From a virus (taxonomy: Duplodnaviria > Heunggongvirae > Uroviricota > Caudoviricetes): a DNA stretch of 64,000 nucleotides. Under the pieces are notes generated by a model. It did not search any database. It was given only the letters and a program-made list of their open reading frames with translations, and was not told the DNA's origin. Each line of letters begins with the position of its first letter. The first letter of the stretch is position 1. Of this stretch, positions 1-64,000 are shown piece by piece. The position numbers and the translations under genes are program-made. The DNA is taken from IMG/VR virus record IMGVR_UViG_3300008262_003982, one strand, 5' to 3'.

Positions 1-171
1 GACACCTTTGAAGAGTTCCTTGAGCAGGCTGATGGGTGTGGTGCTGAGTTCTACTACATCATGAAAGATGGCGTGTGGTATGTTGGTACTACATACGAAA
101 ACACCCACCCCCTTAGCAAGCGCCTAACTCTGTTGAGCGAGGCTCTGCAGGCAGAAACGGTTGACCAATAA
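1..171 (+). CDS. 3' end of hypothetical protein (runs off the window start)
   Basis: Frame 1 is open from base 1 (DTFEEFLEQADGCGAEFYYIMKDGVWYVG...) to TAA at 169-171. Confidence 0.7.
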   Translation, partial: DTFEEFLEQADGCGAEFYYIMKDGVWYVGTTYENTHPLSKRLTLLSEALQAETVDQ

Positions 172-189
172 TTGCCAAAATGCTATAAT
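161..189 (+). promoter_or_regulatory. sigma70-type early promoter
   Basis: TTGACC, 17 bp spacer, TATAAT with extended -10 TG. Confidence 0.8.
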
Positions 190-219
190 ATGGACATGTT
201 AAGCAAAAAGGAGTTCAAA

Positions 220-465
220 ATGGAAATTGAAATTGAATACAACTTGACAGGCGGCATCAAAGACTATGCTATGTTCACCGAACTTGGCAACGCCGCAGTT
301 CATGCCGTGGTTGTGTCGGCTCGTGAAAACAAACTCACCTGGCCCCAGACTTATCGTGCCTTGTGTGCATTGAGTGAGCAGGCAGAATTTGGCGAAGCCA
401 CCGACACTGCTGTGCGCGAATGTGTGTACTCCGCCCTGGGTTTCCGCACACCTTTTTATTGCTAA
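220..465 (+). CDS. hypothetical protein
   Basis: ATG at 220 after AGGAG RBS and promoter; the ORF-track start at 172 lies inside the promoter. Confidence 0.75.
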   Translation: MEIEIEYNLTGGIKDYAMFTELGNAAVHAVVVSARENKLTWPQTYRALCALSEQAEFGEATDTAVRECVYSALGFRTPFYC

Positions 466-475
466 GGAGCAGAAC

Positions 476-1267
476 ATGATGGCAGGTTTTATTGACGTCA
501 CTGGCTGGAGCACTCGAGAAGTGCAACGTCTAGGTCATGCTGATGATGACACCCCTGATGAGCTTCGCCCACGTCGTGGCGCACGCCGTTCTGTGCAAGT
601 CACACCCGGTGGCGGGCATCCTGGCTATGCTGTAGAAAATGTGTGGGCCGCTGCCTGTGCCGCTCAACGCATCAATGGTGAGTACCTGAAAGAGGGTCGC
701 AACATCATGGGTGAGCAAGGCGAAGTGCTGAGTACCACGCCACGTAACCGTGATGTCATGTTGCAATTCCTGCATCACCCTGAATGCCTGTTGCCAGAAG
801 ATATTGCACAAGGTGCGGAGTGCCAGAATTTCCTGCGCAATGATCTTACCTTCCGTGCGCTCAAGGGTCAGCTGAATGACTTTGATCAATCCACTCAGAA
901 GGTGCTGGCAGTAACAGATCGCTTCTTTCCGCAACAACATCGATATGAACTGGCAGTGATTGCCTGCTTGCCCCAAAGCCATCTGCGCAGTATGGCTCGT
1001 CAAGAACAGCAAGCCCGCTTGAAGAAAGCAACTGGTGGCACAGTTGGCTCCGTGGGTGACAAGGTAGGCATGGATGTAGAAGTGGTGAGTGCCAGTTACA
1101 GCCAGAACTTCAACATCTACTGGGTCAATGCTGTGAATGACGCTGATCAGCCGGTGTTCTTTAGTTACAAGGTCGCACTCAAGGCCGGTGATCGTCATAC
1201 CATTACTGGTACTGTCAAGGGCTACCGCGATGGTAAAACTCAACTGAACCGTGTTAAAATTGTATAA
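476..1267 (+). CDS. hypothetical protein, possible C-terminal OB-fold-like beta domain
   Basis: AAGGAG RBS before ATG 476; alternating beta pattern at C-terminus (HTITGTVKGYRDGKTQLNRVKIV). Confidence 0.7.
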   Translation: MMAGFIDVTGWSTREVQRLGHADDDTPDELRPRRGARRSVQVTPGGGHPGYAVENVWAAACAAQRINGEYLKEGRNIMGEQGEVLSTTPRNRDVMLQFLHHPECLLPEDIAQGAECQNFLRNDLTFRALKGQLNDFDQSTQKVLAVTDRFFPQQHRYELAVIACLPQSHLRSMARQEQQARLKKATGGTVGSVGDKVGMDVEVVSASYSQNFNIYWVNAVNDADQPVFFSYKVALKAGDRHTITGTVKGYRDGKTQLNRVKIV

Positions 1268-1276
1268 GGAAACATC

Positions 1277-1405
1277 ATGAGCAAACTCATAATTGGATTC
1301 ATTTTAGGCTTGGTGGTCAGTGCTGTCGGCTTTTCGGGCATTGCTCGAATGTTTGACAAAGGTGTGCAAACCATCCAAACCCAAAGCAAGGAACTGGCCC
1401 AGTGA
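1277..1405 (+). CDS. small membrane or secreted protein (42 aa, below ORF-track cutoff)
   Basis: AAGGA RBS; MSKLIIGFILGLVVSAVGFSGIARMFDKG..., one hydrophobic helix. Confidence 0.65.
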   Translation: MSKLIIGFILGLVVSAVGFSGIARMFDKGVQTIQTQSKELAQ

Positions 1406-1441
1406 TTTGGGCAAATCAAATCAAAATTATTGCAAAAGTGG

Positions 1442-1470
1442 TTGACCAGAATCTGCTCTTTTGCTATAAT
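1442..1470 (+). promoter_or_regulatory. sigma70-type early promoter
   Basis: TTGACC-17-TATAAT with TG extension. Confidence 0.8.
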
Positions 1471-1538
1471 ATTGATATGTTGAGCAGCGATGCAAAACAT
1501 TTTTTAAACTCTGTAAGTAAACTTTGAAAGGCAACATT

Positions 1539-1895
1539 ATGTCCGCAACTGAAAAAACTTTTACCGTGGCTGGTACCGCAATCAACGCCGATGGCACCGT
1601 TAAGGCTCGTTTTGCAAACGACCTGGTAGCCCGCATCAAGATCCTAAACAAGGCTGGATGCACTGAGATCAACTTGGTTGAGTTGCCCCGTGCAATGACC
1701 AAGATAGAAGCTCTGCAACACTTGCAGACCCTGGGTATCACCGAAGGTGATGCCGGCTACGTGGTAGCCAACAAGCTGGCCGAACGTGCCAAAGTCGCCA
1801 AGAAAGGCGAAGTCAAAGTGGCTGCTAAAGGTGTCAAAGCCAAAGCCACCAAGTCTGTTACTGCCGAGCAATTGGTTGAGGCTGCCAAAGCCTGA
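1539..1895 (+). CDS. hypothetical protein with Lys/Ala-rich C-terminal tail
   Basis: GAAAGG RBS; own promoter and terminator; tail KVAKKGEVKVAAKGVKAKATK. Confidence 0.8.
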   Translation: MSATEKTFTVAGTAINADGTVKARFANDLVARIKILNKAGCTEINLVELPRAMTKIEALQHLQTLGITEGDAGYVVANKLAERAKVAKKGEVKVAAKGVKAKATKSVTAEQLVEAAKA

Positions 1896-1914
1896 TAGTA
1901 CACAGCACAAAAAC

Positions 1915-1942
1915 AGCGGCTCGAATTGGGCCGCTTTTTTTT
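1915..1942 (+). terminator. rho-independent terminator
   Basis: AGCGGC...GCCGCT stem followed by a T run. Confidence 0.8.
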
Positions 1943-1961
1943 ATTTGTGCTAATTAATACT

Positions 1962-2219
1962 ATGCAAGACGAAGACGACAAAGTCTACCATTATGCAAAG
2001 AACATGCTGTTGGAGATCATGGCAGTGCTGTATGTTAATGGCCGACGAACCATGCATGTGGGTGCCGCTATGAGACTCATGGGTGTAGACGATGAAACTG
2101 CCAGCAAACATGATTCAGAGCGCATCGAAATAGAAGAAAATTTTGGTGAGATTGCCGCGCAATTAAATATTGTTGAACGCCTAGCACCGCAAATTCCCAA
2201 AGGTGCCATAATCCACTAA
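1962..2219 (+). CDS. hypothetical protein
   Basis: ORF; ATG 1962 chosen because the TTG at 1926 lies inside the terminator. Confidence 0.65.
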   Translation: MQDEDDKVYHYAKNMLLEIMAVLYVNGRRTMHVGAAMRLMGVDDETASKHDSERIEIEENFGEIAAQLNIVERLAPQIPKGAIIH

Positions 2220-2465
2220 ATGTCTATAACTCAGTTTCGTACAGCCGAACCGCTGTACATTGTGATTGTACGAAACAACAATCAAGCAGAAAGCCAGCTC
2301 AAGGCTTGGATCAAAGAACATAGAGTTGATCACGCCACCGTGTCAGGCAATCGAATGATGCTACATCATCAACAAGCGTTTGATAGATTTTTAATTTCGT
2401 GGACACACAATTGGGACGCAGTGACAGTATGGGACACTTGGAACCGGCGCCACATCTACATCTAG
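2220..2465 (+). CDS. hypothetical protein
   Basis: ORF abutting the previous stop codon. Confidence 0.7.
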   Translation: MSITQFRTAEPLYIVIVRNNNQAESQLKAWIKEHRVDHATVSGNRMMLHHQQAFDRFLISWTHNWDAVTVWDTWNRRHIYI

Positions 2466-2492
2466 GTGGAGTGCCAAAACTCCAAGTTTTTC

Positions 2493-2521
2493 TTGACATT
2501 GTGAGACGCACAATGTATAAT
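2493..2521 (+). promoter_or_regulatory. sigma70 promoter with internal 8-bp inverted repeat
   Basis: TTGACA-17-TATAAT; ACATTGTG (2496-2503) and CACAATGT (2509-2516). Confidence 0.85.
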
Positions 2522-2545
2522 TAGTATTTTACAAAGGAAACATCT

Positions 2546-2731
2546 ATGACCAATCATGAACAACTCAAAACCGCTTTCGAAACTTATATTTCAGAGAACG
2601 AAAAATTTACTGGCAAGGGTGTGAAAGCCGCTGCCGCTCGTGCCCGCAAGGCCTTGCAAGAGATGAGCAAAGCCATCAAAGAGCGCCGTAAAGAAATTAC
2701 CGCTGAGAAAGAAGCACTAGCCGCAAAATGA
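2546..2731 (+). CDS. histone H1-like protein, Hc1 family
   Basis: KGVKAAAARARKALQEMSKAIKERRKE resembles the Chlamydia HctA core KGNKAAAQRVRTES..YRKE; AAGGA RBS. Confidence 0.75.
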   Translation: MTNHEQLKTAFETYISENEKFTGKGVKAAAARARKALQEMSKAIKERRKEITAEKEALAAK

Positions 2732-2916
2732 CCAAGGATAAGGAACAGCAATTACATAAACCACATGAGGAATCTTGGCCCATGTTTATGTCCCGAGAGC
2801 AACGCGAGCAATTGATTCAAAACAAATTTGCTCGGGCTCACCATTATAGTAAACTTCGAGGAGAACATCATGTACGAAGCAACCATACAGGAAACATCTT
2901 ACAGAACAGCAGGTGA
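2728..2916 (+). CDS. hypothetical protein
   Basis: ATGA overlap with the Hc1 stop; overlaps the start of the next gene. Confidence 0.45.
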   Translation: MTKDKEQQLHKPHEESWPMFMSREQREQLIQNKFARAHHYSKLRGEHHVRSNHTGNILQNSR

Positions 2917-3565
2917 AGTCAATTCGGCCATGTTGCGTGTGTACAATCATATGCTCATGGCCATTGTGACCAGTGCCGTAGTAGCTGGATTAGTAGCATC
3001 CAGTCCAGCCGCAATGGCATTCTTTTTCACTGGAGTGATGAAATGGATCACGCTGTTCTTGCCCTTGGTAGCAGTATTTGGAGTTAGTTATGCACTGGCC
3101 AACAACCCACCACACCGAGTGGCTGTGGGACTGTTGCATGGATTCGCAGGTGTAATGGGCCTGAGCATGGGCGCCATTGTGCATGTTTATACCACAGGTA
3201 GTTTGGTAATGGCGTTTGCTTCAAGTGCCATTCTGTTTGCTACCATGAGTTTTTACGGATACTTTACCAAACGCAGTTTGGAGAGCTTTGGGCAATTTTT
3301 GATCATAGGACTTGTTGCCATAATCATTGCAAGTATTGTGAACATCTTTATTGGCAGTTCAGTGATGACCATGGTTATCTCTGCCATTGCGATCATTATA
3401 TTCCTGGGCCTCACAGCCTACGACACACAACAAATCCGTGAAATGGTATCCACAGATGACGCAGATACACCTGCAGAAATCTTAGGTGCGCTCACATTGT
3501 ACATGGACTTCATCAACATTTTTGTGAACCTACTGCAACTGTTTGGCATCAAAAATGATGACTAG
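2870..3565 (+). CDS. Bax inhibitor-1 / YccA family membrane protein
   Basis: About 7 TM helices; MLRVYNHM, LTAYDTQQI and GALTLYMDFINIF motifs; GAGGAG RBS. Confidence 0.92.
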   Translation: MYEATIQETSYRTAGEVNSAMLRVYNHMLMAIVTSAVVAGLVASSPAAMAFFFTGVMKWITLFLPLVAVFGVSYALANNPPHRVAVGLLHGFAGVMGLSMGAIVHVYTTGSLVMAFASSAILFATMSFYGYFTKRSLESFGQFLIIGLVAIIIASIVNIFIGSSVMTMVISAIAIIIFLGLTAYDTQQIREMVSTDDADTPAEILGALTLYMDFINIFVNLLQLFGIKNDD

Positions 3566-3722
3566 GACTGTACAGGTAATTGAGGATCCCAACAACCCTG
3601 AAGAACTGTTGTTGGATCTTGGCACTGAATTGTGCGCCGAACTAGGCTGGGCCGTAGGCGACACCGTTCAGTGGATTGACAACAAAGACGGAACATGGCA
3701 ACTTATAAAAACGACTGGGTAA
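3555..3722 (+). CDS. AbrB/MazE/SpoVT-like small DNA-binding protein (missed by ORF track)
   Basis: MMTRTVQVIEDPNNPEELLLDLGTELCAELGWAVGDTVQWIDNKDGTWQL; LGW.xGD.v swapped-hairpin pattern. Confidence 0.65.
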   Translation: MMTRTVQVIEDPNNPEELLLDLGTELCAELGWAVGDTVQWIDNKDGTWQLIKTTG

Positions 3723-4231
3723 ACCTCAACCTCAAAGAATACGAATATAACGACCTAACAACCGACCCTTCTTACGGTGCTATTCCCCCATTGGTAAGTG
3801 CATTTGATGCAAATACCATGCCAACTGTAATCATAAGTGATACCACCAACATCACTGGCGGATACACCATTGGTGGACTCAACGGTGCCACTGGCTCCAA
3901 CACTGTTTGGACCACAAACAACACAACCACAGGCAGTTTTACAATTGGTGCAAATTACAGTGCAGTAGGATCTACGATTGAACAAGGTGGCAAGATGAGT
4001 CTTAGAGGGGACAAAGCTGATCTTGACATCAATGGCAAGAGTCTTAAAGACTGGATGGAAAAGGTTGAAGAACGCCTGAACATTCTCACACCAAATCCTG
4101 AACTGGAACGAGAGTGGGATGATCTGCGCCGACTGGGAGAACGCTATCGCAAGCTGGAAAAGAAATGCAAGGAAAAAGCAGAAGTATGGAACAAACTAAA
4201 AGCAATGCCCAAGCCGGAGGTCAAATGGTAA
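3695..4231 (+). CDS. hypothetical protein with Thr/Gly-rich middle and coiled-coil C-terminus
   Basis: ORF with GGA RBS. Confidence 0.7.
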   Translation: MATYKNDWVNLNLKEYEYNDLTTDPSYGAIPPLVSAFDANTMPTVIISDTTNITGGYTIGGLNGATGSNTVWTTNNTTTGSFTIGANYSAVGSTIEQGGKMSLRGDKADLDINGKSLKDWMEKVEERLNILTPNPELEREWDDLRRLGERYRKLEKKCKEKAEVWNKLKAMPKPEVKW

Positions 4232-5037
4232 CACCAAAGCAACGTATCAAGCACATTGTAAAATGGATCCGACAATACGCAACAAAAAACAAGATCTCTA
4301 CACTAGTTGTAGGGATCTCAGGTGGGATTGACTCATCTGTTGTGAGTGCATTATGCGCCGAAACAGGACTCACAACCATTGTGGTGCAAATGCCCATCCG
4401 CCAAAACAAGAAGCTGGACAATCGCAGTTCAATGCAGGCTACCTGGTTGATGGAACGCTACAAAAACGTCACACACATGAGCATGGATTTGACGTCTGTG
4501 TTCTCTGCGTTTGAAAAGAAAACTGTGCCATTTTGTGATGCAGAAAATGCATCACAAGTTGAACTGGCTTTTGCCAACTCACGTGCTAGATTGCGTATGA
4601 TGACCTTGTACCAAATTGCACAATGCCATGGTGGTATTGTAGTAGGCACCGGCAACCGAGTGGAAGACTTTGGTGTGGGCTTCTTTACCAAGTATGGTGA
4701 TGGTGGTGTGGATATCAGCCCCATCGGCGACTGCATGAAAACAGAAGTATGGGATATGGGTAGAGAGTTTGGGCTGCCACAAGAAATCATTGATGCCGCA
4801 CCCACCGACGGCTTGTGGGATGATGGGCGCACAGACGAAGGTCAACTGGGCATGAGCTACCCAGATCTTGAGCGCATGATGGCCTTGGACTTTTTGCAAC
4901 GATGCAAGGCTGTGGACTCCGACATGCCTGGCAGCGCCAAATTGTCAGCAGATGATAGAAAAAAACTCAAGCGGTACCAAGACATTCGTGCTAGAAACAT
5001 GCACAAGATGCTGCCAATACCGGTCTGCAAGTTTTGA
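4225..5037 (+). CDS. nadE: NH3-dependent NAD+ synthetase
   Basis: GISGGIDS PP-loop, NSRARLRM, GTGN, FFTKYGDGG and PTDGLW..RTDEGQLG motifs; GGAGG RBS. Confidence 0.95.
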   Translation: MVTPKQRIKHIVKWIRQYATKNKISTLVVGISGGIDSSVVSALCAETGLTTIVVQMPIRQNKKLDNRSSMQATWLMERYKNVTHMSMDLTSVFSAFEKKTVPFCDAENASQVELAFANSRARLRMMTLYQIAQCHGGIVVGTGNRVEDFGVGFFTKYGDGGVDISPIGDCMKTEVWDMGREFGLPQEIIDAAPTDGLWDDGRTDEGQLGMSYPDLERMMALDFLQRCKAVDSDMPGSAKLSADDRKKLKRYQDIRARNMHKMLPIPVCKF

Positions 5038-5124
5038 TAGTTAACTGCGCCGTTTGTTTAAAAACGGCACCATTTTGGCCCGGTAATTCCGGTGATAGCA
5101 ACCATTCCAGTAAGTAAAACTACC

Positions 5125-5700
5125 ATGAAAGAAAAAACTATCTCTCTCAACAGGTGGGCCACATGGAGCTCACGCATCCTGAAAGCCCTAGGCTTCTGGT
5201 TGGTCGTTGCCACTGTGATTGCAGTGTGTCAAAGCCGACTGGATGCCTTGCGCGAACAAACAGGAAATCTACCAGCAGGCTATGTGTCTGCTGCCGAGCG
5301 CACTCGACAACTGGACTGCCTTACCCGTAACATCTACTGGGAAGCAGCCTCAGAGCCTTTTGAAGGCAAAGTGGCAGTGGCTCAAGTCACAATGAACCGT
5401 GTGGAATCTGGACGTTTTCCTGATTCCGTGTGTGGCGTGGTTTATCAAAAAAATGTGTTTTATGAAAAGGTAGTATGCCAGTTCTCCTGGTACTGCGAAA
5501 CCAATCACAAAACACGAGCAGTTTATACTCCACTGTGGCGCGAAAGCGAAGAAGTGGCCAAGAAGGTGCTGTTGGAAAACTTCCGATTGCCTGGCTTGAA
5601 AAACGCCCTATATTATCATGCAGACTATGTGAATCCCAACTGGGGCAAACCGCGTATTGAAAAGATTGGCCGACACATTTTTTACGGAGATAAACGATGA
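5125..5700 (+). CDS. cell wall hydrolase, SleB/CwlJ (Hydrolase_2) family, with N-terminal TM
   Basis: CLTRNIYWEAASE, VAQVTMNRV, VCGVVYQ, CQFSW and YYHADYVNPNW...IGRHIFY. Confidence 0.92.
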   Translation: MKEKTISLNRWATWSSRILKALGFWLVVATVIAVCQSRLDALREQTGNLPAGYVSAAERTRQLDCLTRNIYWEAASEPFEGKVAVAQVTMNRVESGRFPDSVCGVVYQKNVFYEKVVCQFSWYCETNHKTRAVYTPLWRESEEVAKKVLLENFRLPGLKNALYYHADYVNPNWGKPRIEKIGRHIFYGDKR

Positions 5701-6011
5701 AATTTGACTTGCAACACACAGCCGAAATCCTGCAACTTTGGCTGAAAGATCACTTGCCAAAAATCTCCGCAGAAACACTAGGTTGGCTAGCGGCCATTGT
5801 GATTCATGCCGCAACCATTCCCACACTTTTGGCGCTGATGACCGGACTTAGTGATCGCACACCCAGTTTGGACATTGTGCTGTTTATGTGGGCCGGCCTG
5901 GTCCTGCTGTTCTTACGGGCAGTGGTGCTCAAAGACATGCTCAACATCATCACAGTGGGTGCAGGATTCATTGTGCAAGCGGTTTTGATGGCCTTAATAC
6001 TTTTTAAGTAA
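5697..6011 (+). CDS. small multi-TM membrane protein
   Basis: Three hydrophobic segments; ATGA overlap with upstream gene. Confidence 0.75.
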   Translation: MKFDLQHTAEILQLWLKDHLPKISAETLGWLAAIVIHAATIPTLLALMTGLSDRTPSLDIVLFMWAGLVLLFLRAVVLKDMLNIITVGAGFIVQAVLMALILFK

Positions 6012-6040
6012 TTGACCAATAAATCAGGATATGCTATACT
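6012..6040 (+). promoter_or_regulatory. sigma70 promoter
   Basis: TTGACC-17-TATACT; the ATG is only 6 nt downstream. Confidence 0.75.
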
Positions 6041-6046
6041 GCATGC

Positions 6047-6277
6047 ATGATTAAGATTTCTGCAAGCCGCCCCCACAAAACACTGCGTCAAAATGATTCA
6101 GATTTCACATTCTCGCCCGATGGCATTCGAGTAGTGCCTAGGGCTGGATTTGAAGTTAGTAATCATTGTCCTGCACAATATAAACAAGTCATTGCAGAAT
6201 GCATCAACAACGGCTGGCTCAAGCCTGTTGCTCACATGCGAGATGTTGAGTACACCATGGAACTCCTACGCAAATGA
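6047..6277 (+). CDS. hypothetical protein
   Basis: ORF directly after the promoter. Confidence 0.7.
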   Translation: MIKISASRPHKTLRQNDSDFTFSPDGIRVVPRAGFEVSNHCPAQYKQVIAECINNGWLKPVAHMRDVEYTMELLRK

Positions 6278-6456
6278 TACGTGACACATTGATAATGCTG
6301 GCTGTGGTTGCTCTGGCCATTTTGATGTTTGTTTTTATTGTGTGGAGTAATTCCTTGCAATCAAGTGAACGCAGGATTGACTGCACTTGGAGCGAAATCA
6401 GCCCTGATTTTTCAACTGCCATGCGCGAAGCATGTAGAAAGGCCAGAAGCAAATGA
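6274..6456 (+). CDS. small membrane-anchored protein
   Basis: N-terminal TM, two Cys; ATGA overlap. Confidence 0.65.
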   Translation: MIRDTLIMLAVVALAILMFVFIVWSNSLQSSERRIDCTWSEISPDFSTAMREACRKARSK

Positions 6457-6605
6457 TCAATGATGAAAAAGACACTGCATATTCTGCGGAGCATGACGCT
6501 TACTACAATCCAGTGATCAATGAATGGATTGACTCCAAGTGTGACGATCCCACCTGTGAATTTTGTACCACCCGCCCTGAGCGACCTTTGAAAGACCTAC
6601 CATGA
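6453..6605 (+). CDS. small Cys-rich hypothetical protein (missed by ORF track)
   Basis: MINDEKDTAYSAEHDAYY...KCDDPTCEFCTTRP; ATGA overlaps at both ends. Confidence 0.65.
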   Translation: MINDEKDTAYSAEHDAYYNPVINEWIDSKCDDPTCEFCTTRPERPLKDLP

Positions 6606-7000
6606 GCATGCACCTCCACCACCCCAGTCTCAGTCTTGGCGGCAAGCGCAAAGGCAAAGTCAAGTTTCGCAACGCCGAGGAAGCAAAAAAAGCCCGCGAG
6701 CTTGATGCTTCGTGGAAAGAACTGCAAAAGAAGTGGGAAGTGGATGCTGACCAAAAGCGCCGCACTCGTGCCATGAAAGCACCTGCACTGGACTACAAAT
6801 TGAGCACACCTATAGGCCGTCCCACAGGACACAACATTCCTAGTCGTGCTGACTCTGTGTTGGGCCCTGTGTCCAGCAAGGCAATTCCGCAGTACACTGG
6901 CACCAAGATGATTGGTGTGGGTACCATGCACAAGTCCAATGCTGTGCCCATCTTCTCAAATGAAGAAGCACATGATATAGCAACCATGCGCCGTGGCTAA
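6602..7000 (+). CDS. conserved myophage-type hypothetical basic protein
   Basis: C-terminal YTGTKMIGVGTMHKSNAVPIF motif, recalled from T4-like phages. Confidence 0.75.
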   Translation: MSMHLHHPSLSLGGKRKGKVKFRNAEEAKKARELDASWKELQKKWEVDADQKRRTRAMKAPALDYKLSTPIGRPTGHNIPSRADSVLGPVSSKAIPQYTGTKMIGVGTMHKSNAVPIFSNEEAHDIATMRRG

Positions 7001-7259
7001 CAACGACTTGTATTCAACGCCGGAAAAAAGACTAGACACCATTCTAGGTGATGCTGGCTTTTGGGTACGAATGCAAAAGTGTCGACAGTCAGAAGAAGGC
7101 AGAACGCATTGTAAAACTGATATGGATACAATAGCATGGTTCCGGGACACATACGGCATCCGGTTGTTGCCATCGGACACTCACATGAATGGATACAGTC
7201 GAGAAGTTGAGATTGTGGATGAGAAAAAGTATCTTGTATTTTTGTTAAAATTTGCATGA
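6993..7259 (+). CDS. hypothetical protein
   Basis: ORF overlapping the previous stop. Confidence 0.65.
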   Translation: MANNDLYSTPEKRLDTILGDAGFWVRMQKCRQSEEGRTHCKTDMDTIAWFRDTYGIRLLPSDTHMNGYSREVEIVDEKKYLVFLLKFA

Positions 7260-7278
7260 AATTATAGAAAGGTAAAAC

Positions 7279-7557
7279 ATGACACGCGACGAAGTCAAAA
7301 CAGTTATTTTGAGGATTTGCAAAAAACAGTACGATCTAGACATTGACAACTTTGCAGAGGATGCACCTCTTGCAGACTTGCAAAATATCAATCCCAAGAT
7401 TGATTCACTGTCTGTGATTGAAATGATATTTGATGTTGAAGATGAACTTGGCATCAAAGTAAACTCTGCTGACATGAGTCAGCCAGCTAACTTGGCAGAA
7501 ATCATTGACAGTTTGACCGAAGCTGTGAACGATCCGGTCAATCGTGTTAAAAAATGA
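7279..7557 (+). CDS. acpP: acyl carrier protein
   Basis: Acidic 92 aa protein; IDSLSVIEMIFDVEDELGI phosphopantetheine site; GAAAGG RBS. Confidence 0.88.
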   Translation: MTRDEVKTVILRICKKQYDLDIDNFAEDAPLADLQNINPKIDSLSVIEMIFDVEDELGIKVNSADMSQPANLAEIIDSLTEAVNDPVNRVKK

Positions 7558-8303
7558 TTTGGCAAGGTGATCCTGACAGAACCAAACAGGTTCTCTCAGT
7601 TCAATTGATTGTTGCGATGCTGGGCATACCAGTATTGGTATATCAATGGCATTGGTGGTACGCAATATACCTTGTGTTCTTTTACAGTTTTTTGTTGTTC
7701 ATCTCACACCATGCAGGATTGCATAGATACTTCTCACACCGCAGTTACACAGTCACTCCGTTTTGGCATGCATTTTTGTGTGTGAGTTCTTGTTTGGCCT
7801 GTTTTGGGTCACCAGTTGGTTATTCCATCATCCACCGAGCCCATCATGTACACACAGACACTGCACAAGATCCACATGCTCCAGACATTGGAATTCTCAA
7901 TGTGATACTGTTCAATTGGAACTTGTCCAATCTCAGCATGTGGGATGGCATTAGAGATCTAAGAGATCCTTGGATGAAGTTCACTCACAATTATTACGCA
8001 TTGATTGTTTTGACGTTTGCATTGGTGCTATTGGCCATTGACCCCGTATTGTTTTTGTGCTATAGTATTGCTAATGCAGGAGCATTGTTGGCCATGGGTT
8101 TTGTGAACACCGTGTGTCACACTCACGGTTTGACCACCTATCAGAATCATGCCACAAAGGATACCAGTTCAAATAGCTATCTAGCCCTAGTCATTGGAGA
8201 ATGGCACAACAATCATCATGCCAATCCACAACGGTGGAATCAACGTGAGCAGTGGTGGGAAGTTGACTATGCGGCACAATTTATTCGACTGATCAAAACA
8301 TGA
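7554..8303 (+). CDS. membrane fatty-acid desaturase (delta-9 type)
   Basis: Three His boxes (HHAGLHRYFSH, HRAHH, HNNHH) plus TM segments. Confidence 0.92.
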   Translation: MIWQGDPDRTKQVLSVQLIVAMLGIPVLVYQWHWWYAIYLVFFYSFLLFISHHAGLHRYFSHRSYTVTPFWHAFLCVSSCLACFGSPVGYSIIHRAHHVHTDTAQDPHAPDIGILNVILFNWNLSNLSMWDGIRDLRDPWMKFTHNYYALIVLTFALVLLAIDPVLFLCYSIANAGALLAMGFVNTVCHTHGLTTYQNHATKDTSSNSYLALVIGEWHNNHHANPQRWNQREQWWEVDYAAQFIRLIKT

Positions 8304-9460
8304 ATAGAGTAGTTATTACAGGAGTGGGTTGCATTACTCCATTGGGCAATAGTTATGATCAAGTTGTTGCTGCCATGTATGCAGGAACATCAGGCATCAT
8401 TTTTAGTGAAACTCTCCAGGCCAACACTGCCAAGGTTGGATTAGGACACAGCAACATCAATGATCAATTTGATCGTTATGATACTGCGGCCACAAGTTTG
8501 TTTGCTCGCGCCACCATGCTGGCATACCAACAAGCAAAAGCAGATGCAAAAACCAGTGTGGATGGTGTTTACATTGGTACAGGCGCAGGTGCTGCCTACG
8601 AAGTGAACAACACCATTCTTGAATTCCAGGATAAAGGTCGAGTGCGTCCAAACAGTTTGGTATCATCAATGAGCAGTGGCGCAGCCAGTTTTATTGCGTC
8701 AAAAGACAACATCACAGGTCCTGTGTTCACACACACAGCGGCATGTGCTTCCAGCAGTGTGTCTATTGGAGAAGCATACAAAGCCATCAAACATGGCGAG
8801 GTCAGCGTTATGGCAGCCGGCGGCGCCGAATTTTGCCTCAGTCCCATTTTAGTGGACCAATGGCGGGCCATGCGGGCCATGGGCACAAAGTCTGCACCAT
8901 TCAGTGCCACACGAGATGGCATCATCTTGGGCGAAGGCAGTGTTGTTTATGTTCTAGAAAGTTTGGATCATGCGCTGGTTCGAAATGCTGTGATACATGC
9001 AGAAATTGTGGGATATGGTATCAGTTGTGGCAGCGAAACTCTAACCAAGCCCAGTGAACAAGGTCAGATCTCTGCCATGCAATCTGCACTGAATGGTATT
9101 GATCCAAGTCGTGTGACCTATATCAACGCACATGGCACAGGCACACCTGTTGGAGACTTGGTTGAATTAAGTAGTATACAAAAAGTATTTGGCAGTGGCG
9201 TTCCCATCAGTTCAACCAAGGCACTGCACGGGCACTTGTTGGGCAACTCTGGAGCCATGGAACTGCTGGCTTGTTTGGCTGTGCTAAAAACAAATCAAAT
9301 TATTCCCAATTGGAATCTAACTGATCCTGATCCTGCAATTCCTGAAGGTGTGTACCTACCAACTGAGGTTGTTGAGCATGAACAAGATGTGTGTTTGAAC
9401 AACAGCTTTGCATTTGGTGGTACCAATGTGGTGCTGGCATTGACAAAATTTTTAGCATGA
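8300..9460 (+). CDS. fabF: beta-ketoacyl-ACP synthase (FabF/FabB type)
   Basis: VVITGVGCITPLG, TAACASS (catalytic Cys), NAHGTGT, KALHGH and NSFAFGG. Confidence 0.92.
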   Translation: MNRVVITGVGCITPLGNSYDQVVAAMYAGTSGIIFSETLQANTAKVGLGHSNINDQFDRYDTAATSLFARATMLAYQQAKADAKTSVDGVYIGTGAGAAYEVNNTILEFQDKGRVRPNSLVSSMSSGAASFIASKDNITGPVFTHTAACASSSVSIGEAYKAIKHGEVSVMAAGGAEFCLSPILVDQWRAMRAMGTKSAPFSATRDGIILGEGSVVYVLESLDHALVRNAVIHAEIVGYGISCGSETLTKPSEQGQISAMQSALNGIDPSRVTYINAHGTGTPVGDLVELSSIQKVFGSGVPISSTKALHGHLLGNSGAMELLACLAVLKTNQIIPNWNLTDPDPAIPEGVYLPTEVVEHEQDVCLNNSFAFGGTNVVLALTKFLA

Positions 9461-9498
9461 AGAAAAAACGTCAATTAACTTATAGAGGAGAACTCCAA

Positions 9499-9885
9499 AT
9501 GGATATGGCTACATGGGAAAAACAAGAAGTGGTGCGACTGCTCAAGGGAGCGCCAGGCACACAATATCAAGAGGCAGATGATGTCAACAAGGCCATCATC
9601 CGTGATTGGATCAAGAGCCTGCTACAAAAAAGTACCATCAAAGTGACCTTTGTCAAAGCAGATGGCACCGATCGCGAAATGCTTTGCACACTCAACTGGG
9701 ATTTCATTCCCTCAGCTGCAATAACTCCAGTATTACCAGTGGATGGTATTGTTAAAGAAAGCAAAAAACCGCGCAAGGAACCTGATCCACATAGCCTTCG
9801 TGTGTTTGACCTAGAAAAACAAGAATGGCGCAGTTTCCGTTTTGATCGACTGAAGAAGATCACTGCGGAATTGAAATTCGAATAA
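9499..9885 (+). CDS. WYL-like (WYL_2/DUF2693-type) SH3-fold phage protein
   Basis: VTFVKADGTDREMLCT...VFDLEKQEWRSFRFD; AGGAG RBS before 9499. Confidence 0.75.
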   Translation: MDMATWEKQEVVRLLKGAPGTQYQEADDVNKAIIRDWIKSLLQKSTIKVTFVKADGTDREMLCTLNWDFIPSAAITPVLPVDGIVKESKKPRKEPDPHSLRVFDLEKQEWRSFRFDRLKKITAELKFE

Positions 9886-9897
9886 GTAAACACTTAT

Positions 9898-10119
9898 ATG
9901 GCCAAACAAGAAGAAACAATCAGTATGGAAGGAACAGTAGAGGAGATTTTGCCTGCCGCTATGTTTCGCATCAGATTAGATAGCATAGATAATGTGGTGA
10001 TTGGATACCTGTCAGGGCGTATGCGGACCAACAACATCAAAGTTCTTCTTGGCGATCGAGTAGAAATTGTATTCAGCCCATACGATCTATCACGAGGTCG
10101 TATCACAAGACGCAAATGA
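9898..10119 (+). CDS. infA: translation initiation factor IF-1
   Basis: MEGTVEEILP.AMFRI.L...YLSGRMR...IKVLLGDRV....SPYDLSRGRI. Confidence 0.95.
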   Translation: MAKQEETISMEGTVEEILPAAMFRIRLDSIDNVVIGYLSGRMRTNNIKVLLGDRVEIVFSPYDLSRGRITRRK

Positions 10120-10784
10120 TAGTTTCAAAAACCAACACAATACCAACTGTAGATGGATTGATCTTGTTGGATTGTTGGGAGCCTGCAGGCGGGCAATTTT
10201 TTAAAGACTATTTTTATGCAAATCTCATACATCAGTTGCGAGAATACAATTTCAAATGTATAGTCAACAGCCTAACACACAATCGATTTGACTGGAACGA
10301 TCGGAGTCTGCGTAACACTTTTCAGCGGTACTGTTGGACTTACAATAATGATCTACGAAACAATCCAACAGAAACACCAACAGACGCAGATCTTTGGGTT
10401 GCATTAAATATCTTAAAAAGTTCAGGACAACATGAGCAAACATCACATCTTGTGCAACGATATTTGTTAGACAACGAACAAAGTATTTTTTTTAACAATG
10501 ATGTTGATTTTTTACATCACACTTCCTTGTTACCGGAGCCTTGTAGACATTGGATAGTGGCCGGGCACAGTTGGCAGATGTGTACTCACAATCATGGCCT
10601 GGGGCTTGAAAGATTAGCAAACATAAGTTATTTTACTGGAATGAATTTTTACGCAACAGAATATAGTTTTTGCAAACTGCATGGTGGCACAGCCATGCGA
10701 GAAGACTTTGAAGCAGACTCAATGTCATGGGAATTTGTCAAAGGTCTAGGTTATCGATTAATGCCAACAAAGAGGGAACAATAA
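10116..10784 (+). CDS. hypothetical protein
   Basis: 222 aa ORF; ATGA overlap with infA. Confidence 0.7.
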   Translation: MIVSKTNTIPTVDGLILLDCWEPAGGQFFKDYFYANLIHQLREYNFKCIVNSLTHNRFDWNDRSLRNTFQRYCWTYNNDLRNNPTETPTDADLWVALNILKSSGQHEQTSHLVQRYLLDNEQSIFFNNDVDFLHHTSLLPEPCRHWIVAGHSWQMCTHNHGLGLERLANISYFTGMNFYATEYSFCKLHGGTAMREDFEADSMSWEFVKGLGYRLMPTKREQ

Positions 10785-11785
10785 TGTCAGTAAAAGAAAG
10801 CATACAATATCTTACCGATCAAAAAAACGGTCCAAGCTACATAGTTCGCAAATATGGAACCGGCTGGCTTGAAACCATGCCTGATCTCAAAATGTATTAT
10901 TTGACTGGGATTCCCCAGGCGTTTTATGATTCATATGTAGAAACTTGTTTCAACAGTGTGGTCAAAACTGCAATAGAGTCTGATGATGCTGATGCGTCAA
11001 GAAAAATTAGCAAAATAAACGACATGACATACAAGTACCGCCGAGAAAAGTTTTTCTTTCCTCCATTTGTGATGTGTGACACCGGCGATGTTACTGTGGG
11101 CAACAATCGACTGGCAGCGTTGATCTTGAATGGATTGCCAGCTGAAAATATTCCAGTAATTGTGTACGGTACTCCTAAATCAAATTTTACGCAATGGGGA
11201 CCTGGTACGTTGATCGAGTCAACTGAACATTTTGAACAGATGTTGGGACTAGACAATGTTGACCATGGAATAGAAATGCATTTTGATGATGTGGCTCAAC
11301 AAATGCGCCTGGACCGTACAATTGTTCGTCATACCAAATACGATCCAGAATACATTCCTCAGTTTTTACAAACACAGTTGGCCACGGGCATGCAAATACA
11401 AACCTGGTGGCGTCGTTTTTGTAAAGACTGGACTGAACAAAAACCCACACCCATCACCATCGAAGTGCATTGCACTGAAGAAACTGTGCCATTGATTAGA
11501 TACAATCCAGAAGTTTGGAAAGTAAATTTTGTGCATCGAAAACCACAAGAGTGGAGTTTTAGTTATGGCATGTTGTTGGGGCAGTGGAACAGAGATTCAG
11601 TTAGATTGAAAAACGAACCTGTACAAGCATGGGTCTACAACATTGAAGAACCACTGGATTTAGAAAAACTAGTACCTTGGGTGGACCCACAAAAAAGTTG
11701 TTATAAAACCCCTAACGAAAAACTGGTGTTTTTTTACACTGGCGAAATAACTGAGATTGCAGAAATTGCCGACATTGCAAAATAA
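10784..11785 (+). CDS. hypothetical protein
   Basis: ORF; AGAGGG RBS before ATG 10784. Confidence 0.7.
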   Translation: MSVKESIQYLTDQKNGPSYIVRKYGTGWLETMPDLKMYYLTGIPQAFYDSYVETCFNSVVKTAIESDDADASRKISKINDMTYKYRREKFFFPPFVMCDTGDVTVGNNRLAALILNGLPAENIPVIVYGTPKSNFTQWGPGTLIESTEHFEQMLGLDNVDHGIEMHFDDVAQQMRLDRTIVRHTKYDPEYIPQFLQTQLATGMQIQTWWRRFCKDWTEQKPTPITIEVHCTEETVPLIRYNPEVWKVNFVHRKPQEWSFSYGMLLGQWNRDSVRLKNEPVQAWVYNIEEPLDLEKLVPWVDPQKSCYKTPNEKLVFFYTGEITEIAEIADIAK

Positions 11786-11793
11786 ATAAGTTT

Positions 11794-12342
11794 ATGGAAA
11801 TTCGCAATCACATCAATCTTGTAGAAGCAAGCACACGTCCGGCAAAACTGGAAACCACTCCTTTGCCCTACGGCATCAAGGATCTTGAGCCTGTGATGAG
11901 CCGAGCCACAATAGACTATCACTTTGACCACTTGGCCAAAGGCTATGCAAAGCGTTACAACGCAGGAGAAGGCAATGCGGATTTTAATCGTGCTGGCAGT
12001 TTTTTACACAATAAGTTCTTCCCTCAGCTTAGGGCTCCTAAAGCTACCAACCGTCCCCGCGGCGCAGTACTCGCGTTGATAGAAGAAAAATTTAAAACTT
12101 GGGAAGACTTCAAGGAGCAGTTCAAAGAAACTGCCATGAAGATCCAAGGATCAGGTTGGGTGTATTTGAGTACTGGTGGTGACATCAAGACCATCGCCAA
12201 TCATGCTGTACGCACAGACATCTGCTGTTTGGTAGACTGGTGGGAACATGCATGGGCGTTAGATTATCAAGCGGACAAAGAAGGTTATCTCAACAACGTG
12301 TGGAAGATAATCAACTGGGACGTTTGCAACGAAAGACTATAA
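11794..12342 (+). CDS. sodB: Fe/Mn superoxide dismutase with an extra N-terminal leader
   Basis: LPYG..DLEPVMS..TIDYH, FLHN.FF and DWWEHAW (all four metal ligands); metal specificity not determined. Confidence 0.9.
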
Positions 12343-12662
12343 TGAATTTAGAAACTGGTGCTGTGTCAAAATTACGCGAACTGATTGCTGAAGAAAATAA
12401 CCCTAATCTCATGCTCAGAGTGTTTGTGCAGGGCGGCGGCTGTTCAGGATTCAGTTATGGATTCACATTTGAAGAAACCAAAAACGAAGATGATTTTGAC
12501 TTTGCATATGATGAAGTCAAGGTAGTTGTGGATGCTATGAGCATGCAATATCTCAACGGCGCATCAATTGACTACAAAGAAGATTTGATGAGTGCCAGTT
12601 TTGTAATCAACAATCCACAGGCTTCTTCAACCTGTGGTTGTGGATCTAGCTTTGCAGTTTAG
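12342..12662 (+). CDS. erpA: A-type Fe-S cluster carrier (ErpA/IscA/HesB)
   Basis: [17 protein letters not shown] and [14 protein letters not shown]. Confidence 0.93.
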
Positions 12663-12891
12663 ATCGATTTTTTGGGTTTGATGCCCAAGCCTTATACTGC
12701 AACAGAATTGAACTGTTTTTGGCCCACACAGGAACACCACCATCACCTTGCAGTATGTAAAGAAATAATGGGACGTTGGGTATAATTTCATTATACTGAG
12801 CTGCGTTCTTGGTCACCTGTTCAAACACCTTGTCTTTTGTGCTGTCATCAAGCGCATGAAATTTCTGTGTAAGTTCTTGTATGGTAAACAT
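12646..12891 (-). CDS. hypothetical protein
   Basis: AGGA RBS; follows the glycine-rich gene directly. Confidence 0.65.
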
Positions 12892-12892
12892 A

Positions 12893-15100
12893 TTATTCCT
12901 TGTAATCAATAGTACTGGTCTTTTTAATTTTCTTTACAATATAACCAATGGCTTTGTTAACTGCAAGACCCACAGTCACACATGCCCATCCTCCAATGCT
13001 GAATGGAATGTTGTGCCCAGCACGTCGAGCAATTTCTTTAGAGAATGCGCCACCGATGACTCGTGCTAGTGATATGGCCAACTGCTGACTCAATCGTTGT
13101 TGTTCATCAGCGGTTTTCCAGAATAACAATTTAGGCAACATGGGTCGACCTTGCCCTTTGACATATTGTACAAGTACATCAGCCCAGGCTCTGTAGCCAC
13201 GATAAGACACAAAATCATTTTGATACAACCATAAACCATAGGCTTGGTCGTATTCAAATATTTCTTTTTCCATGTAGCCAAGTTCGTACAGTGCTGTACA
13301 GATCACTTTGCCACCACCACCTCCTCCACCACCGTCCCAACCGCCATACCCATCTCCGCCGCCACTTGGTGGAGGAGGTGGTGGTAATTCTTCAAAATCT
13401 GCTGGCAATGGATTTGTTCCAAGGCCAAGATAATTTGCAAACACCGGACTGGTTGATGCAATTGTTGGTACCCATTCGCCGTTTATTTTTATAAATTTTT
13501 TCTTAGCCAAGCGCCATAGTCCAGTATATTTTACAAAAGTTTTGGTCACTGGATTCCATGTGCCAGCAGTTTTTACATGTATGTCCGGCACTTCAAACAC
13601 AAATACCGCATAGCCGTTTCTGCCATTTCCTTCAAGATTGCCAACAACGGCTTGAGACTGTCCACCTAATGCAACACCTGCTCGATAATAAATGTTGGTT
13701 GTGCCACCAGGAGTTCTACCCGAAGGATTTTGCACTTCAATTCCAGTGCTGCCACCAAATGATCCTGATGTGCCGCCGTCGCCGCCTGCACCTGGGGATG
13801 CACCACCACGGCCACCTGTGATGCCGCCACCGCCTCCGCCGCAGCCACCGCCATTATAATACACTCTGCTGGTGCCATTTTGACCAGCAAAAAATCCTGC
13901 GGCATTCTGACCGCGTGCGCCCGGAGCACTAGCACCTGCACTGGTGATACCACCAGCTCCGCCTCCGCCTCCGCCACCGGCTGCACCAATTATCACATCA
14001 TTCTTTAAAATTATTGTAGCGCCGCCGCCACCCCCGGCTCCGCCACCACCTGCTATTCCATCACCGCCCCGGGCACCGGCATAATTAACACCAGATCCAA
14101 TAACTAATGCAACGGCGCCTCGTTTGCCGGTAGCAGCAGTTGACACTATTCTAATAGTTCTATTGCCAGCTGTAACAATAACTCCCACAGTCCAGGGAAT
14201 TTGTGGATCATAACTGAATGCCGCAAATTCACCATCTACATAAAAATCTGCTCGTCCATTAGAGCATATGGTAAATTGATAGTTGCCAGTCGACGGAAAT
14301 GCCACGGTATATGTTCTGTCAAACACTGATGCCGAAGGCGGGTCTACCCAAACTCCGTAATTGTTTAAAAATGTGCAGTAGGTCGGACTGAATTCACGAT
14401 AAACAGGTGGGGAGGCAGTGTTAGTAACAGTGTTAAAAAGACTCGATGTAAGTAAACCAGCACCAGCTTCGCCGCCTGGTGTTATTCCAGAGGCCAATGC
14501 AGTGACGCCGCCGGCACCACCACCTTGTCCTACTGCAACATCAAGTATGTCACCTTCGTTGATGGTAAAATTAACCTGTGCATACGCACCGCCGCCGCCG
14601 GTGCCGCCTACTGCTGCGCCACTTGTGTACGTGGTATAATCAAAATCGTAAACTTTCACAAAATACGGAGACTGTACTCCATTTTGTGTGTATATTGTTA
14701 CGCCTTGAAACGTTGTTGGGTTAGCCAGGATTGTGGGTGGTGGATTATTAAGTCTGGCTGGATTTGGTGCAGGTGGCGGTGGCGGAACTGGAGAACCATA
14801 AACTATAATTCCATTTATTACCACAACCCATGCTATTGGGTAATAGGTTTCTGGTCCTTCGTTAAAAACGTTATAACCAAGTTCATAATAACCAGATTTA
14901 TTTGGTATCAGTGGACCAAACCAAGGATCCTGCTGAATATCGCCTTGATAACTGGTTGTAAATGACCCAGTTGGCGCCCTAGCGCCGCCTGCACCACCAC
15001 CGCCCCACAAGTATGCAGTCACAGGCACAGCGTTGCCATGCACCCAGGTCAATCTCTGGACAAACCCAGTGTACCCTGCTTCTCTTATTACTTCTGCCAT
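12893..15100 (-). CDS. glycine-rich virion/tail protein with PA14-like beta domain and C-terminal KVICT helical domain
   Basis: GGGGAGG tracts; FPSTGNYQFTICSNGRADFYVDG; C-terminal GGKVICTALYELG. Confidence 0.8.
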   Translation of the reverse strand: MAEVIREAGYTGFVQRLTWVHGNAVPVTAYLWGGGGAGGARAPTGSFTTSYQGDIQQDPWFGPLIPNKSGYYELGYNVFNEGPETYYPIAWVVVINGIIVYGSPVPPPPPAPNPARLNNPPPTILANPTTFQGVTIYTQNGVQSPYFVKVYDFDYTTYTSGAAVGGTGGGGAYAQVNFTINEGDILDVAVGQGGGAGGVTALASGITPGGEAGAGLLTSSLFNTVTNTASPPVYREFSPTYCTFLNNYGVWVDPPSASVFDRTYTVAFPSTGNYQFTICSNGRADFYVDGEFAAFSYDPQIPWTVGVIVTAGNRTIRIVSTAATGKRGAVALVIGSGVNYAGARGGDGIAGGGGAGGGGGATIILKNDVIIGAAGGGGGGGAGGITSAGASAPGARGQNAAGFFAGQNGTSRVYYNGGGCGGGGGGITGGRGGASPGAGGDGGTSGSFGGSTGIEVQNPSGRTPGGTTNIYYRAGVALGGQSQAVVGNLEGNGRNGYAVFVFEVPDIHVKTAGTWNPVTKTFVKYTGLWRLAKKKFIKINGEWVPTIASTSPVFANYLGLGTNPLPADFEELPPPPPPSGGGDGYGGWDGGGGGGGGKVICTALYELGYMEKEIFEYDQAYGLWLYQNDFVSYRGYRAWADVLVQYVKGQGRPMLPKLLFWKTADEQQRLSQQLAISLARVIGGAFSKEIARRAGHNIPFSIGGWACVTVGLAVNKAIGYIVKKIKKTSTIDYKE

Positions 15101-15103
15101 ATA

Positions 15104-17371
15104 TTAAATTTGATACCAAACGTCGCCGTCATTACCACCAGTTGGAAGATCAAACGAAATGTATCTTACACCATAGCCATTGCTGTTTGTTGCAATACTG
15201 AGTGTGAGATCAGATGCCAAGTTGCCGCCTCCAGCCAGCCCATTGCCTGTATTGATAGCTCTAGTTAATGGAGGAACCCCTAGACTTGTTCTTGCGGCTG
15301 CTGCTGTGGCTCCATTTGTTCCACCAGATTCGATAGGTATTGGTGCAGTCAATGTAGTTATGTAGCCGCCAGTGATGGCCACACTATTGGCATTTTGAGT
15401 GGCCATTGTCCCTACTGTAGTAGTAGCGCCAGACTCTAACTGCAATGCAGTTCTTGCACCGGCCGCAGTGGTGGCACCTGTACCACCATTTAGAAGAGAC
15501 AGTGGGAAATCAGGAATGCCAAGAGCTGCTCTAGCATTGCCTGCTGTGGACGCTCCGGTACCGCCATTGGGAATTGTCAATGGAGTGATACCAGTAATAG
15601 AACCGCCTTCAATAGTTACTGCATTGGCATTTTGAGTGGCCATGGTGCCTACGTTTGTGGTAGCACCAGTTTCCAATCCCAAATTACTTCTAGCGCCGGC
15701 CGAGTCTGATGCACCGGTGCCACCTTGTGCAATTGACAACGGAGTGATGCCTGTGATGGTACCGCCAGTGATGGTGATGTTTGACGAATTTTGAGTGGCC
15801 ATGGTACCAAGGCCCAAATTGGTTCTGGCTTGCACCTCAGTGGTTGCGCCAGTTCCGCCAGATACAATTGCAATAGCACTGATACCGCTTATTTGACCAC
15901 CAGTAATAGTGACATTGTCAGAAGCCTGTGTGGCCATGCTGTTAAGACCCAGATTAATTCGAGCATTAACATTACTGGTTGCACCAGTTCCGCCGCTGGC
16001 AATAGGCAATGGTGTTGCTAAACTTTGTATGGTTACACCTTCAATTGCACCACCAGTGATTGCAACTGCATTGGACTGCTGAATAGCAATAGTACCAAGT
16101 CCAAGATTGTCTCTAGCAGAAACAACGTCGAATCCCCCAGTACCACCTGCACTTATGGCCAATGGAGTGATGCCTGTAATTGTACCACCTGTGATGTTTA
16201 CAGCAGTGGAATTTTGTGTGGATATTGTTCCTAGTCCCAAATTGGTTCTGGCGCCAGCTGCGGTACTTGCCCCAGTGCCGCCATCGGCCACTGCCAAGTC
16301 AATAATGCCAGTTATCTCGCCACCTGAAATTGCAACTGCGTTGGCATCTTGTTGTGATACTGATCCAAGTCCTAAACTGGATCTAGCTGTGGCAGCAGTG
16401 TTTCCGCCGGTGCCGCCATCAATAATAGCCAGTGGAGTGATACCTGTTATTGTTCCACCAGTGATTGCAATAGCGTTGGCATTTTGCTGACTGGCTGTTC
16501 CCAAGTTACCAGTTACACTGTAAACAAACCCAGTGGTGGCCAATTGAGTGTTGGCTGTGCCTACCACTGCGGTTGGTGCTGTGGGCACTCCCAAAAATGC
16601 TGGACTTACTTTTTCGCCTTGAACAAAAGCAGTAGTGGCCAACTGCGAAGTGTTGGTTCCAGCGGCTGCGGTAGGCGCAGTGGGAATCCCAACCAACGCT
16701 GGACTGTCTTTTTGATTTTGCACAAACTCAGTGGTAGCCAATTGAGTGTTGTTAGACACATTTGCTGGTGTTGGTGCAGTGGGTATGCCTGCAAAGGCTG
16801 GTCCAGCAGTTACAAATGCTGTGGTTGCAATCTGTGTGGTTGCTGTACCCGATGAGGCAGTGGGTGCTGTGGGCACACCACTCAATTGTGGACTGTTGGA
16901 AACAAATGCTGTGGTTGCAATCTGTGTGGTTGCTGTGCCAGCCGCAGCAGTAGGAGCAGTGGGCACGCCACTTAATTGTGGACTGTTGGAAACAAATGCA
17001 GTGGTTGCTAATTGTGTGTTGGCTGTGCCGGCAGCGGCTGTGGGTGCTGTGGGAACTCCAGTAAAAGCAGGACTGATTTTTTGAGCTTGCACATAATCTT
17101 GGCTGGCCAATGCAGTGAAAGTATTGCCAGAACTGTATACAGAAATAACATCAGTACTGGAATTGTACCAAAGTTGTCCTAAAATTGGTTGCAATGGTCC
17201 AGTATCATTGGCAAAGTTTTCCAACAAAAACACATAGTTTTCGTTTTCTGCCGTGCCATAACTAGACACAGCACGACCTACTAGATTCAAACTAGTGCTA
17301 GTGGTGTTAATAGTGCCGTCTGGGACCACAGCAATTGTTTGTCCTCTGCTGTTATTGATGATATATGACAT
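15104..17371 (-). CDS. repeat-rich tail fibre protein
   Basis: PTAPT..GT.TTQ.ATTAFV repeats and ITGG.ITGITPL...GGTGA repeats. Confidence 0.85.
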   Translation of the reverse strand: MSYIINNSRGQTIAVVPDGTINTTSTSLNLVGRAVSSYGTAENENYVFLLENFANDTGPLQPILGQLWYNSSTDVISVYSSGNTFTALASQDYVQAQKISPAFTGVPTAPTAAAGTANTQLATTAFVSNSPQLSGVPTAPTAAAGTATTQIATTAFVSNSPQLSGVPTAPTASSGTATTQIATTAFVTAGPAFAGIPTAPTPANVSNNTQLATTEFVQNQKDSPALVGIPTAPTAAAGTNTSQLATTAFVQGEKVSPAFLGVPTAPTAVVGTANTQLATTGFVYSVTGNLGTASQQNANAIAITGGTITGITPLAIIDGGTGGNTAATARSSLGLGSVSQQDANAVAISGGEITGIIDLAVADGGTGASTAAGARTNLGLGTISTQNSTAVNITGGTITGITPLAISAGGTGGFDVVSARDNLGLGTIAIQQSNAVAITGGAIEGVTIQSLATPLPIASGGTGATSNVNARINLGLNSMATQASDNVTITGGQISGISAIAIVSGGTGATTEVQARTNLGLGTMATQNSSNITITGGTITGITPLSIAQGGTGASDSAGARSNLGLETGATTNVGTMATQNANAVTIEGGSITGITPLTIPNGGTGASTAGNARAALGIPDFPLSLLNGGTGATTAAGARTALQLESGATTTVGTMATQNANSVAITGGYITTLTAPIPIESGGTNGATAAAARTSLGVPPLTRAINTGNGLAGGGNLASDLTLSIATNSNGYGVRYISFDLPTGGNDGDVWYQI
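15280..16505 (-). repeat. about eight coding repeats of ~45 aa (LG..ATQNANAV.ITGG.ITGITPL.I..GGTGA..AA.AR..LG)
   Basis: Nine GGT(G/N) cores in the translation. Confidence 0.9.
16525..17074 (-). repeat. six coding tandem repeats of 30-33 aa (SP.L.GVPTAPTAAAGTATTQIATTAFV)
   Basis: About 90-nt period; units 2 and 3 are nearly identical in DNA. Confidence 0.9.
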
Positions 17372-17390
17372 TGTTTACTCCGAGCTGGTG

Positions 17391-17421
17391 TATTTAGCGG
17401 TGCACAGAGTTTTGGTAAATA
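17391..17421. promoter_or_regulatory. divergent pair of T4-like late promoter cores (TAAATA)
   Basis: TATTTA at 17391-17396 (minus strand) and TAAATA at 17416-17421 (plus strand) between divergent structural operons. Confidence 0.7.
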
Positions 17422-17439
17422 GCTTACTAGGACTGGATT

Positions 17440-20400
17440 ATGGCACAACAATTTATTGATACTGGCAATACTGCCAACGACGGCACCGGATCACCACTGA
17501 GAACAGCGTTCACAATTGTCAATGACAATTTTACAGAACTCTACAATATTGGTGGTATTTCGGGCATTGCTAACGGTACTTCAAACATTCAAATTGTTGA
17601 AAATTCAACAGTTAGTGTGAGTGCAGCCAACGTTGCAAACGTGCTGGTTGTTTCGGGCACAGGTGCCACAGTAAAAGGCACATTATTAGCAAACTCAGCA
17701 ATCAGTGCCACTGGCAACATCAGCGCCGGCGGATTTTATATTGGTAACGGCAGTCAACTTACTGGTGTGGTTAGCCAGGCCAATGCAGCATTATTGACTG
17801 GAAATGTACTCAGTGCCAACGTAACTTCGGCCAGTTTTACCACAGTTGGCACACTGGCCAATCTCACTGCTACTGGAAATGTGGTTGGCGGGAACCTAAC
17901 CACAGCTGGAGTAGTTTCTTCATCTGGCAATATTATTTCACAAAACATAAACACTGGTATTGTGAATGCATCTGGCAATTTAATAGGTGACAGTGCAATT
18001 TTGTCAGGTAGTGTGTTGGCCACTGGCACAATCAGTGCCGCAGGCAACGTTACAGGTGCATACGTCATTGGTAACGGCAGTCAATTAACACGCATCAGCG
18101 TTAGTTCAAATGCTGCGTTGCTTACAGGAACCACACTCAGTGCTAACGTGATCAACTCAAGTTTGACCACGCTTGGTGATTTAAATTCATTGGTGGTAAG
18201 CAATGCGCTTGGTGGATCAGGAAATATTACCAGTAACAACTTGTCAACCAGTGCAACTGTATCAGCAACAGGTAACATCATTGGCGCCAACTTTGTTACT
18301 GTTGGATTGATATCTGTTGGTGGCACAATCACTGCCAGCGGAGACATAACTGGCGCCAATATAGTTGCCAATGCCAACGTAACTGGCAACAACATCAGCT
18401 CAACCAACAACATCACCAGCACTATTATATCCGCAAGTGGCAACGTCACAGGCGGTAATTTAAGAACAGCTGGTCAAGTTAGTGCCACAGGCGACGTCAC
18501 TGGTAACAACATAATTGGGTTGGGATCTGCAAACATTGTGAACAGTGTGGTGGTAGGATCCACGTTGAGTGCAGTGAGCAATATCACTGGTGGCAACTTG
18601 CTTACTGGTGGAACTGTAACAGCAAGCGGTAACATAACTGCTCCAAATTTCATTGGCAATGTGGTTGGTAACATATCTGGAAATCTTTCAGTTGCTGGAT
18701 CAAACACACAAGTTCTTTTTAATGATAATGGTTTGGCCAACGCCAGTGCTGGAATGACTTTTGACAAGACTTCCAATGTGTTTACCATAAGTGGTAACAT
18801 AATTGGCGGCAATATTTCTACCGCAGGCAATGTAAATGGTGCCAATGTTGTGACTTCGGCGGGTCTTATTGTGGGCGGTGACGCAGTAATTGCTGGTAAC
18901 CTAACTGTGTCAGGCGACACAGAATATACCAATGTTACCACTCTAGCAGTTGAGGATCCAATCATTGGTATTGGTAGAGCTGCAAACAATCAACCATTGG
19001 TAACCAATGATGGTAAGGACCGTGGTGAACAACTTTGGTATTTTACCACAGCTGAAAGATCAGCATTTATTGGTTACGACAATTCTGCAGACAAATTGAT
19101 TGCCGCAGTTCAAGTTACTATTGCCAGTGAAGTTGTTACTGTCAACAACTATGGAAATTTAGTTGTGGGCAACATTGACGCACAGGGCACAGTCAGCGCC
19201 ACAGGTGATGTGCAAGCTGCTGGCGCTATTTCTGGCACAGGCAACGTAACTGGAGGAAACATACGAACTGCTGGGTTGATCACGGCTACCGGTAACATCA
19301 TTGGCGGAAATATTTCTGCTACAAATCACACTGGCACAACTGTCAGCGTGACAGCCAATGTGATTGGTGGAAACTTAACCACAGGTGGACTAATCACATC
19401 CACAGGTAACGTCACCGGCGGCAACATAAACACCGGCGGGGTAGTATCAAGTACAGGCAACGTGATTGGTGGCAACATTGTTACAGGTGGTAGCATGTAT
19501 TCATCTGGCGTGTTTAGCTCTACAGGCAACGTGATTGGTGGTAATGTAACCACTGTGGGATTGGTCACTGCTACTGGAAACATTACTTCAGCTGCAAACA
19601 TCAGTGGTGGCAATTACACCGCTACTGGTCAGATTTCTGCTGCTGCCAATGTTATTGCACCGTTGTTTGTGGGTAATATTATAGCTACTACCGTCACAGG
19701 TAATTTGACAGCACCTGGCGGTAATACGTTTGTGCTGTTCAATGACAACAACACAGCCAATGCCACATCTGGATTGCAATTTAATAAAATAACCAATAAT
19801 TTGCTAGTGACTGGCAACATCAATGGTGCCAATATTGTCACCGGCGGTAGTGTTTCAGCATCTGGCAACTTGTCAGCGTTAGGAAATGTGATTGCCAATA
19901 ATGTTTCAGCAACCCAGGTCAGCGGATTACTAACTACATCAATACAGACCAACATCACACAATTAGGCACATTGGCCAATTTATCCGTTACTGGTAATGT
20001 CACTGGTGGCGGATTTGTTACCACAGGCGCTACTGGTAATATCACCGGCGCCAATGTAATCAGTGGTACTACTATTTCAGCCTCTGCTAACGTAGTGGCA
20101 GCTCTATTCATTGGCTCAGGCGCTGGCTTGTCTTTCATTCCTGGTGCTAATGTTACTGGATCAGTAGCCAATGCTATTTTTGCAGCCAGTGCGTCATCTG
20201 CTACCACTGCTACTTCTGCTACTTCTGCTACCACTGCTGGTACAGTGACCACTGCGGCACAACCCAATATTACTTCTGTAGGAACACTGACTAGCCTAAG
20301 TGTCACAGGTGAGACAAGTGCTGGGAATGTCACCGGTGGAAATGTACAGGCCACATCCAGAATGATTATACCCGTTGCGTCTAGCGATCCAGCAAGCCCT

Positions 20401-20481
20401 GTTACAGGCCAACTTTATTACAGTACCAGCTTTGGCGCTTTGAGATTATGGACCGGGTCTGCTTGGGACCAAATAGCTTAA
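17440..20481 (+). CDS. baseplate/tail-fibre protein with T4 gp9/gp10-like N-terminus and TGNITGGN repeats
   Basis: MAQQFIDTGNTANDGTGSPLRTAF.IVNDNFTELY; dozens of V.ATGN(I/V).GGN units. Confidence 0.85.
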   Translation: MAQQFIDTGNTANDGTGSPLRTAFTIVNDNFTELYNIGGISGIANGTSNIQIVENSTVSVSAANVANVLVVSGTGATVKGTLLANSAISATGNISAGGFYIGNGSQLTGVVSQANAALLTGNVLSANVTSASFTTVGTLANLTATGNVVGGNLTTAGVVSSSGNIISQNINTGIVNASGNLIGDSAILSGSVLATGTISAAGNVTGAYVIGNGSQLTRISVSSNAALLTGTTLSANVINSSLTTLGDLNSLVVSNALGGSGNITSNNLSTSATVSATGNIIGANFVTVGLISVGGTITASGDITGANIVANANVTGNNISSTNNITSTIISASGNVTGGNLRTAGQVSATGDVTGNNIIGLGSANIVNSVVVGSTLSAVSNITGGNLLTGGTVTASGNITAPNFIGNVVGNISGNLSVAGSNTQVLFNDNGLANASAGMTFDKTSNVFTISGNIIGGNISTAGNVNGANVVTSAGLIVGGDAVIAGNLTVSGDTEYTNVTTLAVEDPIIGIGRAANNQPLVTNDGKDRGEQLWYFTTAERSAFIGYDNSADKLIAAVQVTIASEVVTVNNYGNLVVGNIDAQGTVSATGDVQAAGAISGTGNVTGGNIRTAGLITATGNIIGGNISATNHTGTTVSVTANVIGGNLTTGGLITSTGNVTGGNINTGGVVSSTGNVIGGNIVTGGSMYSSGVFSSTGNVIGGNVTTVGLVTATGNITSAANISGGNYTATGQISAAANVIAPLFVGNIIATTVTGNLTAPGGNTFVLFNDNNTANATSGLQFNKITNNLLVTGNINGANIVTGGSVSASGNLSALGNVIANNVSATQVSGLLTTSIQTNITQLGTLANLSVTGNVTGGGFVTTGATGNITGANVISGTTISASANVVAALFIGSGAGLSFIPGANVTGSVANAIFAASASSATTATSATSATTAGTVTTAAQPNITSVGTLTSLSVTGETSAGNVTGGNVQATSRMIIPVASSDPASPVTGQLYYSTSFGALRLWTGSAWDQIA

Positions 20482-20491
20482 GAAATAACAT

Positions 20492-23400
20492 ATGGCACAA
20501 CCAACTTGGATCACTCCAGCAGGCGACCTAGGGGTCATACCCGAAGGTGTATTTTACCAGCAGTCCATGCGGGCAACCACACCACCAGTGGGCGACCCAA
20601 TAACTTGTACTACTACCACAGCTACTACCAATCTCATAACTTGCGACAGCACCACTGGTATGATAGTTGGTCAGGTTATTGTTTTTAATGGTACTAGTTT
20701 TGGTGGGTTGACGCAACTGGCACAATACTATGTTTTTACAATCAACAGCGCAACACAATTTTCTGTTGCAACCACTGCCACTGCCACCACTGCTGTAGCA
20801 TTGACCACTGCTACTGGCTTGCTGGTAGCCAGACTGTACAAACCATTGTACTACAGAATGATTGCTGGCACACTGCCAGCAGGTGTTCAATGCAGTGCCA
20901 CTGGATTGATTGCTGGAGTTCCGCAGGCTGTTGCCAGCTTACAAGGTGTTCCTACAGAAGTCAACGAGGATGTTACCAGTAAATTTACGCTAAGAGCATA
21001 TACAGAAAAAATGGTAAACGGCATCGAAGTTCCTGACCGTATTGCAGATCGAACGTTTGAAATTACTGTGAGTGGCAATGATATTCCAGAGTTTGTGACT
21101 CCTGCTGGTGCGTTTGCAGACAATAATACTGCGAGCTTTATTGGCAGCATTTCAGGAACCACACTAAACGTTACTTCATTGGTGTCTGGAACTGTGCAAC
21201 TGGGCATGAGTCTCAAAGGGCCTGGCATCGAAGTAGGTACCACTATCATTGGGCTAATCAACGGTGTGGGCGGAACTGGTACCTACGCAGTTAGTATCAG
21301 CCAGTCAATGACCAGCACTCCAATCAACGGTGTGGTTGGTGAATACTATGATGGCGATAGAGTTGAATTGCAAATTGAATACACCACTACTGATAACAAT
21401 GAGGCTGTGATAATTAGAAAAATTGCTGGTGAGTTGCCGCCAGGATTGCGACTGAGCACCAGTGGATTGATTTCAGGATATATTGCACCTGCACCCAACG
21501 AAGACGAAACTCCAGGATACGACCTCACACCTATAGCCACAGTACCTTTTGACTTTATCAGTGCAGCAGTGAGTCGTAACTATCAATTTACATTGGAAAT
21601 CACTGATGGTAAAACCAGCAACATAAGAACATTCACTATATTTGTTTACAATCGTGAAGACCTTGTGGCTGATGACACATACATTACTGCTGACTCGGTG
21701 TTTGTTACTGCTGATGAAACTCCCGAACGTGCTCCGTTCTTGTTGAATTATGATCCTAGCGATCTTGGCATTGCTCGAGGAGACAATTACTATGCATACA
21801 GATTCATTGGACAAGACTACGACAAAGACGAACTTGACTACGTCATTTCGGTCAATCAAGGGTTTGGACTACCACCAGGATTGACATTGGATCCAAACTC
21901 AGGATGGTATTATGGCTTTATTCCTGATCAAGGTGTTACAGAAGTAACCTACAGTTTTAATATTCAGGTACGGGCAAAAAGTGTAATTTGCACAGCAACC
22001 ACAGCTGGCACAAACATAATAACTTGCAACAGTACTGCAAGAGCAGATTTTTATATTGGTGCCGAAGTGGTTTTTGAAGGAACCAGTTTTGGCGGAATCA
22101 CTGCTGGCACCACATATTATGTTGTGGCCATTCCAACCACTACCACTTTCCAAATTGCTACCAGCATTGTTGGATCGCCCATTACGCTGTCAACTGCCAC
22201 TGGCGAACTTAAAGGCGTGCCAGTTGACATTCCACAAAGTCAGTTATATCCATTTACACTCACTATCTCAGGAGCAGTTGATGCCGAAGTTACCTGGCTC
22301 ACTCCAAGCGATCTTGGATCAATAGAAAATGGATCAACCAGCTTGCTCAAAGTTGAAGCTGTGAATCGTGGTGGCGTAGAACTACTGTACAGACTCAAGA
22401 GTGGCGCATTCAATGAGTTGCCACAAGGTCTAGTATTGCTGCCGTCAGGAGAAATAGCAGGCCGTGTTACATTTAATACGTTTGCTATTGACTTAGGAGA
22501 AACCACATTTGATCGCAGCCAAAGCACCATATCAGGCACTCAAGAAACCACTTGGGACAGCTCGTTTACATTCACAGTAAATGCCTATGCTGAAGACACT
22601 GAACAAATTATATACAAAGTCAGTGAAGTTATTGTCAACAGCGGCGGCATTGGTTACAGTTCGCCAACTATAGAATTTAGTACTCCAATTGGTGCCACTG
22701 CGGTTCAAGCAGAAGGTACACTGACTGCAAGCGCAGGAGCAATTACTGCTGTGACAATTACTGAACAAGGTGCTGGATATACTAGCCCAGCAACATTCAC
22801 AATAACAGGTGCAGGATCAGGAGCAAACCTCTCAGTAGTCATGGCACCCACTGGCACAAGAGACGTGATTTCTGTGTTTAAAACATTCACAGTTCGAGTG
22901 ATAAGAGAGTACAACAAACCCTACCAAAATCTCTTTGTGTTGGCTATGCCTCCACAGAATGATCGTGCGTTACTCAGACAACTGCTGACCAATACAGATA
23001 TTTTTGTTCCTGACTATATATTTCGCCCAGACGATCCTAACTTTGGACTTAGCACTCGTGTGAAATACGAACATGCATTTGGACTTGCTCCTGACAGTTT
23101 TTCAACTTATGTGGAAAGTCTGTATTTAAATCACTATTGGAAAAATCTAGTGCTTGGTGAAATTTCTACTGCACAAGCAGTTGATCCAGTCACTGGTGAA
23201 GTTGTATACGAAGTGGTTTACAGCAAAATTATTGACAATCTAGTGAATGCCAGTGGACAAAGTGTTAACAAGATAGTAACACTGCCGTATGCTATTATAG
23301 ATCCCTTAGATGGCAGCACACAATTGACATCAGTGTATCCCAACAGTTTGATCAACATGAGAGATCAAGTGATTGATGTTGTGGGGCAAATTTCTACCAA

Positions 23401-25111
23401 ACTACCACTGTGGATGACTTCCAAACAATCCAATGGTCGTGTGTTGGGATTTACACCTGCCTGGGTGATCTGTTATGCCAAACCAAATCGCAGCAAACAA
23501 ATTGCATATTACCTTGAAGAATACTTTGGCAATCAACTGAACAAAATTGATTTCAAAGTTGATCGATATGAGCTTGATGCAACACTAAGCCGTAACTGGG
23601 ACACTACCACACAAGACTGGACTCCGCAACCAAATCTTACCACGTTTGATCGTGTGAACACCACTGGATTTACTGATCTTGGTCTAGTGAACGGCGCAAC
23701 TGAACTGGCATTTGCAGATGTTAACGGTCGCACCTTGGCCGAAATCAACGCCCTAGGTGGTATAGATGGTACTACCGAAGTCATAATTGGCAGCTTCCCT
23801 GCGCCTGATGCTGAGGTGTATTTGGAAGATGGCAGCATAATAATATTTGTCAAACAAGAAGGCTACAGTGGATCACCTGGCAGCAACTACAGTGATCTCA
23901 ACCAGGCTTGGTCCAACAACATTGACAGTTTTGACGAAGAAGGGTTTGACAGCGCCGCAAGCTCAGCTGTGGCCATTCCAGGAACTTATGACTATGGTCC
24001 ATTGGTAAATGAAGGATATGCACAAACCTGCACAGCCACAACTGCCTCCACAAACGTAATTACTTGCGACAGTACACTAGGCATGACAGTTGGAGACAAA
24101 GTGTGGTTCACTGGCACCACGTTTGGTGGCATTGACAATGAAAATAGCAATGCACAAACAGAGGTATACTATGTAAGAACTGTGAGCAACGTTACCGCTA
24201 GTGCTACTTTAACAGGGTCAAATCGAATCACTGTGTCTAGCAGTACTCCGTTTGCAATAGGTGATGAAGTTTGGTTCAGCGGCACAGTTTTTGGAAATAT
24301 TTCTCGATACGCCGCCACTGGACTGCCCAAACCCTATTATGTGGTTGACGTTCCTACAGCAACCACAATTGTAGTCAGTGAAACTCTAGGCGGATCAGCA
24401 TTGGGATTGAGTTCAGCTTCGGGATCTATGACTGTTTATTATGGAGCGTTTACAGTTACAGCCACAGCAGGATCCAGTACTGCTGTGACGTTGAGCACAG
24501 CGGCAGGCACCATGACTGCAAATTATGGCAATGACCGTATGAGCATGTACACTGTGAATCTTGAAAATACCGGCGGAGATATAATTTGTACAGCAACCAC
24601 CAGCATTGGAAATTGGATTACCACTGGTAGCATTGGGTTGCTTGGTATAAATTATCAAATTTATTTTACCGGAACGTTGATTGGCGGCATCAGCAGTGAT
24701 CAACTGTATTACATTGTGTCAATAGACGCAAGCAACAATCGATTTGCAATTAGCAATGTTCAAGGTGGGCCCACAGTAAATTTGGTTACTGCTACCGGAG
24801 TCATGAATGCCGAAGCCATAAACTACATTGTAAACCTAACAGAATACACGCAAACTGTGACCAATGATTATGTGACCACCACGCAAGGGCAAAAATACAC
24901 TGGTGGCACATACCTCTATAGACCTGGCAATGCACCGCAGGATCTAATCTATGTAAAATGGCTGCCTTTGATCACTGCTACCACTGTGGTTAGCACAGAA
25001 ACAATATTTGATCAAGGTAGTTTGCAATTTATCGAACCAGTGGATATGTACGATCCGTCAGACCGCTCAGATAAATATCTCGTATTTCCCAAAGCCAATA
25101 TTTTGGCTTAA
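20492..25111 (+). CDS. large virion structural (baseplate/tail) protein with Ig-like and repeated beta modules
   Basis: P.WITPAG.LG and G.LPPGL.L...G.ISG Ig-like repeats; five CTATT..N.ITC...GT.FGGI...YYV modules. Confidence 0.85.
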   Translation: MAQPTWITPAGDLGVIPEGVFYQQSMRATTPPVGDPITCTTTTATTNLITCDSTTGMIVGQVIVFNGTSFGGLTQLAQYYVFTINSATQFSVATTATATTAVALTTATGLLVARLYKPLYYRMIAGTLPAGVQCSATGLIAGVPQAVASLQGVPTEVNEDVTSKFTLRAYTEKMVNGIEVPDRIADRTFEITVSGNDIPEFVTPAGAFADNNTASFIGSISGTTLNVTSLVSGTVQLGMSLKGPGIEVGTTIIGLINGVGGTGTYAVSISQSMTSTPINGVVGEYYDGDRVELQIEYTTTDNNEAVIIRKIAGELPPGLRLSTSGLISGYIAPAPNEDETPGYDLTPIATVPFDFISAAVSRNYQFTLEITDGKTSNIRTFTIFVYNREDLVADDTYITADSVFVTADETPERAPFLLNYDPSDLGIARGDNYYAYRFIGQDYDKDELDYVISVNQGFGLPPGLTLDPNSGWYYGFIPDQGVTEVTYSFNIQVRAKSVICTATTAGTNIITCNSTARADFYIGAEVVFEGTSFGGITAGTTYYVVAIPTTTTFQIATSIVGSPITLSTATGELKGVPVDIPQSQLYPFTLTISGAVDAEVTWLTPSDLGSIENGSTSLLKVEAVNRGGVELLYRLKSGAFNELPQGLVLLPSGEIAGRVTFNTFAIDLGETTFDRSQSTISGTQETTWDSSFTFTVNAYAEDTEQIIYKVSEVIVNSGGIGYSSPTIEFSTPIGATAVQAEGTLTASAGAITAVTITEQGAGYTSPATFTITGAGSGANLSVVMAPTGTRDVISVFKTFTVRVIREYNKPYQNLFVLAMPPQNDRALLRQLLTNTDIFVPDYIFRPDDPNFGLSTRVKYEHAFGLAPDSFSTYVESLYLNHYWKNLVLGEISTAQAVDPVTGEVVYEVVYSKIIDNLVNASGQSVNKIVTLPYAIIDPLDGSTQLTSVYPNSLINMRDQVIDVVGQISTKLPLWMTSKQSNGRVLGFTPAWVICYAKPNRSKQIAYYLEEYFGNQLNKIDFKVDRYELDATLSRNWDTTTQDWTPQPNLTTFDRVNTTGFTDLGLVNGATELAFADVNGRTLAEINALGGIDGTTEVIIGSFPAPDAEVYLEDGSIIIFVKQEGYSGSPGSNYSDLNQAWSNNIDSFDEEGFDSAASSAVAIPGTYDYGPLVNEGYAQTCTATTASTNVITCDSTLGMTVGDKVWFTGTTFGGIDNENSNAQTEVYYVRTVSNVTASATLTGSNRITVSSSTPFAIGDEVWFSGTVFGNISRYAATGLPKPYYVVDVPTATTIVVSETLGGSALGLSSASGSMTVYYGAFTVTATAGSSTAVTLSTAAGTMTANYGNDRMSMYTVNLENTGGDIICTATTSIGNWITTGSIGLLGINYQIYFTGTLIGGISSDQLYYIVSIDASNNRFAISNVQGGPTVNLVTATGVMNAEAINYIVNLTEYTQTVTNDYVTTTQGQKYTGGTYLYRPGNAPQDLIYVKWLPLITATTVVSTETIFDQGSLQFIEPVDMYDPSDRSDKYLVFPKANILA

Positions 25112-25123
25112 CAAGGACAAAAA

Positions 25124-26620
25124 ATGGCAAGTAATATTAACCCAAACAACATTGACGGATCATATCCTGTAGCTGGACAAGACAACAACAGTCAAGGATT
25201 CCGCGATAACTTTACCAACACCAAGCAGAATTTCCAGTATGCTGAAGACGAACTTAACGATCTCCAAGCCAAAGCAATTCTTAAAGCAGCCTTAACTGGA
25301 CAAACCCTGGACAACAATATGGGTGGCAATCTGTTGTATGCTGCCCTGATAAAAGACTTTGCAGCCACTAAAGTAGCTATAACTGGTACTTCGGGTGCTC
25401 TCACTGTTAATTACGCAACAGGACATTATCAAACTATATCTACCACTGGCAGCATCAGTTTATCATTCCAAAATTTTCCAATATCGGGCGAGTATGGATA
25501 CATGCGTATACAGTTTAATATCACCAACATTGCACACACTCTCACACTGCCGGCTGCGGTGAGTTTGGGGCTGAGTGGTATTCAAGGCATCAGCCCTGGC
25601 ACATCTGGAGTGAGCAATACCATTACATTTGGTGCCACAGGTTATTATGAGTTTGCATTTAGCACATCTGATGGCGGCAGTACCATCACACTGTTTGACT
25701 TGAACCGTGCGCTGACCAACTTTACCAGTGCTGACATCAACACTGATGACATTACTGCTACAGGTAATATTACCGCAACTGGCGCAGGCAAAGTTGCTGC
25801 TTTTACCACAGTAACTTCTACTGGTAATATCACTGCTACTGGCAACACAGCAGGTGGCAACTTGATCACAGGCGGCCGAGTAGTTTCTACTGGCAACGTA
25901 GTTGGTGGCAACTTGACCACTGGTGGATTGATCACTGCCACAGGCAATATCAGTGGCCTAAACATCAACGGTTACATGTATCCCAGCGCCGGCACAACAT
26001 CAGCGGCAGCATTGGATTTTACAGCTGGATCATTGCTGACCACTCCAATAGCCGGTGCATTTGAATATGACGGCACAGTGTTTTACGCAACACCAGTAGC
26101 CAGCCAGCGCGGGCAGTTGCAAAGTCAATTTTTACGAGTGCAAGTGTCCAACAACACGTTGACTGACACCACATCAGCACAAGCAGTATTTTCATCTCCA
26201 AGTGCAGTGAGTCTTGCTGCGTCAACCACATACGAATTTGAAGCGGTGTATTATATCACTCGAGCAGCTGGTACTACCAGTCATACCACATCCGTGTTGT
26301 TCAATGCATCCAGTGCGTTGACCAGTATTACATACACTGCAGATGTTACCACATCCACAGGTGTTGCATTGACTGCTGTCAGCAGAATCTACGGCACATC
26401 AACCACAGCATTGGTGGTAACTGGAGCATCAACGTCGGCCACTGAGAACCTTGTGATCACTCTCAAAGGCATTATGAAAACCAATGCTGCCACAGCAATC
26501 ACACCACAGTTCCTATATTCGGCGGCACCCGGCGGCGCACCAACTGTGTTGCCAAACAGTTACATCAAATTGATTCCATTAGGCAATAGTTCGATGATAT
26601 CTGTGGGCAACTGGGCTTGA
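25124..26620 (+). CDS. virion structural/tail-associated protein
   Basis: MASNINPNNIDGSYPVAGQDNNSQGFRDNF; contains TGNITATGN repeats; AAGGA RBS. Confidence 0.8.
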   Translation: MASNINPNNIDGSYPVAGQDNNSQGFRDNFTNTKQNFQYAEDELNDLQAKAILKAALTGQTLDNNMGGNLLYAALIKDFAATKVAITGTSGALTVNYATGHYQTISTTGSISLSFQNFPISGEYGYMRIQFNITNIAHTLTLPAAVSLGLSGIQGISPGTSGVSNTITFGATGYYEFAFSTSDGGSTITLFDLNRALTNFTSADINTDDITATGNITATGAGKVAAFTTVTSTGNITATGNTAGGNLITGGRVVSTGNVVGGNLTTGGLITATGNISGLNINGYMYPSAGTTSAAALDFTAGSLLTTPIAGAFEYDGTVFYATPVASQRGQLQSQFLRVQVSNNTLTDTTSAQAVFSSPSAVSLAASTTYEFEAVYYITRAAGTTSHTTSVLFNASSALTSITYTADVTTSTGVALTAVSRIYGTSTTALVVTGASTSATENLVITLKGIMKTNAATAITPQFLYSAAPGGAPTVLPNSYIKLIPLGNSSMISVGNWA

Positions 26621-26645
26621 CCTTGATGGTAATGCATGTTATAAT
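26617..26645 (+). promoter_or_regulatory. sigma70 promoter with TAATGCAT/ATGCATTA inverted repeat over the -10
   Basis: TTGACC-17-TATAAT; ATG is 5 nt downstream. Confidence 0.8.
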
Positions 26646-26650
26646 GCATT

Positions 26651-26887
26651 ATGGAACATCCACTAATCGGTGACATATCACATTTGACTCAAGAACAACT
26701 GAGTCAAACCGTGAGCGATTTACAAAAAAAATTGGGCATGGCACAAAGAACTGGTAACGGGCATGTTGCCGATCAGATACGCATGGCCCTTGAAACATAC
26801 TACAATGCATATCAGGCCCGCCTGGCAGAAAGCTATAAAAAAGCAGCCGGCGATAACGACTTTTCAGACAAAATTAATATCGGATGA
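26651..26887 (+). CDS. hypothetical coiled-coil protein
   Basis: ORF after the promoter. Confidence 0.7.
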   Translation: MEHPLIGDISHLTQEQLSQTVSDLQKKLGMAQRTGNGHVADQIRMALETYYNAYQARLAESYKKAAGDNDFSDKINIG

Positions 26888-27501
26888 ATGTACGACTACA
26901 ATATGATCTAGAGTTCTTGGCAGGCATCTACTACGAAGACCAGTTGCAACTTAACAGTTATTCAGTTAGTGTGAGTTTGCTAACTCAAACTGAAGATGCT
27001 GCCAGCAGTAACATTGCATTAGAAAGACTCAAATGCTTTGTGTATCACGACTTGGCCAATACTGTGTTCTTTGGTCCGTCAGATCATGACAAAGCAGAAA
27101 TGTTTCAAATGCTAGGTACCAATGTCACCACCCTGCCTGAAGCACCAGTTGACCAGATTGTTGGCATGATGTTATACTGCAAACTCAATGCTATCATGGA
27201 AGGCCGAATGACTGTGACCAGTTTGGATATCTCTAGTGTGCTGGGTGATTCTGTTTGGTACTCGCATGACGACGAAGACAATCTTGGTGTGTTTGCACAC
27301 TGGCCAGTGGCAGAAGATGCTTGGTGGCACAATCCTTCTGTTCAACACCATACCTTGGAAACAGAATCAACGCCCGACAATGTGGTCAAAGTCACACCAA
27401 ATGTTTGGCACGAATATGGCCTCATGTGGCCAGAAGATCGCATTGAACCCACTGGTAATACTGTAATCTATCCCAACTTTCGCAAGCATGAAGCAAAATA
27501 A
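26884..27501 (+). CDS. hypothetical protein (possible degenerate T-fold)
   Basis: ORF; beta-beta-alpha-alpha-beta pattern. Confidence 0.7.
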   Translation: MNVRLQYDLEFLAGIYYEDQLQLNSYSVSVSLLTQTEDAASSNIALERLKCFVYHDLANTVFFGPSDHDKAEMFQMLGTNVTTLPEAPVDQIVGMMLYCKLNAIMEGRMTVTSLDISSVLGDSVWYSHDDEDNLGVFAHWPVAEDAWWHNPSVQHHTLETESTPDNVVKVTPNVWHEYGLMWPEDRIEPTGNTVIYPNFRKHEAK

Positions 27502-28006
27502 TCACGGTGAACTGATATTCAACGAAGCAGACCTAGTTGACCTAGTCATGCGTGGGTTTGACCCGTCGGGCTTTGACGGCATGATAGTGGACTCGTCAGT
27601 GGACCTGGAAACAGCCGCACTCATGTTGGACAATGTGCCCAAGTTAATTGCCTACAATGACTTGATGGACATCATGCCCACAGAGGAATATGACCGAGAG
27701 TGCCAAAGCCGGTGGTACATGAGTGATCAATATCAGCAAATGGACATAGCAGAACATGTGCTGAGTCTATGCACTACAGATGCTGAACTACAACGATGTG
27801 GTGAAGAACTGTTGTTGTTTCAAGAACGCGACTTGTTTAATCTCTTGCGTTATCTCAAATACCTTGTGGATGTAATGACACAAAACAATTTGATTTGGGG
27901 CGTGGGCCGGGGATCTAGTACAGCCAGTTTTGTGCTGTACAAATTGGGTGTGCATCAAATCAACAGTTTATACTATGAATTAGATCCTGCGGAGTTTTTG
28001 CGTTAA
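27488..28006 (+). CDS. stand-alone fragment homologous to DNA polymerase III alpha (DnaE) GRGS region
   Basis: RCGEELLLF...YLVDVM....WGVGRGSSTASFVLYKLGVHQINSLYYELDPAEFLR. Confidence 0.8.
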   Translation: MKQNNHGELIFNEADLVDLVMRGFDPSGFDGMIVDSSVDLETAALMLDNVPKLIAYNDLMDIMPTEEYDRECQSRWYMSDQYQQMDIAEHVLSLCTTDAELQRCGEELLLFQERDLFNLLRYLKYLVDVMTQNNLIWGVGRGSSTASFVLYKLGVHQINSLYYELDPAEFLR

Positions 28007-28027
28007 ATATTGTTTTAGGAGATAATC

Positions 28028-28231
28028 ATGACAAAAAGTTTATATAAAACAGCTCAAGGAAAATCAATTGACATGGGCGCATTGCGTCTGCAAAACGAAA
28101 AAGTTCGTGCAGTGGGCAATATGAAAGTCAACGCAAGAGGCGATGTAGTTGACGATCGCGGCGGTGTGGTTAACAGCAAGACAGCACAAGTCAATCGACA
28201 GTACAACCGGACACACAAGAAATCACCATGA
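28028..28231 (+). CDS. hypothetical basic protein
   Basis: AGGAG RBS; TAAATA upstream at 28004. Confidence 0.75.
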   Translation: MTKSLYKTAQGKSIDMGALRLQNEKVRAVGNMKVNARGDVVDDRGGVVNSKTAQVNRQYNRTHKKSP

Positions 28232-28626
28232 AACTAGCATATTCCGCACATCAATTAAACAAGAATCAAATCCATCCACTGAATGATTCAGTGATTGTGA
28301 CTGACATGACCTTTGACGAACGTTTTACCACAGGTGGTATTGTGTTGCTGAACGACAACGGCAAAAGCACCGGTATCCGTCCACGCTGGGGACAAGTGTA
28401 TGCTGTGGGTCCAGAACAACATGAAGTCACTGTGGGACAATGGGTGTGTGTGGCACATGGTCGTTGGACCAGGGGCATTGAAGTAGAAGATGAAACTGGC
28501 AAGCAAACCCTACGCAGAGTAGATCCAAAAGACATCATGCTGGTGAGTGACGAACAGCCGCAAGATGAAACATTTTCGGGTGCCATTCACGTGGAAGCCA
28601 AACCTAGTCATATGCAACACAACTGA
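28228..28626 (+). CDS. GroES-like co-chaperonin (Cpn10)
   Basis: IHPLNDSVIV...TTGGIVL...GQVYAVGP...VTVGQWV. Confidence 0.85.
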   Translation: MKLAYSAHQLNKNQIHPLNDSVIVTDMTFDERFTTGGIVLLNDNGKSTGIRPRWGQVYAVGPEQHEVTVGQWVCVAHGRWTRGIEVEDETGKQTLRRVDPKDIMLVSDEQPQDETFSGAIHVEAKPSHMQHN

Positions 28627-28627
28627 C

Positions 28628-28858
28628 ATGATAATCAACTGGGACGTGGACAAGGTCATTGCTGACTGTCAAAAAATGTACTATGGTGCAAACGACAATT
28701 ATGAAACTGGTTGGAACAATTGGCCTTGTAAACAAGACTTGTATCGTGTGAAATTTGCTGTGGAAGAAATGCTCAAAGACACTGCTACCTTTACTGGTGA
28801 ACAAGAGTGGCTGGAACAATTGGAAAAAGAAAAAATGTGGAAGGCTCTGAAGAAATGA
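28628..28858 (+). CDS. hypothetical protein
   Basis: ATG directly after the GroES stop. Confidence 0.65.
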   Translation: MIINWDVDKVIADCQKMYYGANDNYETGWNNWPCKQDLYRVKFAVEEMLKDTATFTGEQEWLEQLEKEKMWKALKK

Positions 28859-29046
28859 GCAAAGGATCAAGACCACGACAATCAACTGTCAGTCAAGAAG
28901 AACTAGCGGCCAGACATACTGAGATTTTTGGCAAAAAAGAACCCAAGCCGCGTTGGGTTCCGCCACCTTTACCTGATGAACTACAAACACAAAGTTCATT
29001 TGAGCGGCAATTGGGTACCAACAAACTACCGCCAGGACGCACATGA
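28855..29046 (+). CDS. hypothetical protein
   Basis: ATGA overlap; MSKGSRPR... Confidence 0.6.
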   Translation: MSKGSRPRQSTVSQEELAARHTEIFGKKEPKPRWVPPPLPDELQTQSSFERQLGTNKLPPGRT

Positions 29047-29249
29047 TGTTTACCGATCCGGATGCAAACTATCAGTGTTTCTGCTATAATTGCAACAAGG
29101 ACAGAGAAACAGAATCAGGTTGGTCCTGGGTGCTAACCAGAATGATTGTTTGTCCCACGTGTGGCAACAAACGGTGCCCGCACTCCACAGATCACCACTT
29201 ACAATGCACCGGATCAAATGAACCCGGACAACCAGGAAGCAGATACTAA
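29043..29249 (+). CDS. small Zn-finger-like protein
   Basis: CFCYNC...CPTCGNKRCPH...C. Confidence 0.7.
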   Translation: MMFTDPDANYQCFCYNCNKDRETESGWSWVLTRMIVCPTCGNKRCPHSTDHHLQCTGSNEPGQPGSRY

Positions 29250-30172
29250 TGAAAGAACTATGGGTAGAAAAATATCGTCCTAGCACAGTCGATGGCTATG
29301 TGTTTGTGGATGATGCACAACGTGAGCAAGTACAACAATGGATACGAGACAAAAGCATTCCACATTTGATGCTGTCGGGGTCGCCGGGCACAGGTAAAAC
29401 CACACTGGCCAAACTGCTGATCAATGAACTGGGCGTGGATCAATTTGATGTGATGTACGCAAACGGATCCAAGGAAGCTCGCAAGGTTGAGTGGGTAGAC
29501 AAGCTGATCTCTTTTTGTCAGACCATGCCATTTGGAACTTTCAAAGTTGTGCTGATTGACGAAGCTGACTACATGAACGTGAACTCAGTTCAGCCTGCAC
29601 TACGTAACCTCATGGAAGACTACTCACAAACTGTGAGATTTATATTAACTTGCAACAGTCCCAGCAAGATCATGAAACCCATCCACAGTCGATGCCAGAG
29701 TTTTCATATCATCAAAACTGATCACACAGAGTTCACTGCTCGAGTGGCCACGGTGTTGGTCACCGAAGGTGTGGAGTTTGATTTGGACACCTTGGACACG
29801 TATATCAAAGCAACATACCCTGATCTGCGCAAGTGTTTGAATTTGGTACAGCCCAACAGTCAAAGTGGCACGTTGTTGCCACCAGGTCGAGCAGATGTTG
29901 GCACACAAGACTGGAGACTGAAATCAGTTGAACTGTTTAAAGCAGGACAGGTGCGCCAGGCTCGCACACTGATTGCACAAAGCACCAGCCCGGACGATGC
30001 AGACGAAGTGTTTACTTGGATGTACAACAACTTGGATCTGTGGGGCGACACACCTGAACGTCAGGATCAAGCCATTGTGATCATACGCAACGGCATGGTG
30101 AATATTCCATTGAGTGCAGATCAGGAAATCAACTTGAGTGCCACTTTAATTGAACTGAGTAATATTGAATGA
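29249..30172 (+). CDS. clamp loader AAA+ subunit (T4 gp44 / RFC-like)
   Basis: WVEKYRP, GSPGTGKTT, LIDEAD and SRC motifs. Confidence 0.93.
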   Translation: MKELWVEKYRPSTVDGYVFVDDAQREQVQQWIRDKSIPHLMLSGSPGTGKTTLAKLLINELGVDQFDVMYANGSKEARKVEWVDKLISFCQTMPFGTFKVVLIDEADYMNVNSVQPALRNLMEDYSQTVRFILTCNSPSKIMKPIHSRCQSFHIIKTDHTEFTARVATVLVTEGVEFDLDTLDTYIKATYPDLRKCLNLVQPNSQSGTLLPPGRADVGTQDWRLKSVELFKAGQVRQARTLIAQSTSPDDADEVFTWMYNNLDLWGDTPERQDQAIVIIRNGMVNIPLSADQEINLSATLIELSNIE

Positions 30173-30435
30173 GATACCTAATCCTGACCTACTATAAGAA
30201 GCCTACTGGCCAAATTGATGAAGTTATGGCTGTGGCCAAAAATCTCAAAACAAGAGATCATGCCACTGCCAATGTTATTCTTGATTTTAAAAAGCTAGAG
30301 GTAGTGAAGTGCAGTATGGGCGGAGTGCAAGTTCCTAGAGACTTTAACAAAATTGTAGAATACTACATGAAACACTATGAATCAACCATAACACGGTTGT
30401 TCAACGAGAATGGATATGAAATTGTTGAGCCATAA
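30169..30435 (+). CDS. hypothetical protein
   Basis: ATGA overlap with the clamp loader. Confidence 0.7.
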   Translation: MRYLILTYYKKPTGQIDEVMAVAKNLKTRDHATANVILDFKKLEVVKCSMGGVQVPRDFNKIVEYYMKHYESTITRLFNENGYEIVEP

Positions 30436-31567
30436 GAAAAAGTTTTTCTTATTCAAAGAGTCAAAACATTTTTGTGCAGTACCATGGAACCATTTTCAAA
30501 TTTTTTCTGATGGTGCTGTTCGCACTTGCAGCAAAGGAATTCCGTTTGGCAATATAAATGATCAACCGCTGGATCAAATCTTACAGTCAGCAGATATACA
30601 GGCAATCAAACAAGATTTATTACAAGATACTTTCAATCAAAACTGCACAGCTTGTCATCGCCTGACCACTGGTACTGAGCACTTTGATTTACGCAATCAT
30701 TATAATCCCATGTTTAAAAACTTTGATATCAACTATGAAGATATCACTGCATTTGAACTTAATGGCGTTGATTTACATTGGGACAATACCTGCAATTTTA
30801 AATGTGTGTATTGCAATCCGGCTCAAAGCAGTTTGATTGCACAAGAACAAGGCATAACAACCAATCGAAGTGACAACAAGAATATTGATGACATTATTGC
30901 TAGGATTGAACAAAATCAGTATGTCATGAAAGAGATATATCTTTCTGGTGGCGAACCGTTGTTGATCAAACACAATGTTAAATTACTCAAAAAACTTGTC
31001 AATACAGAACTTCCAATAAGAATCAATTCAAACATCAGTCAAGCCACTGACTCTAATTCAGTGTTTGTCGAACTCAAACGATTTAAAAATGTTCTTTGGA
31101 CTGTGAGTGCAGACTGTATAGAAGATAAATTCAATTATGTAAGACAAGGCGGCAACTGGAATCAGTTTCTTAACAATCTCAAAACTATCAAAACACTTGG
31201 TCATGACATACGATTAAATCTAGTATGGTTTGTGGGCAGTGTATCTGACTTGACTGATACTATCAAATATTTTGTGCAAGAGCACGGAATTACAGACATC
31301 ACAATCAATCAACTGTACAAACATCAATATCTACGTGCCAGGCATGCACCCACTGCAATCAAGCAACTTGCTTGCACACAGATAAATCAATTGTTGACAT
31401 CTGGACTGATTGAAAACAAATCAAACTCCTGGTTCAATATTGCAAGATGTACACAAGAATTAGAAACAGTAGAGTCTGATCCTTCGGGATATGTCAAATA
31501 TTTTGATCATTTGGACCAGCTGCGGGGCACCAATTGGCGCCGGGTGTTTCCGGAGCTGGTAGTATGA
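30410..31567 (+). CDS. radical SAM protein with N-terminal SPASM/twitch-like Cys motif
   Basis: FCAVPW...RTC...CTACH; CNFKCVYC; SGGEP. Confidence 0.9.
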   Translation: MDMKLLSHKKKFFLFKESKHFCAVPWNHFQIFSDGAVRTCSKGIPFGNINDQPLDQILQSADIQAIKQDLLQDTFNQNCTACHRLTTGTEHFDLRNHYNPMFKNFDINYEDITAFELNGVDLHWDNTCNFKCVYCNPAQSSLIAQEQGITTNRSDNKNIDDIIARIEQNQYVMKEIYLSGGEPLLIKHNVKLLKKLVNTELPIRINSNISQATDSNSVFVELKRFKNVLWTVSADCIEDKFNYVRQGGNWNQFLNNLKTIKTLGHDIRLNLVWFVGSVSDLTDTIKYFVQEHGITDITINQLYKHQYLRARHAPTAIKQLACTQINQLLTSGLIENKSNSWFNIARCTQELETVESDPSGYVKYFDHLDQLRGTNWRRVFPELVV

Positions 31568-32226
31568 AAACTTGTTTGATCATGGGCGGCGGATCAAAAT
31601 TTGGCGCCAAATTGACTGAACAACTTGTGGCACACGACTATCATGTGTATCTTGTGACCAGCAATGCTAACGCTTGGGTCCACACCCCCAACGTGACTGT
31701 GATACCAGTTGAATGGAAAAAAATGCAATTGGCAAACATTCGACAATGCATTCCAAATTTACAGCATATTGACTTGGTATTTTTCAATCACAATGCATCA
31801 GCGTTGAGCGAATCAAAATTTAAAAAATCTACTGTGCAAAATCCTAGAGATTGGCAACAGAGTTATTTTGTATCTTGTCAATTTCCATTTTATCTTGTGC
31901 ATGCGTTGGGCAATCGGATTGATCATAGTACCAAAATTGGTTGGATGTTGAGTGAGTTAATTGTGCAACCAAAACTCAATCATGTTGGTTACGCAGATTA
32001 CATTGGCAACAAGTTTACCAATGCTTGTATCATGAAGTCGTTTGCAATGAACTTTCCTGCTTGTTTTTTTGGTGTGCATCCTGACGGTGGGTTATCAAAT
32101 CAACTTGACAACAAAGCCCGAGATATAGTACACTTGATTAACACAAAATCAACCACAGAACTAAACGGAAATATTTTTTCCACACAAGGCGAAATACTCA
32201 GACTCTATGAAAAAATACAACCCTAA
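31564..32226 (+). CDS. short-chain dehydrogenase/reductase-like Rossmann protein (atypical)
   Basis: CLIMGGGSKFG; DLVFFNHNA; Y..NK. Confidence 0.7.
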   Translation: MKTCLIMGGGSKFGAKLTEQLVAHDYHVYLVTSNANAWVHTPNVTVIPVEWKKMQLANIRQCIPNLQHIDLVFFNHNASALSESKFKKSTVQNPRDWQQSYFVSCQFPFYLVHALGNRIDHSTKIGWMLSELIVQPKLNHVGYADYIGNKFTNACIMKSFAMNFPACFFGVHPDGGLSNQLDNKARDIVHLINTKSTTELNGNIFSTQGEILRLYEKIQP

Positions 32227-32803
32227 ACAATTGATCCTAGTTGACGCAGATGGCGTGCTCCTTAACTGGGAGTATGCATTTGCCATCTGGATGGAACAGC
32301 ACGGGCACGAACAACAGGCCGGCGGCGAATTTGTGTACGATATTGGTGACCGCTATGGCATCTCAAAAGACCAAGGCCGCAAGCTGATCAAACTGTTTAA
32401 CGAGTCAGCTGCCATTGGGTTCTTGCCACCCTTGAGAGATGCCATGTACTATGTGAAACGCCTGCATGAAGAACATGGCTATCGATTTCACTGCATCACA
32501 AGTCTAAGCTCAGATGTAAATGCACAGCGACTGAGAGAAATGAATCTTGCCAAACTGTTTGGAAAAACAGCGTTTGAACAGATTGTTTGTTTGGAAACTG
32601 GTGCAGATAAGAATGAAGCACTGGAGCCCTACAGAGATTCCGGCTGTTGGTGGATAGAAGACAAACCGGAAAATGCTGAAGTTGGACACAAATTAGGGTT
32701 ACGTAGCATCCTGGTGGAGCACGGGCATAATATGAATCATGTCAACGAACAAATTCCGGTCGTCAAAAATTGGCGGGAAATTTACGCGATAATCACCTCC
32801 TAA
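32207..32803 (+). CDS. HAD-family 5'(3')-deoxyribonucleotidase-like phosphatase
   Basis: LVDADGVLLNW motif I; WWIEDKPEN motif IV. Confidence 0.82.
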   Translation: MKKYNPKQLILVDADGVLLNWEYAFAIWMEQHGHEQQAGGEFVYDIGDRYGISKDQGRKLIKLFNESAAIGFLPPLRDAMYYVKRLHEEHGYRFHCITSLSSDVNAQRLREMNLAKLFGKTAFEQIVCLETGADKNEALEPYRDSGCWWIEDKPENAEVGHKLGLRSILVEHGHNMNHVNEQIPVVKNWREIYAIITS

Positions 32804-33570
32804 TCTGCGTACAACTTCAACACTGACCCAATTATCCGGTGACGTTGAACGTCCCGTGTTTCCATCTTACACACAGCAATACCATTCACATCACGATTCT
32901 GCAAGCGATTGCACAGATCCAATAGTCCATTATTGACAGTGCTACGATCAGCTTGCTCCACATCACCTGTGATCACAATCTTGCTGTTTTGCCCTATTCT
33001 AGTCATCAGCATTTTGGCCTGTGCGGGAGTTGCATTTTGCATTTCGTCCGCGATTATATAACTGTTTTTAAAGGTTCGACCTCGCATGAATGCCAGTGGC
33101 GAGATTTCGATAGTACCTTCTTCTATCATGGCCGTAATGTCTGCTGGGCGGTAAAATTCCCGCATGACGTCAAACAAAGGTCTTGTCCATGGCTCCATTT
33201 TCTTTTCAAGAGTGCCAGGTAAGAATCCTATTTTTTCACCTTCTACCTCAACGGCAGGTCGTGTTAGTACTATGCGATCGCATACTCCTTCTTTAAGTGC
33301 TTTTACTGCGGCCAACATGGCTAGGTAAGTTTTACCTGTACCAGCTGGTCCAGCAGTGACAACAATATGTTGATCAGGATCCATGAGAGCCAACACAAGA
33401 GCTTCTTGATTTCGTGTTCGAGGGATCAATTCTACTCTGCGTTGGGCCGCTTTGGGTGCTTGTGAAAAGCTGATGGTGTTTTCTACCGCCTGATTCATAC
33501 GTTTTGCTTGTGCTTTTGCTGCTCGATTTCTGCTCAAAGTTTCTATACTCCTTTTGTCCTTGATGGACAT
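32800..33570 (-). CDS. phoH: PhoH-like ATPase (alternative TTG start at 33537 with AGGAG RBS)
   Basis: GPAGTGKT, LTRPAVE, GFLPG, PLAFMRGRTF, DEMQN and ITGD..Q.D. Confidence 0.95.
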   Translation of the reverse strand: MSIKDKRSIETLSRNRAAKAQAKRMNQAVENTISFSQAPKAAQRRVELIPRTRNQEALVLALMDPDQHIVVTAGPAGTGKTYLAMLAAVKALKEGVCDRIVLTRPAVEVEGEKIGFLPGTLEKKMEPWTRPLFDVMREFYRPADITAMIEEGTIEISPLAFMRGRTFKNSYIIADEMQNATPAQAKMLMTRIGQNSKIVITGDVEQADRSTVNNGLLDLCNRLQNRDVNGIAVCKMETRDVQRHRIIGSVLKLYAD

Positions 33571-33573
33571 GGA

Positions 33574-33636
33574 TATTTACGGCCAGCACAACTTCAAGAT
33601 ATGTGGACTGATCTGGATGGATTCAATCACTAAATA
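33574..33636. promoter_or_regulatory. divergent late promoter cores
   Basis: TATTTA 33574-33579 (minus strand, phoH) and TAAATA 33631-33636 (plus strand). Confidence 0.65.
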
Positions 33637-33655
33637 CTGACCAGGCGGAATTGCA

Positions 33656-34570
33656 TTGAAATACACATTTGAAAACAAAGTAGAATTCTACATCACCAAC
33701 GTATGCAATTTGACATGTGAAAATTGCAATCGTTTTAACAATCATCGATTCACTGGTTGGCAACGCTGGAGTGACTATGCTGACACCTATCGACGCTGGG
33801 GCGAATATATTGAATTAAAAAACATTGTGATCCTGGGTGGCGAACCCACCCTAAACCCCACACTGTCAGAATGGGTTGTGGGATTAAATGATATTTTTAA
33901 ATGCAACATACAGATTCTTTCAAATGGATTGCAGTTAAAATCCAATCCTGATTTGTACAATGCTCTTGCCAATATAAAAGCCGACAACGGCCTGGCCTGC
34001 GGCAATATTGAAATAAGCCTGCACAACTTGGACCATTTTGATCAAATACGAAGCAATATAAAAAGTTTTTTACAGCCAATCAATGAAGAATATGGCACAG
34101 CAATTGATGTGGTTGACAAATACAACTCAGACAATCATGCTTTCTATTCAGCACGAGATGTGAACAATGTGCTGGTCAGAATGCATTTGGCCAACAGTTT
34201 TCACGATGCAGCAGTGTACAGAAACAATCAAGGACAATTTGCACTGCATGATTCAGACCCTTTTTTTGCACATCAAGCCTGCGGGTTTGCTCAGTACAAA
34301 TGCTATCATTTCATTCGTGGCCAACTGTACAAATGCGGGCCAGTGGCCCTGATGCCTGAATTTGACCAACAGCACAATCTAGCAATCAGCGACCAAGATC
34401 GACTGTTATTAAACAGCTATCAACCGCTGACAGTGAATGACTGGCCAGGTCCTGCTGTGGACTGGCTGGCACGATTAGATGACCCTATTGCACAGTGCAA
34501 ATTTTGCCCTACTATTACCAAACAAAACATCACAATTTACCCCACGGTCAAAGGCCGCAATGCATCATAA
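33656..34570 (+). CDS. radical SAM protein
   Basis: ITNVCNLTCENC; LGGEPTLNP; C-terminal Cys cluster CGF..C...C...CKFC. Confidence 0.9.
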   Translation: MKYTFENKVEFYITNVCNLTCENCNRFNNHRFTGWQRWSDYADTYRRWGEYIELKNIVILGGEPTLNPTLSEWVVGLNDIFKCNIQILSNGLQLKSNPDLYNALANIKADNGLACGNIEISLHNLDHFDQIRSNIKSFLQPINEEYGTAIDVVDKYNSDNHAFYSARDVNNVLVRMHLANSFHDAAVYRNNQGQFALHDSDPFFAHQACGFAQYKCYHFIRGQLYKCGPVALMPEFDQQHNLAISDQDRLLLNSYQPLTVNDWPGPAVDWLARLDDPIAQCKFCPTITKQNITIYPTVKGRNAS

Positions 34571-34612
34571 AACCAAAAACCACAACACAGTGTTTTTGCC
34601 ATAAATAATCAC

Positions 34613-35209
34613 ATGCAAACCAAGAACGCACACGGCATCAACGACAAAGAACTGTTCAAAAATCACGAAGATTATTGGCAGGTAGCCGACAATATTCGCA
34701 ACATCTACATGAGCGACGGCAGTCTTACCACGCTGTTGGACTTTGAGCGTGTGCTGGACGAATTAGATATCTATGCATTTCGCAACTGGGCCATTGGCGA
34801 ACTGGTACAAGGCCCGGATATTGGCAAGTACACAGTGGGCTGTATTTTCATGTGGCCTGAAAAGCTCATGCCCGACCCACGTGGTGGTCGACGCTTGTTG
34901 CCATTTGACTGCGAAATAAAGTACAAAAAGCAAAAGATCAAGATTCCCATCAAAATTACAGACCCATCAGACTACCGCCCGGGTACCAAAAAAGCCAAGA
35001 TCATGGAACGTGATGTATGGCTGGTAGAAATAGTCATGCCCAAGGCCTTAATGAGTGAAATACGTACAGGTTCCATTGAAATGGAAGACGAGGACATTGA
35101 CCTCGGAGATTTAGATGATGCCTACGAGCAGGATCTAGATCAAGAAGCCAATCAAAGTGATTCACAAGCAAATGATGCACAACAACAACTCTCACAACCC
35201 TCTGCTTGA
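34613..35209 (+). CDS. hypothetical late protein with acidic C-terminus
   Basis: TAAATA 5 nt upstream; 198 aa ORF. Confidence 0.8.
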   Translation: MQTKNAHGINDKELFKNHEDYWQVADNIRNIYMSDGSLTTLLDFERVLDELDIYAFRNWAIGELVQGPDIGKYTVGCIFMWPEKLMPDPRGGRRLLPFDCEIKYKKQKIKIPIKITDPSDYRPGTKKAKIMERDVWLVEIVMPKALMSEIRTGSIEMEDEDIDLGDLDDAYEQDLDQEANQSDSQANDAQQQLSQPSA

Positions 35210-35729
35210 AGGTCTACAGTATCGTGACCTCGACGGCATAATGAAGCCCACTATTCACGTGGATGAATTCAGCTCAAAAATGGGCGACGACGAAGACATC
35301 ATTGTGCTGAGCTTTTTTGTGCGTGACAAAGCCGCTGCCAAGGATCTTGTGGCGTGGTTTGAAAAAGGCTATGATTTTGTGCTGGACGCTGACCGTTCAC
35401 CCGGCGAAATCAAACCCAACAGATACTTGGTTTATCTGGAAATACGCAGACGCAGTTCAGCCCCACAGCATGTGCAAACACTGCTGGATGATCTTTCCAC
35501 GCTCACAGAGTATGAACCCGACGACTGGATGGTACACTACAACAATGGCAAATTTTCCTGGGACGAACAGGTGTTTGCTGACACTGTGCCACTCACGCCA
35601 GACGCTTATAGAAAAAGCACAGATCAGGATCTAAATGAATGGCGAGCAGCCGCTGGCCTGCCTGAAAAACAAATTCACGCAGTCAAGCGTGATCTGCGCG
35701 AACTTCAAGCCGCTGCTGGTTTGCTGTAA
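35172..35729 (+). CDS. hypothetical late protein
   Basis: ORF overlapping the previous gene; leader ...NPLLE|G. Confidence 0.75.
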   Translation: MMHNNNSHNPLLEGLQYRDLDGIMKPTIHVDEFSSKMGDDEDIIVLSFFVRDKAAAKDLVAWFEKGYDFVLDADRSPGEIKPNRYLVYLEIRRRSSAPQHVQTLLDDLSTLTEYEPDDWMVHYNNGKFSWDEQVFADTVPLTPDAYRKSTDQDLNEWRAAAGLPEKQIHAVKRDLRELQAAAGLL

Positions 35730-35830
35730 ACAAAATAAAGACGCCCCAATTCAGCGGGCTCTTTTTTGAACGTTTCCAATCGCAAATTGTAGCGTTCAGC
35801 AAATGCATTTACTATTTCAAATGTCCACAA
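35705..35830 (-). pseudogene. possible relic 3' end of a minus-strand gene (methyltransferase-like)
   Basis: WTFEIVNAFAERYNLRLETFKKEPAELGRLYFVY reads like a natural protein C-terminus, but its upstream frame is occupied by a plus-strand gene. Confidence 0.35.
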
Positions 35831-36735
35831 AAAAGATTGTGATTCGTACAGCTGATGTGCCGCCTTTTCTGTCAGTGTTTTCATACATAAAATTACGCAC
35901 CAACATTGAACGACTGTTTCGACGCCTGCCCCAACCAGCAAATCAAGTGCATGAGTGTGAGTTGAATTATCCTGTTGGCGCACTGCAACAGGCAGCTGAA
36001 CAGGCTCTTGCACTGTATGGCAGCTACGGCTGGTTGAGCAGGCAAGGACGATCACGCAGTTCATATCAGTCACTGAGTTTGACACACAATCCCCACATAC
36101 GTGATCCTGCTGTGACAGAATTCAATTCCACCCTGGGTTCAAGTTTTATTAACAATCAATCATTTTTTTATGGCAACGTGCGCACTTGGTTGGCCTTGCG
36201 TGGTCGTTTAAAAAATTCATACTATGACAGCTATGCATTCAATCAGCCCAACACAGTGGCACGTGAACAATTTGGTGATTTGTTGAGTCATTTTCCAAGA
36301 ACTCTAATAAGATCGCGACTGAGTGTGATTCGTGCTCATGCACAAGACAGTACAAATCCTGAATATCTACTGCACAAAGACGAGCCTGTGTATGAAAATG
36401 TCAGAATAAACATACCTTTAACTCAATCGCCTGATCATTATTTGCAGTACCGCGGTGAGGATATCAATTTACAATTGGGCCGGGCCTACACCTGGGACAC
36501 CAATCAGTCCCATCGAGTGCATGGTGTGGATAGCGCAGACAGAACCAATCTAGTGCTGGGATTTAGCCCTTGGTTTGATTATGACGCAGAACACGAGGCC
36601 TGGGTCAGCAATGAATACTACGGTGAATGCCACCCCATTGAAATGGTGCAAAATGGTTGGGTTGCAGATATTTTAAAGGTCAAAGTTTCATCATTAAATA
36701 ATTCAAAGGACACACTATGCCACAACGTATCTTAA
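35821..36735 (+). CDS. 2OG-Fe(II) oxygenase / aspartyl beta-hydroxylase-like cupin
   Basis: RSRLSV...HKDE...RINIPL...YTWDTNQSHRV...RTNLV (HxD...H...R). Confidence 0.78.
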   Translation: MSTKKIVIRTADVPPFLSVFSYIKLRTNIERLFRRLPQPANQVHECELNYPVGALQQAAEQALALYGSYGWLSRQGRSRSSYQSLSLTHNPHIRDPAVTEFNSTLGSSFINNQSFFYGNVRTWLALRGRLKNSYYDSYAFNQPNTVAREQFGDLLSHFPRTLIRSRLSVIRAHAQDSTNPEYLLHKDEPVYENVRINIPLTQSPDHYLQYRGEDINLQLGRAYTWDTNQSHRVHGVDSADRTNLVLGFSPWFDYDAEHEAWVSNEYYGECHPIEMVQNGWVADILKVKVSSLNNSKDTLCHNVS

Positions 36736-37511
36736 TCATGGGCCTGCCAGGCTCGGGTAAAACCACACTGGCACGGGAATTGCAAGCACAGCTAGAAGCA
36801 GCTGGCAAGCAAGTGGGTTGGCTGAACGCAGACGAAATCCGCGAACAGTACAATGACTGGGACTTTTCAGAAGCCGGGCGTATTCGTCAAGCACGAAGAA
36901 TGCGTGAACTAGCAGACAAGCTCACAGCATATGACTACATGATAGCAGACTTTGTGGCACCCTTGGTGGAAATGCGCAATGTGTTCAAAGCAGATTGGAC
37001 TGTATGGGTAGACACCATCCGTGAAGGTCGATATGCTGATACCAATGCCATGTTTGTGGAACCCGAAGTGTACGACTTTCGCATAAATGAACAGAACTGT
37101 GAGAAATGGGCGGACTTCATTAAAGAGCACATTATCGACAATCGTCGACGTCCTGTGTTTGATTTCAAACGAGAAACTGTGCAAATGCTGGGTCGCTGGC
37201 AGCCCTGGCATGACGGCCATCGTGCGTTATTTGAACGCCTGCTAGAACGCACAGGGCAGGTTGTTATTCAAGTGCGTGATGTACAGGGCTGGCAGGGTTC
37301 TAATCCGTTTGAAGTGGAACGAGTGAAATCATTTATTCGACGTGACTTAGATCCTCTGTATCAAGGCCAGTATGAAATACAAGTTGTGCCCAACATTGTG
37401 CATATTGGCTGGGGTCGCGGCGTGGGCTATTCAGCCGGCGAAGAGTCATTTGACGAAGCAATCACAGATATTTCAGCCACAAAAATTCGCAAAGAATTAG
37501 GATTAAAGTGA
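36717..37511 (+). CDS. APS-kinase-like P-loop domain fused to HxGH nucleotidyltransferase domain
   Basis: IMGLPGSGKTTLA...LNADEIR...DFVAP; MLGRWQPWHDGH...NPF...ISAT.IR. Confidence 0.85.
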   Translation: MPQRILIMGLPGSGKTTLARELQAQLEAAGKQVGWLNADEIREQYNDWDFSEAGRIRQARRMRELADKLTAYDYMIADFVAPLVEMRNVFKADWTVWVDTIREGRYADTNAMFVEPEVYDFRINEQNCEKWADFIKEHIIDNRRRPVFDFKRETVQMLGRWQPWHDGHRALFERLLERTGQVVIQVRDVQGWQGSNPFEVERVKSFIRRDLDPLYQGQYEIQVVPNIVHIGWGRGVGYSAGEESFDEAITDISATKIRKELGLK

Positions 37512-37711
37512 CCGACAGCAATGGTCGTAGTCTAGTAAAAACTCTGACCTGGCGCATTACTGGCAGCGCCAGCACATTTACCATTGCGTATTTAATTACT
37601 GGTAGTTTTGGAATTAGCTCGGTCATTGCATTTGTGCAAATGGGTGTGAATACTGTGCTGTATTGGTTGCATGAACGGGCCTGGGCTCGGGTATCCTGGG
37701 GGCGCAACTAA
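37508..37711 (+). CDS. DUF2061-like small membrane protein
   Basis: RSLVKTLTWRI...LYWLHERAW; GTG start overlapping the upstream stop. Confidence 0.8.
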   Translation: MTDSNGRSLVKTLTWRITGSASTFTIAYLITGSFGISSVIAFVQMGVNTVLYWLHERAWARVSWGRN

Positions 37712-37719
37712 ATAATGGC

Positions 37720-38190
37720 ATGTGGATTTTACATTTTCTTCCTGATGCCTTGATCTTATGGTTTTGTAACATCCTGTTATTAGCGGGCCTTGTGCTTACT
37801 GTAGCAGGATTTTTTGCGCATCGTATTCCTCTAGTGTGGCAATATCAGTTGCCCTTTAAAGTCCTGGGCATTGCACTTTTGGTGCTAGGAGTTTACTTTC
37901 GCGGCGGATACGCAGTGGAAGCAGAATGGCGCGAGCGTGTGGCTGAAGTGGAACAAAAACTAAAGATTGCTGAAGCTGAAAGCGCACGGGAAAATGTAAA
38001 GATTGTGGAACGAGTTGTGAAGAAAACTGAATACATCACTCGTAGAGGTCAAGACATCATACAGTATATTGACAGAGAAATAGTCAAGTACGATGTAAAA
38101 TTTGCACCTGGTGGACAGTGTGAAATTCCTCGAGAATTCATTACCACTATAAATCGTGCAGCGGAGGCACCAAAAAATGAAACTAAATGA
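37720..38190 (+). CDS. putative inner-membrane spanin (Rz-like)
   Basis: Two N-terminal TMs, coiled coil (AEWRERVAEVEQKL...) and one C-terminal Cys. Confidence 0.6.
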   Translation: MWILHFLPDALILWFCNILLLAGLVLTVAGFFAHRIPLVWQYQLPFKVLGIALLVLGVYFRGGYAVEAEWRERVAEVEQKLKIAEAESARENVKIVERVVKKTEYITRRGQDIIQYIDREIVKYDVKFAPGGQCEIPREFITTINRAAEAPKNETK

Positions 38191-39568
38191 CGTAATACTA
38201 GAAGCAGCGTCGCCTGCTCAACAGGCAGCCATTGCTATTGCTAAAAAGAAAAAGGCCGGCATGGTCAAAGAACAACAGCTTGATGAATTTGCGCCGTTGT
38301 TGGCAGCAGGTGCAAGACTGTTCATGGCTGCTGCCCCAAAAATAGCACAGGTTCTTGGCCAAGCAGGACAAGCAGGAGCTCGCGGTGCAGGTCAGGCTGC
38401 TCGAGCTGGCACAGAAATTGCAGCCAAGAATGCTGGAAAAATTGGCATGGGTGCTGGTGCTTACGAAATTGGATCTTCTGTGGCAGACATTGCCAAAGAT
38501 ATTGCTGCCAAGGTGGGCACGGCCATTGACGAGAAAACATTGCTTGACCTGTCTGCTTTGGCTTTTAAATATGCCATCCCTGCTGGCATTGTGTTGGCTG
38601 TGTTGTATGGCGGCAAAAAAGCCATAGACTCCTTGTTTGACGAGCCCAAAGATCAGCAAGGTGTGGCGGAAGGCAAAGCTGATTACAACTTTGATATTGA
38701 GGATCTAAAACGTCTTGAACAAATCAGAGACTTGTCCACGTTGAAAGCACAGGCACTGGCATTGATCAGCAAGCCCAGTGCCAAGCCAATGAAACCAGAA
38801 AAAGTTGAATGGTTTAAAAATGCCCTGGAAAGAATGAACAGCCCTTTAAAAGTAATCAAACTCATGTATGATTTGTTGCTGAGTGGCGAAGGTAATGCTG
38901 TAGTTGGTTCTAGATCGTCAATGAATCCCAACAGTTATCGTCAGCGATTTAGTGAGCAAGGTGTAGCGGAAGACTACAATGGCGAGTATGACGACGAAGC
39001 AGGCATGGCCGACAACAACTTAGAAACGCTACAACGTGCTGTAGAAGGTATTGACGATCTAATTCAATCAGGTGATAACTTGCCTGAATGGTGTCAAGAA
39101 AAGATTGCTGTGGCCAAGTCAATGCTGGTTGCTGTGTGGGACTATATGTATTCAGAGGAAGCGTCAGACGAAGTGGATCCCGAAGTGGATGAAATGTTTG
39201 AAGCCATGCAAGAGTTGGTAGCAGAAATGGCTGTGAAAAATCGTGTGAGCGAAGATCTAGTGTGGGAACAGTTTGAAGCCATGCCGGACAATGTGCTGTA
39301 TGAAACAGCCGCCTGGCGACGTAAAGAAGGCAAGAGCAAAAAAGGCGGATTAAACGCCAAAGGTGTGGCATCATATCGTAGAGAAAATCCTGGATCAAAA
39401 TTGCAAATGGCCGTGACCACCAAGCCTTCAAAACTAAAGAAAGGCTCTAAGGCAGCAAAAAGACGCAAATCATTCTGCGCCAGAATGTCAGGCGTTAAAG
39501 GCCCAATGAAAAAACCCAACGGCAAACCCACACGCAAGGCTCTAGCATTGAGAAAATGGAACTGCTGA
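38177..39568 (+). CDS. mosaic late protein, putative head-internal polyprotein, with basic C-terminal module
   Basis: Leader MKLNDVILE|A; two QGVAE linkers; C-terminal AAWRRKEGK..GGLNAKG..SFCARM module recalled from cyanomyophages. Confidence 0.8.
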   Translation: MKLNDVILEAASPAQQAAIAIAKKKKAGMVKEQQLDEFAPLLAAGARLFMAAAPKIAQVLGQAGQAGARGAGQAARAGTEIAAKNAGKIGMGAGAYEIGSSVADIAKDIAAKVGTAIDEKTLLDLSALAFKYAIPAGIVLAVLYGGKKAIDSLFDEPKDQQGVAEGKADYNFDIEDLKRLEQIRDLSTLKAQALALISKPSAKPMKPEKVEWFKNALERMNSPLKVIKLMYDLLLSGEGNAVVGSRSSMNPNSYRQRFSEQGVAEDYNGEYDDEAGMADNNLETLQRAVEGIDDLIQSGDNLPEWCQEKIAVAKSMLVAVWDYMYSEEASDEVDPEVDEMFEAMQELVAEMAVKNRVSEDLVWEQFEAMPDNVLYETAAWRRKEGKSKKGGLNAKGVASYRRENPGSKLQMAVTTKPSKLKKGSKAAKRRKSFCARMSGVKGPMKKPNGKPTRKALALRKWNC

Positions 39569-39569
39569 C

Positions 39570-39878
39570 ATGAAAAATCAACAGGATCAACAACTTGTTT
39601 CCAGTTTGATTATATTTGCAATTGTTGTGATGCTGATGTTGGCCATCACTGGGTGCAGCACTGTGGTGCCTGTTGTGGCCAAGTTTCCAGATGCACCCGG
39701 ACGATCAGCCATGGTGCCGTGCCCACAACTGGAACAGATTCCAGGTGAAGCTCGACTCAGTGACGTTGGTCGAACTGTGGTACAAAACTACACCACTTAC
39801 TATGCTTGTGCTGTGAAAGCAGATGCTTGGATTGAGTGGTACTCAGTACAGAAAAAAATATTTGAAGGTGCAAAATGA
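39570..39878 (+). CDS. putative outer-membrane spanin lipoprotein (Rz1-like)
   Basis: Lipobox ITG|C; Pro-rich FPDAP...PCPQL; adjacent to the endolysin. Confidence 0.65.
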   Translation: MKNQQDQQLVSSLIIFAIVVMLMLAITGCSTVVPVVAKFPDAPGRSAMVPCPQLEQIPGEARLSDVGRTVVQNYTTYYACAVKADAWIEWYSVQKKIFEGAK

Positions 39879-40489
39879 GCATACTATCCGTACAACAACT
39901 AAAACAAATGGTAAAGAATCCCCACATTGATCACTGGCACGAAGCCCTAGATCAACTGTTAGATGACTACGGCATTGACACACCCCTACGTGTGGCACAT
40001 TTTGTTGCACAATGCGCTCATGAGTCAGGAAATTTTATTTTCATCAAAGAAAATCTCAACTACAAAGCCGCAAGCCTACAAAAAGTTTTCCCCAAGTATT
40101 TCCCCACAGCTGAATTGGCTGCACAGTATGCCAACCGGCCTGAACGTATTGCCAACAGAGTCTATGCCAATAGAATGGGCAACGGCGACGAAGCATCAGG
40201 CGATGGCTGGCGCTATTGTGGTCGTGGGCTAATACAGTTGACAGGCAAGGACAACTACACATTCTTTGCAGGCAGCCTGAGTATTTCTGAAGCCGAAGCC
40301 GCAGAATATCTAGCCACTTTTGAAGGTGCCGCACAGTCAGCTTGTTGGTACTGGGAACAGAACAATCTAAATAGATTTGCAGATGCCAATGACGCAAAAG
40401 GTCTAACACGGGCCATCAACGGTGGCTACATTGGTCTTGAGGATCGCATCAAACACACTGAACATGCACTGCATGTGTTGGGAGCCTAA
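39875..40489 (+). CDS. endolysin, glycoside hydrolase family 19
   Basis: AHFVAQCAHESG.F...ENLNY, YCGRGLIQLTGKDNY and INGGYIGLEDR. Confidence 0.92.
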   Translation: MSILSVQQLKQMVKNPHIDHWHEALDQLLDDYGIDTPLRVAHFVAQCAHESGNFIFIKENLNYKAASLQKVFPKYFPTAELAAQYANRPERIANRVYANRMGNGDEASGDGWRYCGRGLIQLTGKDNYTFFAGSLSISEAEAAEYLATFEGAAQSACWYWEQNNLNRFADANDAKGLTRAINGGYIGLEDRIKHTEHALHVLGA

Positions 40490-40651
40490 ATGCCATTAGC
40501 AATTGGTGGGGGCATATCCATTGGTGGGGGCATAAGTGTTGCAGTTGCACCGCCCACACCTTCGGCCACATCCATTACCACAGAGTCGGATGATCCCATC
40601 ACAACAGAATTGGCAAACTCGCCGCCCAGCGACGAGATTATTACAGAATAA
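40490..40651 (+). CDS. small protein with IGxGIxIG leader and acidic tail (missed by ORF track)
   Basis: MPLAIGGGISIGGGISVAVAPPTPSATSITTESDDPITTE... Confidence 0.7.
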   Translation: MPLAIGGGISIGGGISVAVAPPTPSATSITTESDDPITTELANSPPSDEIITE

Positions 40652-40660
40652 GGAAAGCAC

Positions 40661-41407
40661 ATGCCCATTAAAATATCACAACTAACTTCACTAGCCGCAA
40701 TGACTGATGCAGCCATTGTGCCAGTGGTCAGCAGTGGAGTTACCTATCAAATTTCAGGCAGCAACTTGAAAACATATTTTTCTTCTGTGACCGGCAACAT
40801 CACAGGCGGCAACTTGAACACAGGCGGCTTGGTTACAGCCACAGGCAACGTGAACACAGCATCAGGCGTGTTGGCCACTGGCAATGTGCGTGGTGGCAAC
40901 GTAACGTCTGTGGCCCTGGTACAAGGCGCCACAGTGAGTGCCACAGGTAATGTACAAGCTGGCAACCTCAACACCACAGGATTGATTTCTGCTACAGGAA
41001 CCATCACATCTGGCGCTAATATCATTGGTAGTTTCTTTGTGGGCAATGGATCACAGTTGACTGGAATTTCAGGTGGAGTGGCATCACTCAGCGGCAACTT
41101 GTCCGGCAACCTAGTAGGTAATGGATTTGGAGCAGATGCATTTAGTTTTGTCAGCGTTACTGGCAACGTAACAGCCGCAAACTTTATAGGTGGCGGCGCA
41201 GGCACACCCACACTGAGTTCAGCCACAAACTTGGATCTGTCAGCTGTGTCAGCAGTTAGAGTAGTTGGCGGTGGCACGTTCCGACTGCCTAGTTTAACCA
41301 CAGCACAAATTGCCAACACAATTGCAGCCAATGGTGACATGATTTACAACTCATCTACTAACAAGTTTCAGGGTTACGAAAATGGTGCCTGGGCCAATTT
41401 AATTTAA
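40661..41407 (+). CDS. short tail-fibre-like protein with TGNITGGN repeats
   Basis: MPIKISQLT N-terminus; C-terminal GDMIYNSSTNKFQGY. Confidence 0.8.
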   Translation: MPIKISQLTSLAAMTDAAIVPVVSSGVTYQISGSNLKTYFSSVTGNITGGNLNTGGLVTATGNVNTASGVLATGNVRGGNVTSVALVQGATVSATGNVQAGNLNTTGLISATGTITSGANIIGSFFVGNGSQLTGISGGVASLSGNLSGNLVGNGFGADAFSFVSVTGNVTAANFIGGGAGTPTLSSATNLDLSAVSAVRVVGGGTFRLPSLTTAQIANTIAANGDMIYNSSTNKFQGYENGAWANLI

Positions 41408-41408
41408 T

Positions 41409-42956
41409 ATGACCACATATAACGTAGCATTAAATGAAGGTGTTGATTATGATGCTTTCTGGCAGGAAATAGAAACTGACGGATCAGGCAGCGTCTACGT
41501 GCCCCAACGCGGGGTGGCAATTGTGAATGAACGTCCCACCAGTCTACGCCAGTGTTGGTATGAGTTAACTGATGACGAAGCAGACAAACTGCGTCAAGAC
41601 CCCAGAGTGTATTGTGTGGAGATACCGCCTGAGCAACGAACAGATATTGAAATCCACAACAATGCCTCACAAACTGGCTTGTATTACAAAAGTCCCGGCA
41701 CCAATCCTGCCAACAATCTTGGAATCAATTGGGGGTTGTTTAGACTGAATTCAACCACAATGAACACTCCTGGTTCATCAGGTACATTGACCTACAACTA
41801 TCCCTTGGACGGCACTGGAGTAGACTTTGTGGTACAAGACTCAGGACTGCAAGTTGACCATCCTGAGTTTACGGATGCAGCTGGCGTGACTAGAGTACAA
41901 CAAATTGACTGGTACACAGCGTCAGGTATTGCAGGTACCATGCCTGCTAATTTCTACACCGACTATGACGGACATGGCACACACTGTTGTGGCATTGCCG
42001 CGGGCAAAACATACGGTCGTGCTAAAAATGCTAGAATTTACTGTATGACTGTGAGTGGACTCAACGTGGCACCCACCAATGGTATATCAACCACAGATGT
42101 GTTTGACTGCATCAAAGGGTGGCACAACAACAAAACTGTGGACCCCGCCACAGGATACAAACGACCCACAGTTGTAAACATGAGCTGGAGTTACATCAAC
42201 ACGTTCACCAGTATCAATGGTGGCATTTATCGTGGAACGCCCTGGAGTGGGTCTGCCAAACAAGCTACATTTGGTATGATTGGCAGTGCATCCAATCGCT
42301 TTGGTGTAAGAGTAGACAGTGTGGATGTGGATGTGGCCGAATTGCTGGCAGCAGGTGTGGTGTTAGTGGGCGCAGCCGGCAATTACTATCAAACTTTAGA
42401 TGTGCCAGGCGGCCCTGATTACGATAACTTTTTTTATCAAACAAGCACTCCTAGGTATTACATGCGCGGCGGATCACCGGCCAGTGCTGATGGAGTGATC
42501 TGTGTGGGCAACGTCAGCACTGGATATGACAATCCTGAACACAAAAGTGGCTCTAGTGAATCTGGGCCCAGGGTGGATATTTATGCACCTGGCACAAACA
42601 TTGTGAGTACCACCAGTACCAGCAATGCATTTGGTGCTACCACACCATATCCATTCAATGCCAGCTACTTGATAATGAGTATTTCAGGCACGTCAATGGC
42701 CAGTCCCAATGTCGCTGGCCTGGCTGCTCAACTGCTACAAGTTTACCCCACAGCTACCCCAGCACAGATACGAGCCAAGGTCATTGCTATGAGCACTCCC
42801 AACATGCTGTATGACACAGGATCGCAAACTGACTACAGCAATGAAGAAATTCTGCACGGTGGACCCAATAGATTTGCCTATCAGGCATTTAACACAACCA
42901 GCGGCGGCAACATAAGCGGCCCAGTGTCAGTAAGTAACACAAGCATGAGGACATGA
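41409..42956 (+). CDS. subtilisin-like serine protease (S8) with prodomain
   Basis: VDFVVQDSG (Asp), DGHGTHCCG (His), AAGN and SGTSMASPNVAG (Ser). Confidence 0.93.
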   Translation: MTTYNVALNEGVDYDAFWQEIETDGSGSVYVPQRGVAIVNERPTSLRQCWYELTDDEADKLRQDPRVYCVEIPPEQRTDIEIHNNASQTGLYYKSPGTNPANNLGINWGLFRLNSTTMNTPGSSGTLTYNYPLDGTGVDFVVQDSGLQVDHPEFTDAAGVTRVQQIDWYTASGIAGTMPANFYTDYDGHGTHCCGIAAGKTYGRAKNARIYCMTVSGLNVAPTNGISTTDVFDCIKGWHNNKTVDPATGYKRPTVVNMSWSYINTFTSINGGIYRGTPWSGSAKQATFGMIGSASNRFGVRVDSVDVDVAELLAAGVVLVGAAGNYYQTLDVPGGPDYDNFFYQTSTPRYYMRGGSPASADGVICVGNVSTGYDNPEHKSGSSESGPRVDIYAPGTNIVSTTSTSNAFGATTPYPFNASYLIMSISGTSMASPNVAGLAAQLLQVYPTATPAQIRAKVIAMSTPNMLYDTGSQTDYSNEEILHGGPNRFAYQAFNTTSGGNISGPVSVSNTSMRT

Positions 42957-42957
42957 T

Positions 42958-43686
42958 ATGCCAATAGTAATAGGACCCGGAATTGAAATAGGACCAGGAG
43001 TCACTGCTGGTGGTGGGTTTGCGCCAACAGTGAGTTTGATTTATGATTTAGATGCAGCCAATTACTCAGCTGTGCCCACCAACGGATCAGTCACAGAAGG
43101 AACAGGTACCACAGGAGAACGCACACTAACAGTGGCCAATGCAGGCGGCAGTATTAGCTGGCAAGCTGACAATGGTGGGTTGTTCAGAAAATCTAACGCC
43201 ACTGGAACTGACAGTATCCGCGGCGGTCCCAACTGGAGTACTGGTCAGAGTTATTCAGTGTTTGCAACCTACAAGTTGTCGGTCACAAGTTCTGGTAGAT
43301 TGTTAAACACACAAAGTGAAGCCACTAGAGACTGGATGATGGGTGCCTACAATGGTTTTGTAAATGCATTCTATCCCAACTATGCAGTTAACTTGCCCAG
43401 CTCAGGAACAAATGCTGTGTGGAACTTTATATGGGGTACTTGGAACGCCAGCACCGGCCTAGGCCAAGTGTACACAGCAACAAGTGCTCAACCAACTACC
43501 ACTTCTTTTACAGCCACTAATCTAGGCAGCGGCGGCGGCCCCAATCAAATAAGATTATTCAGTCGTTCAGCAGGCACCGAAGTGCAAACTGGCGACATAG
43601 GATTTGTCAAGGCCTACAACGGAATATTAACGCTGGGAGACGTACAAGGTTTGTACGCTCAATACAAAACAAGATTTGGATATTAA
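42958..43686 (+). CDS. ConA/LamG-like lectin-fold virion protein with IGPGIEIG leader
   Basis: YDLDAANY...YSVFATY...GFVKAYNGILT.GDV..LY. Confidence 0.75.
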   Translation: MPIVIGPGIEIGPGVTAGGGFAPTVSLIYDLDAANYSAVPTNGSVTEGTGTTGERTLTVANAGGSISWQADNGGLFRKSNATGTDSIRGGPNWSTGQSYSVFATYKLSVTSSGRLLNTQSEATRDWMMGAYNGFVNAFYPNYAVNLPSSGTNAVWNFIWGTWNASTGLGQVYTATSAQPTTTSFTATNLGSGGGPNQIRLFSRSAGTEVQTGDIGFVKAYNGILTLGDVQGLYAQYKTRFGY

Positions 43687-43689
43687 TAT

Positions 43690-44004
43690 ATGGCAATGAT
43701 AATAGGTTCAGGTATTACTTTAGGCACAGGTCTTCAACTAACCAGCGGAGCCGCACCACCTCCGCCTCCATTGGTCATTCCCACCAGCGATACAGGTGGG
43801 GTAACAGGGTGGAATCCTCAAGCCGCAGGAATACCATACAGTGCCACAGTGATTGCCACATATCCAGTGGGTAGTACAATCACTTTTCAGGACAGCACCA
43901 CAGCAACTATTACGCAGTGGGATGACTATGGTCCTACTTACATTGACATTTTTTGGGATACGCCTAAGGTTGGCACAATATTCCCAATCACACTATCAAC
44001 TTAA
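43690..44004 (+). CDS. small virion-type protein with IGSGITLG leader
   Basis: ORF in the structural run. Confidence 0.7.
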   Translation: MAMIIGSGITLGTGLQLTSGAAPPPPPLVIPTSDTGGVTGWNPQAAGIPYSATVIATYPVGSTITFQDSTTATITQWDDYGPTYIDIFWDTPKVGTIFPITLST

Positions 44005-44016
44005 TAAGGAAACAAC

Positions 44017-44553
44017 ATGACAACAAAAATGTCAGAATCAGAAAAGAAAAAAGAAGACTGGATGAACTCAAAATGGCGGCCCATGATGGGTTGGTCATAC
44101 ATGCTGACCTGCATTGCAGATTTTGTGATATTTCCAGTGTTGTGGTCTATACTACAAAGCCTTTCAAAAGGTCAAGTCAACGTGCAGTGGCAACCTATCA
44201 CCTTGCAAGGTGCAGGCCTGTATCACATTGCCATGGGTGCTGTGCTGGGTATTGCGGCTTATGGTCGCACACAAGAAAAACTAGGAGGAGCCAACAATGG
44301 CGGAATCAACTTACCATCAAATGTCGGTACAACATATACGCCTCCGGGATCAGTACAACAGCCAGCCGCACCCGGTGGTTTTGGTGCACCAACCACAAAC
44401 ACCTGGGGCTCACAACCCCTGGGAGGCGGAAGCGCATTTGGAGGCGCACCTGCAACAGGCTTTGGAGCACCAGCGGCTGGATTTACTGAAGTAACCATTG
44501 GGTTTGGTGGTAAAAAAGCTCCGCCAGCCATAACTGACTATCCAGAACGATAA
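44017..44553 (+). CDS. putative holin (GTA 3TM-holin-like) with FG-rich tail
   Basis: WMNSKWRPMMGW...AMGAVLGIAAYGRTQEKL. Confidence 0.7.
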   Translation: MTTKMSESEKKKEDWMNSKWRPMMGWSYMLTCIADFVIFPVLWSILQSLSKGQVNVQWQPITLQGAGLYHIAMGAVLGIAAYGRTQEKLGGANNGGINLPSNVGTTYTPPGSVQQPAAPGGFGAPTTNTWGSQPLGGGSAFGGAPATGFGAPAAGFTEVTIGFGGKKAPPAITDYPER

Positions 44554-44574
44554 TAACTAAAAAGGAAAATCAAA

Positions 44575-44781
44575 ATGAAAAATATTATATTTGTAGCAGG
44601 ATTAATTCTTAGTTTGCCAGCAATTGCTGACGAAGCCAAAGAAACCAAACGAGTCTGCGTTGACGTAAAGAAAGACGGCAAGGAAGTAAAAGATCCCAAA
44701 ACAGGCAAGACCAAGCAAAGCTGTAAAGAAGTCAAACAGCACAAAAAACTAGATGGCACCAAAGTGCCGGAGAAAAAGTAA
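44575..44781 (+). CDS. small secreted protein
   Basis: Signal peptide MKNIIFVAGLILSLPAIA; two Cys; Lys-rich. Confidence 0.75.
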   Translation: MKNIIFVAGLILSLPAIADEAKETKRVCVDVKKDGKEVKDPKTGKTKQSCKEVKQHKKLDGTKVPEKK

Positions 44782-44858
44782 TGGAATGGTTATTGTTTGT
44801 TGTGGTGGCTGCTGGCATTGGCTGGTGGTGCTGGGACTACTACAATAAGTTTCGTTAA
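44781..44858 (+). CDS. 25-aa single-TM peptide
   Basis: MEWLLFVVVAAGIGWWCWDYYNKFR; TAATG overlap with the upstream stop. Confidence 0.45.
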   Translation: MEWLLFVVVAAGIGWWCWDYYNKFR

Positions 44859-44859
44859 T

Positions 44860-44888
44860 TTGACAACCAGTACCGGGCCCTGTATAAT
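44860..44888 (+). promoter_or_regulatory. sigma70 promoter for dnaJ
   Basis: TTGACA-17-TATAAT. Confidence 0.8.
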
Positions 44889-44908
44889 TAAACATACAGG
44901 GCCTTTTT
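44876..44908 (+). terminator. rho-independent terminator overlapping the dnaJ promoter -10
   Basis: Perfect 10-bp stem GGCCCTGTAT/ATACAGGGCC followed by TTTTT. Confidence 0.7.
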
Positions 44909-44909
44909 C

Positions 44910-45686
44910 ATGACCGATCACTATGCAACACTAGGTGTTGCTCGAACTGCCACACAAGACGAAATCAAACGAGCTTTCCGTCGGCTGGCCAGCCAGCATC
45001 ATCCGGACAAGGGCGGCGATACAGCCAAGTTCCAAGAGATACAAGCAGCCTACGACACTCTAGGCGACGAAGCCAAACGAGCTGAGTACAACAATCCACG
45101 CCCACAGTTTGGGGGATTCCCCAACGGCACACACTTCAACATGAATGATATTTTTTCAAGCATGTTTGGACAGAACTTTGCGCAACAGCAAGCTCGTAGA
45201 GGTCATGTGAGAATGAGTCTCTGGATCAGTCTTGCTGACGTTGCAACTGGTGGACAGCGCACAGTGACCATTGGTACACAGCAAGGTGCCCAAGCAGTTG
45301 AAATTGAAGTACCGCGTGGCATTGACGACGGAGACAATGTGCAATACCAAGGCCTGGGCCCAGGTGGCGCAGATCTAGTGGTGCAGTATCGAGTGCAACC
45401 AGATCCAAACTGGGAACGGCAAGGACTAAACTTGATTACCAATCGCAAAATCAATGTGTTTGATTTGATATTGGGTGCGGACATTCGAGTTAGAGATTTG
45501 CTAGGCAATGAATTGTCTATGACTGTGCCGTCGGGCACTCAACCGGGCACACTGCTAAGACTCAAAGGTCGTGGTCTGCCCAATCGTCAAGGTCAGCAGG
45601 GCGATGCGTTTGTTCGCATATCAACCGAATTGCCCATACACATTGCCCCAGAAATTCGTGAAGCTATCCAAAAGCATCACAAATAA
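44910..45686 (+). CDS. dnaJ: DnaJ/CbpA-like co-chaperone (no Zn finger)
   Basis: J domain with HPD, G/F region and C-terminal domain (GTQPGT.LRLKGRG). Confidence 0.92.
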   Translation: MTDHYATLGVARTATQDEIKRAFRRLASQHHPDKGGDTAKFQEIQAAYDTLGDEAKRAEYNNPRPQFGGFPNGTHFNMNDIFSSMFGQNFAQQQARRGHVRMSLWISLADVATGGQRTVTIGTQQGAQAVEIEVPRGIDDGDNVQYQGLGPGGADLVVQYRVQPDPNWERQGLNLITNRKINVFDLILGADIRVRDLLGNELSMTVPSGTQPGTLLRLKGRGLPNRQGQQGDAFVRISTELPIHIAPEIREAIQKHHK

Positions 45687-45698
45687 ATATTTTGAGTA

Positions 45699-45727
45699 TT
45701 GCATTACTCACAACAATGTGCTACAAT
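45699..45727 (+). promoter_or_regulatory. sigma70-like promoter for clpA
   Basis: TTGCAT-17-TACAAT with TG extension. Confidence 0.6.
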
Positions 45728-45749
45728 ACACAAGGTAACAACTTAACTC

Positions 45750-48032
45750 ATGCCCATGTCACAACATTCTGAACTCGAAAGTATCGTAGAAGACGCCATT
45801 GAATTGGCTCGTTCCAAAAGTCACGAATACGTGACCACAGAACATTTGCTGTTGGCCCTGATACGGCACCAGCCATTTAGAAAAACTCTGGACAAATTTG
45901 GCACCGACTCTGGCATGCTGGATCAAGAAGTAGACAGCTACCTCAACAGCTTGATTTCTATTGTGAGTAAAAGCGCAGATATACAACCTCGAAAGACCAC
46001 TGCACTGGAACGCATTTTCAATCGTGCCAATGTACAGGTCATGTTTACTGGACGCAGAACACTCACTGTGATTGATGTGTATCTTTCAATCATGGCAGAA
46101 ACCAACAGTCATGCACACTACTTCTTGTTGAAGTATGGTGTGAAGAAACAGGAGTTTGTGGATCATTGGCAAAAGACCTACACTCACTCAGACGCCAAGC
46201 TGAGTCAAGCACAGGCCACAGAAATACTCACTGAGTACTGTACAGATCTCACAGGTGCGGCTCGCGGCAATCGTCTGGAGCCCATGATTGGGCGAGCCAC
46301 AGAAGTTCAAGAAATGGTCACCACACTGGCACGCCGTTTCAAAGCCAACGTGCTGATGGTAGGTGATCCTGGTGTGGGCAAAACACACATTGTGGAAGGA
46401 CTAGCACAGGAAATTGTGGCTGGTCGTGTGCCAGAGTTTCTTAAGGATCACGAAGTGTGGAGCCTGGAAATTGGGTCATTGTTGGCAGGATCAAAGTATC
46501 GCGGTGAGTTTGAAGAAAAATTCAAAGCAGTAATAGCTGCTCTTGAAACCAAGAAGAAATGTATCTTGTTCATTGACGAAGCACACACCATGCGTGGCGC
46601 AGGTTCAGGCTCTAACAGTTCACTTGACTTTGCTAACATGCTGAAACCTGCTATTACCAAAGGCAACTTGAAAGTTGTGGCGTCGACCACCTGGGAAGAA
46701 TACTATGAATCATTTGAGAAAGATCGCGCACTCATGCGCAGATTCTACCGCTTGTCAATTGATGAACCAGATACTGCAACCACGGAGCAGATTCTTATTG
46801 GTCTATCTCCCCGGCTCGAAACGTTTCATAATGTGCTGATTGAAACTGAAGCAATGACTGCGGCTGTGGAACTGGCCAATCGTTACATACACGATCGTAA
46901 GAATCCTGACAAATCAATTGACTTGATTGATGCAGCCTGTGCTAGAGAGCGTGTGAAAGATCTGGGCACAGTAGTAGTTACCAAGGCCATGATTGAAGAA
47001 CAGTTGACTCGTGTGACTGGTGTGCCCACAGACAAACTGCAAAACGAACGTTCAGCTAAGATTGTGGATCTTGAAGGCAACATCAAGCAGAAATTGTACG
47101 GACAAGATTCAGCAGTTGATTCAGTGCTGGAACGTGTGTACATCAACTTTGCTGGCATTGCCAATGACAAAAAGCCCATGGCGAGTTTCTTGTTCTTGGG
47201 CCCAACAGGCACAGGTAAAACAGAACTAGCACGACTGTTGAGTGACAATTTGGATATGAAACTGCTGAAATATGACATGAGTGAATTCCAAGAGCGTCAT
47301 TCAGTCAGCAGCCTTATTGGTGCGCCTCCGGGTTATGTGGGATTTGAAGATGGCAATGTAGGTGGCGGCAAACTGATCTCTGACATCAGCAAGAATCCCT
47401 TCGCAGTAATATTGTTTGATGAGATTGAAAAGGCGCACCCTGATGTTACCAACATCTTGTTGCAGATGCTGGATGAAGGTGTTATTACCAGTTCGAACGG
47501 CAAGAAAGCCAACTGCAAGAATACCATCATTATCATGACTTCAAACTTAGGAGCACGGGACAGTGAAGCAAACAACATTGGCTTTGGCAGCTTTGAAAAG
47601 ACTGGTGAGGACGACCGAGCTCTCAAAGAGTTTTTCAAGCCTGAACTACGCAACAGAATCGACCAAATTGTTAAATTCTCCAAGCTGGATACTTTGGCAA
47701 TCAAGAAAGTTGTGGTCAAGTTTGTGGATGAACTCAAAACGAGTTTGCTTGCAAAAGGTATACGTCTCAACTTATCCGAAGGCGCAGTTGACCTGCTTGC
47801 TGACAAGGGCTATGATTCGAAGCTGGGTGCGCGACCACTCTCGAGGAAGATTGATGAACTGATTCGTGTGCCGTTGAGCAAGAAGATCCTGTTTGATCGC
47901 TTGCGTGATTGTACTATCACTGCGGATGTTGTGGCGGACAAAATTGTGTTTGATGTTCAAGCGGACGCACCTGTGGAAGTGATTGCAAGTGTAAATGTTG
48001 ATGGAATTATAGTGGTGGACAATGAGAAGTGA
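45750..48032 (+). CDS. clpA: ClpA-type AAA+ chaperone/protease subunit
   Basis: Clp N-domain (EHLLLAL), GDPGVGKT, GPTGTGKT and IGF ClpP-docking loop; no ClpB middle domain. Confidence 0.93.
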   Translation: MPMSQHSELESIVEDAIELARSKSHEYVTTEHLLLALIRHQPFRKTLDKFGTDSGMLDQEVDSYLNSLISIVSKSADIQPRKTTALERIFNRANVQVMFTGRRTLTVIDVYLSIMAETNSHAHYFLLKYGVKKQEFVDHWQKTYTHSDAKLSQAQATEILTEYCTDLTGAARGNRLEPMIGRATEVQEMVTTLARRFKANVLMVGDPGVGKTHIVEGLAQEIVAGRVPEFLKDHEVWSLEIGSLLAGSKYRGEFEEKFKAVIAALETKKKCILFIDEAHTMRGAGSGSNSSLDFANMLKPAITKGNLKVVASTTWEEYYESFEKDRALMRRFYRLSIDEPDTATTEQILIGLSPRLETFHNVLIETEAMTAAVELANRYIHDRKNPDKSIDLIDAACARERVKDLGTVVVTKAMIEEQLTRVTGVPTDKLQNERSAKIVDLEGNIKQKLYGQDSAVDSVLERVYINFAGIANDKKPMASFLFLGPTGTGKTELARLLSDNLDMKLLKYDMSEFQERHSVSSLIGAPPGYVGFEDGNVGGGKLISDISKNPFAVILFDEIEKAHPDVTNILLQMLDEGVITSSNGKKANCKNTIIIMTSNLGARDSEANNIGFGSFEKTGEDDRALKEFFKPELRNRIDQIVKFSKLDTLAIKKVVVKFVDELKTSLLAKGIRLNLSEGAVDLLADKGYDSKLGARPLSRKIDELIRVPLSKKILFDRLRDCTITADVVADKIVFDVQADAPVEVIASVNVDGIIVVDNEK

Positions 48033-48717
48033 ATCGCGTAGTTCGTTGTACTACAACGCATATGAATATGCCATGACCTGGCAGCAGGACGAAATTGGGT
48101 GTATTCGCAGTCTTGATCAAAAGAAAATGCAGTCACACATTCGCGTGAGAATGGAGTACGAAGCTAGTAGAAATTCTCATTACCAACGCTATGGCGAAAA
48201 ATTTATAAGCAAATTTACCACACGCTGTTGTGACAATTTAGAAGGCATGCGAGCACTGTTGGCAGCAGAAACTCCCCCAAAGAAAATGGTGTTTTTCAAC
48301 AATTATCTCACAGTGTACACAAACAATCTTGGCTTGCATGGTCGATTGATGGCATGCGATTGGATTGAGTCTGTAGATCTCAAACGAGCAGAACTCAATT
48401 TGCCACCTGATACAATTTTATTAAAAAATCCACAGTATCAATACCGCACTTATTTCCGTGGGCGATCACTTGGCAAAACACAAAAGTCTCGACTGGCTGC
48501 ATGGATAACCACCCAGGGCAATGACGTTGCAGCCAGCAAGAGTTTGCGAGAATTTTTAGATATTGAAATTAGGCCAACACGGGTGTATTGGTGGCGCAAT
48601 GATGTTACTGAAAGCTATTACTACATCGAGCACAATAGCCTACAATATGAAACCATGCTGAGTATGGTATGCCCGGGCATGGTTAGGAAAACTCTGCCCA
48701 TAGTGAAAAAACAATAA
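48022..48717 (+). CDS. hypothetical protein
   Basis: 231 aa ORF overlapping the clpA stop. Confidence 0.7.
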   Translation: MRSESRSSLYYNAYEYAMTWQQDEIGCIRSLDQKKMQSHIRVRMEYEASRNSHYQRYGEKFISKFTTRCCDNLEGMRALLAAETPPKKMVFFNNYLTVYTNNLGLHGRLMACDWIESVDLKRAELNLPPDTILLKNPQYQYRTYFRGRSLGKTQKSRLAAWITTQGNDVAASKSLREFLDIEIRPTRVYWWRNDVTESYYYIEHNSLQYETMLSMVCPGMVRKTLPIVKKQ

Positions 48718-48727
48718 ATAACACACT

Positions 48728-48892
48728 ATGGCAAAAATACATGAAGAAATAGTTGTGATCAAACTATCAAAATTGGTCAAAGACGATGCAACAGCAGAAG
48801 CAATTGCCACTGATGACATTGTGGCAGCCCTGCAATCAGTTGCAGAAGAACTAGCCGGCAGCGGTGTTGTTGTGGAAGCTGATCGCGCATAA
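48728..48892 (+). CDS. small late protein (missed by ORF track)
   Basis: MAKIHEEIVVIKLSKLVKD...; TAAATA 7 nt upstream; TAATG overlap with the next gene. Confidence 0.7.
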   Translation: MAKIHEEIVVIKLSKLVKDDATAEAIATDDIVAALQSVAEELAGSGVVVEADRA

Positions 48893-49254
48893 TGACCACT
48901 GAAATCATTCTTGGCACCACAGTTTACGGAGAACCTTCGGGCAACTACGACGGGTCAAGTCAAGACTGGGCATCAGACGCTGTGCCAGCAGCCAGTTATT
49001 ATCGCGGCCGTGGCGGCTTGCAAACTGTGACTTTTAGTGTTGAAAATTTTGAAGGTACCATTTATCTTGACGCCACGCTGGATACACTACCAGAATCAGC
49101 CACTTGGTTTAACACATTTATTTTTGATGATGGGTCTACTATACCAATAACTGATTACCATCCTGCAACAATAACTGGTAATTTTGTGTGGCTGCGTTGC
49201 AGAATTGAAAACTTTTCTGGTGGCACTATAAATTCTGTCACCGCCACTTACTAA
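48892..49254 (+). CDS. hypothetical beta-rich, probably virion protein
   Basis: ORF. Confidence 0.75.
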   Translation: MTTEIILGTTVYGEPSGNYDGSSQDWASDAVPAASYYRGRGGLQTVTFSVENFEGTIYLDATLDTLPESATWFNTFIFDDGSTIPITDYHPATITGNFVWLRCRIENFSGGTINSVTATY

Positions 49255-49262
49255 GGAAATCC

Positions 49263-49703
49263 ATGTCAGAAGTTGTTAAATTTCAGTGTACGTTAGGCAC
49301 CACCTCGTCCGCTGCACCACTGAGTTTTGAAGCTTTACTAAATGGCCAAAGTGTTTTTAAGTTAGATCATGTGACTGATAACTGTCAGGTAACATTTGAC
49401 ATTCCAGATACAGATGACACTGAACAAAAACTACAACTGGTGATGTCAGGCAAAACTACAGAACACACACAAGTTGATGATCAGGGCAATATCACTGCTG
49501 ATGCCATGTTGACCATTGATACTGTGTCAATTGACGGAGTTGATATCACTCAGTTGTTGAATGAAACAGCAGATTATGCACACGATTTCAATGGCACACA
49601 AGATCCCATAAAAGACAAGTTCTATGGAGCCATGGGCTGTAACGGCTCAATAACACTTGAATTTACCACACCATTTTATCTGTGGTTGCTGGAACACATG
49701 TAA
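49263..49703 (+). CDS. hypothetical protein
   Basis: AAGGA RBS; ORF. Confidence 0.75.
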   Translation: MSEVVKFQCTLGTTSSAAPLSFEALLNGQSVFKLDHVTDNCQVTFDIPDTDDTEQKLQLVMSGKTTEHTQVDDQGNITADAMLTIDTVSIDGVDITQLLNETADYAHDFNGTQDPIKDKFYGAMGCNGSITLEFTTPFYLWLLEHM

Positions 49704-49719
49704 GCACTAAATACAGTGT

Positions 49720-50436
49720 ATGAGCACTGTAGTAATCATGCCCGGGGGATTTCATCCTTTCCATGCAGGGCACCTAGCACTTTATCAATCCGCACAACGG
49801 GCATTCCCTGATGCTGAAGTTTTTGTTGCGGCCACAAACGATACCTCAGCTAGACCATTTCCATTTGCAGTAAAAGAAAAGTTGGCCAAGCTGGCTGGAG
49901 TAGATGCTGGACATTTTGTGCAGGTCAAATCACCGTTTCGTGCTGAAGAAATTACTGCGCAATTTAACCCTGCTACAGACACATTAATTTTTGTGCGTTC
50001 TGATAAAGACGCCAACAAACCTCCACAAGCAGGCGGCATAAAGAAAGATGGCAATCCTGCATACTTGCAACCACTGATAGGTGCAAAGCGATTAGAGCCA
50101 TTTGCAAAACATGCCTACATGGCCTACCTACCCACAGTGGAGTTTGGTCCAGGCATGACGTCGGCCACAGAGATTCGTGGCGCATGGCCCACACTAAACG
50201 AAAAACGCAAAACAGCTCTTGTGATGAGCTTGTATCCAGCAACACAAAAGAATCCCAAATTGGCTGCTAATGTTGTCAAACTGTTGGACACTGCCATTGG
50301 TACTGTGGCTGAGAATCAAGGCTGGGCCGCGACATTTACCAGCGAGAATCAACTGAGTGTGGGTGGCATGAAGGCAGGCTATCAAGCTAGAGAAAATCAG
50401 CCCGTTATTGACTACATGGAAGAGTCTAGGTCGTAA
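49720..50436 (+). CDS. HxGH (cytidylyltransferase-like) nucleotidyltransferase
   Basis: PGGFHPFHAGH...RPFPF..K...SATEIR. Confidence 0.82.
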   Translation: MSTVVIMPGGFHPFHAGHLALYQSAQRAFPDAEVFVAATNDTSARPFPFAVKEKLAKLAGVDAGHFVQVKSPFRAEEITAQFNPATDTLIFVRSDKDANKPPQAGGIKKDGNPAYLQPLIGAKRLEPFAKHAYMAYLPTVEFGPGMTSATEIRGAWPTLNEKRKTALVMSLYPATQKNPKLAANVVKLLDTAIGTVAENQGWAATFTSENQLSVGGMKAGYQARENQPVIDYMEESRS

Positions 50437-50492
50437 AAATTTTGCCTTGGCTGTATAATCCGTAAATACTACACTTTTTTACGGAGATCTAA

Positions 50493-51353
50493 ATGGCAGA
50501 GCCACAACAAGTTCAAATTCAAGTCGACCTTGAATATCTAAAAACCACTCGTGTTCACATCTGTATGCCCTGTTATGGGGGCCAGCTGACAGAAGCAACA
50601 TTCATGAGTTTTATCAAATGGGGCAATACCTGCCGACAACTAGGCATTGATTGGACTGTAGAAACCATGACTAATGAAAGTTTGATTAGTCGTGCTAGAA
50701 ACACTCTGACTGCAAAGTTTTTGAATACAGAAGGTTCAACACACTTGATGTTTATTGACGCGGACATTGGCTGGGAACCCTGGCATTTGTTGGTGTTGCT
50801 AAATCGCCAAGTGGATGTGATTGGTGGATTGTATCCCATGAAATCACTGCCAGTTAAATGGTGTGTGAATGGCATTCCAGGTCAAGAAGAAGGCGTGGAC
50901 AACTTGGTAGAAGTTACCAAGACTGGCACAGGATTCTTGTTGATCAAGAAAGATGTGTTTGACAAACTGAATGCACACCCTGCTGTGCGTCATTTCAACA
51001 ATGACATTGGTCTAGATCCTGCGCTGGACAAGTACATGAAAACCTACTTTGACACTGCTGTGCGTGAAAACCGCTACTATTCAGAAGACTGGACATTCTG
51101 CGAAAACTGGCGTGATCTAGGCGGCAAAGTGTATATCGACAAACGTGTGTTGTTGAAACACGTGGGCACCTATGTGTTTGATGCGCAAACACAGGACAAG
51201 TTGTACCAAGACTTGCATGCTATTGCTGCTCCTAAGATTGCCAATGCACATGATGCAGCCAAGCAACCAGTTGATATAACTGAGCCTGAAATCATGGCAT
51301 CCAGCACCCCTGTGGATGTTGTGCCCGTGGAAGAACCAGCTACAGCCAAGTAA
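50493..51353 (+). CDS. GT-A-fold glycosyltransferase-like protein
   Basis: CMPCYGG, SLISRARN, HLMFIDADIGW (DxD), GTGFLLI and SEDWTFC. Confidence 0.78.
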   Translation: MAEPQQVQIQVDLEYLKTTRVHICMPCYGGQLTEATFMSFIKWGNTCRQLGIDWTVETMTNESLISRARNTLTAKFLNTEGSTHLMFIDADIGWEPWHLLVLLNRQVDVIGGLYPMKSLPVKWCVNGIPGQEEGVDNLVEVTKTGTGFLLIKKDVFDKLNAHPAVRHFNNDIGLDPALDKYMKTYFDTAVRENRYYSEDWTFCENWRDLGGKVYIDKRVLLKHVGTYVFDAQTQDKLYQDLHAIAAPKIANAHDAAKQPVDITEPEIMASSTPVDVVPVEEPATAK

Positions 51354-51370
51354 CGGTAAATACAGTTCGT

Positions 51371-54300
51371 ATGAACATCAACGAACTGGATTCCTTCAAG
51401 CTGAGTGATGCTGTAAAGTTTCACAATCGTCTCAACCCTAAAATCTGGGGCAGGGACGAGCAATTGTTACCCGAAGTACGCGAAAAGCTGTTGGCCATTG
51501 CTGACAATTTTCGCGAATTTCTTGGCGTAGGTGACCTTGACGTCCGTGACATAACCATCTCAGGCAGTAATGCTGCCTACAGCTATACCCCATATTCCGA
51601 CATTGATCTACACCTTGTGGTGGAGTTTCCTGCTGACGACGAAGTTTATCAGGAACTGTTCAATGCCAAAAAATACCAATATAACGATGAACACAAGTTG
51701 AGCATCGGCGGCGTGCCTGTGGAACTGTATGTGCAAAATGCAGCCGAGTCTCCTGTGAGTCAAGGTGAGTATTCTATCCCACGTGACGAATGGATTCAAG
51801 TGCCACGCAGAAAACGTGCCAGAATTGACGACACCTGTGTGCGAGCCAAGGTCGAAGATTTGGATGCTAGAATACATTCAGCAATTGAATCTGGCAACGC
51901 TGAATCCATGAGCAGACTGTGGGACAAGATCAAGGCCATGCGCCAAAGTGGCTTGGATGCTCACGGCGAGTTTGGGTGTGAAAACATTGTGTTCAAAATC
52001 CTGCGTAACAAAGGTTGCATCAAGGATTTGCGCACAGCTAGAACAGCCGCACAAGATCACGAGCTGAGTCTACAAGAACGCCGAAAAAAGAAATCCCGAG
52101 TGCGTTATGGATTTGGCAGCTATTGGTCTCCTGGATTTGGCTACGGAGGAGAATCAGGCGAAGGTGGTGACGGTGGTGGTGGCGAAAGCATGCGCGAAGG
52201 CCATCAAGGACAACCCTACAGTTCAGAAGATGGTGTTGCTGCCAGCACACAAATGTTCTTGAATGAAGATGACACTGAGAGCATGGTGCAACAGTTTATT
52301 CAAGACACTGCTGAACGCTTGGGCATTGAACGCATGCCTGAAATTGTACTACATGACAATGACGGATGGAGTGAACAAAATCGTTCATTTGGCATGTACC
52401 AACCAGAGCTGCATGTTTTGCATGTGAATCTGCGCGATCGACATGTGATGGATATTCTTCGCACTGTGGCACACGAACTGGCACACTGCCGCCAACAGGA
52501 ATTAGAACAATTGGATCACACATCTGGCAACACAGGCTCTCCTGTGGAGAACGAAGCAAACGCTGTGGCTGGCATTATCATGCGAGACTTTGCTGATGCA
52601 CACCCAGAACTGTTTGACCATGAAGACATTCGTGAGTCATCTGGATACATTCCCACCTGGGCCGAACGCAACGATCCTCGATTTGAAATGGCACTGAGTG
52701 TGGATGTGCATCCAGGACAAACTGGCACAGAAGCCAACAAGATGCGACTGGCCACTGATTCGCAAGGCCATCCACAACTGTTGCGAGCAGATGGCAAGGT
52801 AAAGTTAGCAGAAAGTCTAGCACAAGAATTTGAACTGTTTGAAGAACAAGACCTGTTTGAAATAAACATGGGCAGCAAAAATTTGCGCAGGGAAGCTGCC
52901 AAAACAGGTGCCATTGCTGGCATGGAATTTGAAATGATTGTGCCTGGTATGGAATCCGAAGATCCTGAAATGGAACCAGACTATGATCAGGATGAACGCT
53001 GTGTTAGCATTGATGATGCTGTGCGATTCTTTCATGATGGCGACTACAACGGCCGTAGAGATGTTGAACGCCTGCGTGAAAGAATGCAGGACGATTTCCA
53101 GGAATGGCTGGATGAAAAACTTCGCGATGACTGGGGCGGTGAAAGCCAAGATTACATTCGTGACTGGCTTCGGAATAATGTAAATGAAGATGAATGGAAT
53201 CCTAACGAGTTAACTGGTGATGAACGAAACGAAGCATTTGATGAATTTGCAGCCAATGTAGACGCTGATCCTTCGAGTACTTACTACAATGAAGCCTTTG
53301 ATGAATGGCGGGAAGAATTCCAAGAAAATTATGACGAAAGCGACTGGTTAGACGCCACAGACCTTGACAGAATGAGTGAGGTTGAGCAAATGTATGGAAT
53401 GAATTGGCCCTACTGGACTAGCATGAACAGCGGCGAGATTGACGCAGATCAAGTGGCTGACGAATTCAGTCAGGCTGTGGGTCGTGAAGTGCGAGTGAAC
53501 ACAAGATATCATCAGTCCGGCGACAGACCTGGACCCAACAATCAATTCTATGTAGTAGAACCAGACGCCAGTTTGGAAGGCGACAATGACGGCGACGAAG
53601 GCTTGGAGTTTGTGAGCCCGCCCATGCCCATAGATGAACTGCTGAAAGATTTAAATGCCGTGAAGGCCTGGGCTGGACGCATGGGCGTTTATACCAACAG
53701 TTCGACTGGCCTGCACATCAACATATCAGTGCCTGACTACAGTTTAGATCGTTTGGACTATGTAAAACTGGCCTTGCTGTTGGGCGACGAGTATGTGCTC
53801 AAACAATTTGGTCGCAGTTCCAATACCTACACCAAATCAGCACTAGGCAAGGTGCGTGATCGTGTGCGGTCCAACCCCGAAGACGCACAGCGTTTGCTGG
53901 ACAAGATGAAAGGTCAAATGGGTGAACTGGCTTCCAAGGCCATCCATTCAGGCAGCACAGACAAGTACACATCAATCAACACCAAGAGCGGACACATTGA
54001 ATTCCGTTCGCCGGGTGGTGACTGGCTGGATGACAACTTTGACAAGATTGAAAACACTCTGTTGCGTTTCACAGTGGCCATGAGTGCAGCACTTAACCCT
54101 GAAGCCTATCGAGAAGAGTATCAAAAGAAACTATACAAACTGTTGACTCAGGATCAAAAAGGGTCAGACACAATCCGATACTTTGCTGACTATGTGGCTG
54201 GCAAGATTCCCAAGGCTGCCTTGCGTAGTTTTGTCAAGCAAGCACAACTACAACGCAAGACGGAGCGTAATAAAACAAGCGGTGAAAAGATGTGGTGGAA

Positions 54301-55540
54301 CGTTTCCAATCCTGGCAATAGTTATGCCAGTGTAGAAGTTGTTGCCACCTCTCGAGAAGAAGCCATTGAAAAAGCCTTGGGGGATGATGGCTATCCGTCT
54401 TGGGCCAACACACGACAATCTATTGTGGCTGAACCTGTGCGTCCGTATAATTTGGATGCACAATCTACACAAGACGACGACACAGCTAGTGCCTTTACTG
54501 CACCGCCAGGTTCTCAAGGTGGTGGCCGCCCCAATGACCCCAACGGTCGCTATGCCATTGTGCTACGCTCGGATCCAGGCCTGTATGGCAGTTTTACTGG
54601 CCCAGCACCTGACTATCAGTTTAGATTTAACATGGGCAATCCAGCGGAACAGGCACAAGGCAGATATGTTCTCCAAGCCTGGGCTGCTAGAAACAATGTG
54701 GTTGCTGCTGACTACATGGTGGTGGATACTGAACAATGGGATCGGCCTGCAGATGCAGCATCGGGTGGTATCATTGACATTGAACCAGATATAGAGGTGG
54801 TCTACCCTGGAAGCACAGCAGCCTTGGCACAACAGCGAGCCACGCCAGGCACATTCTCTGGTGCATGGAAGGTGTTGGTCAATGGTGAAGAAGTTCATAG
54901 ATTTTCAGGCGTGGGCAACAATCAAGGCGATGCTAACCGTGTAGCGGCTCAATGGTTGCGAAACAATGGTCGGGGAGTGTCAGGCGAAGGCTTTGAAGTT
55001 GTGCCAATCATGACAGAAGGTGTAGCCGAAGGCAAGGATCGCTACGGAAACTTTGATCCTCCTGGTCCTGAAAGCCGACCCACAATGCCAGCGGGCACTG
55101 TGCGAGTGGATGTGTCAGACATGTATGACTGGTACAAGTTGGGCAAGAACATTGCTAACTTAGACAGAGATAACACTGACGATTTTGGCAAAGGACCACC
55201 CAGTACTATTGTGAGTTTTGGCGACGAAGATCTTGAACATGAATACATCAAGCAGTTGGAAAAACTAGGGTTAACCACCACTGACATTGATCCTGTAGAT
55301 CCCAATCAACCTGCTGGCATCAAGCGTCAAAAAACTGATCCCACATACAACGTAGGTGAAAACTTTGCTGACGGTCGGAATCCCCAAGACAAAGGCGATT
55401 CAAAGCGACACGGCGTGCCCACCAAAGCATCAGTAAGCACCCTGCGTAAAGTGGCCAAACAAGGCGGTCGCAAAGGACAATTGGCACACTGGATGGCCAA
55501 CATGAAGGCTGGACGGGCTCGAGCCAAACGCAATAAATAA
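51371..55540 (+). CDS. 1389-aa multidomain protein: Pol-beta-type nucleotidyltransferase, HExxH zincin, amidoligase (GCS-like) and small modules
   Basis: ISGSN...SDIDLH..PVELY; TVAHELAH; GMEFEM...DASL...LEFVSP...STGLHINI...KY.SIN...IEFRSPG. Confidence 0.82.
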   Translation: MNINELDSFKLSDAVKFHNRLNPKIWGRDEQLLPEVREKLLAIADNFREFLGVGDLDVRDITISGSNAAYSYTPYSDIDLHLVVEFPADDEVYQELFNAKKYQYNDEHKLSIGGVPVELYVQNAAESPVSQGEYSIPRDEWIQVPRRKRARIDDTCVRAKVEDLDARIHSAIESGNAESMSRLWDKIKAMRQSGLDAHGEFGCENIVFKILRNKGCIKDLRTARTAAQDHELSLQERRKKKSRVRYGFGSYWSPGFGYGGESGEGGDGGGGESMREGHQGQPYSSEDGVAASTQMFLNEDDTESMVQQFIQDTAERLGIERMPEIVLHDNDGWSEQNRSFGMYQPELHVLHVNLRDRHVMDILRTVAHELAHCRQQELEQLDHTSGNTGSPVENEANAVAGIIMRDFADAHPELFDHEDIRESSGYIPTWAERNDPRFEMALSVDVHPGQTGTEANKMRLATDSQGHPQLLRADGKVKLAESLAQEFELFEEQDLFEINMGSKNLRREAAKTGAIAGMEFEMIVPGMESEDPEMEPDYDQDERCVSIDDAVRFFHDGDYNGRRDVERLRERMQDDFQEWLDEKLRDDWGGESQDYIRDWLRNNVNEDEWNPNELTGDERNEAFDEFAANVDADPSSTYYNEAFDEWREEFQENYDESDWLDATDLDRMSEVEQMYGMNWPYWTSMNSGEIDADQVADEFSQAVGREVRVNTRYHQSGDRPGPNNQFYVVEPDASLEGDNDGDEGLEFVSPPMPIDELLKDLNAVKAWAGRMGVYTNSSTGLHINISVPDYSLDRLDYVKLALLLGDEYVLKQFGRSSNTYTKSALGKVRDRVRSNPEDAQRLLDKMKGQMGELASKAIHSGSTDKYTSINTKSGHIEFRSPGGDWLDDNFDKIENTLLRFTVAMSAALNPEAYREEYQKKLYKLLTQDQKGSDTIRYFADYVAGKIPKAALRSFVKQAQLQRKTERNKTSGEKMWWNVSNPGNSYASVEVVATSREEAIEKALGDDGYPSWANTRQSIVAEPVRPYNLDAQSTQDDDTASAFTAPPGSQGGGRPNDPNGRYAIVLRSDPGLYGSFTGPAPDYQFRFNMGNPAEQAQGRYVLQAWAARNNVVAADYMVVDTEQWDRPADAASGGIIDIEPDIEVVYPGSTAALAQQRATPGTFSGAWKVLVNGEEVHRFSGVGNNQGDANRVAAQWLRNNGRGVSGEGFEVVPIMTEGVAEGKDRYGNFDPPGPESRPTMPAGTVRVDVSDMYDWYKLGKNIANLDRDNTDDFGKGPPSTIVSFGDEDLEHEYIKQLEKLGLTTTDIDPVDPNQPAGIKRQKTDPTYNVGENFADGRNPQDKGDSKRHGVPTKASVSTLRKVAKQGGRKGQLAHWMANMKAGRARAKRNK

Positions 55541-55546
55541 CCCATC

Positions 55547-55900
55547 ATGAGATATAAAGAAATTCTTGAAGCCTGCTGGACTGGTTATCGCCAAGCAGGC
55601 ATGAAAAACAAAGGTGGTCGTCAGGTGCCCAATTGTGTGCCTGTGAGCGAAACCGAGTTGGAAGAAAATCTCCGTGATTGGTTCAAAGACAAGTGGGTAC
55701 GCTTTGGGCCCGACGGCAAGATCCGTGGTGATTGTGCTAGAGGCAGTTCAAAAGAAGGCAAGCCCAAGTGTTTGCCGCAAGCCAAAGCACATGCCCTGGG
55801 CAAAAAAGGTCGTGCGTCAGCAGCCGCAAGAAAACGCAGACAAGATCCCAACCCCAACCGCACAGGAAAGGCCATCAACGTGGCCACTAAAAAGAAATGA
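55547..55900 (+). CDS. two-module basic late protein
   Basis: MRYKEILE|ACWTGYRQ.GMK.KGGRQVPNCVP; ELEE|NLRDWFKDKWV...PKC. Confidence 0.8.
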   Translation: MRYKEILEACWTGYRQAGMKNKGGRQVPNCVPVSETELEENLRDWFKDKWVRFGPDGKIRGDCARGSSKEGKPKCLPQAKAHALGKKGRASAAARKRRQDPNPNRTGKAINVATKKK

Positions 55901-57732
55901 TTATAGACGACTTATTTGAAGCCTCACAGTCATGCCCACACTGTGGTGGTCCCATGTTCAGTGAAATGCTGATGATGGAAAAGAAAGACGCCTGCTACTA
56001 CAAAGTAAAAGCGTCAGCAAAAGTATGGCCATCAGCCTATGCATCTGGACGCTTGGTTCAGTGTCGCAAAAAAGGCGCTGGCAATTATGGCAACAAGTCT
56101 GAAGGTGTGATGGAAATGGACAAATCACAAACACCTCCAGGGCGTGATGGTAGTAACGATGAAGGCGGCAAAAAAGAATACACTGCTAAAGCAACCACTG
56201 CTAAAAAAGTAGCCAAGGATGCTGAAAAGATTCTAAACAAAGAGTTAAACAAGAAGCAAGGTGTGGCGGAAGCAACTGGCGATCAAAAGTTTGACTCAAT
56301 GATGGGTCAGATCACAGGTGGTGCTACTGCTAGGCAAAGTGTAGATAGTTTGAATAAGTCTCTCACTGCAAGAACAGGCAGCGACCCAGAAACAGCATTG
56401 GCCAAATGGGGCCAGGAATTTATAAATTGGCTTGAAAAAATTTGCCGCAACTTTGAAAGGCAAGGTGTAGATAGGTTTAATAAATTAGAAAAAGTAGGTA
56501 ATCTTGACGACGGTGGCGAAACTATGGCGCACTGGTTGATTGAGGTCGCCAAACAATCCAATACCTCAGGCATTACACAGGCTGACATACAGGAATTTTC
56601 TAGCGAGTTTAATACCCACGGAATGTGGGCTTGGCATCAGTTTCCTATAGCTTGGGGTCTAAAAGAATGGCAAGACTATAAAGATCAATGGACTGGCCCT
56701 GATGGTTACATAGCCAATCTAGGACAAGGCATGGCGGAAGGCTCGGAGTCAGATGCTTACGGTAACACTGGTGAAAAGCATGAATGTGGTTCTTGCGATG
56801 GCACTGGAATAGATACACACGATGATGAGTGCCCAGAATGCGGTGGCAAAGGCTGGGTGAGAAATAAGGAAGCATTGAAGAAGAAAGGCATGGCGGAAGA
56901 GTATGAACTAGCAGGTGTTGGCGTAGCATACGAACTGGGTCGTCGAGCATACAAACAAGGTATGACCATCAGAGACAATCCATATAGTGCCACAAGAGAA
57001 GCCCGTAAAAATGACGAATGGGCCAAAGGATTAGAACGCGGCAAACACGATGCAAATGATGCCAGACATTTCCGCAGTAGTGTAAGAGAACAAGGTGTAG
57101 CGGAAGGTGATCTTGACGAAGGCTGGAAAGAAAAATTAGGTGGCGCGGCATTGGCAGGTGCAATGGCACTGGGCGCAGGTGGTGCCAATGCTAGAGTTAC
57201 TCCTGATGGCCAAGGCGGTTTCACTGGCGGATTCAAGCCAAGTGCAACAATGACATCACCTGCTGATAATAAACCGGCTGCAGAAGCACCAAAAGGCTTT
57301 AGCAAAGAATATTTACAAAGTGTAATAGACGGCAAGCACCCAAGACCAATGGTTAGTGTTGAAAAAGCAAAAGAACTATTAAAGAACATGCAAGAAGGTG
57401 ACTTGAATGAAAAGTCAACCAGCCAAGCACAATTCCGCACCATGGCAGCAGCCGCACACAATCCTGAATTTGCAAAAAAAGTTGGCATCAGCCAAGACGT
57501 TGCTCAAGAGTTCCACGGTGCTGATCGCAAGCAGGACTATGCAGACTTGCCTAAAAAGGCTGACGAAAGCAAATCAACTCCCAAAGAAAAAGAAGCCGAC
57601 TACGGTGATGATTATCAAGACATGATTGCTAGAGTAAAGAAACTGGCTGGCTTGGGCCCACTTAAAACTGTGTATGATCCCCAAAAGCGTGTGTATCGCA
57701 ACATGCCCACAGCGGTGCAACCTAAAAAATGA
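55897..57732 (+). CDS. mosaic late protein with multiple GVAE/GMAE-linked modules
   Basis: MIIDDLFE|A leader; QGVAE x2, QGMAE, KGMAE and EGVME linkers. Confidence 0.8.
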   Translation: MIIDDLFEASQSCPHCGGPMFSEMLMMEKKDACYYKVKASAKVWPSAYASGRLVQCRKKGAGNYGNKSEGVMEMDKSQTPPGRDGSNDEGGKKEYTAKATTAKKVAKDAEKILNKELNKKQGVAEATGDQKFDSMMGQITGGATARQSVDSLNKSLTARTGSDPETALAKWGQEFINWLEKICRNFERQGVDRFNKLEKVGNLDDGGETMAHWLIEVAKQSNTSGITQADIQEFSSEFNTHGMWAWHQFPIAWGLKEWQDYKDQWTGPDGYIANLGQGMAEGSESDAYGNTGEKHECGSCDGTGIDTHDDECPECGGKGWVRNKEALKKKGMAEEYELAGVGVAYELGRRAYKQGMTIRDNPYSATREARKNDEWAKGLERGKHDANDARHFRSSVREQGVAEGDLDEGWKEKLGGAALAGAMALGAGGANARVTPDGQGGFTGGFKPSATMTSPADNKPAAEAPKGFSKEYLQSVIDGKHPRPMVSVEKAKELLKNMQEGDLNEKSTSQAQFRTMAAAAHNPEFAKKVGISQDVAQEFHGADRKQDYADLPKKADESKSTPKEKEADYGDDYQDMIARVKKLAGLGPLKTVYDPQKRVYRNMPTAVQPKK

Positions 57733-58085
57733 GAGCATACGAGTTTGCACAGTTGAAAGAAGGCGCTGTAGAAGATTTGGAAAAAGATCTAGATGATCCC
57801 AAGAGCTACAGCGCAATTGATCACATGATGCAAACCATTGCTCGTGACTACGGCATTACTGGCAAACAACTGCACGACGAGTTTGTGAAAAAACACGGCA
57901 CAATTCCAGACAAGTGGACCCGCGAGCAACTGCGTGAATTAAGTTTTCTAGGTTCACAATGCACCAAAGACTGTTCTGGTCACAGAGCAGGATATGCCTG
58001 GAGTCAAAAGCGCGGTGGCCGACAACCTGCAAGTTGGAGCGACAGTTTCAATCGCGGTGCCGCACTGTTTGCAGCAGGAAAATAA
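57729..58085 (+). CDS. two-module late protein
   Basis: MRAYEFAQLKE|G...QLRE|LSFLGSQCTKDCSGHRAGY. Confidence 0.78.
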   Translation: MRAYEFAQLKEGAVEDLEKDLDDPKSYSAIDHMMQTIARDYGITGKQLHDEFVKKHGTIPDKWTREQLRELSFLGSQCTKDCSGHRAGYAWSQKRGGRQPASWSDSFNRGAALFAAGK

Positions 58086-58118
58086 TTAGGCCACCCCAAA
58101 ACCCAAATACATAACTGC

Positions 58119-58964
58119 ATGATTGATATCTGCACAGTAGTATTTGAACAGGAACTGCCGATCCTTAAAATTCAGGCACAAAGCATAAACAATTATTGTC
58201 GCAACATAGGCATAAGAAATATCTATGTGGTGCTCAATGATTACGAAACCCTAGCGGAAAAAATTGATCCAGCATGGTGGGGTGATCTAGCAAGCTCTGT
58301 CTTGGTAGTGCCGCGCACAGCATTCAGCAGTGCTTGGATAGCAAACGGCTGGGTAAGCCAGCAGATTCTAAAACTTCTCACCGCGTCTATAAGTTACAAT
58401 GTCTACACCATGGTATTAGACGCCAAGACTATATTTGTTAGACCCTTGGAAATATCCAAATTGGTTAACGAACAAGGTCAGCTTACTGTGGGACAATTGG
58501 ATATATTTGATGTTTTTAAACCCAGTAAGAACATTGTGGATCAGCTGTTTGACATCAACATGACCAAACAAGCTGGCCCTGGCGGTGTGCCATTTTTCTT
58601 CCACAATGACACTGTACGCTTTATGATTGCTGATACCACAATCAAAACACATGAAAGTTTTCCCACATGGTTTCAGCGCCAAGGCATGCTGACAGAATTC
58701 ATGTTGTACTCAGGATTTTGTCAATACAAGTATGGACATTTGGATCATTTTTATACCAAACAAAACACACTTGGCGGTGTGGTAAATGTTTGTCATAGCG
58801 AAGTTGACCAGTTTGATAAGAAACTTGAACTCATGCGTGATAAAAATGCTCTCACAGTGAGTATTCATCGAAATGCTTGGTCAAAAATGTTACCAGAACA
58901 AAAAACTGCATTTAAGATGTTGTTGATTGATCGCGGCCATTTTGCTGCTTGGGAACTTGAATGA
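58119..58964 (+). CDS. glycosyltransferase-like protein (DUF6492-like)
   Basis: GWVSQQILKL...MVLDAK..FVRP; paralogue of 61189-62058. Confidence 0.65.
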   Translation: MIDICTVVFEQELPILKIQAQSINNYCRNIGIRNIYVVLNDYETLAEKIDPAWWGDLASSVLVVPRTAFSSAWIANGWVSQQILKLLTASISYNVYTMVLDAKTIFVRPLEISKLVNEQGQLTVGQLDIFDVFKPSKNIVDQLFDINMTKQAGPGGVPFFFHNDTVRFMIADTTIKTHESFPTWFQRQGMLTEFMLYSGFCQYKYGHLDHFYTKQNTLGGVVNVCHSEVDQFDKKLELMRDKNALTVSIHRNAWSKMLPEQKTAFKMLLIDRGHFAAWELE

Positions 58965-59473
58965 ACGCATTGTGTATGGTAGCGCATCCAGATGACTGTG
59001 TGATATTTGGTTACAGTTATATTCATGCGCACCCTGAGCACAAATGGACCATTGGCTATTTAACGTACACTGAGCATGATCCCCGAGGCCAAGAACTTTT
59101 GGCGTTTTGGAAACGTCGGGGAATCGACTGTGTGTTTTTGGGCTTTGAAGACCACTGGCATGACAACGAGCAAAAAGTATTCACACGCTGGGCTGAAGAA
59201 TCTGCCGACCGTGCCTGCTGGCACCTTGCTCGTGATTATGATCTAGTGCTCACCCATGACGAACTAGGAGACTATGGACACATACATCATGTGCTGGTAC
59301 ATCGTGCAGTGCAGTGGCATCCTAGACTGGTAACTTTTGCACGGCCTGGTGAAGGAGTTACACATACAATTCCACCTGGCACATACAACTTAGACGAATT
59401 GCCCATGCACAAAGAAATTATTGCTAGTTTTCACAGCGAAGAACACCGAAACAGTTACAAGGAAACACTATGA
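58961..59473 (+). CDS. PIG-L/LmbE-family deacetylase-like protein
   Basis: VAHPDD and LTH...GDYGHIHH. Confidence 0.8.
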   Translation: MNALCMVAHPDDCVIFGYSYIHAHPEHKWTIGYLTYTEHDPRGQELLAFWKRRGIDCVFLGFEDHWHDNEQKVFTRWAEESADRACWHLARDYDLVLTHDELGDYGHIHHVLVHRAVQWHPRLVTFARPGEGVTHTIPPGTYNLDELPMHKEIIASFHSEEHRNSYKETL

Positions 59474-60097
59474 AATTAATGGTAGCAGGCTGCTCGTTTT
59501 CGGCAGTGAGTCAAACTTTGCCAGGCACTGCTTGGAGTGAACGCTTGGCCGAAAAACTAGGTGGCTGGGAGTTGGTTAACCTAGCACGCCAAGGTTGTTC
59601 AAACGGCGGCATCCGTATACAAATAGACGAGATACGCAGACAGCGTCCAGACTTTGCTGTGATTGGTCCTACCTTCTGGGATCGTATGGAAATACCTGCA
59701 AACTCTGTGCCATATGATTGGTCACAGGCACCCAGCGCCGGGGAAAATCCTCCACTAGAACGACACCTACAAAATAGAAAACTGGGCAATGGCTACAACA
59801 GACAAGATGGCATACGCAAGTGTGATTACCATGTTCTTGGATGACATCAAGTTTTTAGTGCTACCCAACTTGCTGTGGCCATTCGATCCTGACAATCATA
59901 CCTTATGGCGTGATGCGTTTCCTAAACTTATCCCTGATCACTACATACAATTGGACACAACTAAAAGTCCTCAAGCCATATGTGGCAGTTACCCATTTTC
60001 AGGAGACGACCCTGGATATCATTCTGGTCCCGAAGGACAGGAAAAAATTGCTGAAAACTTCTATCAGCACATTTCAACCCACTTCGTCATCCCATAA
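59470..60097 (+). pseudogene. SGNH-hydrolase-like gene split into two frames (59470-59844 and 59789/59807-60097)
   Basis: The first ORF has GCSFS and NLARQGCSN (blocks I/II); the terminal DPGYH motif (block V) is in the +1 frame. Confidence 0.6.
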
Positions 60098-61201
60098 CCA
60101 ATGGCCACCTTCAATGTGTTGATGCAGTAGATCAGACATTGTGGCTTGAAACTGAATCTGGTAACTGCGCAATCTAGCTTGGTTGTGATCCAGTATGGCT
60201 TGTATGCGTTCATACAACACTTTGGGATTTTCAAAATATGCCAACTGCAATACCTGATGCATGGCCCGTTCAAATCGTATGCTGTCCACAGGATGTTCAT
60301 CGTAGCTTTCGTCAAGGATACTGCTAAATGTTTCAAACCCTAGTTCGCGCATGCGAGCAAGAAATCCTTGTGCGCCAAAAAACACAAAAATTCTTCTGGC
60401 TAACAAACACTTGGTAACTTTTTCACTCCAGAAAAATGTTGTGCCAGTGCCCAGTGTTTCACACACAATGCTGTAATGACTGCGTTGATAGATGTTCCAG
60501 GGCACATATGGACTGATACTGCGAGTGATGTTGTCCGTGACTTCCCATGCAGGATTTAAGTTTGCACTCACGTAAGGCCACTTTAGCGGAGTGTCATAAA
60601 AAGTCTGCTGAAATTGATCACAGTTTCTGTCAATCAATTTGCCTTCAAAGCAATCTCTGTAGGTCACAATGCTACGATCCAACAGCCCAGTTTTGTCCAT
60701 GGCCATCATCACATAGTCACGGTGCGGTCTACGTGCTCCTAACAGTGCTTCAAACATGTAGGGTTTTTGATCTTGGTAGGTGTCTTGGTATTCGTTGTGT
60801 CGCAAGAGATTGTAAGCCCACCAAGGGCGATACACCATGCAGGATTGATCCAATTCTTCTCCTTGCACAAGACCGCCTACTGCCAACACATAACGTTGAA
60901 TTTTGTTTTTTTCAATCCAGGCACGTATTTCTTTAACACTGTAGTATTCAATGTCACTCAGCAGTACCAAATCAAACTGACTGAGATCCATGTCAGCCAG
61001 TGCTGGATCATAATCAAACACGCCGGGCTCGTTGCACAGCACACGAAATGCTGCTACAGACCACGGTTGACTCAGCGCCAGTGCAGGATCGTTGGTAGTT
61101 TCAAATCTGCCCAGACCCCAATCAGCTGTGACATCAATACTTTGTGATGCAGGTTGATACACAGGATATCGGAACTTTGCTGGGTATGTTATTGTGTACA
61201 T
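60074..61201 (-). CDS. hypothetical protein, glycosyltransferase-like C-terminus
   Basis: LLGARRPHRD...SIVCET...SEKVTKCL..RRIFV.FG..GFL..MRELGFETF. Confidence 0.7.
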   Translation of the reverse strand: MYTITYPAKFRYPVYQPASQSIDVTADWGLGRFETTNDPALALSQPWSVAAFRVLCNEPGVFDYDPALADMDLSQFDLVLLSDIEYYSVKEIRAWIEKNKIQRYVLAVGGLVQGEELDQSCMVYRPWWAYNLLRHNEYQDTYQDQKPYMFEALLGARRPHRDYVMMAMDKTGLLDRSIVTYRDCFEGKLIDRNCDQFQQTFYDTPLKWPYVSANLNPAWEVTDNITRSISPYVPWNIYQRSHYSIVCETLGTGTTFFWSEKVTKCLLARRIFVFFGAQGFLARMRELGFETFSSILDESYDEHPVDSIRFERAMHQVLQLAYFENPKVLYERIQAILDHNQARLRSYQIQFQATMSDLLHQHIEGGHWLWDDEVG

Positions 61202-62058
61202 TGCTTCACCATGTGTTGATAATGTTCAAAATTAGGTATGTCCAATGTGTCCCAATCAAGTTGCATGCTTTGACTTAGGTCCGGCACAGCATCACATACT
61301 GCATTGAACTCTTTGGCATTCAATGTAGACAACAGCTCCAATTGATTGTATTCAAAACGTTTCTGAAAAGTGTAGTTGATGGGATCACAACATGCTGCCC
61401 AGTTTCCTATCAATTCATATTCTGAAAACCATTTGATTATTTCGCCTGTGCCCCAGGGAGGTATTGTGGGCATGCCAGGAACAGCGTCAATAATAGCGTC
61501 CAGCCACAGTTTGTTGGGCCAACGTTGGGCCAGCAGTTTGCGCAATTCAAGCCAGTGTGTGCGCAGTACAGGCACAAGCTCTGACACAAAACAATGCGGG
61601 CTGGCCTCTGGCAATCCAGTAATGCTTTCAAATACCCCATGATAACTGCCGTGCTTGGTGTCAGGTATCACAAGATAATTCAGTTGTTCACCATCCCAGC
61701 ATCTATAAGGTTCAATCATAAAAGTGTCACAGTCATGCATGAGTATGACATCTTCTTCCAACAGGTCTCGGTAGGCCAGTTTGATTGCTTGTTGTCGCAA
61801 CCACCAGCCCCGATAGTCATGGTCAAACACCCAGTTGTTGACTTCAGGATAGCGTTGGTATATCACACTGTCATTCATGTACTTTAGCTGTGAAGTATCA
61901 ATACCATAGCGTTCAAACACTGGCCATAGTTCATGCTGTGGCACTGGCGAAGCTATTATGGTGTAATCTATGCCCAGTAAATTATGGTCCCACTGCATGG
62001 CAAAACATGCATGTGGCACACGATATCTTGCTAGGAACAATACTCTTGCTACAGTCAT
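61189..62058 (-). CDS. glycosyltransferase-like protein (DUF6492-like)
   Basis: GWWLRQQAIKL...MHDCDTFMIEP...SEYELIG. Confidence 0.68.
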   Translation of the reverse strand: MTVARVLFLARYRVPHACFAMQWDHNLLGIDYTIIASPVPQHELWPVFERYGIDTSQLKYMNDSVIYQRYPEVNNWVFDHDYRGWWLRQQAIKLAYRDLLEEDVILMHDCDTFMIEPYRCWDGEQLNYLVIPDTKHGSYHGVFESITGLPEASPHCFVSELVPVLRTHWLELRKLLAQRWPNKLWLDAIIDAVPGMPTIPPWGTGEIIKWFSEYELIGNWAACCDPINYTFQKRFEYNQLELLSTLNAKEFNAVCDAVPDLSQSMQLDWDTLDIPNFEHYQHMVKQCTQ

Positions 62059-62101
62059 AACAAGTTGACAATTTGATTCATGAATTGTTGTAGATCTTTA
62101 T

Positions 62102-63148
62102 TCATGTTCGATTACAAGTTACTACACATTGATAAGTTCTGCCAGCCGCAATGCTAGACTCATTCCAGGTTTGTTCCACACGTTCAAACCATTCAAGACA
62201 GTGTTCAAGAGGATATTCCAATGCATTGTTTTCTGTTACTAATGGAGCCAGTTCTTGATTGCCGGGATGATTCATGGTATGCGGATAAAACCCCAAAAAG
62301 CAGCAGGGATAAACAGAGCCGTCGGCAGCTATGTATATTTCTCGATTGCGTTTGTGATGACACTGCATGTCTAGCACAGGAGTATCTTTGTGATGTGTGA
62401 TTGTTTTGGCATCGTACCAAGTGATATGACTTTCCAAAAAAGGATGCACTGTTTGATTGGTAAGACCGCCAGGGTCTGGACCAATCTTGTGACTGAATGT
62501 GCCGTCTCGATTGTATACCGACGTGCGATCTCTTCCATCATAGATATTTTCAAACTTTGCAAAGCCCATTTGGGCAGCCATATCTCTGCAGGCCTGTTCC
62601 TGATGACGGTTATGATCAAACGGCACAAACCTCCATACAGCTTGTCCACCAGCGTTGATCAGTGCTTGAGCATGTGAAATTATTCTATGCCAGTCTGTGT
62701 CTTGGCGATACAAATGATGCGTGTCTGCTAGGCCATCAATGGCAAAACCCACTGTAACTTTGGGTAGAGCCAGTCTTGCCCACCATTCTGGACTGCGCAC
62801 AGAACCATTGGTATTGATAATAACAGGTACCTGATGCTCTACCAGGTATTCTACTATTTCAACAGCATCACGTGCAGAAGCAAAATCACCCAGATTTCCA
62901 TTGAATGCCACACCTCTAAATTCATATATGATTGGCACACGATCTCCAATGGGCGGATCGGGCTGAATTAGTTGTGCTAAAACGTTAGGAGTTAGAATTT
63001 TCTTGAAATCTCCAACACTGAGTTCACACAGCGGATATCCACTATTGTAATCATACCCTCGATAGTTTCTCATGCACATGGGGCATCTGGCATTGCATCT
63101 AGTGGTCAATTCCACATGCACTTTGCGTATATCATTCAATTTTAGCAT
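62102..63148 (-). CDS. radical SAM protein with C-terminal SPASM/twitch
   Basis: ELTTRCNARCPMC; NGNLGD; YIAADGSVYPCCF. Confidence 0.9.
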   Translation of the reverse strand: MLKLNDIRKVHVELTTRCNARCPMCMRNYRGYDYNSGYPLCELSVGDFKKILTPNVLAQLIQPDPPIGDRVPIIYEFRGVAFNGNLGDFASARDAVEIVEYLVEHQVPVIINTNGSVRSPEWWARLALPKVTVGFAIDGLADTHHLYRQDTDWHRIISHAQALINAGGQAVWRFVPFDHNRHQEQACRDMAAQMGFAKFENIYDGRDRTSVYNRDGTFSHKIGPDPGGLTNQTVHPFLESHITWYDAKTITHHKDTPVLDMQCHHKRNREIYIAADGSVYPCCFLGFYPHTMNHPGNQELAPLVTENNALEYPLEHCLEWFERVEQTWNESSIAAGRTYQCVVTCNRT

Positions 63149-63152
63149 GCAA

Positions 63153-63180
63153 TATTTATAGACCCACTTAATGATAAATA
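63153..63180. promoter_or_regulatory. divergent late promoters, including a perfect T4 TATAAATA on the minus strand
   Basis: TATTTATA 63153-63160 (minus strand) and TAAATA 63175-63180 (plus strand); ATGs 4-5 nt away. Confidence 0.75.
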
Positions 63181-63185
63181 TCTTT

Positions 63186-63470
63186 ATGAACAAAAAGTTT
63201 GTCAAGGTAATTTGCGAAGTTTATTGCCAAGGTTGGACTGACCCTCCAACCTACCGAGCTTATGTCAATAATGAATTGTTTACCGAACGCACCTGGGTTT
63301 GGCGTGATCAGCATTTGGAAGAGTCTTTTCAAATTGCCGCAGAACCAGGTAAGTACAAGTTGCGCTATGAATTATTGCCTGGAACATTAGCGTCAATACA
63401 GCAGCTGAATTGGCGTGTGGTTGATGGCCCGGGCATGATAGACAGCGGCGGCGAGTTGGAAATACTATAA
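63186..63470 (+). CDS. hypothetical protein
   Basis: ORF after the late promoter. Confidence 0.7.
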   Translation: MNKKFVKVICEVYCQGWTDPPTYRAYVNNELFTERTWVWRDQHLEESFQIAAEPGKYKLRYELLPGTLASIQQLNWRVVDGPGMIDSGGELEIL

Positions 63471-63682
63471 TGAAAATTCAAGAAATCATGGAAAATGCGT
63501 CAGTGGGCGGCACCAGTGCTGGTAGTATAGCACCTGTGAGCCAGGCCTTAGGCATGGTGTCAAGATCAGGCGGATCCTTGTTGAGTGGTAAATATACAAC
63601 TGATCCTACGCCTAACACGCCCAAGGAATACAAAAGGAATAAGAATGTTAGCGGACGCTTTAAAAACACTCCTGGCAACTGA
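63470..63682 (+). CDS. small late protein with MKIQEIME leader
   Basis: MKIQEIME|NASVGGTSAGSIA. Confidence 0.7.
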   Translation: MKIQEIMENASVGGTSAGSIAPVSQALGMVSRSGGSLLSGKYTTDPTPNTPKEYKRNKNVSGRFKNTPGN

Positions 63683-64000
63683 GGAGGCTTTTGCTCTCAA
63701 AGCCAAACAGTTCCACTGGAACGTTGAAGGCCCAGACTTTGGCCAGCTTCACGCTTTCTTTGACGCAATCCATGACGATGTTTATGGTGCTACAGATCCC
63801 ACAGCAGAATACATACGTGCCCTGGGCGACTATGCTCCTGGTAGTTTTGAACGATTTGTAGAATTAACAAAAATACAGGGCCAAACAAAAATTCCACGTG
63901 CCCGACTCATGCTAGAAGAACTCTTGGCCAACAACGGCCAAATGTTGGATCTTCTCAATCAAGTCTTCCAAGTAGCAACTGAAGAAAACCAACAAGGTAT
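63645..64000 (+). CDS. dps: Dps / ferritin-like protein (runs off the window end)
   Basis: MLADALKTLLA...FHWNVEGPDF.QLH.FF...D..AEYIRALG; AAGGA RBS; not in ORF track because no stop codon. Confidence 0.9.
   Translation, partial: MLADALKTLLATEEAFALKAKQFHWNVEGPDFGQLHAFFDAIHDDVYGATDPTAEYIRALGDYAPGSFERFVELTKIQGQTKIPRARLMLEELLANNGQMLDLLNQVFQVATEENQQG

Follow-up and report, generated by a model that had tools for sequence, protein, structure and literature searches.

Why should several late proteins of a giant T4-related lake phage be strings of unrelated small modules, and what becomes of these strings once they are made? We analysed a 64,000-nt stretch of this phage's DNA (hereafter, the window) that carries six such mosaic genes, P0001 to P0006 (Table 1). 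An initial annotation had taken them for polyprotein cargo of the head. The open reading frames that it named lie where it placed them, with the translations, leaders and internal Glu-ending sites that it quoted, and its view that the modules are unrelated to one another was borne out by Pfam and PHROG matches and by sequence comparisons. We found no account of QGVAE polyproteins in the literature. Our prediction is that these mosaic precursors probably enter the capsid, where the head-maturation protease would divide them into many pieces.

Table 1. Positions in the window of the genes, junctions and promoter-like elements discussed in the text
Feature	Position	Strand	Basis or remark
Fe/Mn superoxide dismutase	11794..12342	+	N-terminal extension ahead of Sod_Fe_N, cut written /AS
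P0007, 185 aa, start MMHNNNSHNPLLE/G	35172..35729	+	weakest member of the set
TAAATA, P0001 operon	37709-37714		
P0001, 463-aa mosaic	38177..39568	+	leader, Pfam, G[VM]AE count, G001 comparison
P0001 GVAE junction 1	38660..38671	+	DNA CAAGGTGTGGCGGAAGGC including flanking codons
P0001 GVAE junction 2	38960..38971	+	motif count
Subtilisin-like protease	41409-42956		
TAAATA, operon start	49708-49713		
TAAATA promoter-like element	51357..51362	+	14 nt upstream of P0002; upstream enrichment
P0002, 1389-aa polyvalent protein	51371..55540	+	domain matches, G001 comparison
P0002 GVAE junction	55019..55030	+	window copy has extra modules relative to G001
TAAATA, P0003	55534-55539		
P0003, 117 aa	55547..55900	+	PHROG split, G001 comparison
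P0004, 611 aa, about nine modules	55897..57732	+	Pfam, PHROG, motif, AlphaFold
P0004 degenerate junction GVME	56104..56115	+	swap point relative to G001; NKSE-GVAE-G in relatives
P0004 GVAE junction, residues 122-125	56260..56271	+	motif
P0004 GMAE junction, residues 278-281	56728..56739	+	motif
P0004 GMAE junction, residues 331-334	56887..56898	+	motif
P0004 GVAE junction, residues 400-403	57094..57105	+	motif
P0005, 118 aa	57729..58085	+	leader class, PHROG, G001 comparison
P0006, 70 aa	63470..63682	+	leader MKIQEIME/N, copy of capsid junction and N-arm, basic tail
P0006 residues 5-32, IME/NASVGGTSAGSIAPVSQALGMVSR	63482..63565	+	aligned to gp23-type residues 39-66, LKE/NASAGSTVAGNVATLNRVILPVIR

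P0001 starts with MKLNDVILE/A (the bar marks a predicted cut), followed by a small basic peptide that ends in QLDE/F, an Ala/Gly-rich hydrophobic module, QGVAE/G, a helical module, QGVAE/D, an acidic stretch (net −26), VLYE/T and a basic DUF6321 domain (net +26; residues 385-461, E 1e-21). P0002 consists of a Pol-beta-type nucleotidyltransferase (NTP_transf_2-like), an HExxH zincin, an amidoligase (Amidoligase_2, E 3.3e-8), MTE-GVAE/G and two additional C-terminal modules, the last of which (NVGE/N...) is basic (net +13); its zincin resembles Peptidase_M78 at a sub-threshold 17.2 bits (cut-off 22, E 0.0045). P0003 joins MRYKEILE/A, a CW.GY Cys module, ELEE/N and a basic Cys module (net +17), and P0005 joins MRAYEFAQLKE/G, an acidic module, QLRE/L and a Cys-containing basic module. 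The longest chain of small modules is found in P0004, in which MIIDDLFE/A is followed by a Zn-ribbon and KKDACYYKVK module, GVME/M, a basic MDKSQTPPGRDG module, QGVAE/A, a 156-aa helical module, QGMAE/G, a CxxC Zn-finger module, KGMAE/E, an RMF-like module, QGVAE/G, DLDE/G, a signal-peptide-like GWKEKLGGAALAGAMALGAGGANA module whose Sec-like segment lies directly behind GVAE-GDLDE/, DLNE/K, and a DUF3008-like plus C-terminal module. Residues 507-559 of P0004 have homologues in 201phi2-1, EL and 121Q, where they are annotated as virion structural. AlphaFold predicted separate confident modules for this protein (pTM 0.29), with low confidence exactly at the sites (pLDDT <50 at residues 119-127, 277-311, 316-341, 399-409 and 502-506).

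The strongest signal at the junctions is G[VM]AE, mostly in the form Q-G-[VM]-A-E. Seven copies are present in the window compared to 0.72 expected from composition, and all of them fall in P0001 (two), P0002 (one) and P0004 (four). The motif was detected in 119/119 retrieved homologues (362 sites, about one per 194 aa), and BLAST alignment ends among these homologues peaked exactly on the junction Glu, with 34.6% of the internal breakpoints lying ≤6 residues from the motif against 8.6% expected. At the non-GVAE breakpoints, generic h-x-E was barely enriched (12% vs 8.4%). Each of the nine internal site types that the initial annotation listed coincided with a module boundary set independently by other data; for instance, PHROG matches on P0003 divide between residues 40/41, at ELEE/N, and Pfam DUF6321 begins directly behind VLYE/T. 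Across nine module families, Glu stood immediately before the module in 262 of 263 cases, and the position two residues ahead of this Glu was L/V/M (Glu in DLNE/K 50/50, DLDE/G 20/20 and L[NDK]E/FAPG 6/7). Hexamers upstream of one single module were KKGVAE, RKSLEE, RKSLGE and RSSVRE; since P2 varies among them while P3 is L/V/M and P1 is Glu, conservation resides at P3 and P1. The sequences suggest that the site rule is [LVM]-x-E, the T4 gp21 cutting rule, and not merely GVAE. In T4, processing of the capsid-targeting sequence depends on residues 8 and 10, equivalent to P3 and P1 (PMC9026906), and the proteases of T4, phiKZ and SPN3US all cut after Glu (PMC5694885).

At the DNA level, the main junction is an 18-nt connector, CAAGGTGTGGCGGAAGGC, that is constant also at silent positions. 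Its Ala codon is GCG in 80% of cases compared to a background of 7%, and in 6 of the 7 window copies (P about 5e-7). Because this rare codon is fixed at silent sites, part of the conservation does not concern the peptide. The silent-position conservation and the swap role of the main junction had not been part of the initial annotation. Comparison of related phages showed that modules are gained, lost and traded in frame at the connector, and all five mosaic proteins that were compared with G001, a near-complete 343-kb relative, diverged from it at the predicted sites (near one in the case of P0005). Homology to G001 started or stopped at QGVAE in P0001 (residue 161, from which point onward alone the two proteins are 93% identical), at MTE/GVAE in P0002 (residue 1216), at GVME in P0004 (residue 73) and near QLRE/L in P0005 (residue 66), whose residues 66-118 alone are common to a different G001 protein. 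The G001 orthologue of P0002 stops 9 residues past ...VVPIMTE, whereas the window copy runs on through GVAE, and the G001 counterpart of P0003 carries a 64-aa insertion at the module boundary. Silent-site conservation together with these swaps argues that the junction is also a recombination connector, so that the cargo set can easily be re-assorted.

P0001, P0003, P0004, P0005 and P0006 each start with a leader some 10 residues long that closes with [L/I]-x-E before a small residue, and in relatives this leader is kept ahead of differing downstream modules. Three classes were distinguished: M-x-[IL]-x-[DE]-h-h-E/[AS]; MRA-x-EF...E/, to which P0005 belongs; and a copy of the capsid maturation junction. 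P0002 has no Glu at the cut position and a merely leader-like start (MNINELDSF), as the initial annotation had noted when it assigned this protein internal sites and no clear leader. A loose pattern (M, 2-11 residues, hydrophobic-x-E-[AGSNE]) matched 12 of the 76 window genes compared to 3.5 expected, and a stricter one matched 3 compared to 0.3. Genome-wide in G001, however, the loose pattern was not enriched (18/395 genes, 17-18 expected) and so does not discriminate by itself. The leaders resemble the T4 capsid-targeting sequence, and T4 head proteins begin in a similar way (gp24 MAKINELLRE/S and gp22 MLKEQLIAE/A, read from the T4 record). The extension of the superoxide dismutase, about 18-22 residues before the Sod_Fe_N domain, is real and kept in G001 (MQIREHIDLVE/AS). 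The PHROG that P0007 matches (phrog_13138, E 1.2e-14) carries the annotation virion structural protein, and the start of P0007 bore no significant likeness to head-protein N-termini.

The third leader class is represented by P0006, which aligned to a related phage's gp23-type protein across the predicted maturation junction of the latter. The score was 52, compared to 28.4 ± 4.2 for shuffled sequences (1/2000 shuffles reached it), and the pair ranked top among 76 genes x 5 head proteins (z 6.5). One polyprotein of another relative, G003, aligned at its N-terminus to its own phage's capsid junction (z about 7). The start of P0006 mimics the capsid protein's predicted maturation junction. No head genes lie within the 64,000 nt of the window, gp21 and gp23 being known from relatives alone, and G001 has none, since its contig starts and stops inside the head module. 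G003 combines GVAE polyproteins with PF03420 (E 8.6e-26) and gp23 (E 1.2e-96), and contigs 90-96% identical to syntenic G001 at the flanking gene carry adjoining portal, gp21, gp22 and gp23 genes. The catalytic His and Ser motifs of the relatives' protease match T4 gp21. The gp21-like protease that the initial annotation called for was therefore found in bracketing relatives, G003 and the G001-like contigs, and not within the window; by this bracketing, the phage of the window is predicted to possess a gp21-type S77 protease and a gp23 capsid.

Presence in virions was observed for a cyanophage homologue. SSM1_115, the T4-GC119 protein of S-SM1, has four module families in common with P0001, P0003 and P0004, including both modules of P0003, and 13 of its peptides were detected when purified S-SM1 virions were analysed by mass spectrometry (PMC3037559, Table S8). 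These data speak to virion presence and not to cleavage, and SSM1_115 uses other linkers. Among the homologues, 9 of 11 Tat-like signals stand directly behind a junction (Pfam TAT_signal matches 5/68), and other domains include Sigma70_r4, SutA-RBD and RyR (Pfam) and GNAT (source annotation). Export signals of the Tat/Sec type are unexpected for capsid cargo, and processing in the cytoplasm fits them at least as well. With respect to expression, 12 of 28 TAAATA copies lie ≤45 nt upstream of gene starts compared to 0.75 expected, and P0002, P0003, the operon starts and both tail-fibre genes each have the element 11-30 nt ahead of them; the canonical TATAAATA was not enriched. The element that they have in common with the tail-fibre genes suggests that the mosaic genes are transcribed late, with structural genes.

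We propose, with a probability of roughly 0.6, that the mosaic proteins are late-expressed cargo precursors that are targeted by their leaders, cut by a gp21-type protease and module-swapped at the junctions. The short leader would steer the precursor into the prohead scaffolding core, like the 10-residue T4 capsid-targeting sequence. Once there, the precursor would be cut after Glu at each [L/V/I/M]-x-E, most commonly at Q-G-V-A-E/G, by the gp21-type serine protease (MEROPS S77), which would remove the leader and separate the modules. The very basic peptides (DUF6321 +26, others +13 to +17) probably offset the charge of the packaged DNA, like the lysine-rich internal proteins of T4; further products would be small Zn-binding and helical modules. 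In relatives, they would also include putative host-takeover pieces (sigma-70 region 4, SutA RNAP-binding domain, RMF-like, GNAT), as well as modules that bring along a Tat or Sec-like export signal. All of these products would exit the head along with the DNA. In-frame re-assortment at the connector, visible in the comparisons, would complete the scheme. Of the polyprotein cargo originally suggested, the architecture was strongly supported by homologue comparison; we infer its cutting, packaging and injection in this phage. Release by the head protease is indirectly supported by the S77/gp23 lineage, the P0006 mimicry, the post-junction Tat signals and the S-SM1 virion protein.

The same junctions could, however, be nothing other than a recombination connector and flexible hinge, with the Glu-ending peptide being whatever the 18 nt happen to encode and the proteins working, in the virion or the infected cell, as intact multi-domain 'polyvalent' effectors. 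The constancy at silent sites with its rare Ala codon, the exchanges between window and G001 exactly at the connector and the linker-like, low-confidence structure modelled at the sites would all suit such a connector, and there are polyvalent proteins, the N4 virion RNAP for example, that enter the head without being processed (PMC5512222). We nevertheless consider it quite improbable, since Glu and a hydrophobic P3 occur also where the DNA connector is absent (SLEE, SVNE, QLDE, DLDE, VLYE), the N-terminal leaders obey the same P3/P1 rule, P0006 and the G003 polyprotein copy the capsid maturation junction, and canonical Tat signals located internally, just after junctions, would be hard to explain if the modules were not released.

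If release does take place, it might also occur in the cytoplasm of the infected cell through another protease, the modules acting or being exported there instead of being packaged and injected. The Tat/Sec-like signals behind junctions would suit release in the producing cell, and the polyprotein genes lie outside the head module. Candidate enzymes are the M78-like zincin within P0002, in line with the predicted autoprotease role of polyvalent-protein zincins (PMC5512222), the subtilisin-like protease, which is encoded between the two polyprotein operons together with ClpA-like and J-domain genes, and a host enzyme acting with these phage ClpA/DnaJ-like proteins. Against these candidates, a HEL[AT]H zincin was found in 0/119 homologues, the part of G003 examined has GVAE polyproteins and no zincin homologue, and in cyanophages and G003 the neighbours of the subtilisin homologues are baseplate and tail genes. 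The site rule fits the Glu-specific head protease family, the capsid junction is mimicked and a homologous mosaic protein is present in S-SM1 virions, all of which makes cytoplasmic cutting unlikely and favours cutting in the prohead.

Among known systems, polyvalent proteins of phages and conjugative elements (Iyer, Burroughs, Anand, de Souza and Aravind, 2017; PMC5512222) likewise combine many unrelated effector domains in late genes, with predicted co-travel with DNA and predicted proteolytic release of domains, and P0002 (NTase, zincin and amidoligase) fits this pattern. That work describes no repeated linker or cut-site motif, CTS-like leader or DNA-level connector, and most modules here are peptides of 30-150 aa and not enzymes. 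Their hallmark domains (MuF, ART, MPTase, DarB-like helicase/methylase, ParB-like) gave no Pfam or PHROG match except for the sub-threshold zincin. The inner-body/ejection proteins of phiKZ-like phages are cut after Glu, sometimes several times, by a diverged gp21 homologue (phiKZ gp175 / SPN3US gp245, S80), and the initial annotation had drawn a parallel with gp175. This parallel does not fit: the phiKZ-type motif is S/A/G-x-E or A-x-E (PMC5694885), whereas P3 is V/L/M/I here at junctions and leaders, which sets aside the S80-cut class, and phiKZ-like proteins shed propeptides instead of being strung together from unrelated, exchangeable modules. Closer in content are the T4-GC119 proteins (S-SM1 SSM1_115, P-SSM2 PSSM2_123), encoded between g16 and g17 in cyanomyoviruses by genes of 276-2985 nt across 15 phages. 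DUF6321, KKDACY..WPSAYASG, CW.GY and the ..DWF..PKC.. basic module are common to them and the window, but their linkers are [FY]SxWRD[DE]..E/G, IQE/G and FQE/K instead of QGVAE, with no obvious short leader. To our knowledge, T4-GC119 proteins have never been described as processed.

The nearest analogue may be the capsid-targeted cargo of T4. IPI, IPII, IPIII and Alt also begin with a short leader whose last residues are hydrophobic-x-Glu, and this leader is all that the T4 internal proteins have in common, their mature parts being very variable and often basic, as here; the gp21 (S77) family occurs in relatives of the window phage, and cuts after Glu, determined by P3 and P1, are predicted here as well. 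No PHROG or Pfam match linked the mature parts to the T4 internal proteins. It has already been stated that, by means of the CTS, T4-like phages can bring arbitrary proteins into their heads (PMC9026906; PMC3012670). By this analogy, the window would encode a T4-type cargo system with differences of its own. T4 cargo consists of single-module genes with one or two cuts, whereas up to 9 modules are chained per ORF here, and more than 10 in relatives; unlike in T4, the capsid junction is reproduced in some of the leaders, Tat or Sec-like signals are found on a number of modules, and a repeated standard junction, fixed at the DNA level, is the point at which modules are swapped.

All the open reading frames named in the initial annotation were present, and their translations matched the peptides quoted there. 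The window is a portion of a huge uncultured freshwater phage, and its gene content comprises, besides the proteins under study (P0001-P0007), tail-fibre genes, a clamp loader, radical-SAM enzymes, an endolysin, a subtilisin-like protein and a ClpA-like ATPase. The latter two lie, together with a J-domain protein, between the two polyprotein operons, and the ATPase, of the AAA+ type, is 39% identical to its counterparts in PA5oct and Atu_ph07. No tRNA genes were found in the window, and a nucleotide search of phage genomes using the polyprotein region as query gave no match. Because Pfam and PHROG matches cover only pieces of each protein, and different families for each piece, the window proteins are mosaic: P0001 ends in DUF6321, P0002 joins a nucleotidyltransferase to an amidoligase, P0004 contains a DnaJ-type CxxC finger and a stretch resembling ribosome modulation factor (RMF), and two PHROG blocks abut at residues 40/41 of P0003. 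The exact P0004 sequence was found in 40 assembly blocks. AlphaFold2 predicted confident separate helical modules for P0004 (pTM 0.29), with pLDDT below 50 at residues 119-127, 277-311, 316-341, 399-409 and 502-506; the modelled protein thus resembles beads on a string, with the predicted sites within the string. A Foldseek search of this model against the PDB returned nothing with E <1.9.

Coordinates of the mosaic proteins and associated features (window positions unless a locus is named)
Feature	Sequence	Coordinates	Strand
P0001	window	38177-39568	
P0002	window	51371-55540	
P0003	window	55547-55900	
P0004	window	55897-57732	
P0005	window	57729-58085	
P0006	window	63470-63682	
P0007	window	35172-35729	
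Subtilisin-like gene	window	41409-42956	
J-domain gene	window	44910-45686	
ClpA-like gene	window	45756-48032	
TAAATA site (examples from 12)	window	17391-17397	minus
TAAATA site	window	33630-33636	
TAAATA site	window	37708-37714	
TAAATA site	window	49707-49713	
TAAATA site	window	51357-51362	
TAAATA site	window	55534-55539	
Clade gp23-type capsid protein	L077	271-1467	minus
Tat-signal polyproteins (also seen in homologues P0048, P0058, P0104)	G001 (loci L057/L058)	162359-163918; 179650-181551	minus
Cyanomyovirus homologues with other linker	L001	4276-6399	
Cyanomyovirus homologues with other linker	L002	4593-5408; 5853-7844	
Cyanomyovirus homologue with other linker	L098	2037-3524	

The motif G[VM]AE occurred seven times in the 76 called genes of the window, against 0.72 copies predicted from composition, and all seven copies were confined to P0001, P0002 and P0004. 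When P0004 was searched against 5.8 billion proteins and 8,000 candidates were scored, at least 2,559 relatives were recovered at E ≤1e-5. The motif was present in all 119 non-self sequences among the 120 matches listed (362 copies in 70,184 residues), with the junction consensus Q-G-V-A-E-[G/E/A]. All-against-all BLAST of the homologues placed 34.6% of internal alignment ends within six residues of the motif, compared with 8.6% expected, and the peak fell exactly on the motif Glu. Likewise, the parts of P0004 matched in 32 IMG/VR loci begin or end at residues 119/120, 283/284, 329, 404 and 495-503, which are the sites.

The initial annotation had expected x-x-E to be enriched at module boundaries in general, and this expectation held in one form of the analysis but hardly in the other. 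A generic hydrophobic-x-E pattern at breakpoints other than GVAE reached 12% versus 8.4%, and this test was dropped as too weak in favour of a per-module test, in which the residue preceding the module core was scored for nine module families recurring after varied upstream sequences. Glu occupied this position in 262 of 263 instances. One module followed the hexamers KKGVAE, RKSLEE, RKSLGE and RSSVRE, a second followed AESVNE, SEGVME, AEGLSE and RANLPE, and other modules were preceded by EDQLDE, EGDLNE, TDQVNE, EGELDE, VTDLTE, DNVLYE and EGSLNE. Across the nine families P3, two residues before the Glu (P1), was L, V or M without exception, and P2 was free. The rule for the predicted site is [L/V/M]-x-E rather than GVAE itself, and the wider list of sites proposed earlier (QLDE/F, DLDE/G, DLNE/K, VLYE/T, ELEE/N, QLRE/L and NVGE/N, the slash marking the predicted cut) was borne out by the same test. 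As read from sequence, this rule is the pattern known for gp21, the T4 prohead protease: processing of the T4 capsid-targeting sequence (CTS) hinges on residues 8 and 10, which are P3 and P1 (PMC9026906), and related head proteases all cut after Glu (PMC5694885). The N-termini predicted after the junctions are GKADYNFDIEDLK..., ATGDQKFDSMMGQITGGATAR..., EYELAGVGVAYELGR... and NASVGGTSAGSIAPV....

The junction was also conserved at the level of DNA. In 75 non-redundant instances, its Ala codon was GCG in 80% (background 7%), its Val codon GTG in 79% (25%) and its Gly codon GGT in 81% (43%); at the window junctions, GCG was used at six of seven sites, compared with 6.5% of all Ala codons (P ~5e-7). 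Comparison with G001, a syntenic IMG/VR contig of 342,865 bp with 69-78% nucleotide identity to the window over most matched segments, revealed rearrangement at a predicted site in every mosaic protein. From QGVAE onward the two P0001 copies share 93% identity, but their N-terminal halves differ; G001 fuses residues 1-73 of P0004 (89% identity) via GVAE to the same P0001 tail. P0002 is collinear up to ...VVPIMTE, where the G001 copy ends and the window copy adds GVAE and two extra modules; the P0003 copies are set apart by an insertion of 64 residues at a boundary marked by Glu, and P0005 has in common solely the module after QLRE/L. Since the mosaics of the two genomes differ at the predicted sites, the connector is the place of module exchange, and we are nearly certain that these proteins are mosaics shuffled at a conserved junction. 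In marine cyanomyovirus homologues, located between g16 and g17, the same module families are joined by a different repeated linker, [FY]S.WRD[DE]h[DE]h.E/G, so the junction peptide varies among clades while its Glu end is kept.

Head genes are absent from the window. Profiles for Peptidase_S77 (PF03420) and Gp23 (PF07068) had no match in G001, which is estimated to be 99% complete. We considered on this basis that the lineage might not be T4-like and rejected the idea, because the head module falls at the G001 contig ends and is present in close relatives. G003, a more distant relative, carries GVAE polyproteins together with an S77 protease (E 8.6e-26) and gp23 (E 1.2e-96), and its synteny places the head module just past the first gene of G001, where the contig ends. 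In two contigs that share 90% and 96% identity with G001 at this flanking gene, head genes with 46-74% identity to the G003 copies lie directly next to it. The 90% contig encodes a portal, an acidic core protein, a gp21 protease, a gp22 scaffold and a gp23 capsid protein; the 96% contig is shorter and extends to the protease. Both the His and the Ser motif known from T4 gp21 are retained in the clade protease. This makes the lineage a T4-like one equipped with an S77 protease, and by bracketing we infer that the window phage's own genome has one. Portal, protease, scaffold and capsid genes are missing from G001 as a result of an assembly break inside the head module (L049 1-2534; L066), which in the close relatives L077 and L078 lies beside the first gene; completeness estimates can conceal such an absence.

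Homologues of the modules were common in T4-like cyanophages, between g16 and g17 and likewise mosaic. Four module families of the window proteins recur in SSM1_115 of S-SM1 (T4-GC119, 495 aa): the basic P0003 module, CW.GY, the P0004 module KKDACY..WPSAYASG (72% identity) and DUF6321 (53%). Cuts in SSM1_115 are predicted after AVLE, IQE and FQE, among others. T4-GC119 was detected with 13 peptides in purified S-SM1 virions (Sullivan et al. 2010 Table S8, PMC3037559), and its gene lengths range from 276 to 2,985 nt in 15 cyanophages (PMC3037559). In addition, 121Q gp51, which has a virion structural annotation, and 201phi2-1 gp383 both start with the module found at residues 507-559 of P0004, and the PHROG matched by P0007 likewise carries a virion structural annotation. 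These virion data on homologues bear on packaging, not on the predicted cleavage. In agreement with late expression, TAAATA was present in 28 copies on both strands of the window, 12 of them within 45 nt upstream of called starts (0.75 expected), and was enriched ~16-fold at 11-30 nt upstream of start codons. It precedes both tail-fibre genes, P0002, P0003 and the start of the P0002-P0005 operon, and CTAAATA lies ahead of the P0001 operon. The canonical T4 late promoter TATAAATA was not enriched in the window (one copy, 1.2 expected), nor was CTAAATA in number; what is informative is where TAAATA lies with respect to gene starts. TAAATA is probably the clade's shortened T4-type late promoter.

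Short N-terminal leaders ending in hydrophobic-x-E had also been proposed. The quoted peptides are there, but the loose pattern, found in 12 of 76 window genes (3.5 expected), was not special in the 343-kb relative (18 of 395 genes, 17-18 expected). More informatively, in relatives one short leader type sits atop different downstream modules (MIIHDLYES, MNLNDLFNEE, MKFKDLVES, MNIKELFEG and MYITELFEA, the last preceding an NMNAT-like enzyme), and an MRA.EF...E class was also seen on differing modules. Such leaders resemble the N-termini of T4 head proteins annotated in the T4 record as cut or degraded by gp21, namely gp24 (MAKINELLRE/S) and gp22 (MLKEQLIAE/A). P0002 starts in a leader-like way but lacks the Glu. 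Membership of the set is weakest for P0007 and the SOD; the ~20-residue extension of the SOD is real and kept in a relative, and a likeness of P0007 PLLE/G to the capsid protein ALLE/G was not significant. 121Q gp50 (L006 2451-4022), annotated as virion structural, begins with MKYNQLQES and contains HEAQH, a zincin motif similar to the HELAH region in P0002, and its neighbour gp49 begins with MSYEELYKAIMEA; Rak2-like jumbo coliphages may use similar leaders.

The leader of P0006 was of a different kind. Residues 5-32 (IME/NASVGGTSAGSIAPVSQALGMVSR; window 63482-63565) aligned with the related capsid protein over its residues 39-66 (LKE/NASAGSTVAGNVATLNRVILPVIR), a stretch that alignment to T4 gp23, itself cut at LTE65/A, marks as the likely propeptide junction. 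The alignment scored 52 versus 28.4 +/- 4.2 for shuffled sequences, one of 2,000 shuffles attaining 52, and the pair ranked top by a wide margin (z 6.5) when 76 window genes were compared with five head proteins. The motif common to the P0006 start and the predicted propeptide/mature junction is E/NAS.G.T.AG..A. Similarly, the G003 polyprotein N-terminus NETRYTLES/MTAGATGSGSVAT matched that phage's own capsid junction NTRRYLGES/ATAGATSTGNIAT (z ~7), and longer versions, MNNEFKK...TRYTLES/MTAGATGSGSVATA, head polyproteins of G003 and other contigs. Given these matches to capsid junctions, some cargo proteins begin with a copy of the predicted main substrate site of the protease.

Cutting at the predicted sites would yield three strongly basic peptides (DUF6321, +26; the C-terminal parts of P0003, +17, and P0002, +13), an acidic piece (-26) immediately before DUF6321, two Cys4 modules, an Ala/Gly-rich hydrophobic piece, an RMF-like piece and several helical modules. 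The acidic module of P0001 (111 aa), followed by VLYE/T and the 87-aa DUF6321 (window 38972-39565), resembles a pro-piece that would neutralise the charge of a DNA-binding peptide. The P0004 module between KGMAE/E and QGVAE/G (window 56899-57105) resembles RMF through sub-threshold Pfam matches only (E 0.005 in the window, 0.00088 in a relative), and phmmer against PDB sequences found nothing for it. Polyproteins of relatives add sigma-70 region 4 (Sigma70_r4, E 3.8e-15), a SutA RNA polymerase-binding domain, RyR and GNAT modules. Some predicted products (FAPLL..., LSFLG...) would have Phe or Leu at the N-terminus, residues that serve as N-degrons for ClpS/ClpAP in bacteria. T4 internal proteins are lysine-rich, contact DNA phosphates and number ~1,000 copies per head (PMC3012670); by analogy, the basic modules would fit a DNA-contact role and the others early takeover.

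Export signals were found behind the junctions. Nine of 11 Tat-like motifs in the homologues lie within ~10 residues after G[VM]AE (for example ...GVAE/GSLEEIDRRGFLKGLGAAAMAGAAGSAMAQ...) with several different passenger modules behind them, and Pfam TAT_signal matched five of the 68 proteins in the subset scanned. The canonical twin-arginine form after GVAE is DRRGFL[KR]G, an Ala/Gly h-region and AxA. G001 has two Tat-signal modules; in one case the signal follows an NMNAT-like enzyme as a fused extension, which the orthologue in the window (49738-50436) lacks. In P0004, directly after GVAE-GDLDE/, the segment GWKEKLGGAALAGAMALGAGGANA/R shows by inspection the n-, h- and c-regions of a Sec signal. 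An internal export signal would be hard to explain without cutting of the chain, and the junction is probably a proteolytic site. Such signals also raise the question of where the chains would be cut, and they are the main reason for keeping the alternative that processing takes place in the cytoplasm and not in the capsid, which we consider unlikely. The zincin of P0002 was tried as a junction protease, and its distribution does not support this role.

We favour, at a probability of about 0.55-0.6, the reading that the head protease cuts the chains inside the prohead and that the products are then delivered into the host. More tentatively, and with the odds against it, the system may be a plug-and-play virion cargo in which the 18-nt connector is at once in-frame recombination site and cut site and the pieces are sorted after injection. 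A T4-like phage would then load an arbitrary, quickly re-assorted set of small proteins from few genes; basic peptides would remain with the DNA in the new host, the sigma-region-4, SutA-like and RMF-like pieces would go to RNA polymerase and ribosomes, and pieces with their own Tat or Sec signal would reach the periplasm via host translocases, as the first virion-delivered periplasmic effectors.

To our knowledge, tailed dsDNA phages have no polyprotein strategy with a standard repeated cut site. Dozens of capsid-borne proteins would here come from few genes, and a cut sequence doubling as exchange point would offer a simple route by which injected counter-defence and takeover factors could turn over rapidly. 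This large family is abundant in freshwater metagenomes and has modules in common with marine cyanophages, jumbo coliphages and pseudomonad phages, and connector and leader could serve to load designed cargo into T4-like heads. Internal Tat signals, a capsid-junction copy as leader and paired -26/+26 modules are not predicted by existing models of T4 head assembly. The searchable literature held no account of many modules chained by one repeated cut-site-like junction, of silent-site fixation of such a junction or its role in shuffling, or of capsid-junction-mimicking leaders or internal Tat signals. The closest known system is that of the T4 CTS and internal proteins; the CTS may permit T4-like phages varied protein loading, and relatives have other basic proteins with CTS-like leaders (PMC9026906). 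Polyvalent proteins (PMC5512222), multi-domain injected proteins for which autoproteolysis is predicted, offer a further comparison, and P0002 fits their description.

Follow-up and report, generated by a model that had tools for sequence, protein, structure and literature searches.

A linker conserved at silent sites marks points of module exchange in multi-module proteins of uncultured T4-like lake phages

An uncultured T4-like lake phage and its relatives carry a short in-frame repeat that encodes a linker, Q-G-V-A-E or a close variant of it, between unrelated protein modules. The repeat is conserved at silent sites in excess of codon use, and modules are exchanged between phages with breakpoints inside this DNA word. 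We consider it rather probable that the genes concerned encode capsid-targeted cargo polyproteins, that the head protease cuts these at the linker, and that the DNA word acts as a joint of short homology where modules are exchanged in frame.

Results

The repeat and the genes that carry it

The window, by which we mean the whole stretch of 64,000 nucleotides that was analysed, was searched for the 16-nt core of the repeat with up to three mismatches. Eight matches were obtained, compared to 0.49 expected from shuffled sequences, and none of 100 shuffles reached eight. Seven of the matches had been listed in a first-pass annotation, with positions, sequences and GCG count as we find them (Table 1), and the repeat is real. 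All seven are in frame and encode QGVAE (four copies), QGMAE, KGMAE and EGVAE, which corresponds to the pattern [QKE]-G-[VM]-A-E; the codon that follows each core begins with G and specifies G, A, D or E. The eighth match, at 21929, encodes QGVTE with 3 mismatches within a tail-fibre-like protein and appears to be fortuitous.

The Ala of the linker is encoded by GCG in six of seven copies (binomial P = 1.3e-6). This is the rarest Ala codon of the window, with a share of 7.6-8.6% among 1705-1828 Ala codons. None of the 13 [VM]AE tripeptides found outside linkers uses GCG, and codon-pair bias is therefore ruled out as the cause.

Table 1. Linker-bearing genes of the window, neighbouring putative cargo genes, and the linkers. 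A slash marks the predicted point of cleavage; L numbers are our handles for other records.
Feature	Coordinates	Strand	Remarks
Putative cargo polyprotein gene, 463 aa	38177..39568	+	Leader MKLNDVILE/A; three modules; C-terminal DUF6321 (E = 1e-21)
Linker 1 of the 38177 gene, QGVAE/G	38657..38672	+	Exact DNA word
Linker 2 of the 38177 gene, QGVAE/D	38957..38972	+	GTA variant; 86%-identical L068 module begins there
1389-aa polyvalent-type protein gene	51371..55540	+	Nucleotidyltransferase (weak), HExxH zincin, Amidoligase_2, C-terminal NFADG module
Linker in the 1389-aa gene, EGVAE/G	55016..55031	+	Ala = GCC, sole non-GCG copy; L138/L139 similarity stops there
Putative single-module cargo gene, 117 aa	55547..55900	+	Leader MRYKEILE/A; stop overlaps start of next gene
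Putative cargo polyprotein gene, 611 aa	55897..57732	+	Leader MIIDDLFE/A; at least 5 modules
Decayed linker EGVMEM, aa 70-75 of the 611-aa protein	56104..56121	+	L139 similarity stops there
Linker QGVAE/A	56257..56272	+	Exact word; 85-89%-identical modules in at least 10 contigs begin there
Linker QGMAE/G	56725..56740	+	End of modules that begin at the 56257 linker
Linker KGMAE/E	56884..56899	+	Left edge of 69-aa module, 92-96% identical in L138, L142, L143
Linker QGVAE/G	57091..57106	+	GTA variant; right edge of 69-aa module begun at 56884
Putative cargo gene, 118 aa	57729..58085	+	Starts MRAYEF..KEGAVE/D: leader + degenerate linker

The cores had been described as one array running from 38657 to 57107. 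Instead, they are distributed over three separate late-type genes, with 2, 1 and 4 copies, and about 12 kb of other genes, including those for an endolysin, a subtilase, DnaJ and ClpB, separates the linker-bearing genes. The accompanying statement that sequences between copies share no similarity was borne out: all-vs-all blastp revealed nothing significant among the window modules (best E = 0.04), and the 611-aa and 463-aa proteins each consist of a series of unrelated modules. An AlphaFold2 model of the 611-aa protein, built from the single sequence, had a mean pLDDT of 38 and is therefore uninformative on domain borders.

The ATG at 38177 is preceded by GGAGG 10 nt and by TATAAAT 27 nt upstream; we prefer it as the start of the 463-aa gene, the listed GTG at 38156 probably not being the true one. 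In the 1389-aa protein Amidoligase_2 scored above cut-off, and NTP_transf_2 reached the cut-off when its segment was scanned alone. In L112 and L075 the first module of the 55897 gene occurs internally, behind a linker. The position of the decayed linker reads EGVAEG or EGVAED in L139 and L142. At the position of the 57729 gene, L138 and L149 have a gene whose start, MRAQEFTQGVAE/G, is followed by another module.

The linker is conserved as a DNA word

In IMG/VR the exact 16-mer is present in at least 119 stretches, in 169 copies that essentially always encode QGVAE in frame and have unrelated flanks. A second set of loci was fetched from relatives by means of peptide patterns that did not include the linker. 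The exact word was found at 41 of the 65 QGVAE sites of this set (63%), a share that codon use would put at about 0.9%. Of these sites, 56 have GCG (background 8%), 58 have GGT and 64 have CAA. The linker consensus is Lys or Glu, then Q-G-V-A-E, then G, A, D or E, with a corresponding word RAG CAA GGT GTG GCG GAA GGC of about 20 nt. Leader peptides of the same genes show ordinary silent-site variation. Thus, the in-frame repeat is conserved at silent sites in excess, in the window and in relatives alike, and the DNA-level conservation proposed by the first-pass annotation is upheld.

The silent sites could be fixed for a reason of RNA or translation, for instance to make ribosomes pause at the rare GCG or at a Shine-Dalgarno-like AAGGTG so that each module could fold. 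The rarity of GCG and the G-richness of the word are what one would then expect, but the word contains just one rare codon. Of the Gly codons, GGA does not occur in the linker, although it would bring the word much closer to a Shine-Dalgarno sequence (AAGGAG), and GGC is depleted; the absence of GGA disfavours a Shine-Dalgarno-like pause. RNA structure is absent as well: neither a hairpin nor an inverted repeat was detected at or around the word at any of the seven sites, alone or together with 20-nt flanks (z from -1.0 to +1.25). Finally, sub-words of the motif, which might have revealed a Chi-like or other signal, show neither strong enrichment nor strand bias outside linkers. We regard an explanation of this kind as highly improbable.

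The linker could also be a peptide signal only, a cut site or flexible joint, its DNA identity being a by-product of descent from one founder, spread recently along with modules through recombination of whatever kind, and selection for functional in-frame fusions alone setting the breakpoints at domain borders. In line with this, GAA at the fifth linker codon is used close to background frequency (85% compared to 81%), and linkers with variant residues (E or K at P5, M at P3) retain GCG less often, in about 48% of cases, as drift would give. Against it, the word is unchanged in at least 119 contigs beside unrelated modules that number in the hundreds, while common modules have diverged by 4-15%, and silent sites of the leader drift freely within the same genes. 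The pattern of module exchange, described below, bears on the same question.

Modules are exchanged with breakpoints inside the word

Comparison of 93 distinct linker sites revealed 91 pairs with one common flank and only 1 pair in which both flanks are common. Nucleotide identity drops from about 0.9 to about 0.27 across linker codons -1 to +5. Modules of the window that are 85-96% identical in other contigs have their edges within a few bases of linkers, and no match among them spans a linker. Each junction contains exactly one clean linker, without scars or duplications. We conclude that modules are exchanged with breakpoints inside the word; relatives differ by whole modules with breakpoints at the repeat, as previously suggested.

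Exchange is not confined to the word. Some module boundaries use other hydrophobic-x-Glu junctions instead of the 16-mer, and leader and linker contexts exchange modules as well, although they have no DNA identity in common; the word is therefore not the sole route of exchange. Both observations speak for the peptide-signal-only reading. One clean linker per junction, on the other hand, is what crossing-over in the word predicts, unlike random joining, and we consider the reading unlikely.

Precise junctions and a sharply bounded word of about 20 nt would also be expected of a dedicated site-specific recombinase acting on the repeat, as in integrons. The first-pass annotation had called the repeats an integron-like array, a description that we abandon: there is no single array beside an attI-type site, the copies being spread over three genes; scanning of about 50 ORFs of the window revealed no integrase or recombinase; and the word lacks an attC-like hairpin or inverted repeat. 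Such a system is very doubtful indeed.

The arrangement of the window over 38000-57900 is bridged without differences by contigs from three of the four lake runs compared, and an assembly chimera is therefore excluded for it. In contigs of the four runs neither a clean linker-to-linker deletion nor a circle joint was found, contigs being unable to reveal rare variants; low-depth joints to other phages near 38951/38972 were observed and nothing else.

Leaders and stand-alone homologues

The start M-x-x-x-[DEQ]-[LFIVM]-[LFIVMYT] is present in 65 of 125 linker ORFs (52%) compared to 245 of 1802 other ORFs (14%; odds ratio 6.9, P = 3e-22). Judged by their sequences, leaders of linker genes, for example MKTYQFITE and MRAQEFITE, resemble the capsid-targeting sequence (CTS) of T4, MKTYQEFIAE, which is removed by gp21 (PMC8442874; PMC5694885), and they end in hydrophobic-x-Glu. 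Late-promoter-like sequences TATAAAT or ATAAATA were found upstream of 20% of linker ORFs and 11% of others (P = 0.005).

Post-linker modules also have stand-alone homologues (n = 118), whose N-terminal extensions peak at 9 aa. The residue aligned to the linker Glu is Glu in 39 of 67 cases (background 5%), and P3 is hydrophobic in 61%. The same modules are found behind leader-E or linker-E. Two PHROGs that match one module carry the label virion structural protein, a weak hint of presence in the virion, but gp383, a homologue in 201phi2-1, does not carry a virion-protein annotation.

Were the motif left uncleaved, as a docking site or flexible hinge for scaffold binding or for the chaperones DnaJ/ClpB, the polyproteins would act intact. 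DnaJ and ClpB genes do adjoin linker genes, and polyvalent proteins of the N4 vRNAP type are packaged uncut (PMC5512222). However, a 9-aa leader of removable type on stand-alone homologues, with its Glu aligned to the linker Glu, is hard to explain by a hinge, which makes this alternative very unlikely.

Candidate proteases

Relatives of the source phage have genomes of about 350 kb (contigs of 320-350 kb) and a clamp loader 73-79% identical to that of the window. No near-identical DNA was found among cultured relatives in INPHARED; overlap with T4-like cyanophages, pelagiphages and jumbo phages is restricted to single domains. Peptidase_S77 (gp21), a Gp23 capsid protein and a T4 portal were detected in relatives G002, G003 and G005 and in 8 of 20 fragments. 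The gp21 protease of T4 requires Glu at P1 and a hydrophobic residue at P3. Propeptide junctions of the relatives' capsid proteins, LLAE/S and YLKE/N, are of the same hydrophobic-x-Glu type, and V-A-E or M-A-E of the linker is compatible with the rule. Since the capsid-protein sites do not require Q-G at P5-P4, the protease rule alone is insufficient for the full motif. No gp21, gp23 or portal gene was detectable in G001, a linker-bearing contig rated 99% complete; as the three genes form one block in G003, G001 may simply be without that block. The 50 smaller word-bearing contigs are rated as 2-25% fragments of genomes of the 350-kb size, and an HK97-type capsid gene was found in 0 of 50.

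The linker might instead be cut by another protease, either the neighbouring zincin (M78/MPTase-like) or a phage subtilase, before packaging or after injection. Of 25 related records, 19 contain the HExxH zincin part of the 1389-aa protein, among them all four that are near-complete, and in each case linker loci lie no more than a few kb away; autoprocessing by such domains was predicted by Iyer et al. 2017 (PMC5512222). The presence of linkers in G001 would fit as well, and a subtilase is encoded at 41409-42956. However, the co-occurrence of the zincin is inflated because the contigs were selected for linkers, and its Peptidase_M78 match is weak (E = 0.004, below cut-off). The subtilase is missing from near-complete relatives G003 and G005, and we rejected it as a universal linker protease. 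In addition, the relatives' capsid-protein sites conform to the gp21 rule of Glu at P1 and a hydrophobic residue at P3, and the linker is interchangeable with a T4-CTS-like leader. Cutting by another protease thus appears unlikely. The first-pass annotation had assigned the repeat a role as a protease site, which is plausible and to which CTS-like leaders, the equivalence of leader and linker, and the gp21-type protease of relatives lend indirect support.

Discussion

In the reading that we favour, that of capsid-targeted cargo polyproteins, a CTS-like N-terminal leader would carry each polyprotein into the prohead, where the gp21-type prohead protease would cut the leader and every linker behind their Glu. 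Several small proteins would be freed in this way and kept in the head, probably to be injected along with the DNA. The word of about 20 nt would be an identity patch common to all such genes, and recombination within it would swap, add or remove whole modules with frame and cut site intact. We infer cleavage, the identity of the protease, and packaging and injection of the cargo from sequence comparison; we likewise infer the recombination mechanism and its role in holding the DNA word constant.

A stronger form of this reading can be put forward tentatively, though we do not quite lean towards it: the word would be dual-coded, selected both as a cut site of the head protease and as a dedicated in-frame recombination joint, giving giant lake phages a "protein-cassette" system that reshuffles injected small proteins. 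In that case a phage nuclease or recombination protein possibly recognises the word.

A literature search returned no paper describing the linker system; "QGVAE" retrieved alpha-synuclein papers only and "DUF6321" no paper. If the favoured reading is true, one leader brings many unrelated small proteins into the capsid and the head protease frees them, while the same sequence, as DNA, lets phages trade proteins as in-frame cassettes. Such a sequence would correspond, within coding regions, to the intergenic shuffling signals of T4-type phages, and would be a concrete, testable case of sequence selected for evolvability. Linker and leader together flag hundreds of candidate injected proteins in uncultured giant phages, which are likely host-takeover or anti-defence factors, and suggest a natural design for multi-protein loading of T4-type capsids.

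Comparison with known systems

Like integron cassettes, the modules are exchangeable units bounded by a recurring recombination site. Unlike integrons, the system has no IntI among the ORFs scanned, no structured attC and no attI/Pc platform, and its units are coding segments joined in frame in one ORF.

Polyproteins of RNA viruses have repeated protease sites, e.g. Q/G for 3C proteases, and fixed, essential sets of modules. The lake-phage proteins are similar in that one translation product with a repeated short motif, here a predicted cut site, would give rise to several proteins. The starts of the modules suggest, however, a cut after Glu rather than at Q/G, and no 3C-type protease was seen. 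RNA-virus polyproteins are not known to keep their cleavage sites as fixed DNA or RNA words at which modules are exchanged.

Polyvalent proteins, found in phages and conjugative elements, are multi-domain mosaics for which packaging in the capsid has been predicted; a zincin MPTase, which they often contain, has been proposed to free the domains (Iyer et al. 2017, PMC5512222). The 1389-aa protein, with its nucleotidyltransferase, HExxH zincin and amidoligase, fits the description of 2-15 unrelated effector-type domains in one polypeptide. Many modules of the lake phages are small domains of unknown function, in contrast to the catalogued effector domains of polyvalent proteins. The word "linker" has zero occurrences in the text of Iyer et al. 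2017 (PMC5512222), which thus describes no conserved linker between domains and no conservation at the level of DNA.

In T4-type phages, PeSL (promoter-early stem-loop) cassettes undergo modular shuffling and form mini-circles (Arbiol et al. 2010, PMC2839356). As in the lake phages, a short conserved sequence flanks variable ORFs and is the site of module exchange, gain and loss. A PeSL occupies about 100 bp between genes and combines an early promoter with a stem-loop terminator, flanking ORFans, whereas the word described here is about 20 nt, intra-ORF, stem-loop-free and also a peptide signal; circles have been demonstrated for PeSLs, whereas contigs of the four lake runs contained no circle joint. 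The likeness is one of way of working, not of membership. Homologous recombination of the T4 type has been reported with less than 50 bp of identity (cited in PMC2839356). The linker word, with its 16-20 nt, falls near the bottom of this reported range.

Internal proteins IPI-III and Alt of T4 carry the CTS, which is cut off by the prohead protease gp21, and IP loci of T-even phages encode diverse injected anti-defence proteins that have the leader alone in common. The lake phages share with them CTS-like leaders, a predicted cut after Glu with hydrophobic P3, a gp21-type protease and gp23 in relatives, and highly variable cargo behind one common signal. Unlike T4, where each cargo gene is single and one N-terminal cut is made, several modules are here combined in an ORF with the signal repeated internally, and silent sites are fixed in this internal signal but not in the leader.

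The linker is carried by three separate genes

All seven copies of the QGVAE-encoding core described in the first-pass annotation were present as quoted, on the plus strand and in frame. A search of the window for the core with up to three mismatches gave eight matches against 0.49 expected, a count that no shuffle reached. The peptides of the seven copies are QGVAE (four times), QGMAE, KGMAE and EGVAE, and the next codon always begins with G. The eighth match encodes QGVTE with three mismatches and lies in a seemingly folded region of a 1539-aa tail-fibre-like protein; it is probably due to chance and not a linker.

The preference for GCG as the Ala codon was confirmed: six of the seven copies use it, compared to 7.6-8.6% of Ala codons in the window (P = 1.3e-6). 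Codon-pair bias is ruled out, since none of the 13 other [VM]AE tripeptides of the window contains GCG. No significant similarity was detected among the modules that separate the copies, again as originally noted. The copies do not form a single array, however, but are split over three genes separated by genes for an endolysin, a subtilase, DnaJ, a ClpB-type ATPase and others.

The subtilase, DnaJ and ClpA/ClpB-type ATPase genes make up a protein-handling row (41409-48032); the ATPase is ~39% identical to counterparts in jumbo phages PA5oct and Phosso.

Linker-bearing genes and other features of the window
Feature	Coordinates	Linker copies	Remarks
Auxiliary metabolic genes	4165-5037, 30410-31567, 33656-34570, 62102-63205		NAD synthetase and three radical-SAM-domain proteins
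Superoxide-dismutase-like protein	11794-12342
Eighth core match	21929-21944		probably chance
463-aa gene	38177-39568	two	true start is ATG 38177, GGAGG 10 nt upstream
Subtilase	41409-42956		Peptidase_S8
DnaJ	44910-45686		full DnaJ
ClpA/ClpB-type ATPase	45750-48032		double AAA
1389-aa gene	51371-55540	one
611-aa gene	55897-57732	four

Modules are exchanged at the linker

The first-pass annotation had predicted that related genes would differ by whole modules, with breakpoints at the repeat. Comparison of 93 distinct linker sites revealed 91 pairs in which only one flank is homologous, against one pair in which both are. In the one-flank pairs nucleotide identity falls from ~0.9 to ~0.27 across linker codons -1 to +5. 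The 56257-56725 module of the window is 85-89% identical in more than 10 contigs and the 56884-57091 module is 92-96% identical in three related loci (L138, L142 and L143); for further matched modules, the start lies at 38957 or the end at 55016. All of these matches have their edges no more than a few bases from a linker, and not one of them spans a linker. Whole-module differences were found as well, with genes of five loci (L135, L136, L139, L142 and L143) having the first and last modules of the 611-aa gene and different inner modules. An extra breakpoint at residue 73 of the 611-aa protein coincides with a decayed linker, EGVMEM, which is EGVAEG or EGVAED in relatives. The conserved word is not found at every module boundary, some of which are other hydrophobic-x-Glu junctions. 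We conclude that the role of the linker as a shuffling joint is well supported. Membership among integrons fails on recombinase, with none found among about 50 ORFs scanned in the window, as well as on attC structure and array layout.

Two kinds of empty slots were observed among relatives (L036, L055, L087, L138 3873 and L149 247). In one, the linker is followed by 2-7 residues and a stop codon, with proteins ending in QGVAEDN or QGVAEGKK; in the other, the leader runs directly into the linker (MRAQEFTQGVAEG...). Both are the expected outcome of linker-to-linker deletions.

The linker is conserved as DNA beyond its peptide

A scan of viral contigs for the exact 16-mer gave at least 169 copies in at least 119 stretches, essentially always as an in-frame QGVAE with unrelated flanks. 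Because this sample was chosen by the word itself and is therefore biased, a second sample of 112 loci was retrieved with peptide patterns chosen so as to leave out the linker. In this second sample, CAAGGTGT[GA]GCGGAA was present at 41 of 65 distinct QGVAE sites, compared to ~0.9% expected from the product of background codon frequencies; CAA was used at 64, GGT at 58 and GCG at 56 of the 65 sites. The frequency of GAA in the linker was not above background. A logo of 66 non-redundant sites lengthened the word to RAG CAA GGT GTG GCG GAA GGC, the silent position 5' of CAA being G in 73% of sites.

Identity of the word at the DNA level could reflect mere shared ancestry of the sites. This explanation is weakened by the leader of the same genes, which served as a control: conserved as a peptide, it varies freely at silent sites, whereas the linker is fixed. 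The junctions, in addition, are clean and contain one linker each. No RNA fold was detected at linker sites, and sub-words of the word showed no Chi-like behaviour elsewhere in the window. A Shine-Dalgarno-type reading fits poorly, with GGA at zero use.

Leader and linker may be processed by the same protease

An N-terminal leader matching M-[KRN]-[ILAF]-x-[DEQ]-[LFI]-[FIL]-x-E was found in 65 of 125 linker ORFs and in 245 of 1802 other ORFs (P = 3e-22). These leaders resemble the T4 capsid-targeting sequence (CTS), MKTYQEFIAE, which the prohead protease gp21 cuts off after packaging (PMC8442874, PMC5694885). Stand-alone homologues of post-linker modules (n = 118) have N-terminal extensions with a sharp peak at 9 residues. 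In 39 of 67 cases a Glu aligns with the linker Glu (background 5%), and P3 is hydrophobic in 61%.

The same modules occur behind either element. The module (E/G/K)WSQKYKSSINCS is a separate gene behind MRAKEFITE and follows QGVAE within polyproteins. The first module of the 611-aa protein (MIIDDLFE/ASQSCPHCGG, the slash marking the junction) is internal, behind QGVAE, in L112 and L075. The NFADG module, which lies at the C-terminus of the 1389-aa protein, is preceded by a leader in L033 and L162 and by QGVAE or GMAE in L018 and L205. On this evidence the leader Glu and the linker Glu are interchangeable, as expected if both were removed by a cut after Glu.

Capsid proteins of relatives contain the junctions LLAE/S and YLKE/N, at a position equivalent to the gp23 maturation site of T4. 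A hydrophobic-x-Glu rule fits these junctions as well as V-A-E and M-A-E. Additional weak hints come from late-promoter-like TATAAAT/ATAAATA motifs upstream (20% of linker ORFs versus 11% of others) and from the PHROG label "virion structural protein" on one module. Thus far, the linker is a plausible but unproven cleavage site.

The Glu specificity and CTS-like leaders point to gp21 as the candidate protease. Cleavage by another enzyme, such as the HExxH zincin of the neighbouring polyvalent-type 1389-aa protein or the subtilase, appears less likely: in 19 of the 25 records the zincin (a weak M78 match) does occur together with linker loci, and zincin-type domains were proposed as processing enzymes by Iyer et al. 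(PMC5512222), but the Glu specificity and the leaders favour gp21, and the subtilase is absent from two near-complete relatives.

In related loci, a second hydrophobic-x-Glu within six residues past the linker was observed in 13.6% of 331 distinct linkers and at 6.8% of random positions. Such doubled junctions, for example QGVAEGSLNE, QGVAEEQLDE and the fourth linker of the 611-aa gene (QGVAEGDLDE), could represent either double cut sites or what is left of a leader. The superoxide-dismutase-like protein of the window has a leader like that of the cargo genes (N-terminus .../AS) and may be another packaged protein.

The phage of the window and its relatives with large genomes

The window encodes tail fibres, a T4-type clamp loader, radical-SAM enzymes and an endolysin; no near match was found among cultured phages. 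IMG/VR contigs of 320-350 kb have clamp loaders that share 73-79% identity with that of the window. Of four such contigs tested, G002 and G003 also have genes for a prohead protease of the gp21 family and for a gp23 capsid protein. In G003 a gp21 homologue is the ORF at 43112-43741 and a T4 portal was confirmed; the same protease and capsid genes were present in 8 of 20 further fragments. Fifty smaller contigs with the 16-mer were rated 2-25% fragments of genomes of the 320-350 kb size, and none of them contained an HK97-type capsid gene. In G001, a related contig rated 99% complete, linkers were found and gp21, gp23 and portal were not detected. These three genes form one block in G003, and the block may simply be missing from the G001 contig.

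In G005 (IMG/VR, 524,565 bp) a linker pair at 176505/176886 recurs at 524058/524439 with equal 381-nt spacing, 347,553 bp away, so this contig, listed as "524 kb, 100% complete", is probably about 1.5 copies of a ~347.5 kb genome.

The phage was recovered at near identity from about 20 lake and freshwater runs of 14 studies. In three runs, contigs that span the linker-bearing genes show no difference at all, and the window arrangement is therefore not an assembly artefact.

Comparison with known systems

In cyanophage Syn33, the protein Syn33_105 (L249 1615-2979; T4-like gene cluster 119, adjoining gp16) is a fusion of KVWPSAYASG, CW.GY and DUF6321 domains, which are separate modules in the window. 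Its inner junction, ...SEG-MTYQEFQE-KCWKGY, looks like a fossil CTS-type leader kept within the fused protein.

We found no literature account of a cut signal that recurs within proteins, is at the same time constant as a DNA word and marks in-frame exchange points. Separate features of the linker system recall known ones: the leader and putative gp21 processing recall T4 internal proteins, many effectors per chain recall polyvalent proteins, and exchange at short conserved sequences recalls PeSL-type modular shuffling (PMC2839356). By analogy, the linker system would work like these three combined.
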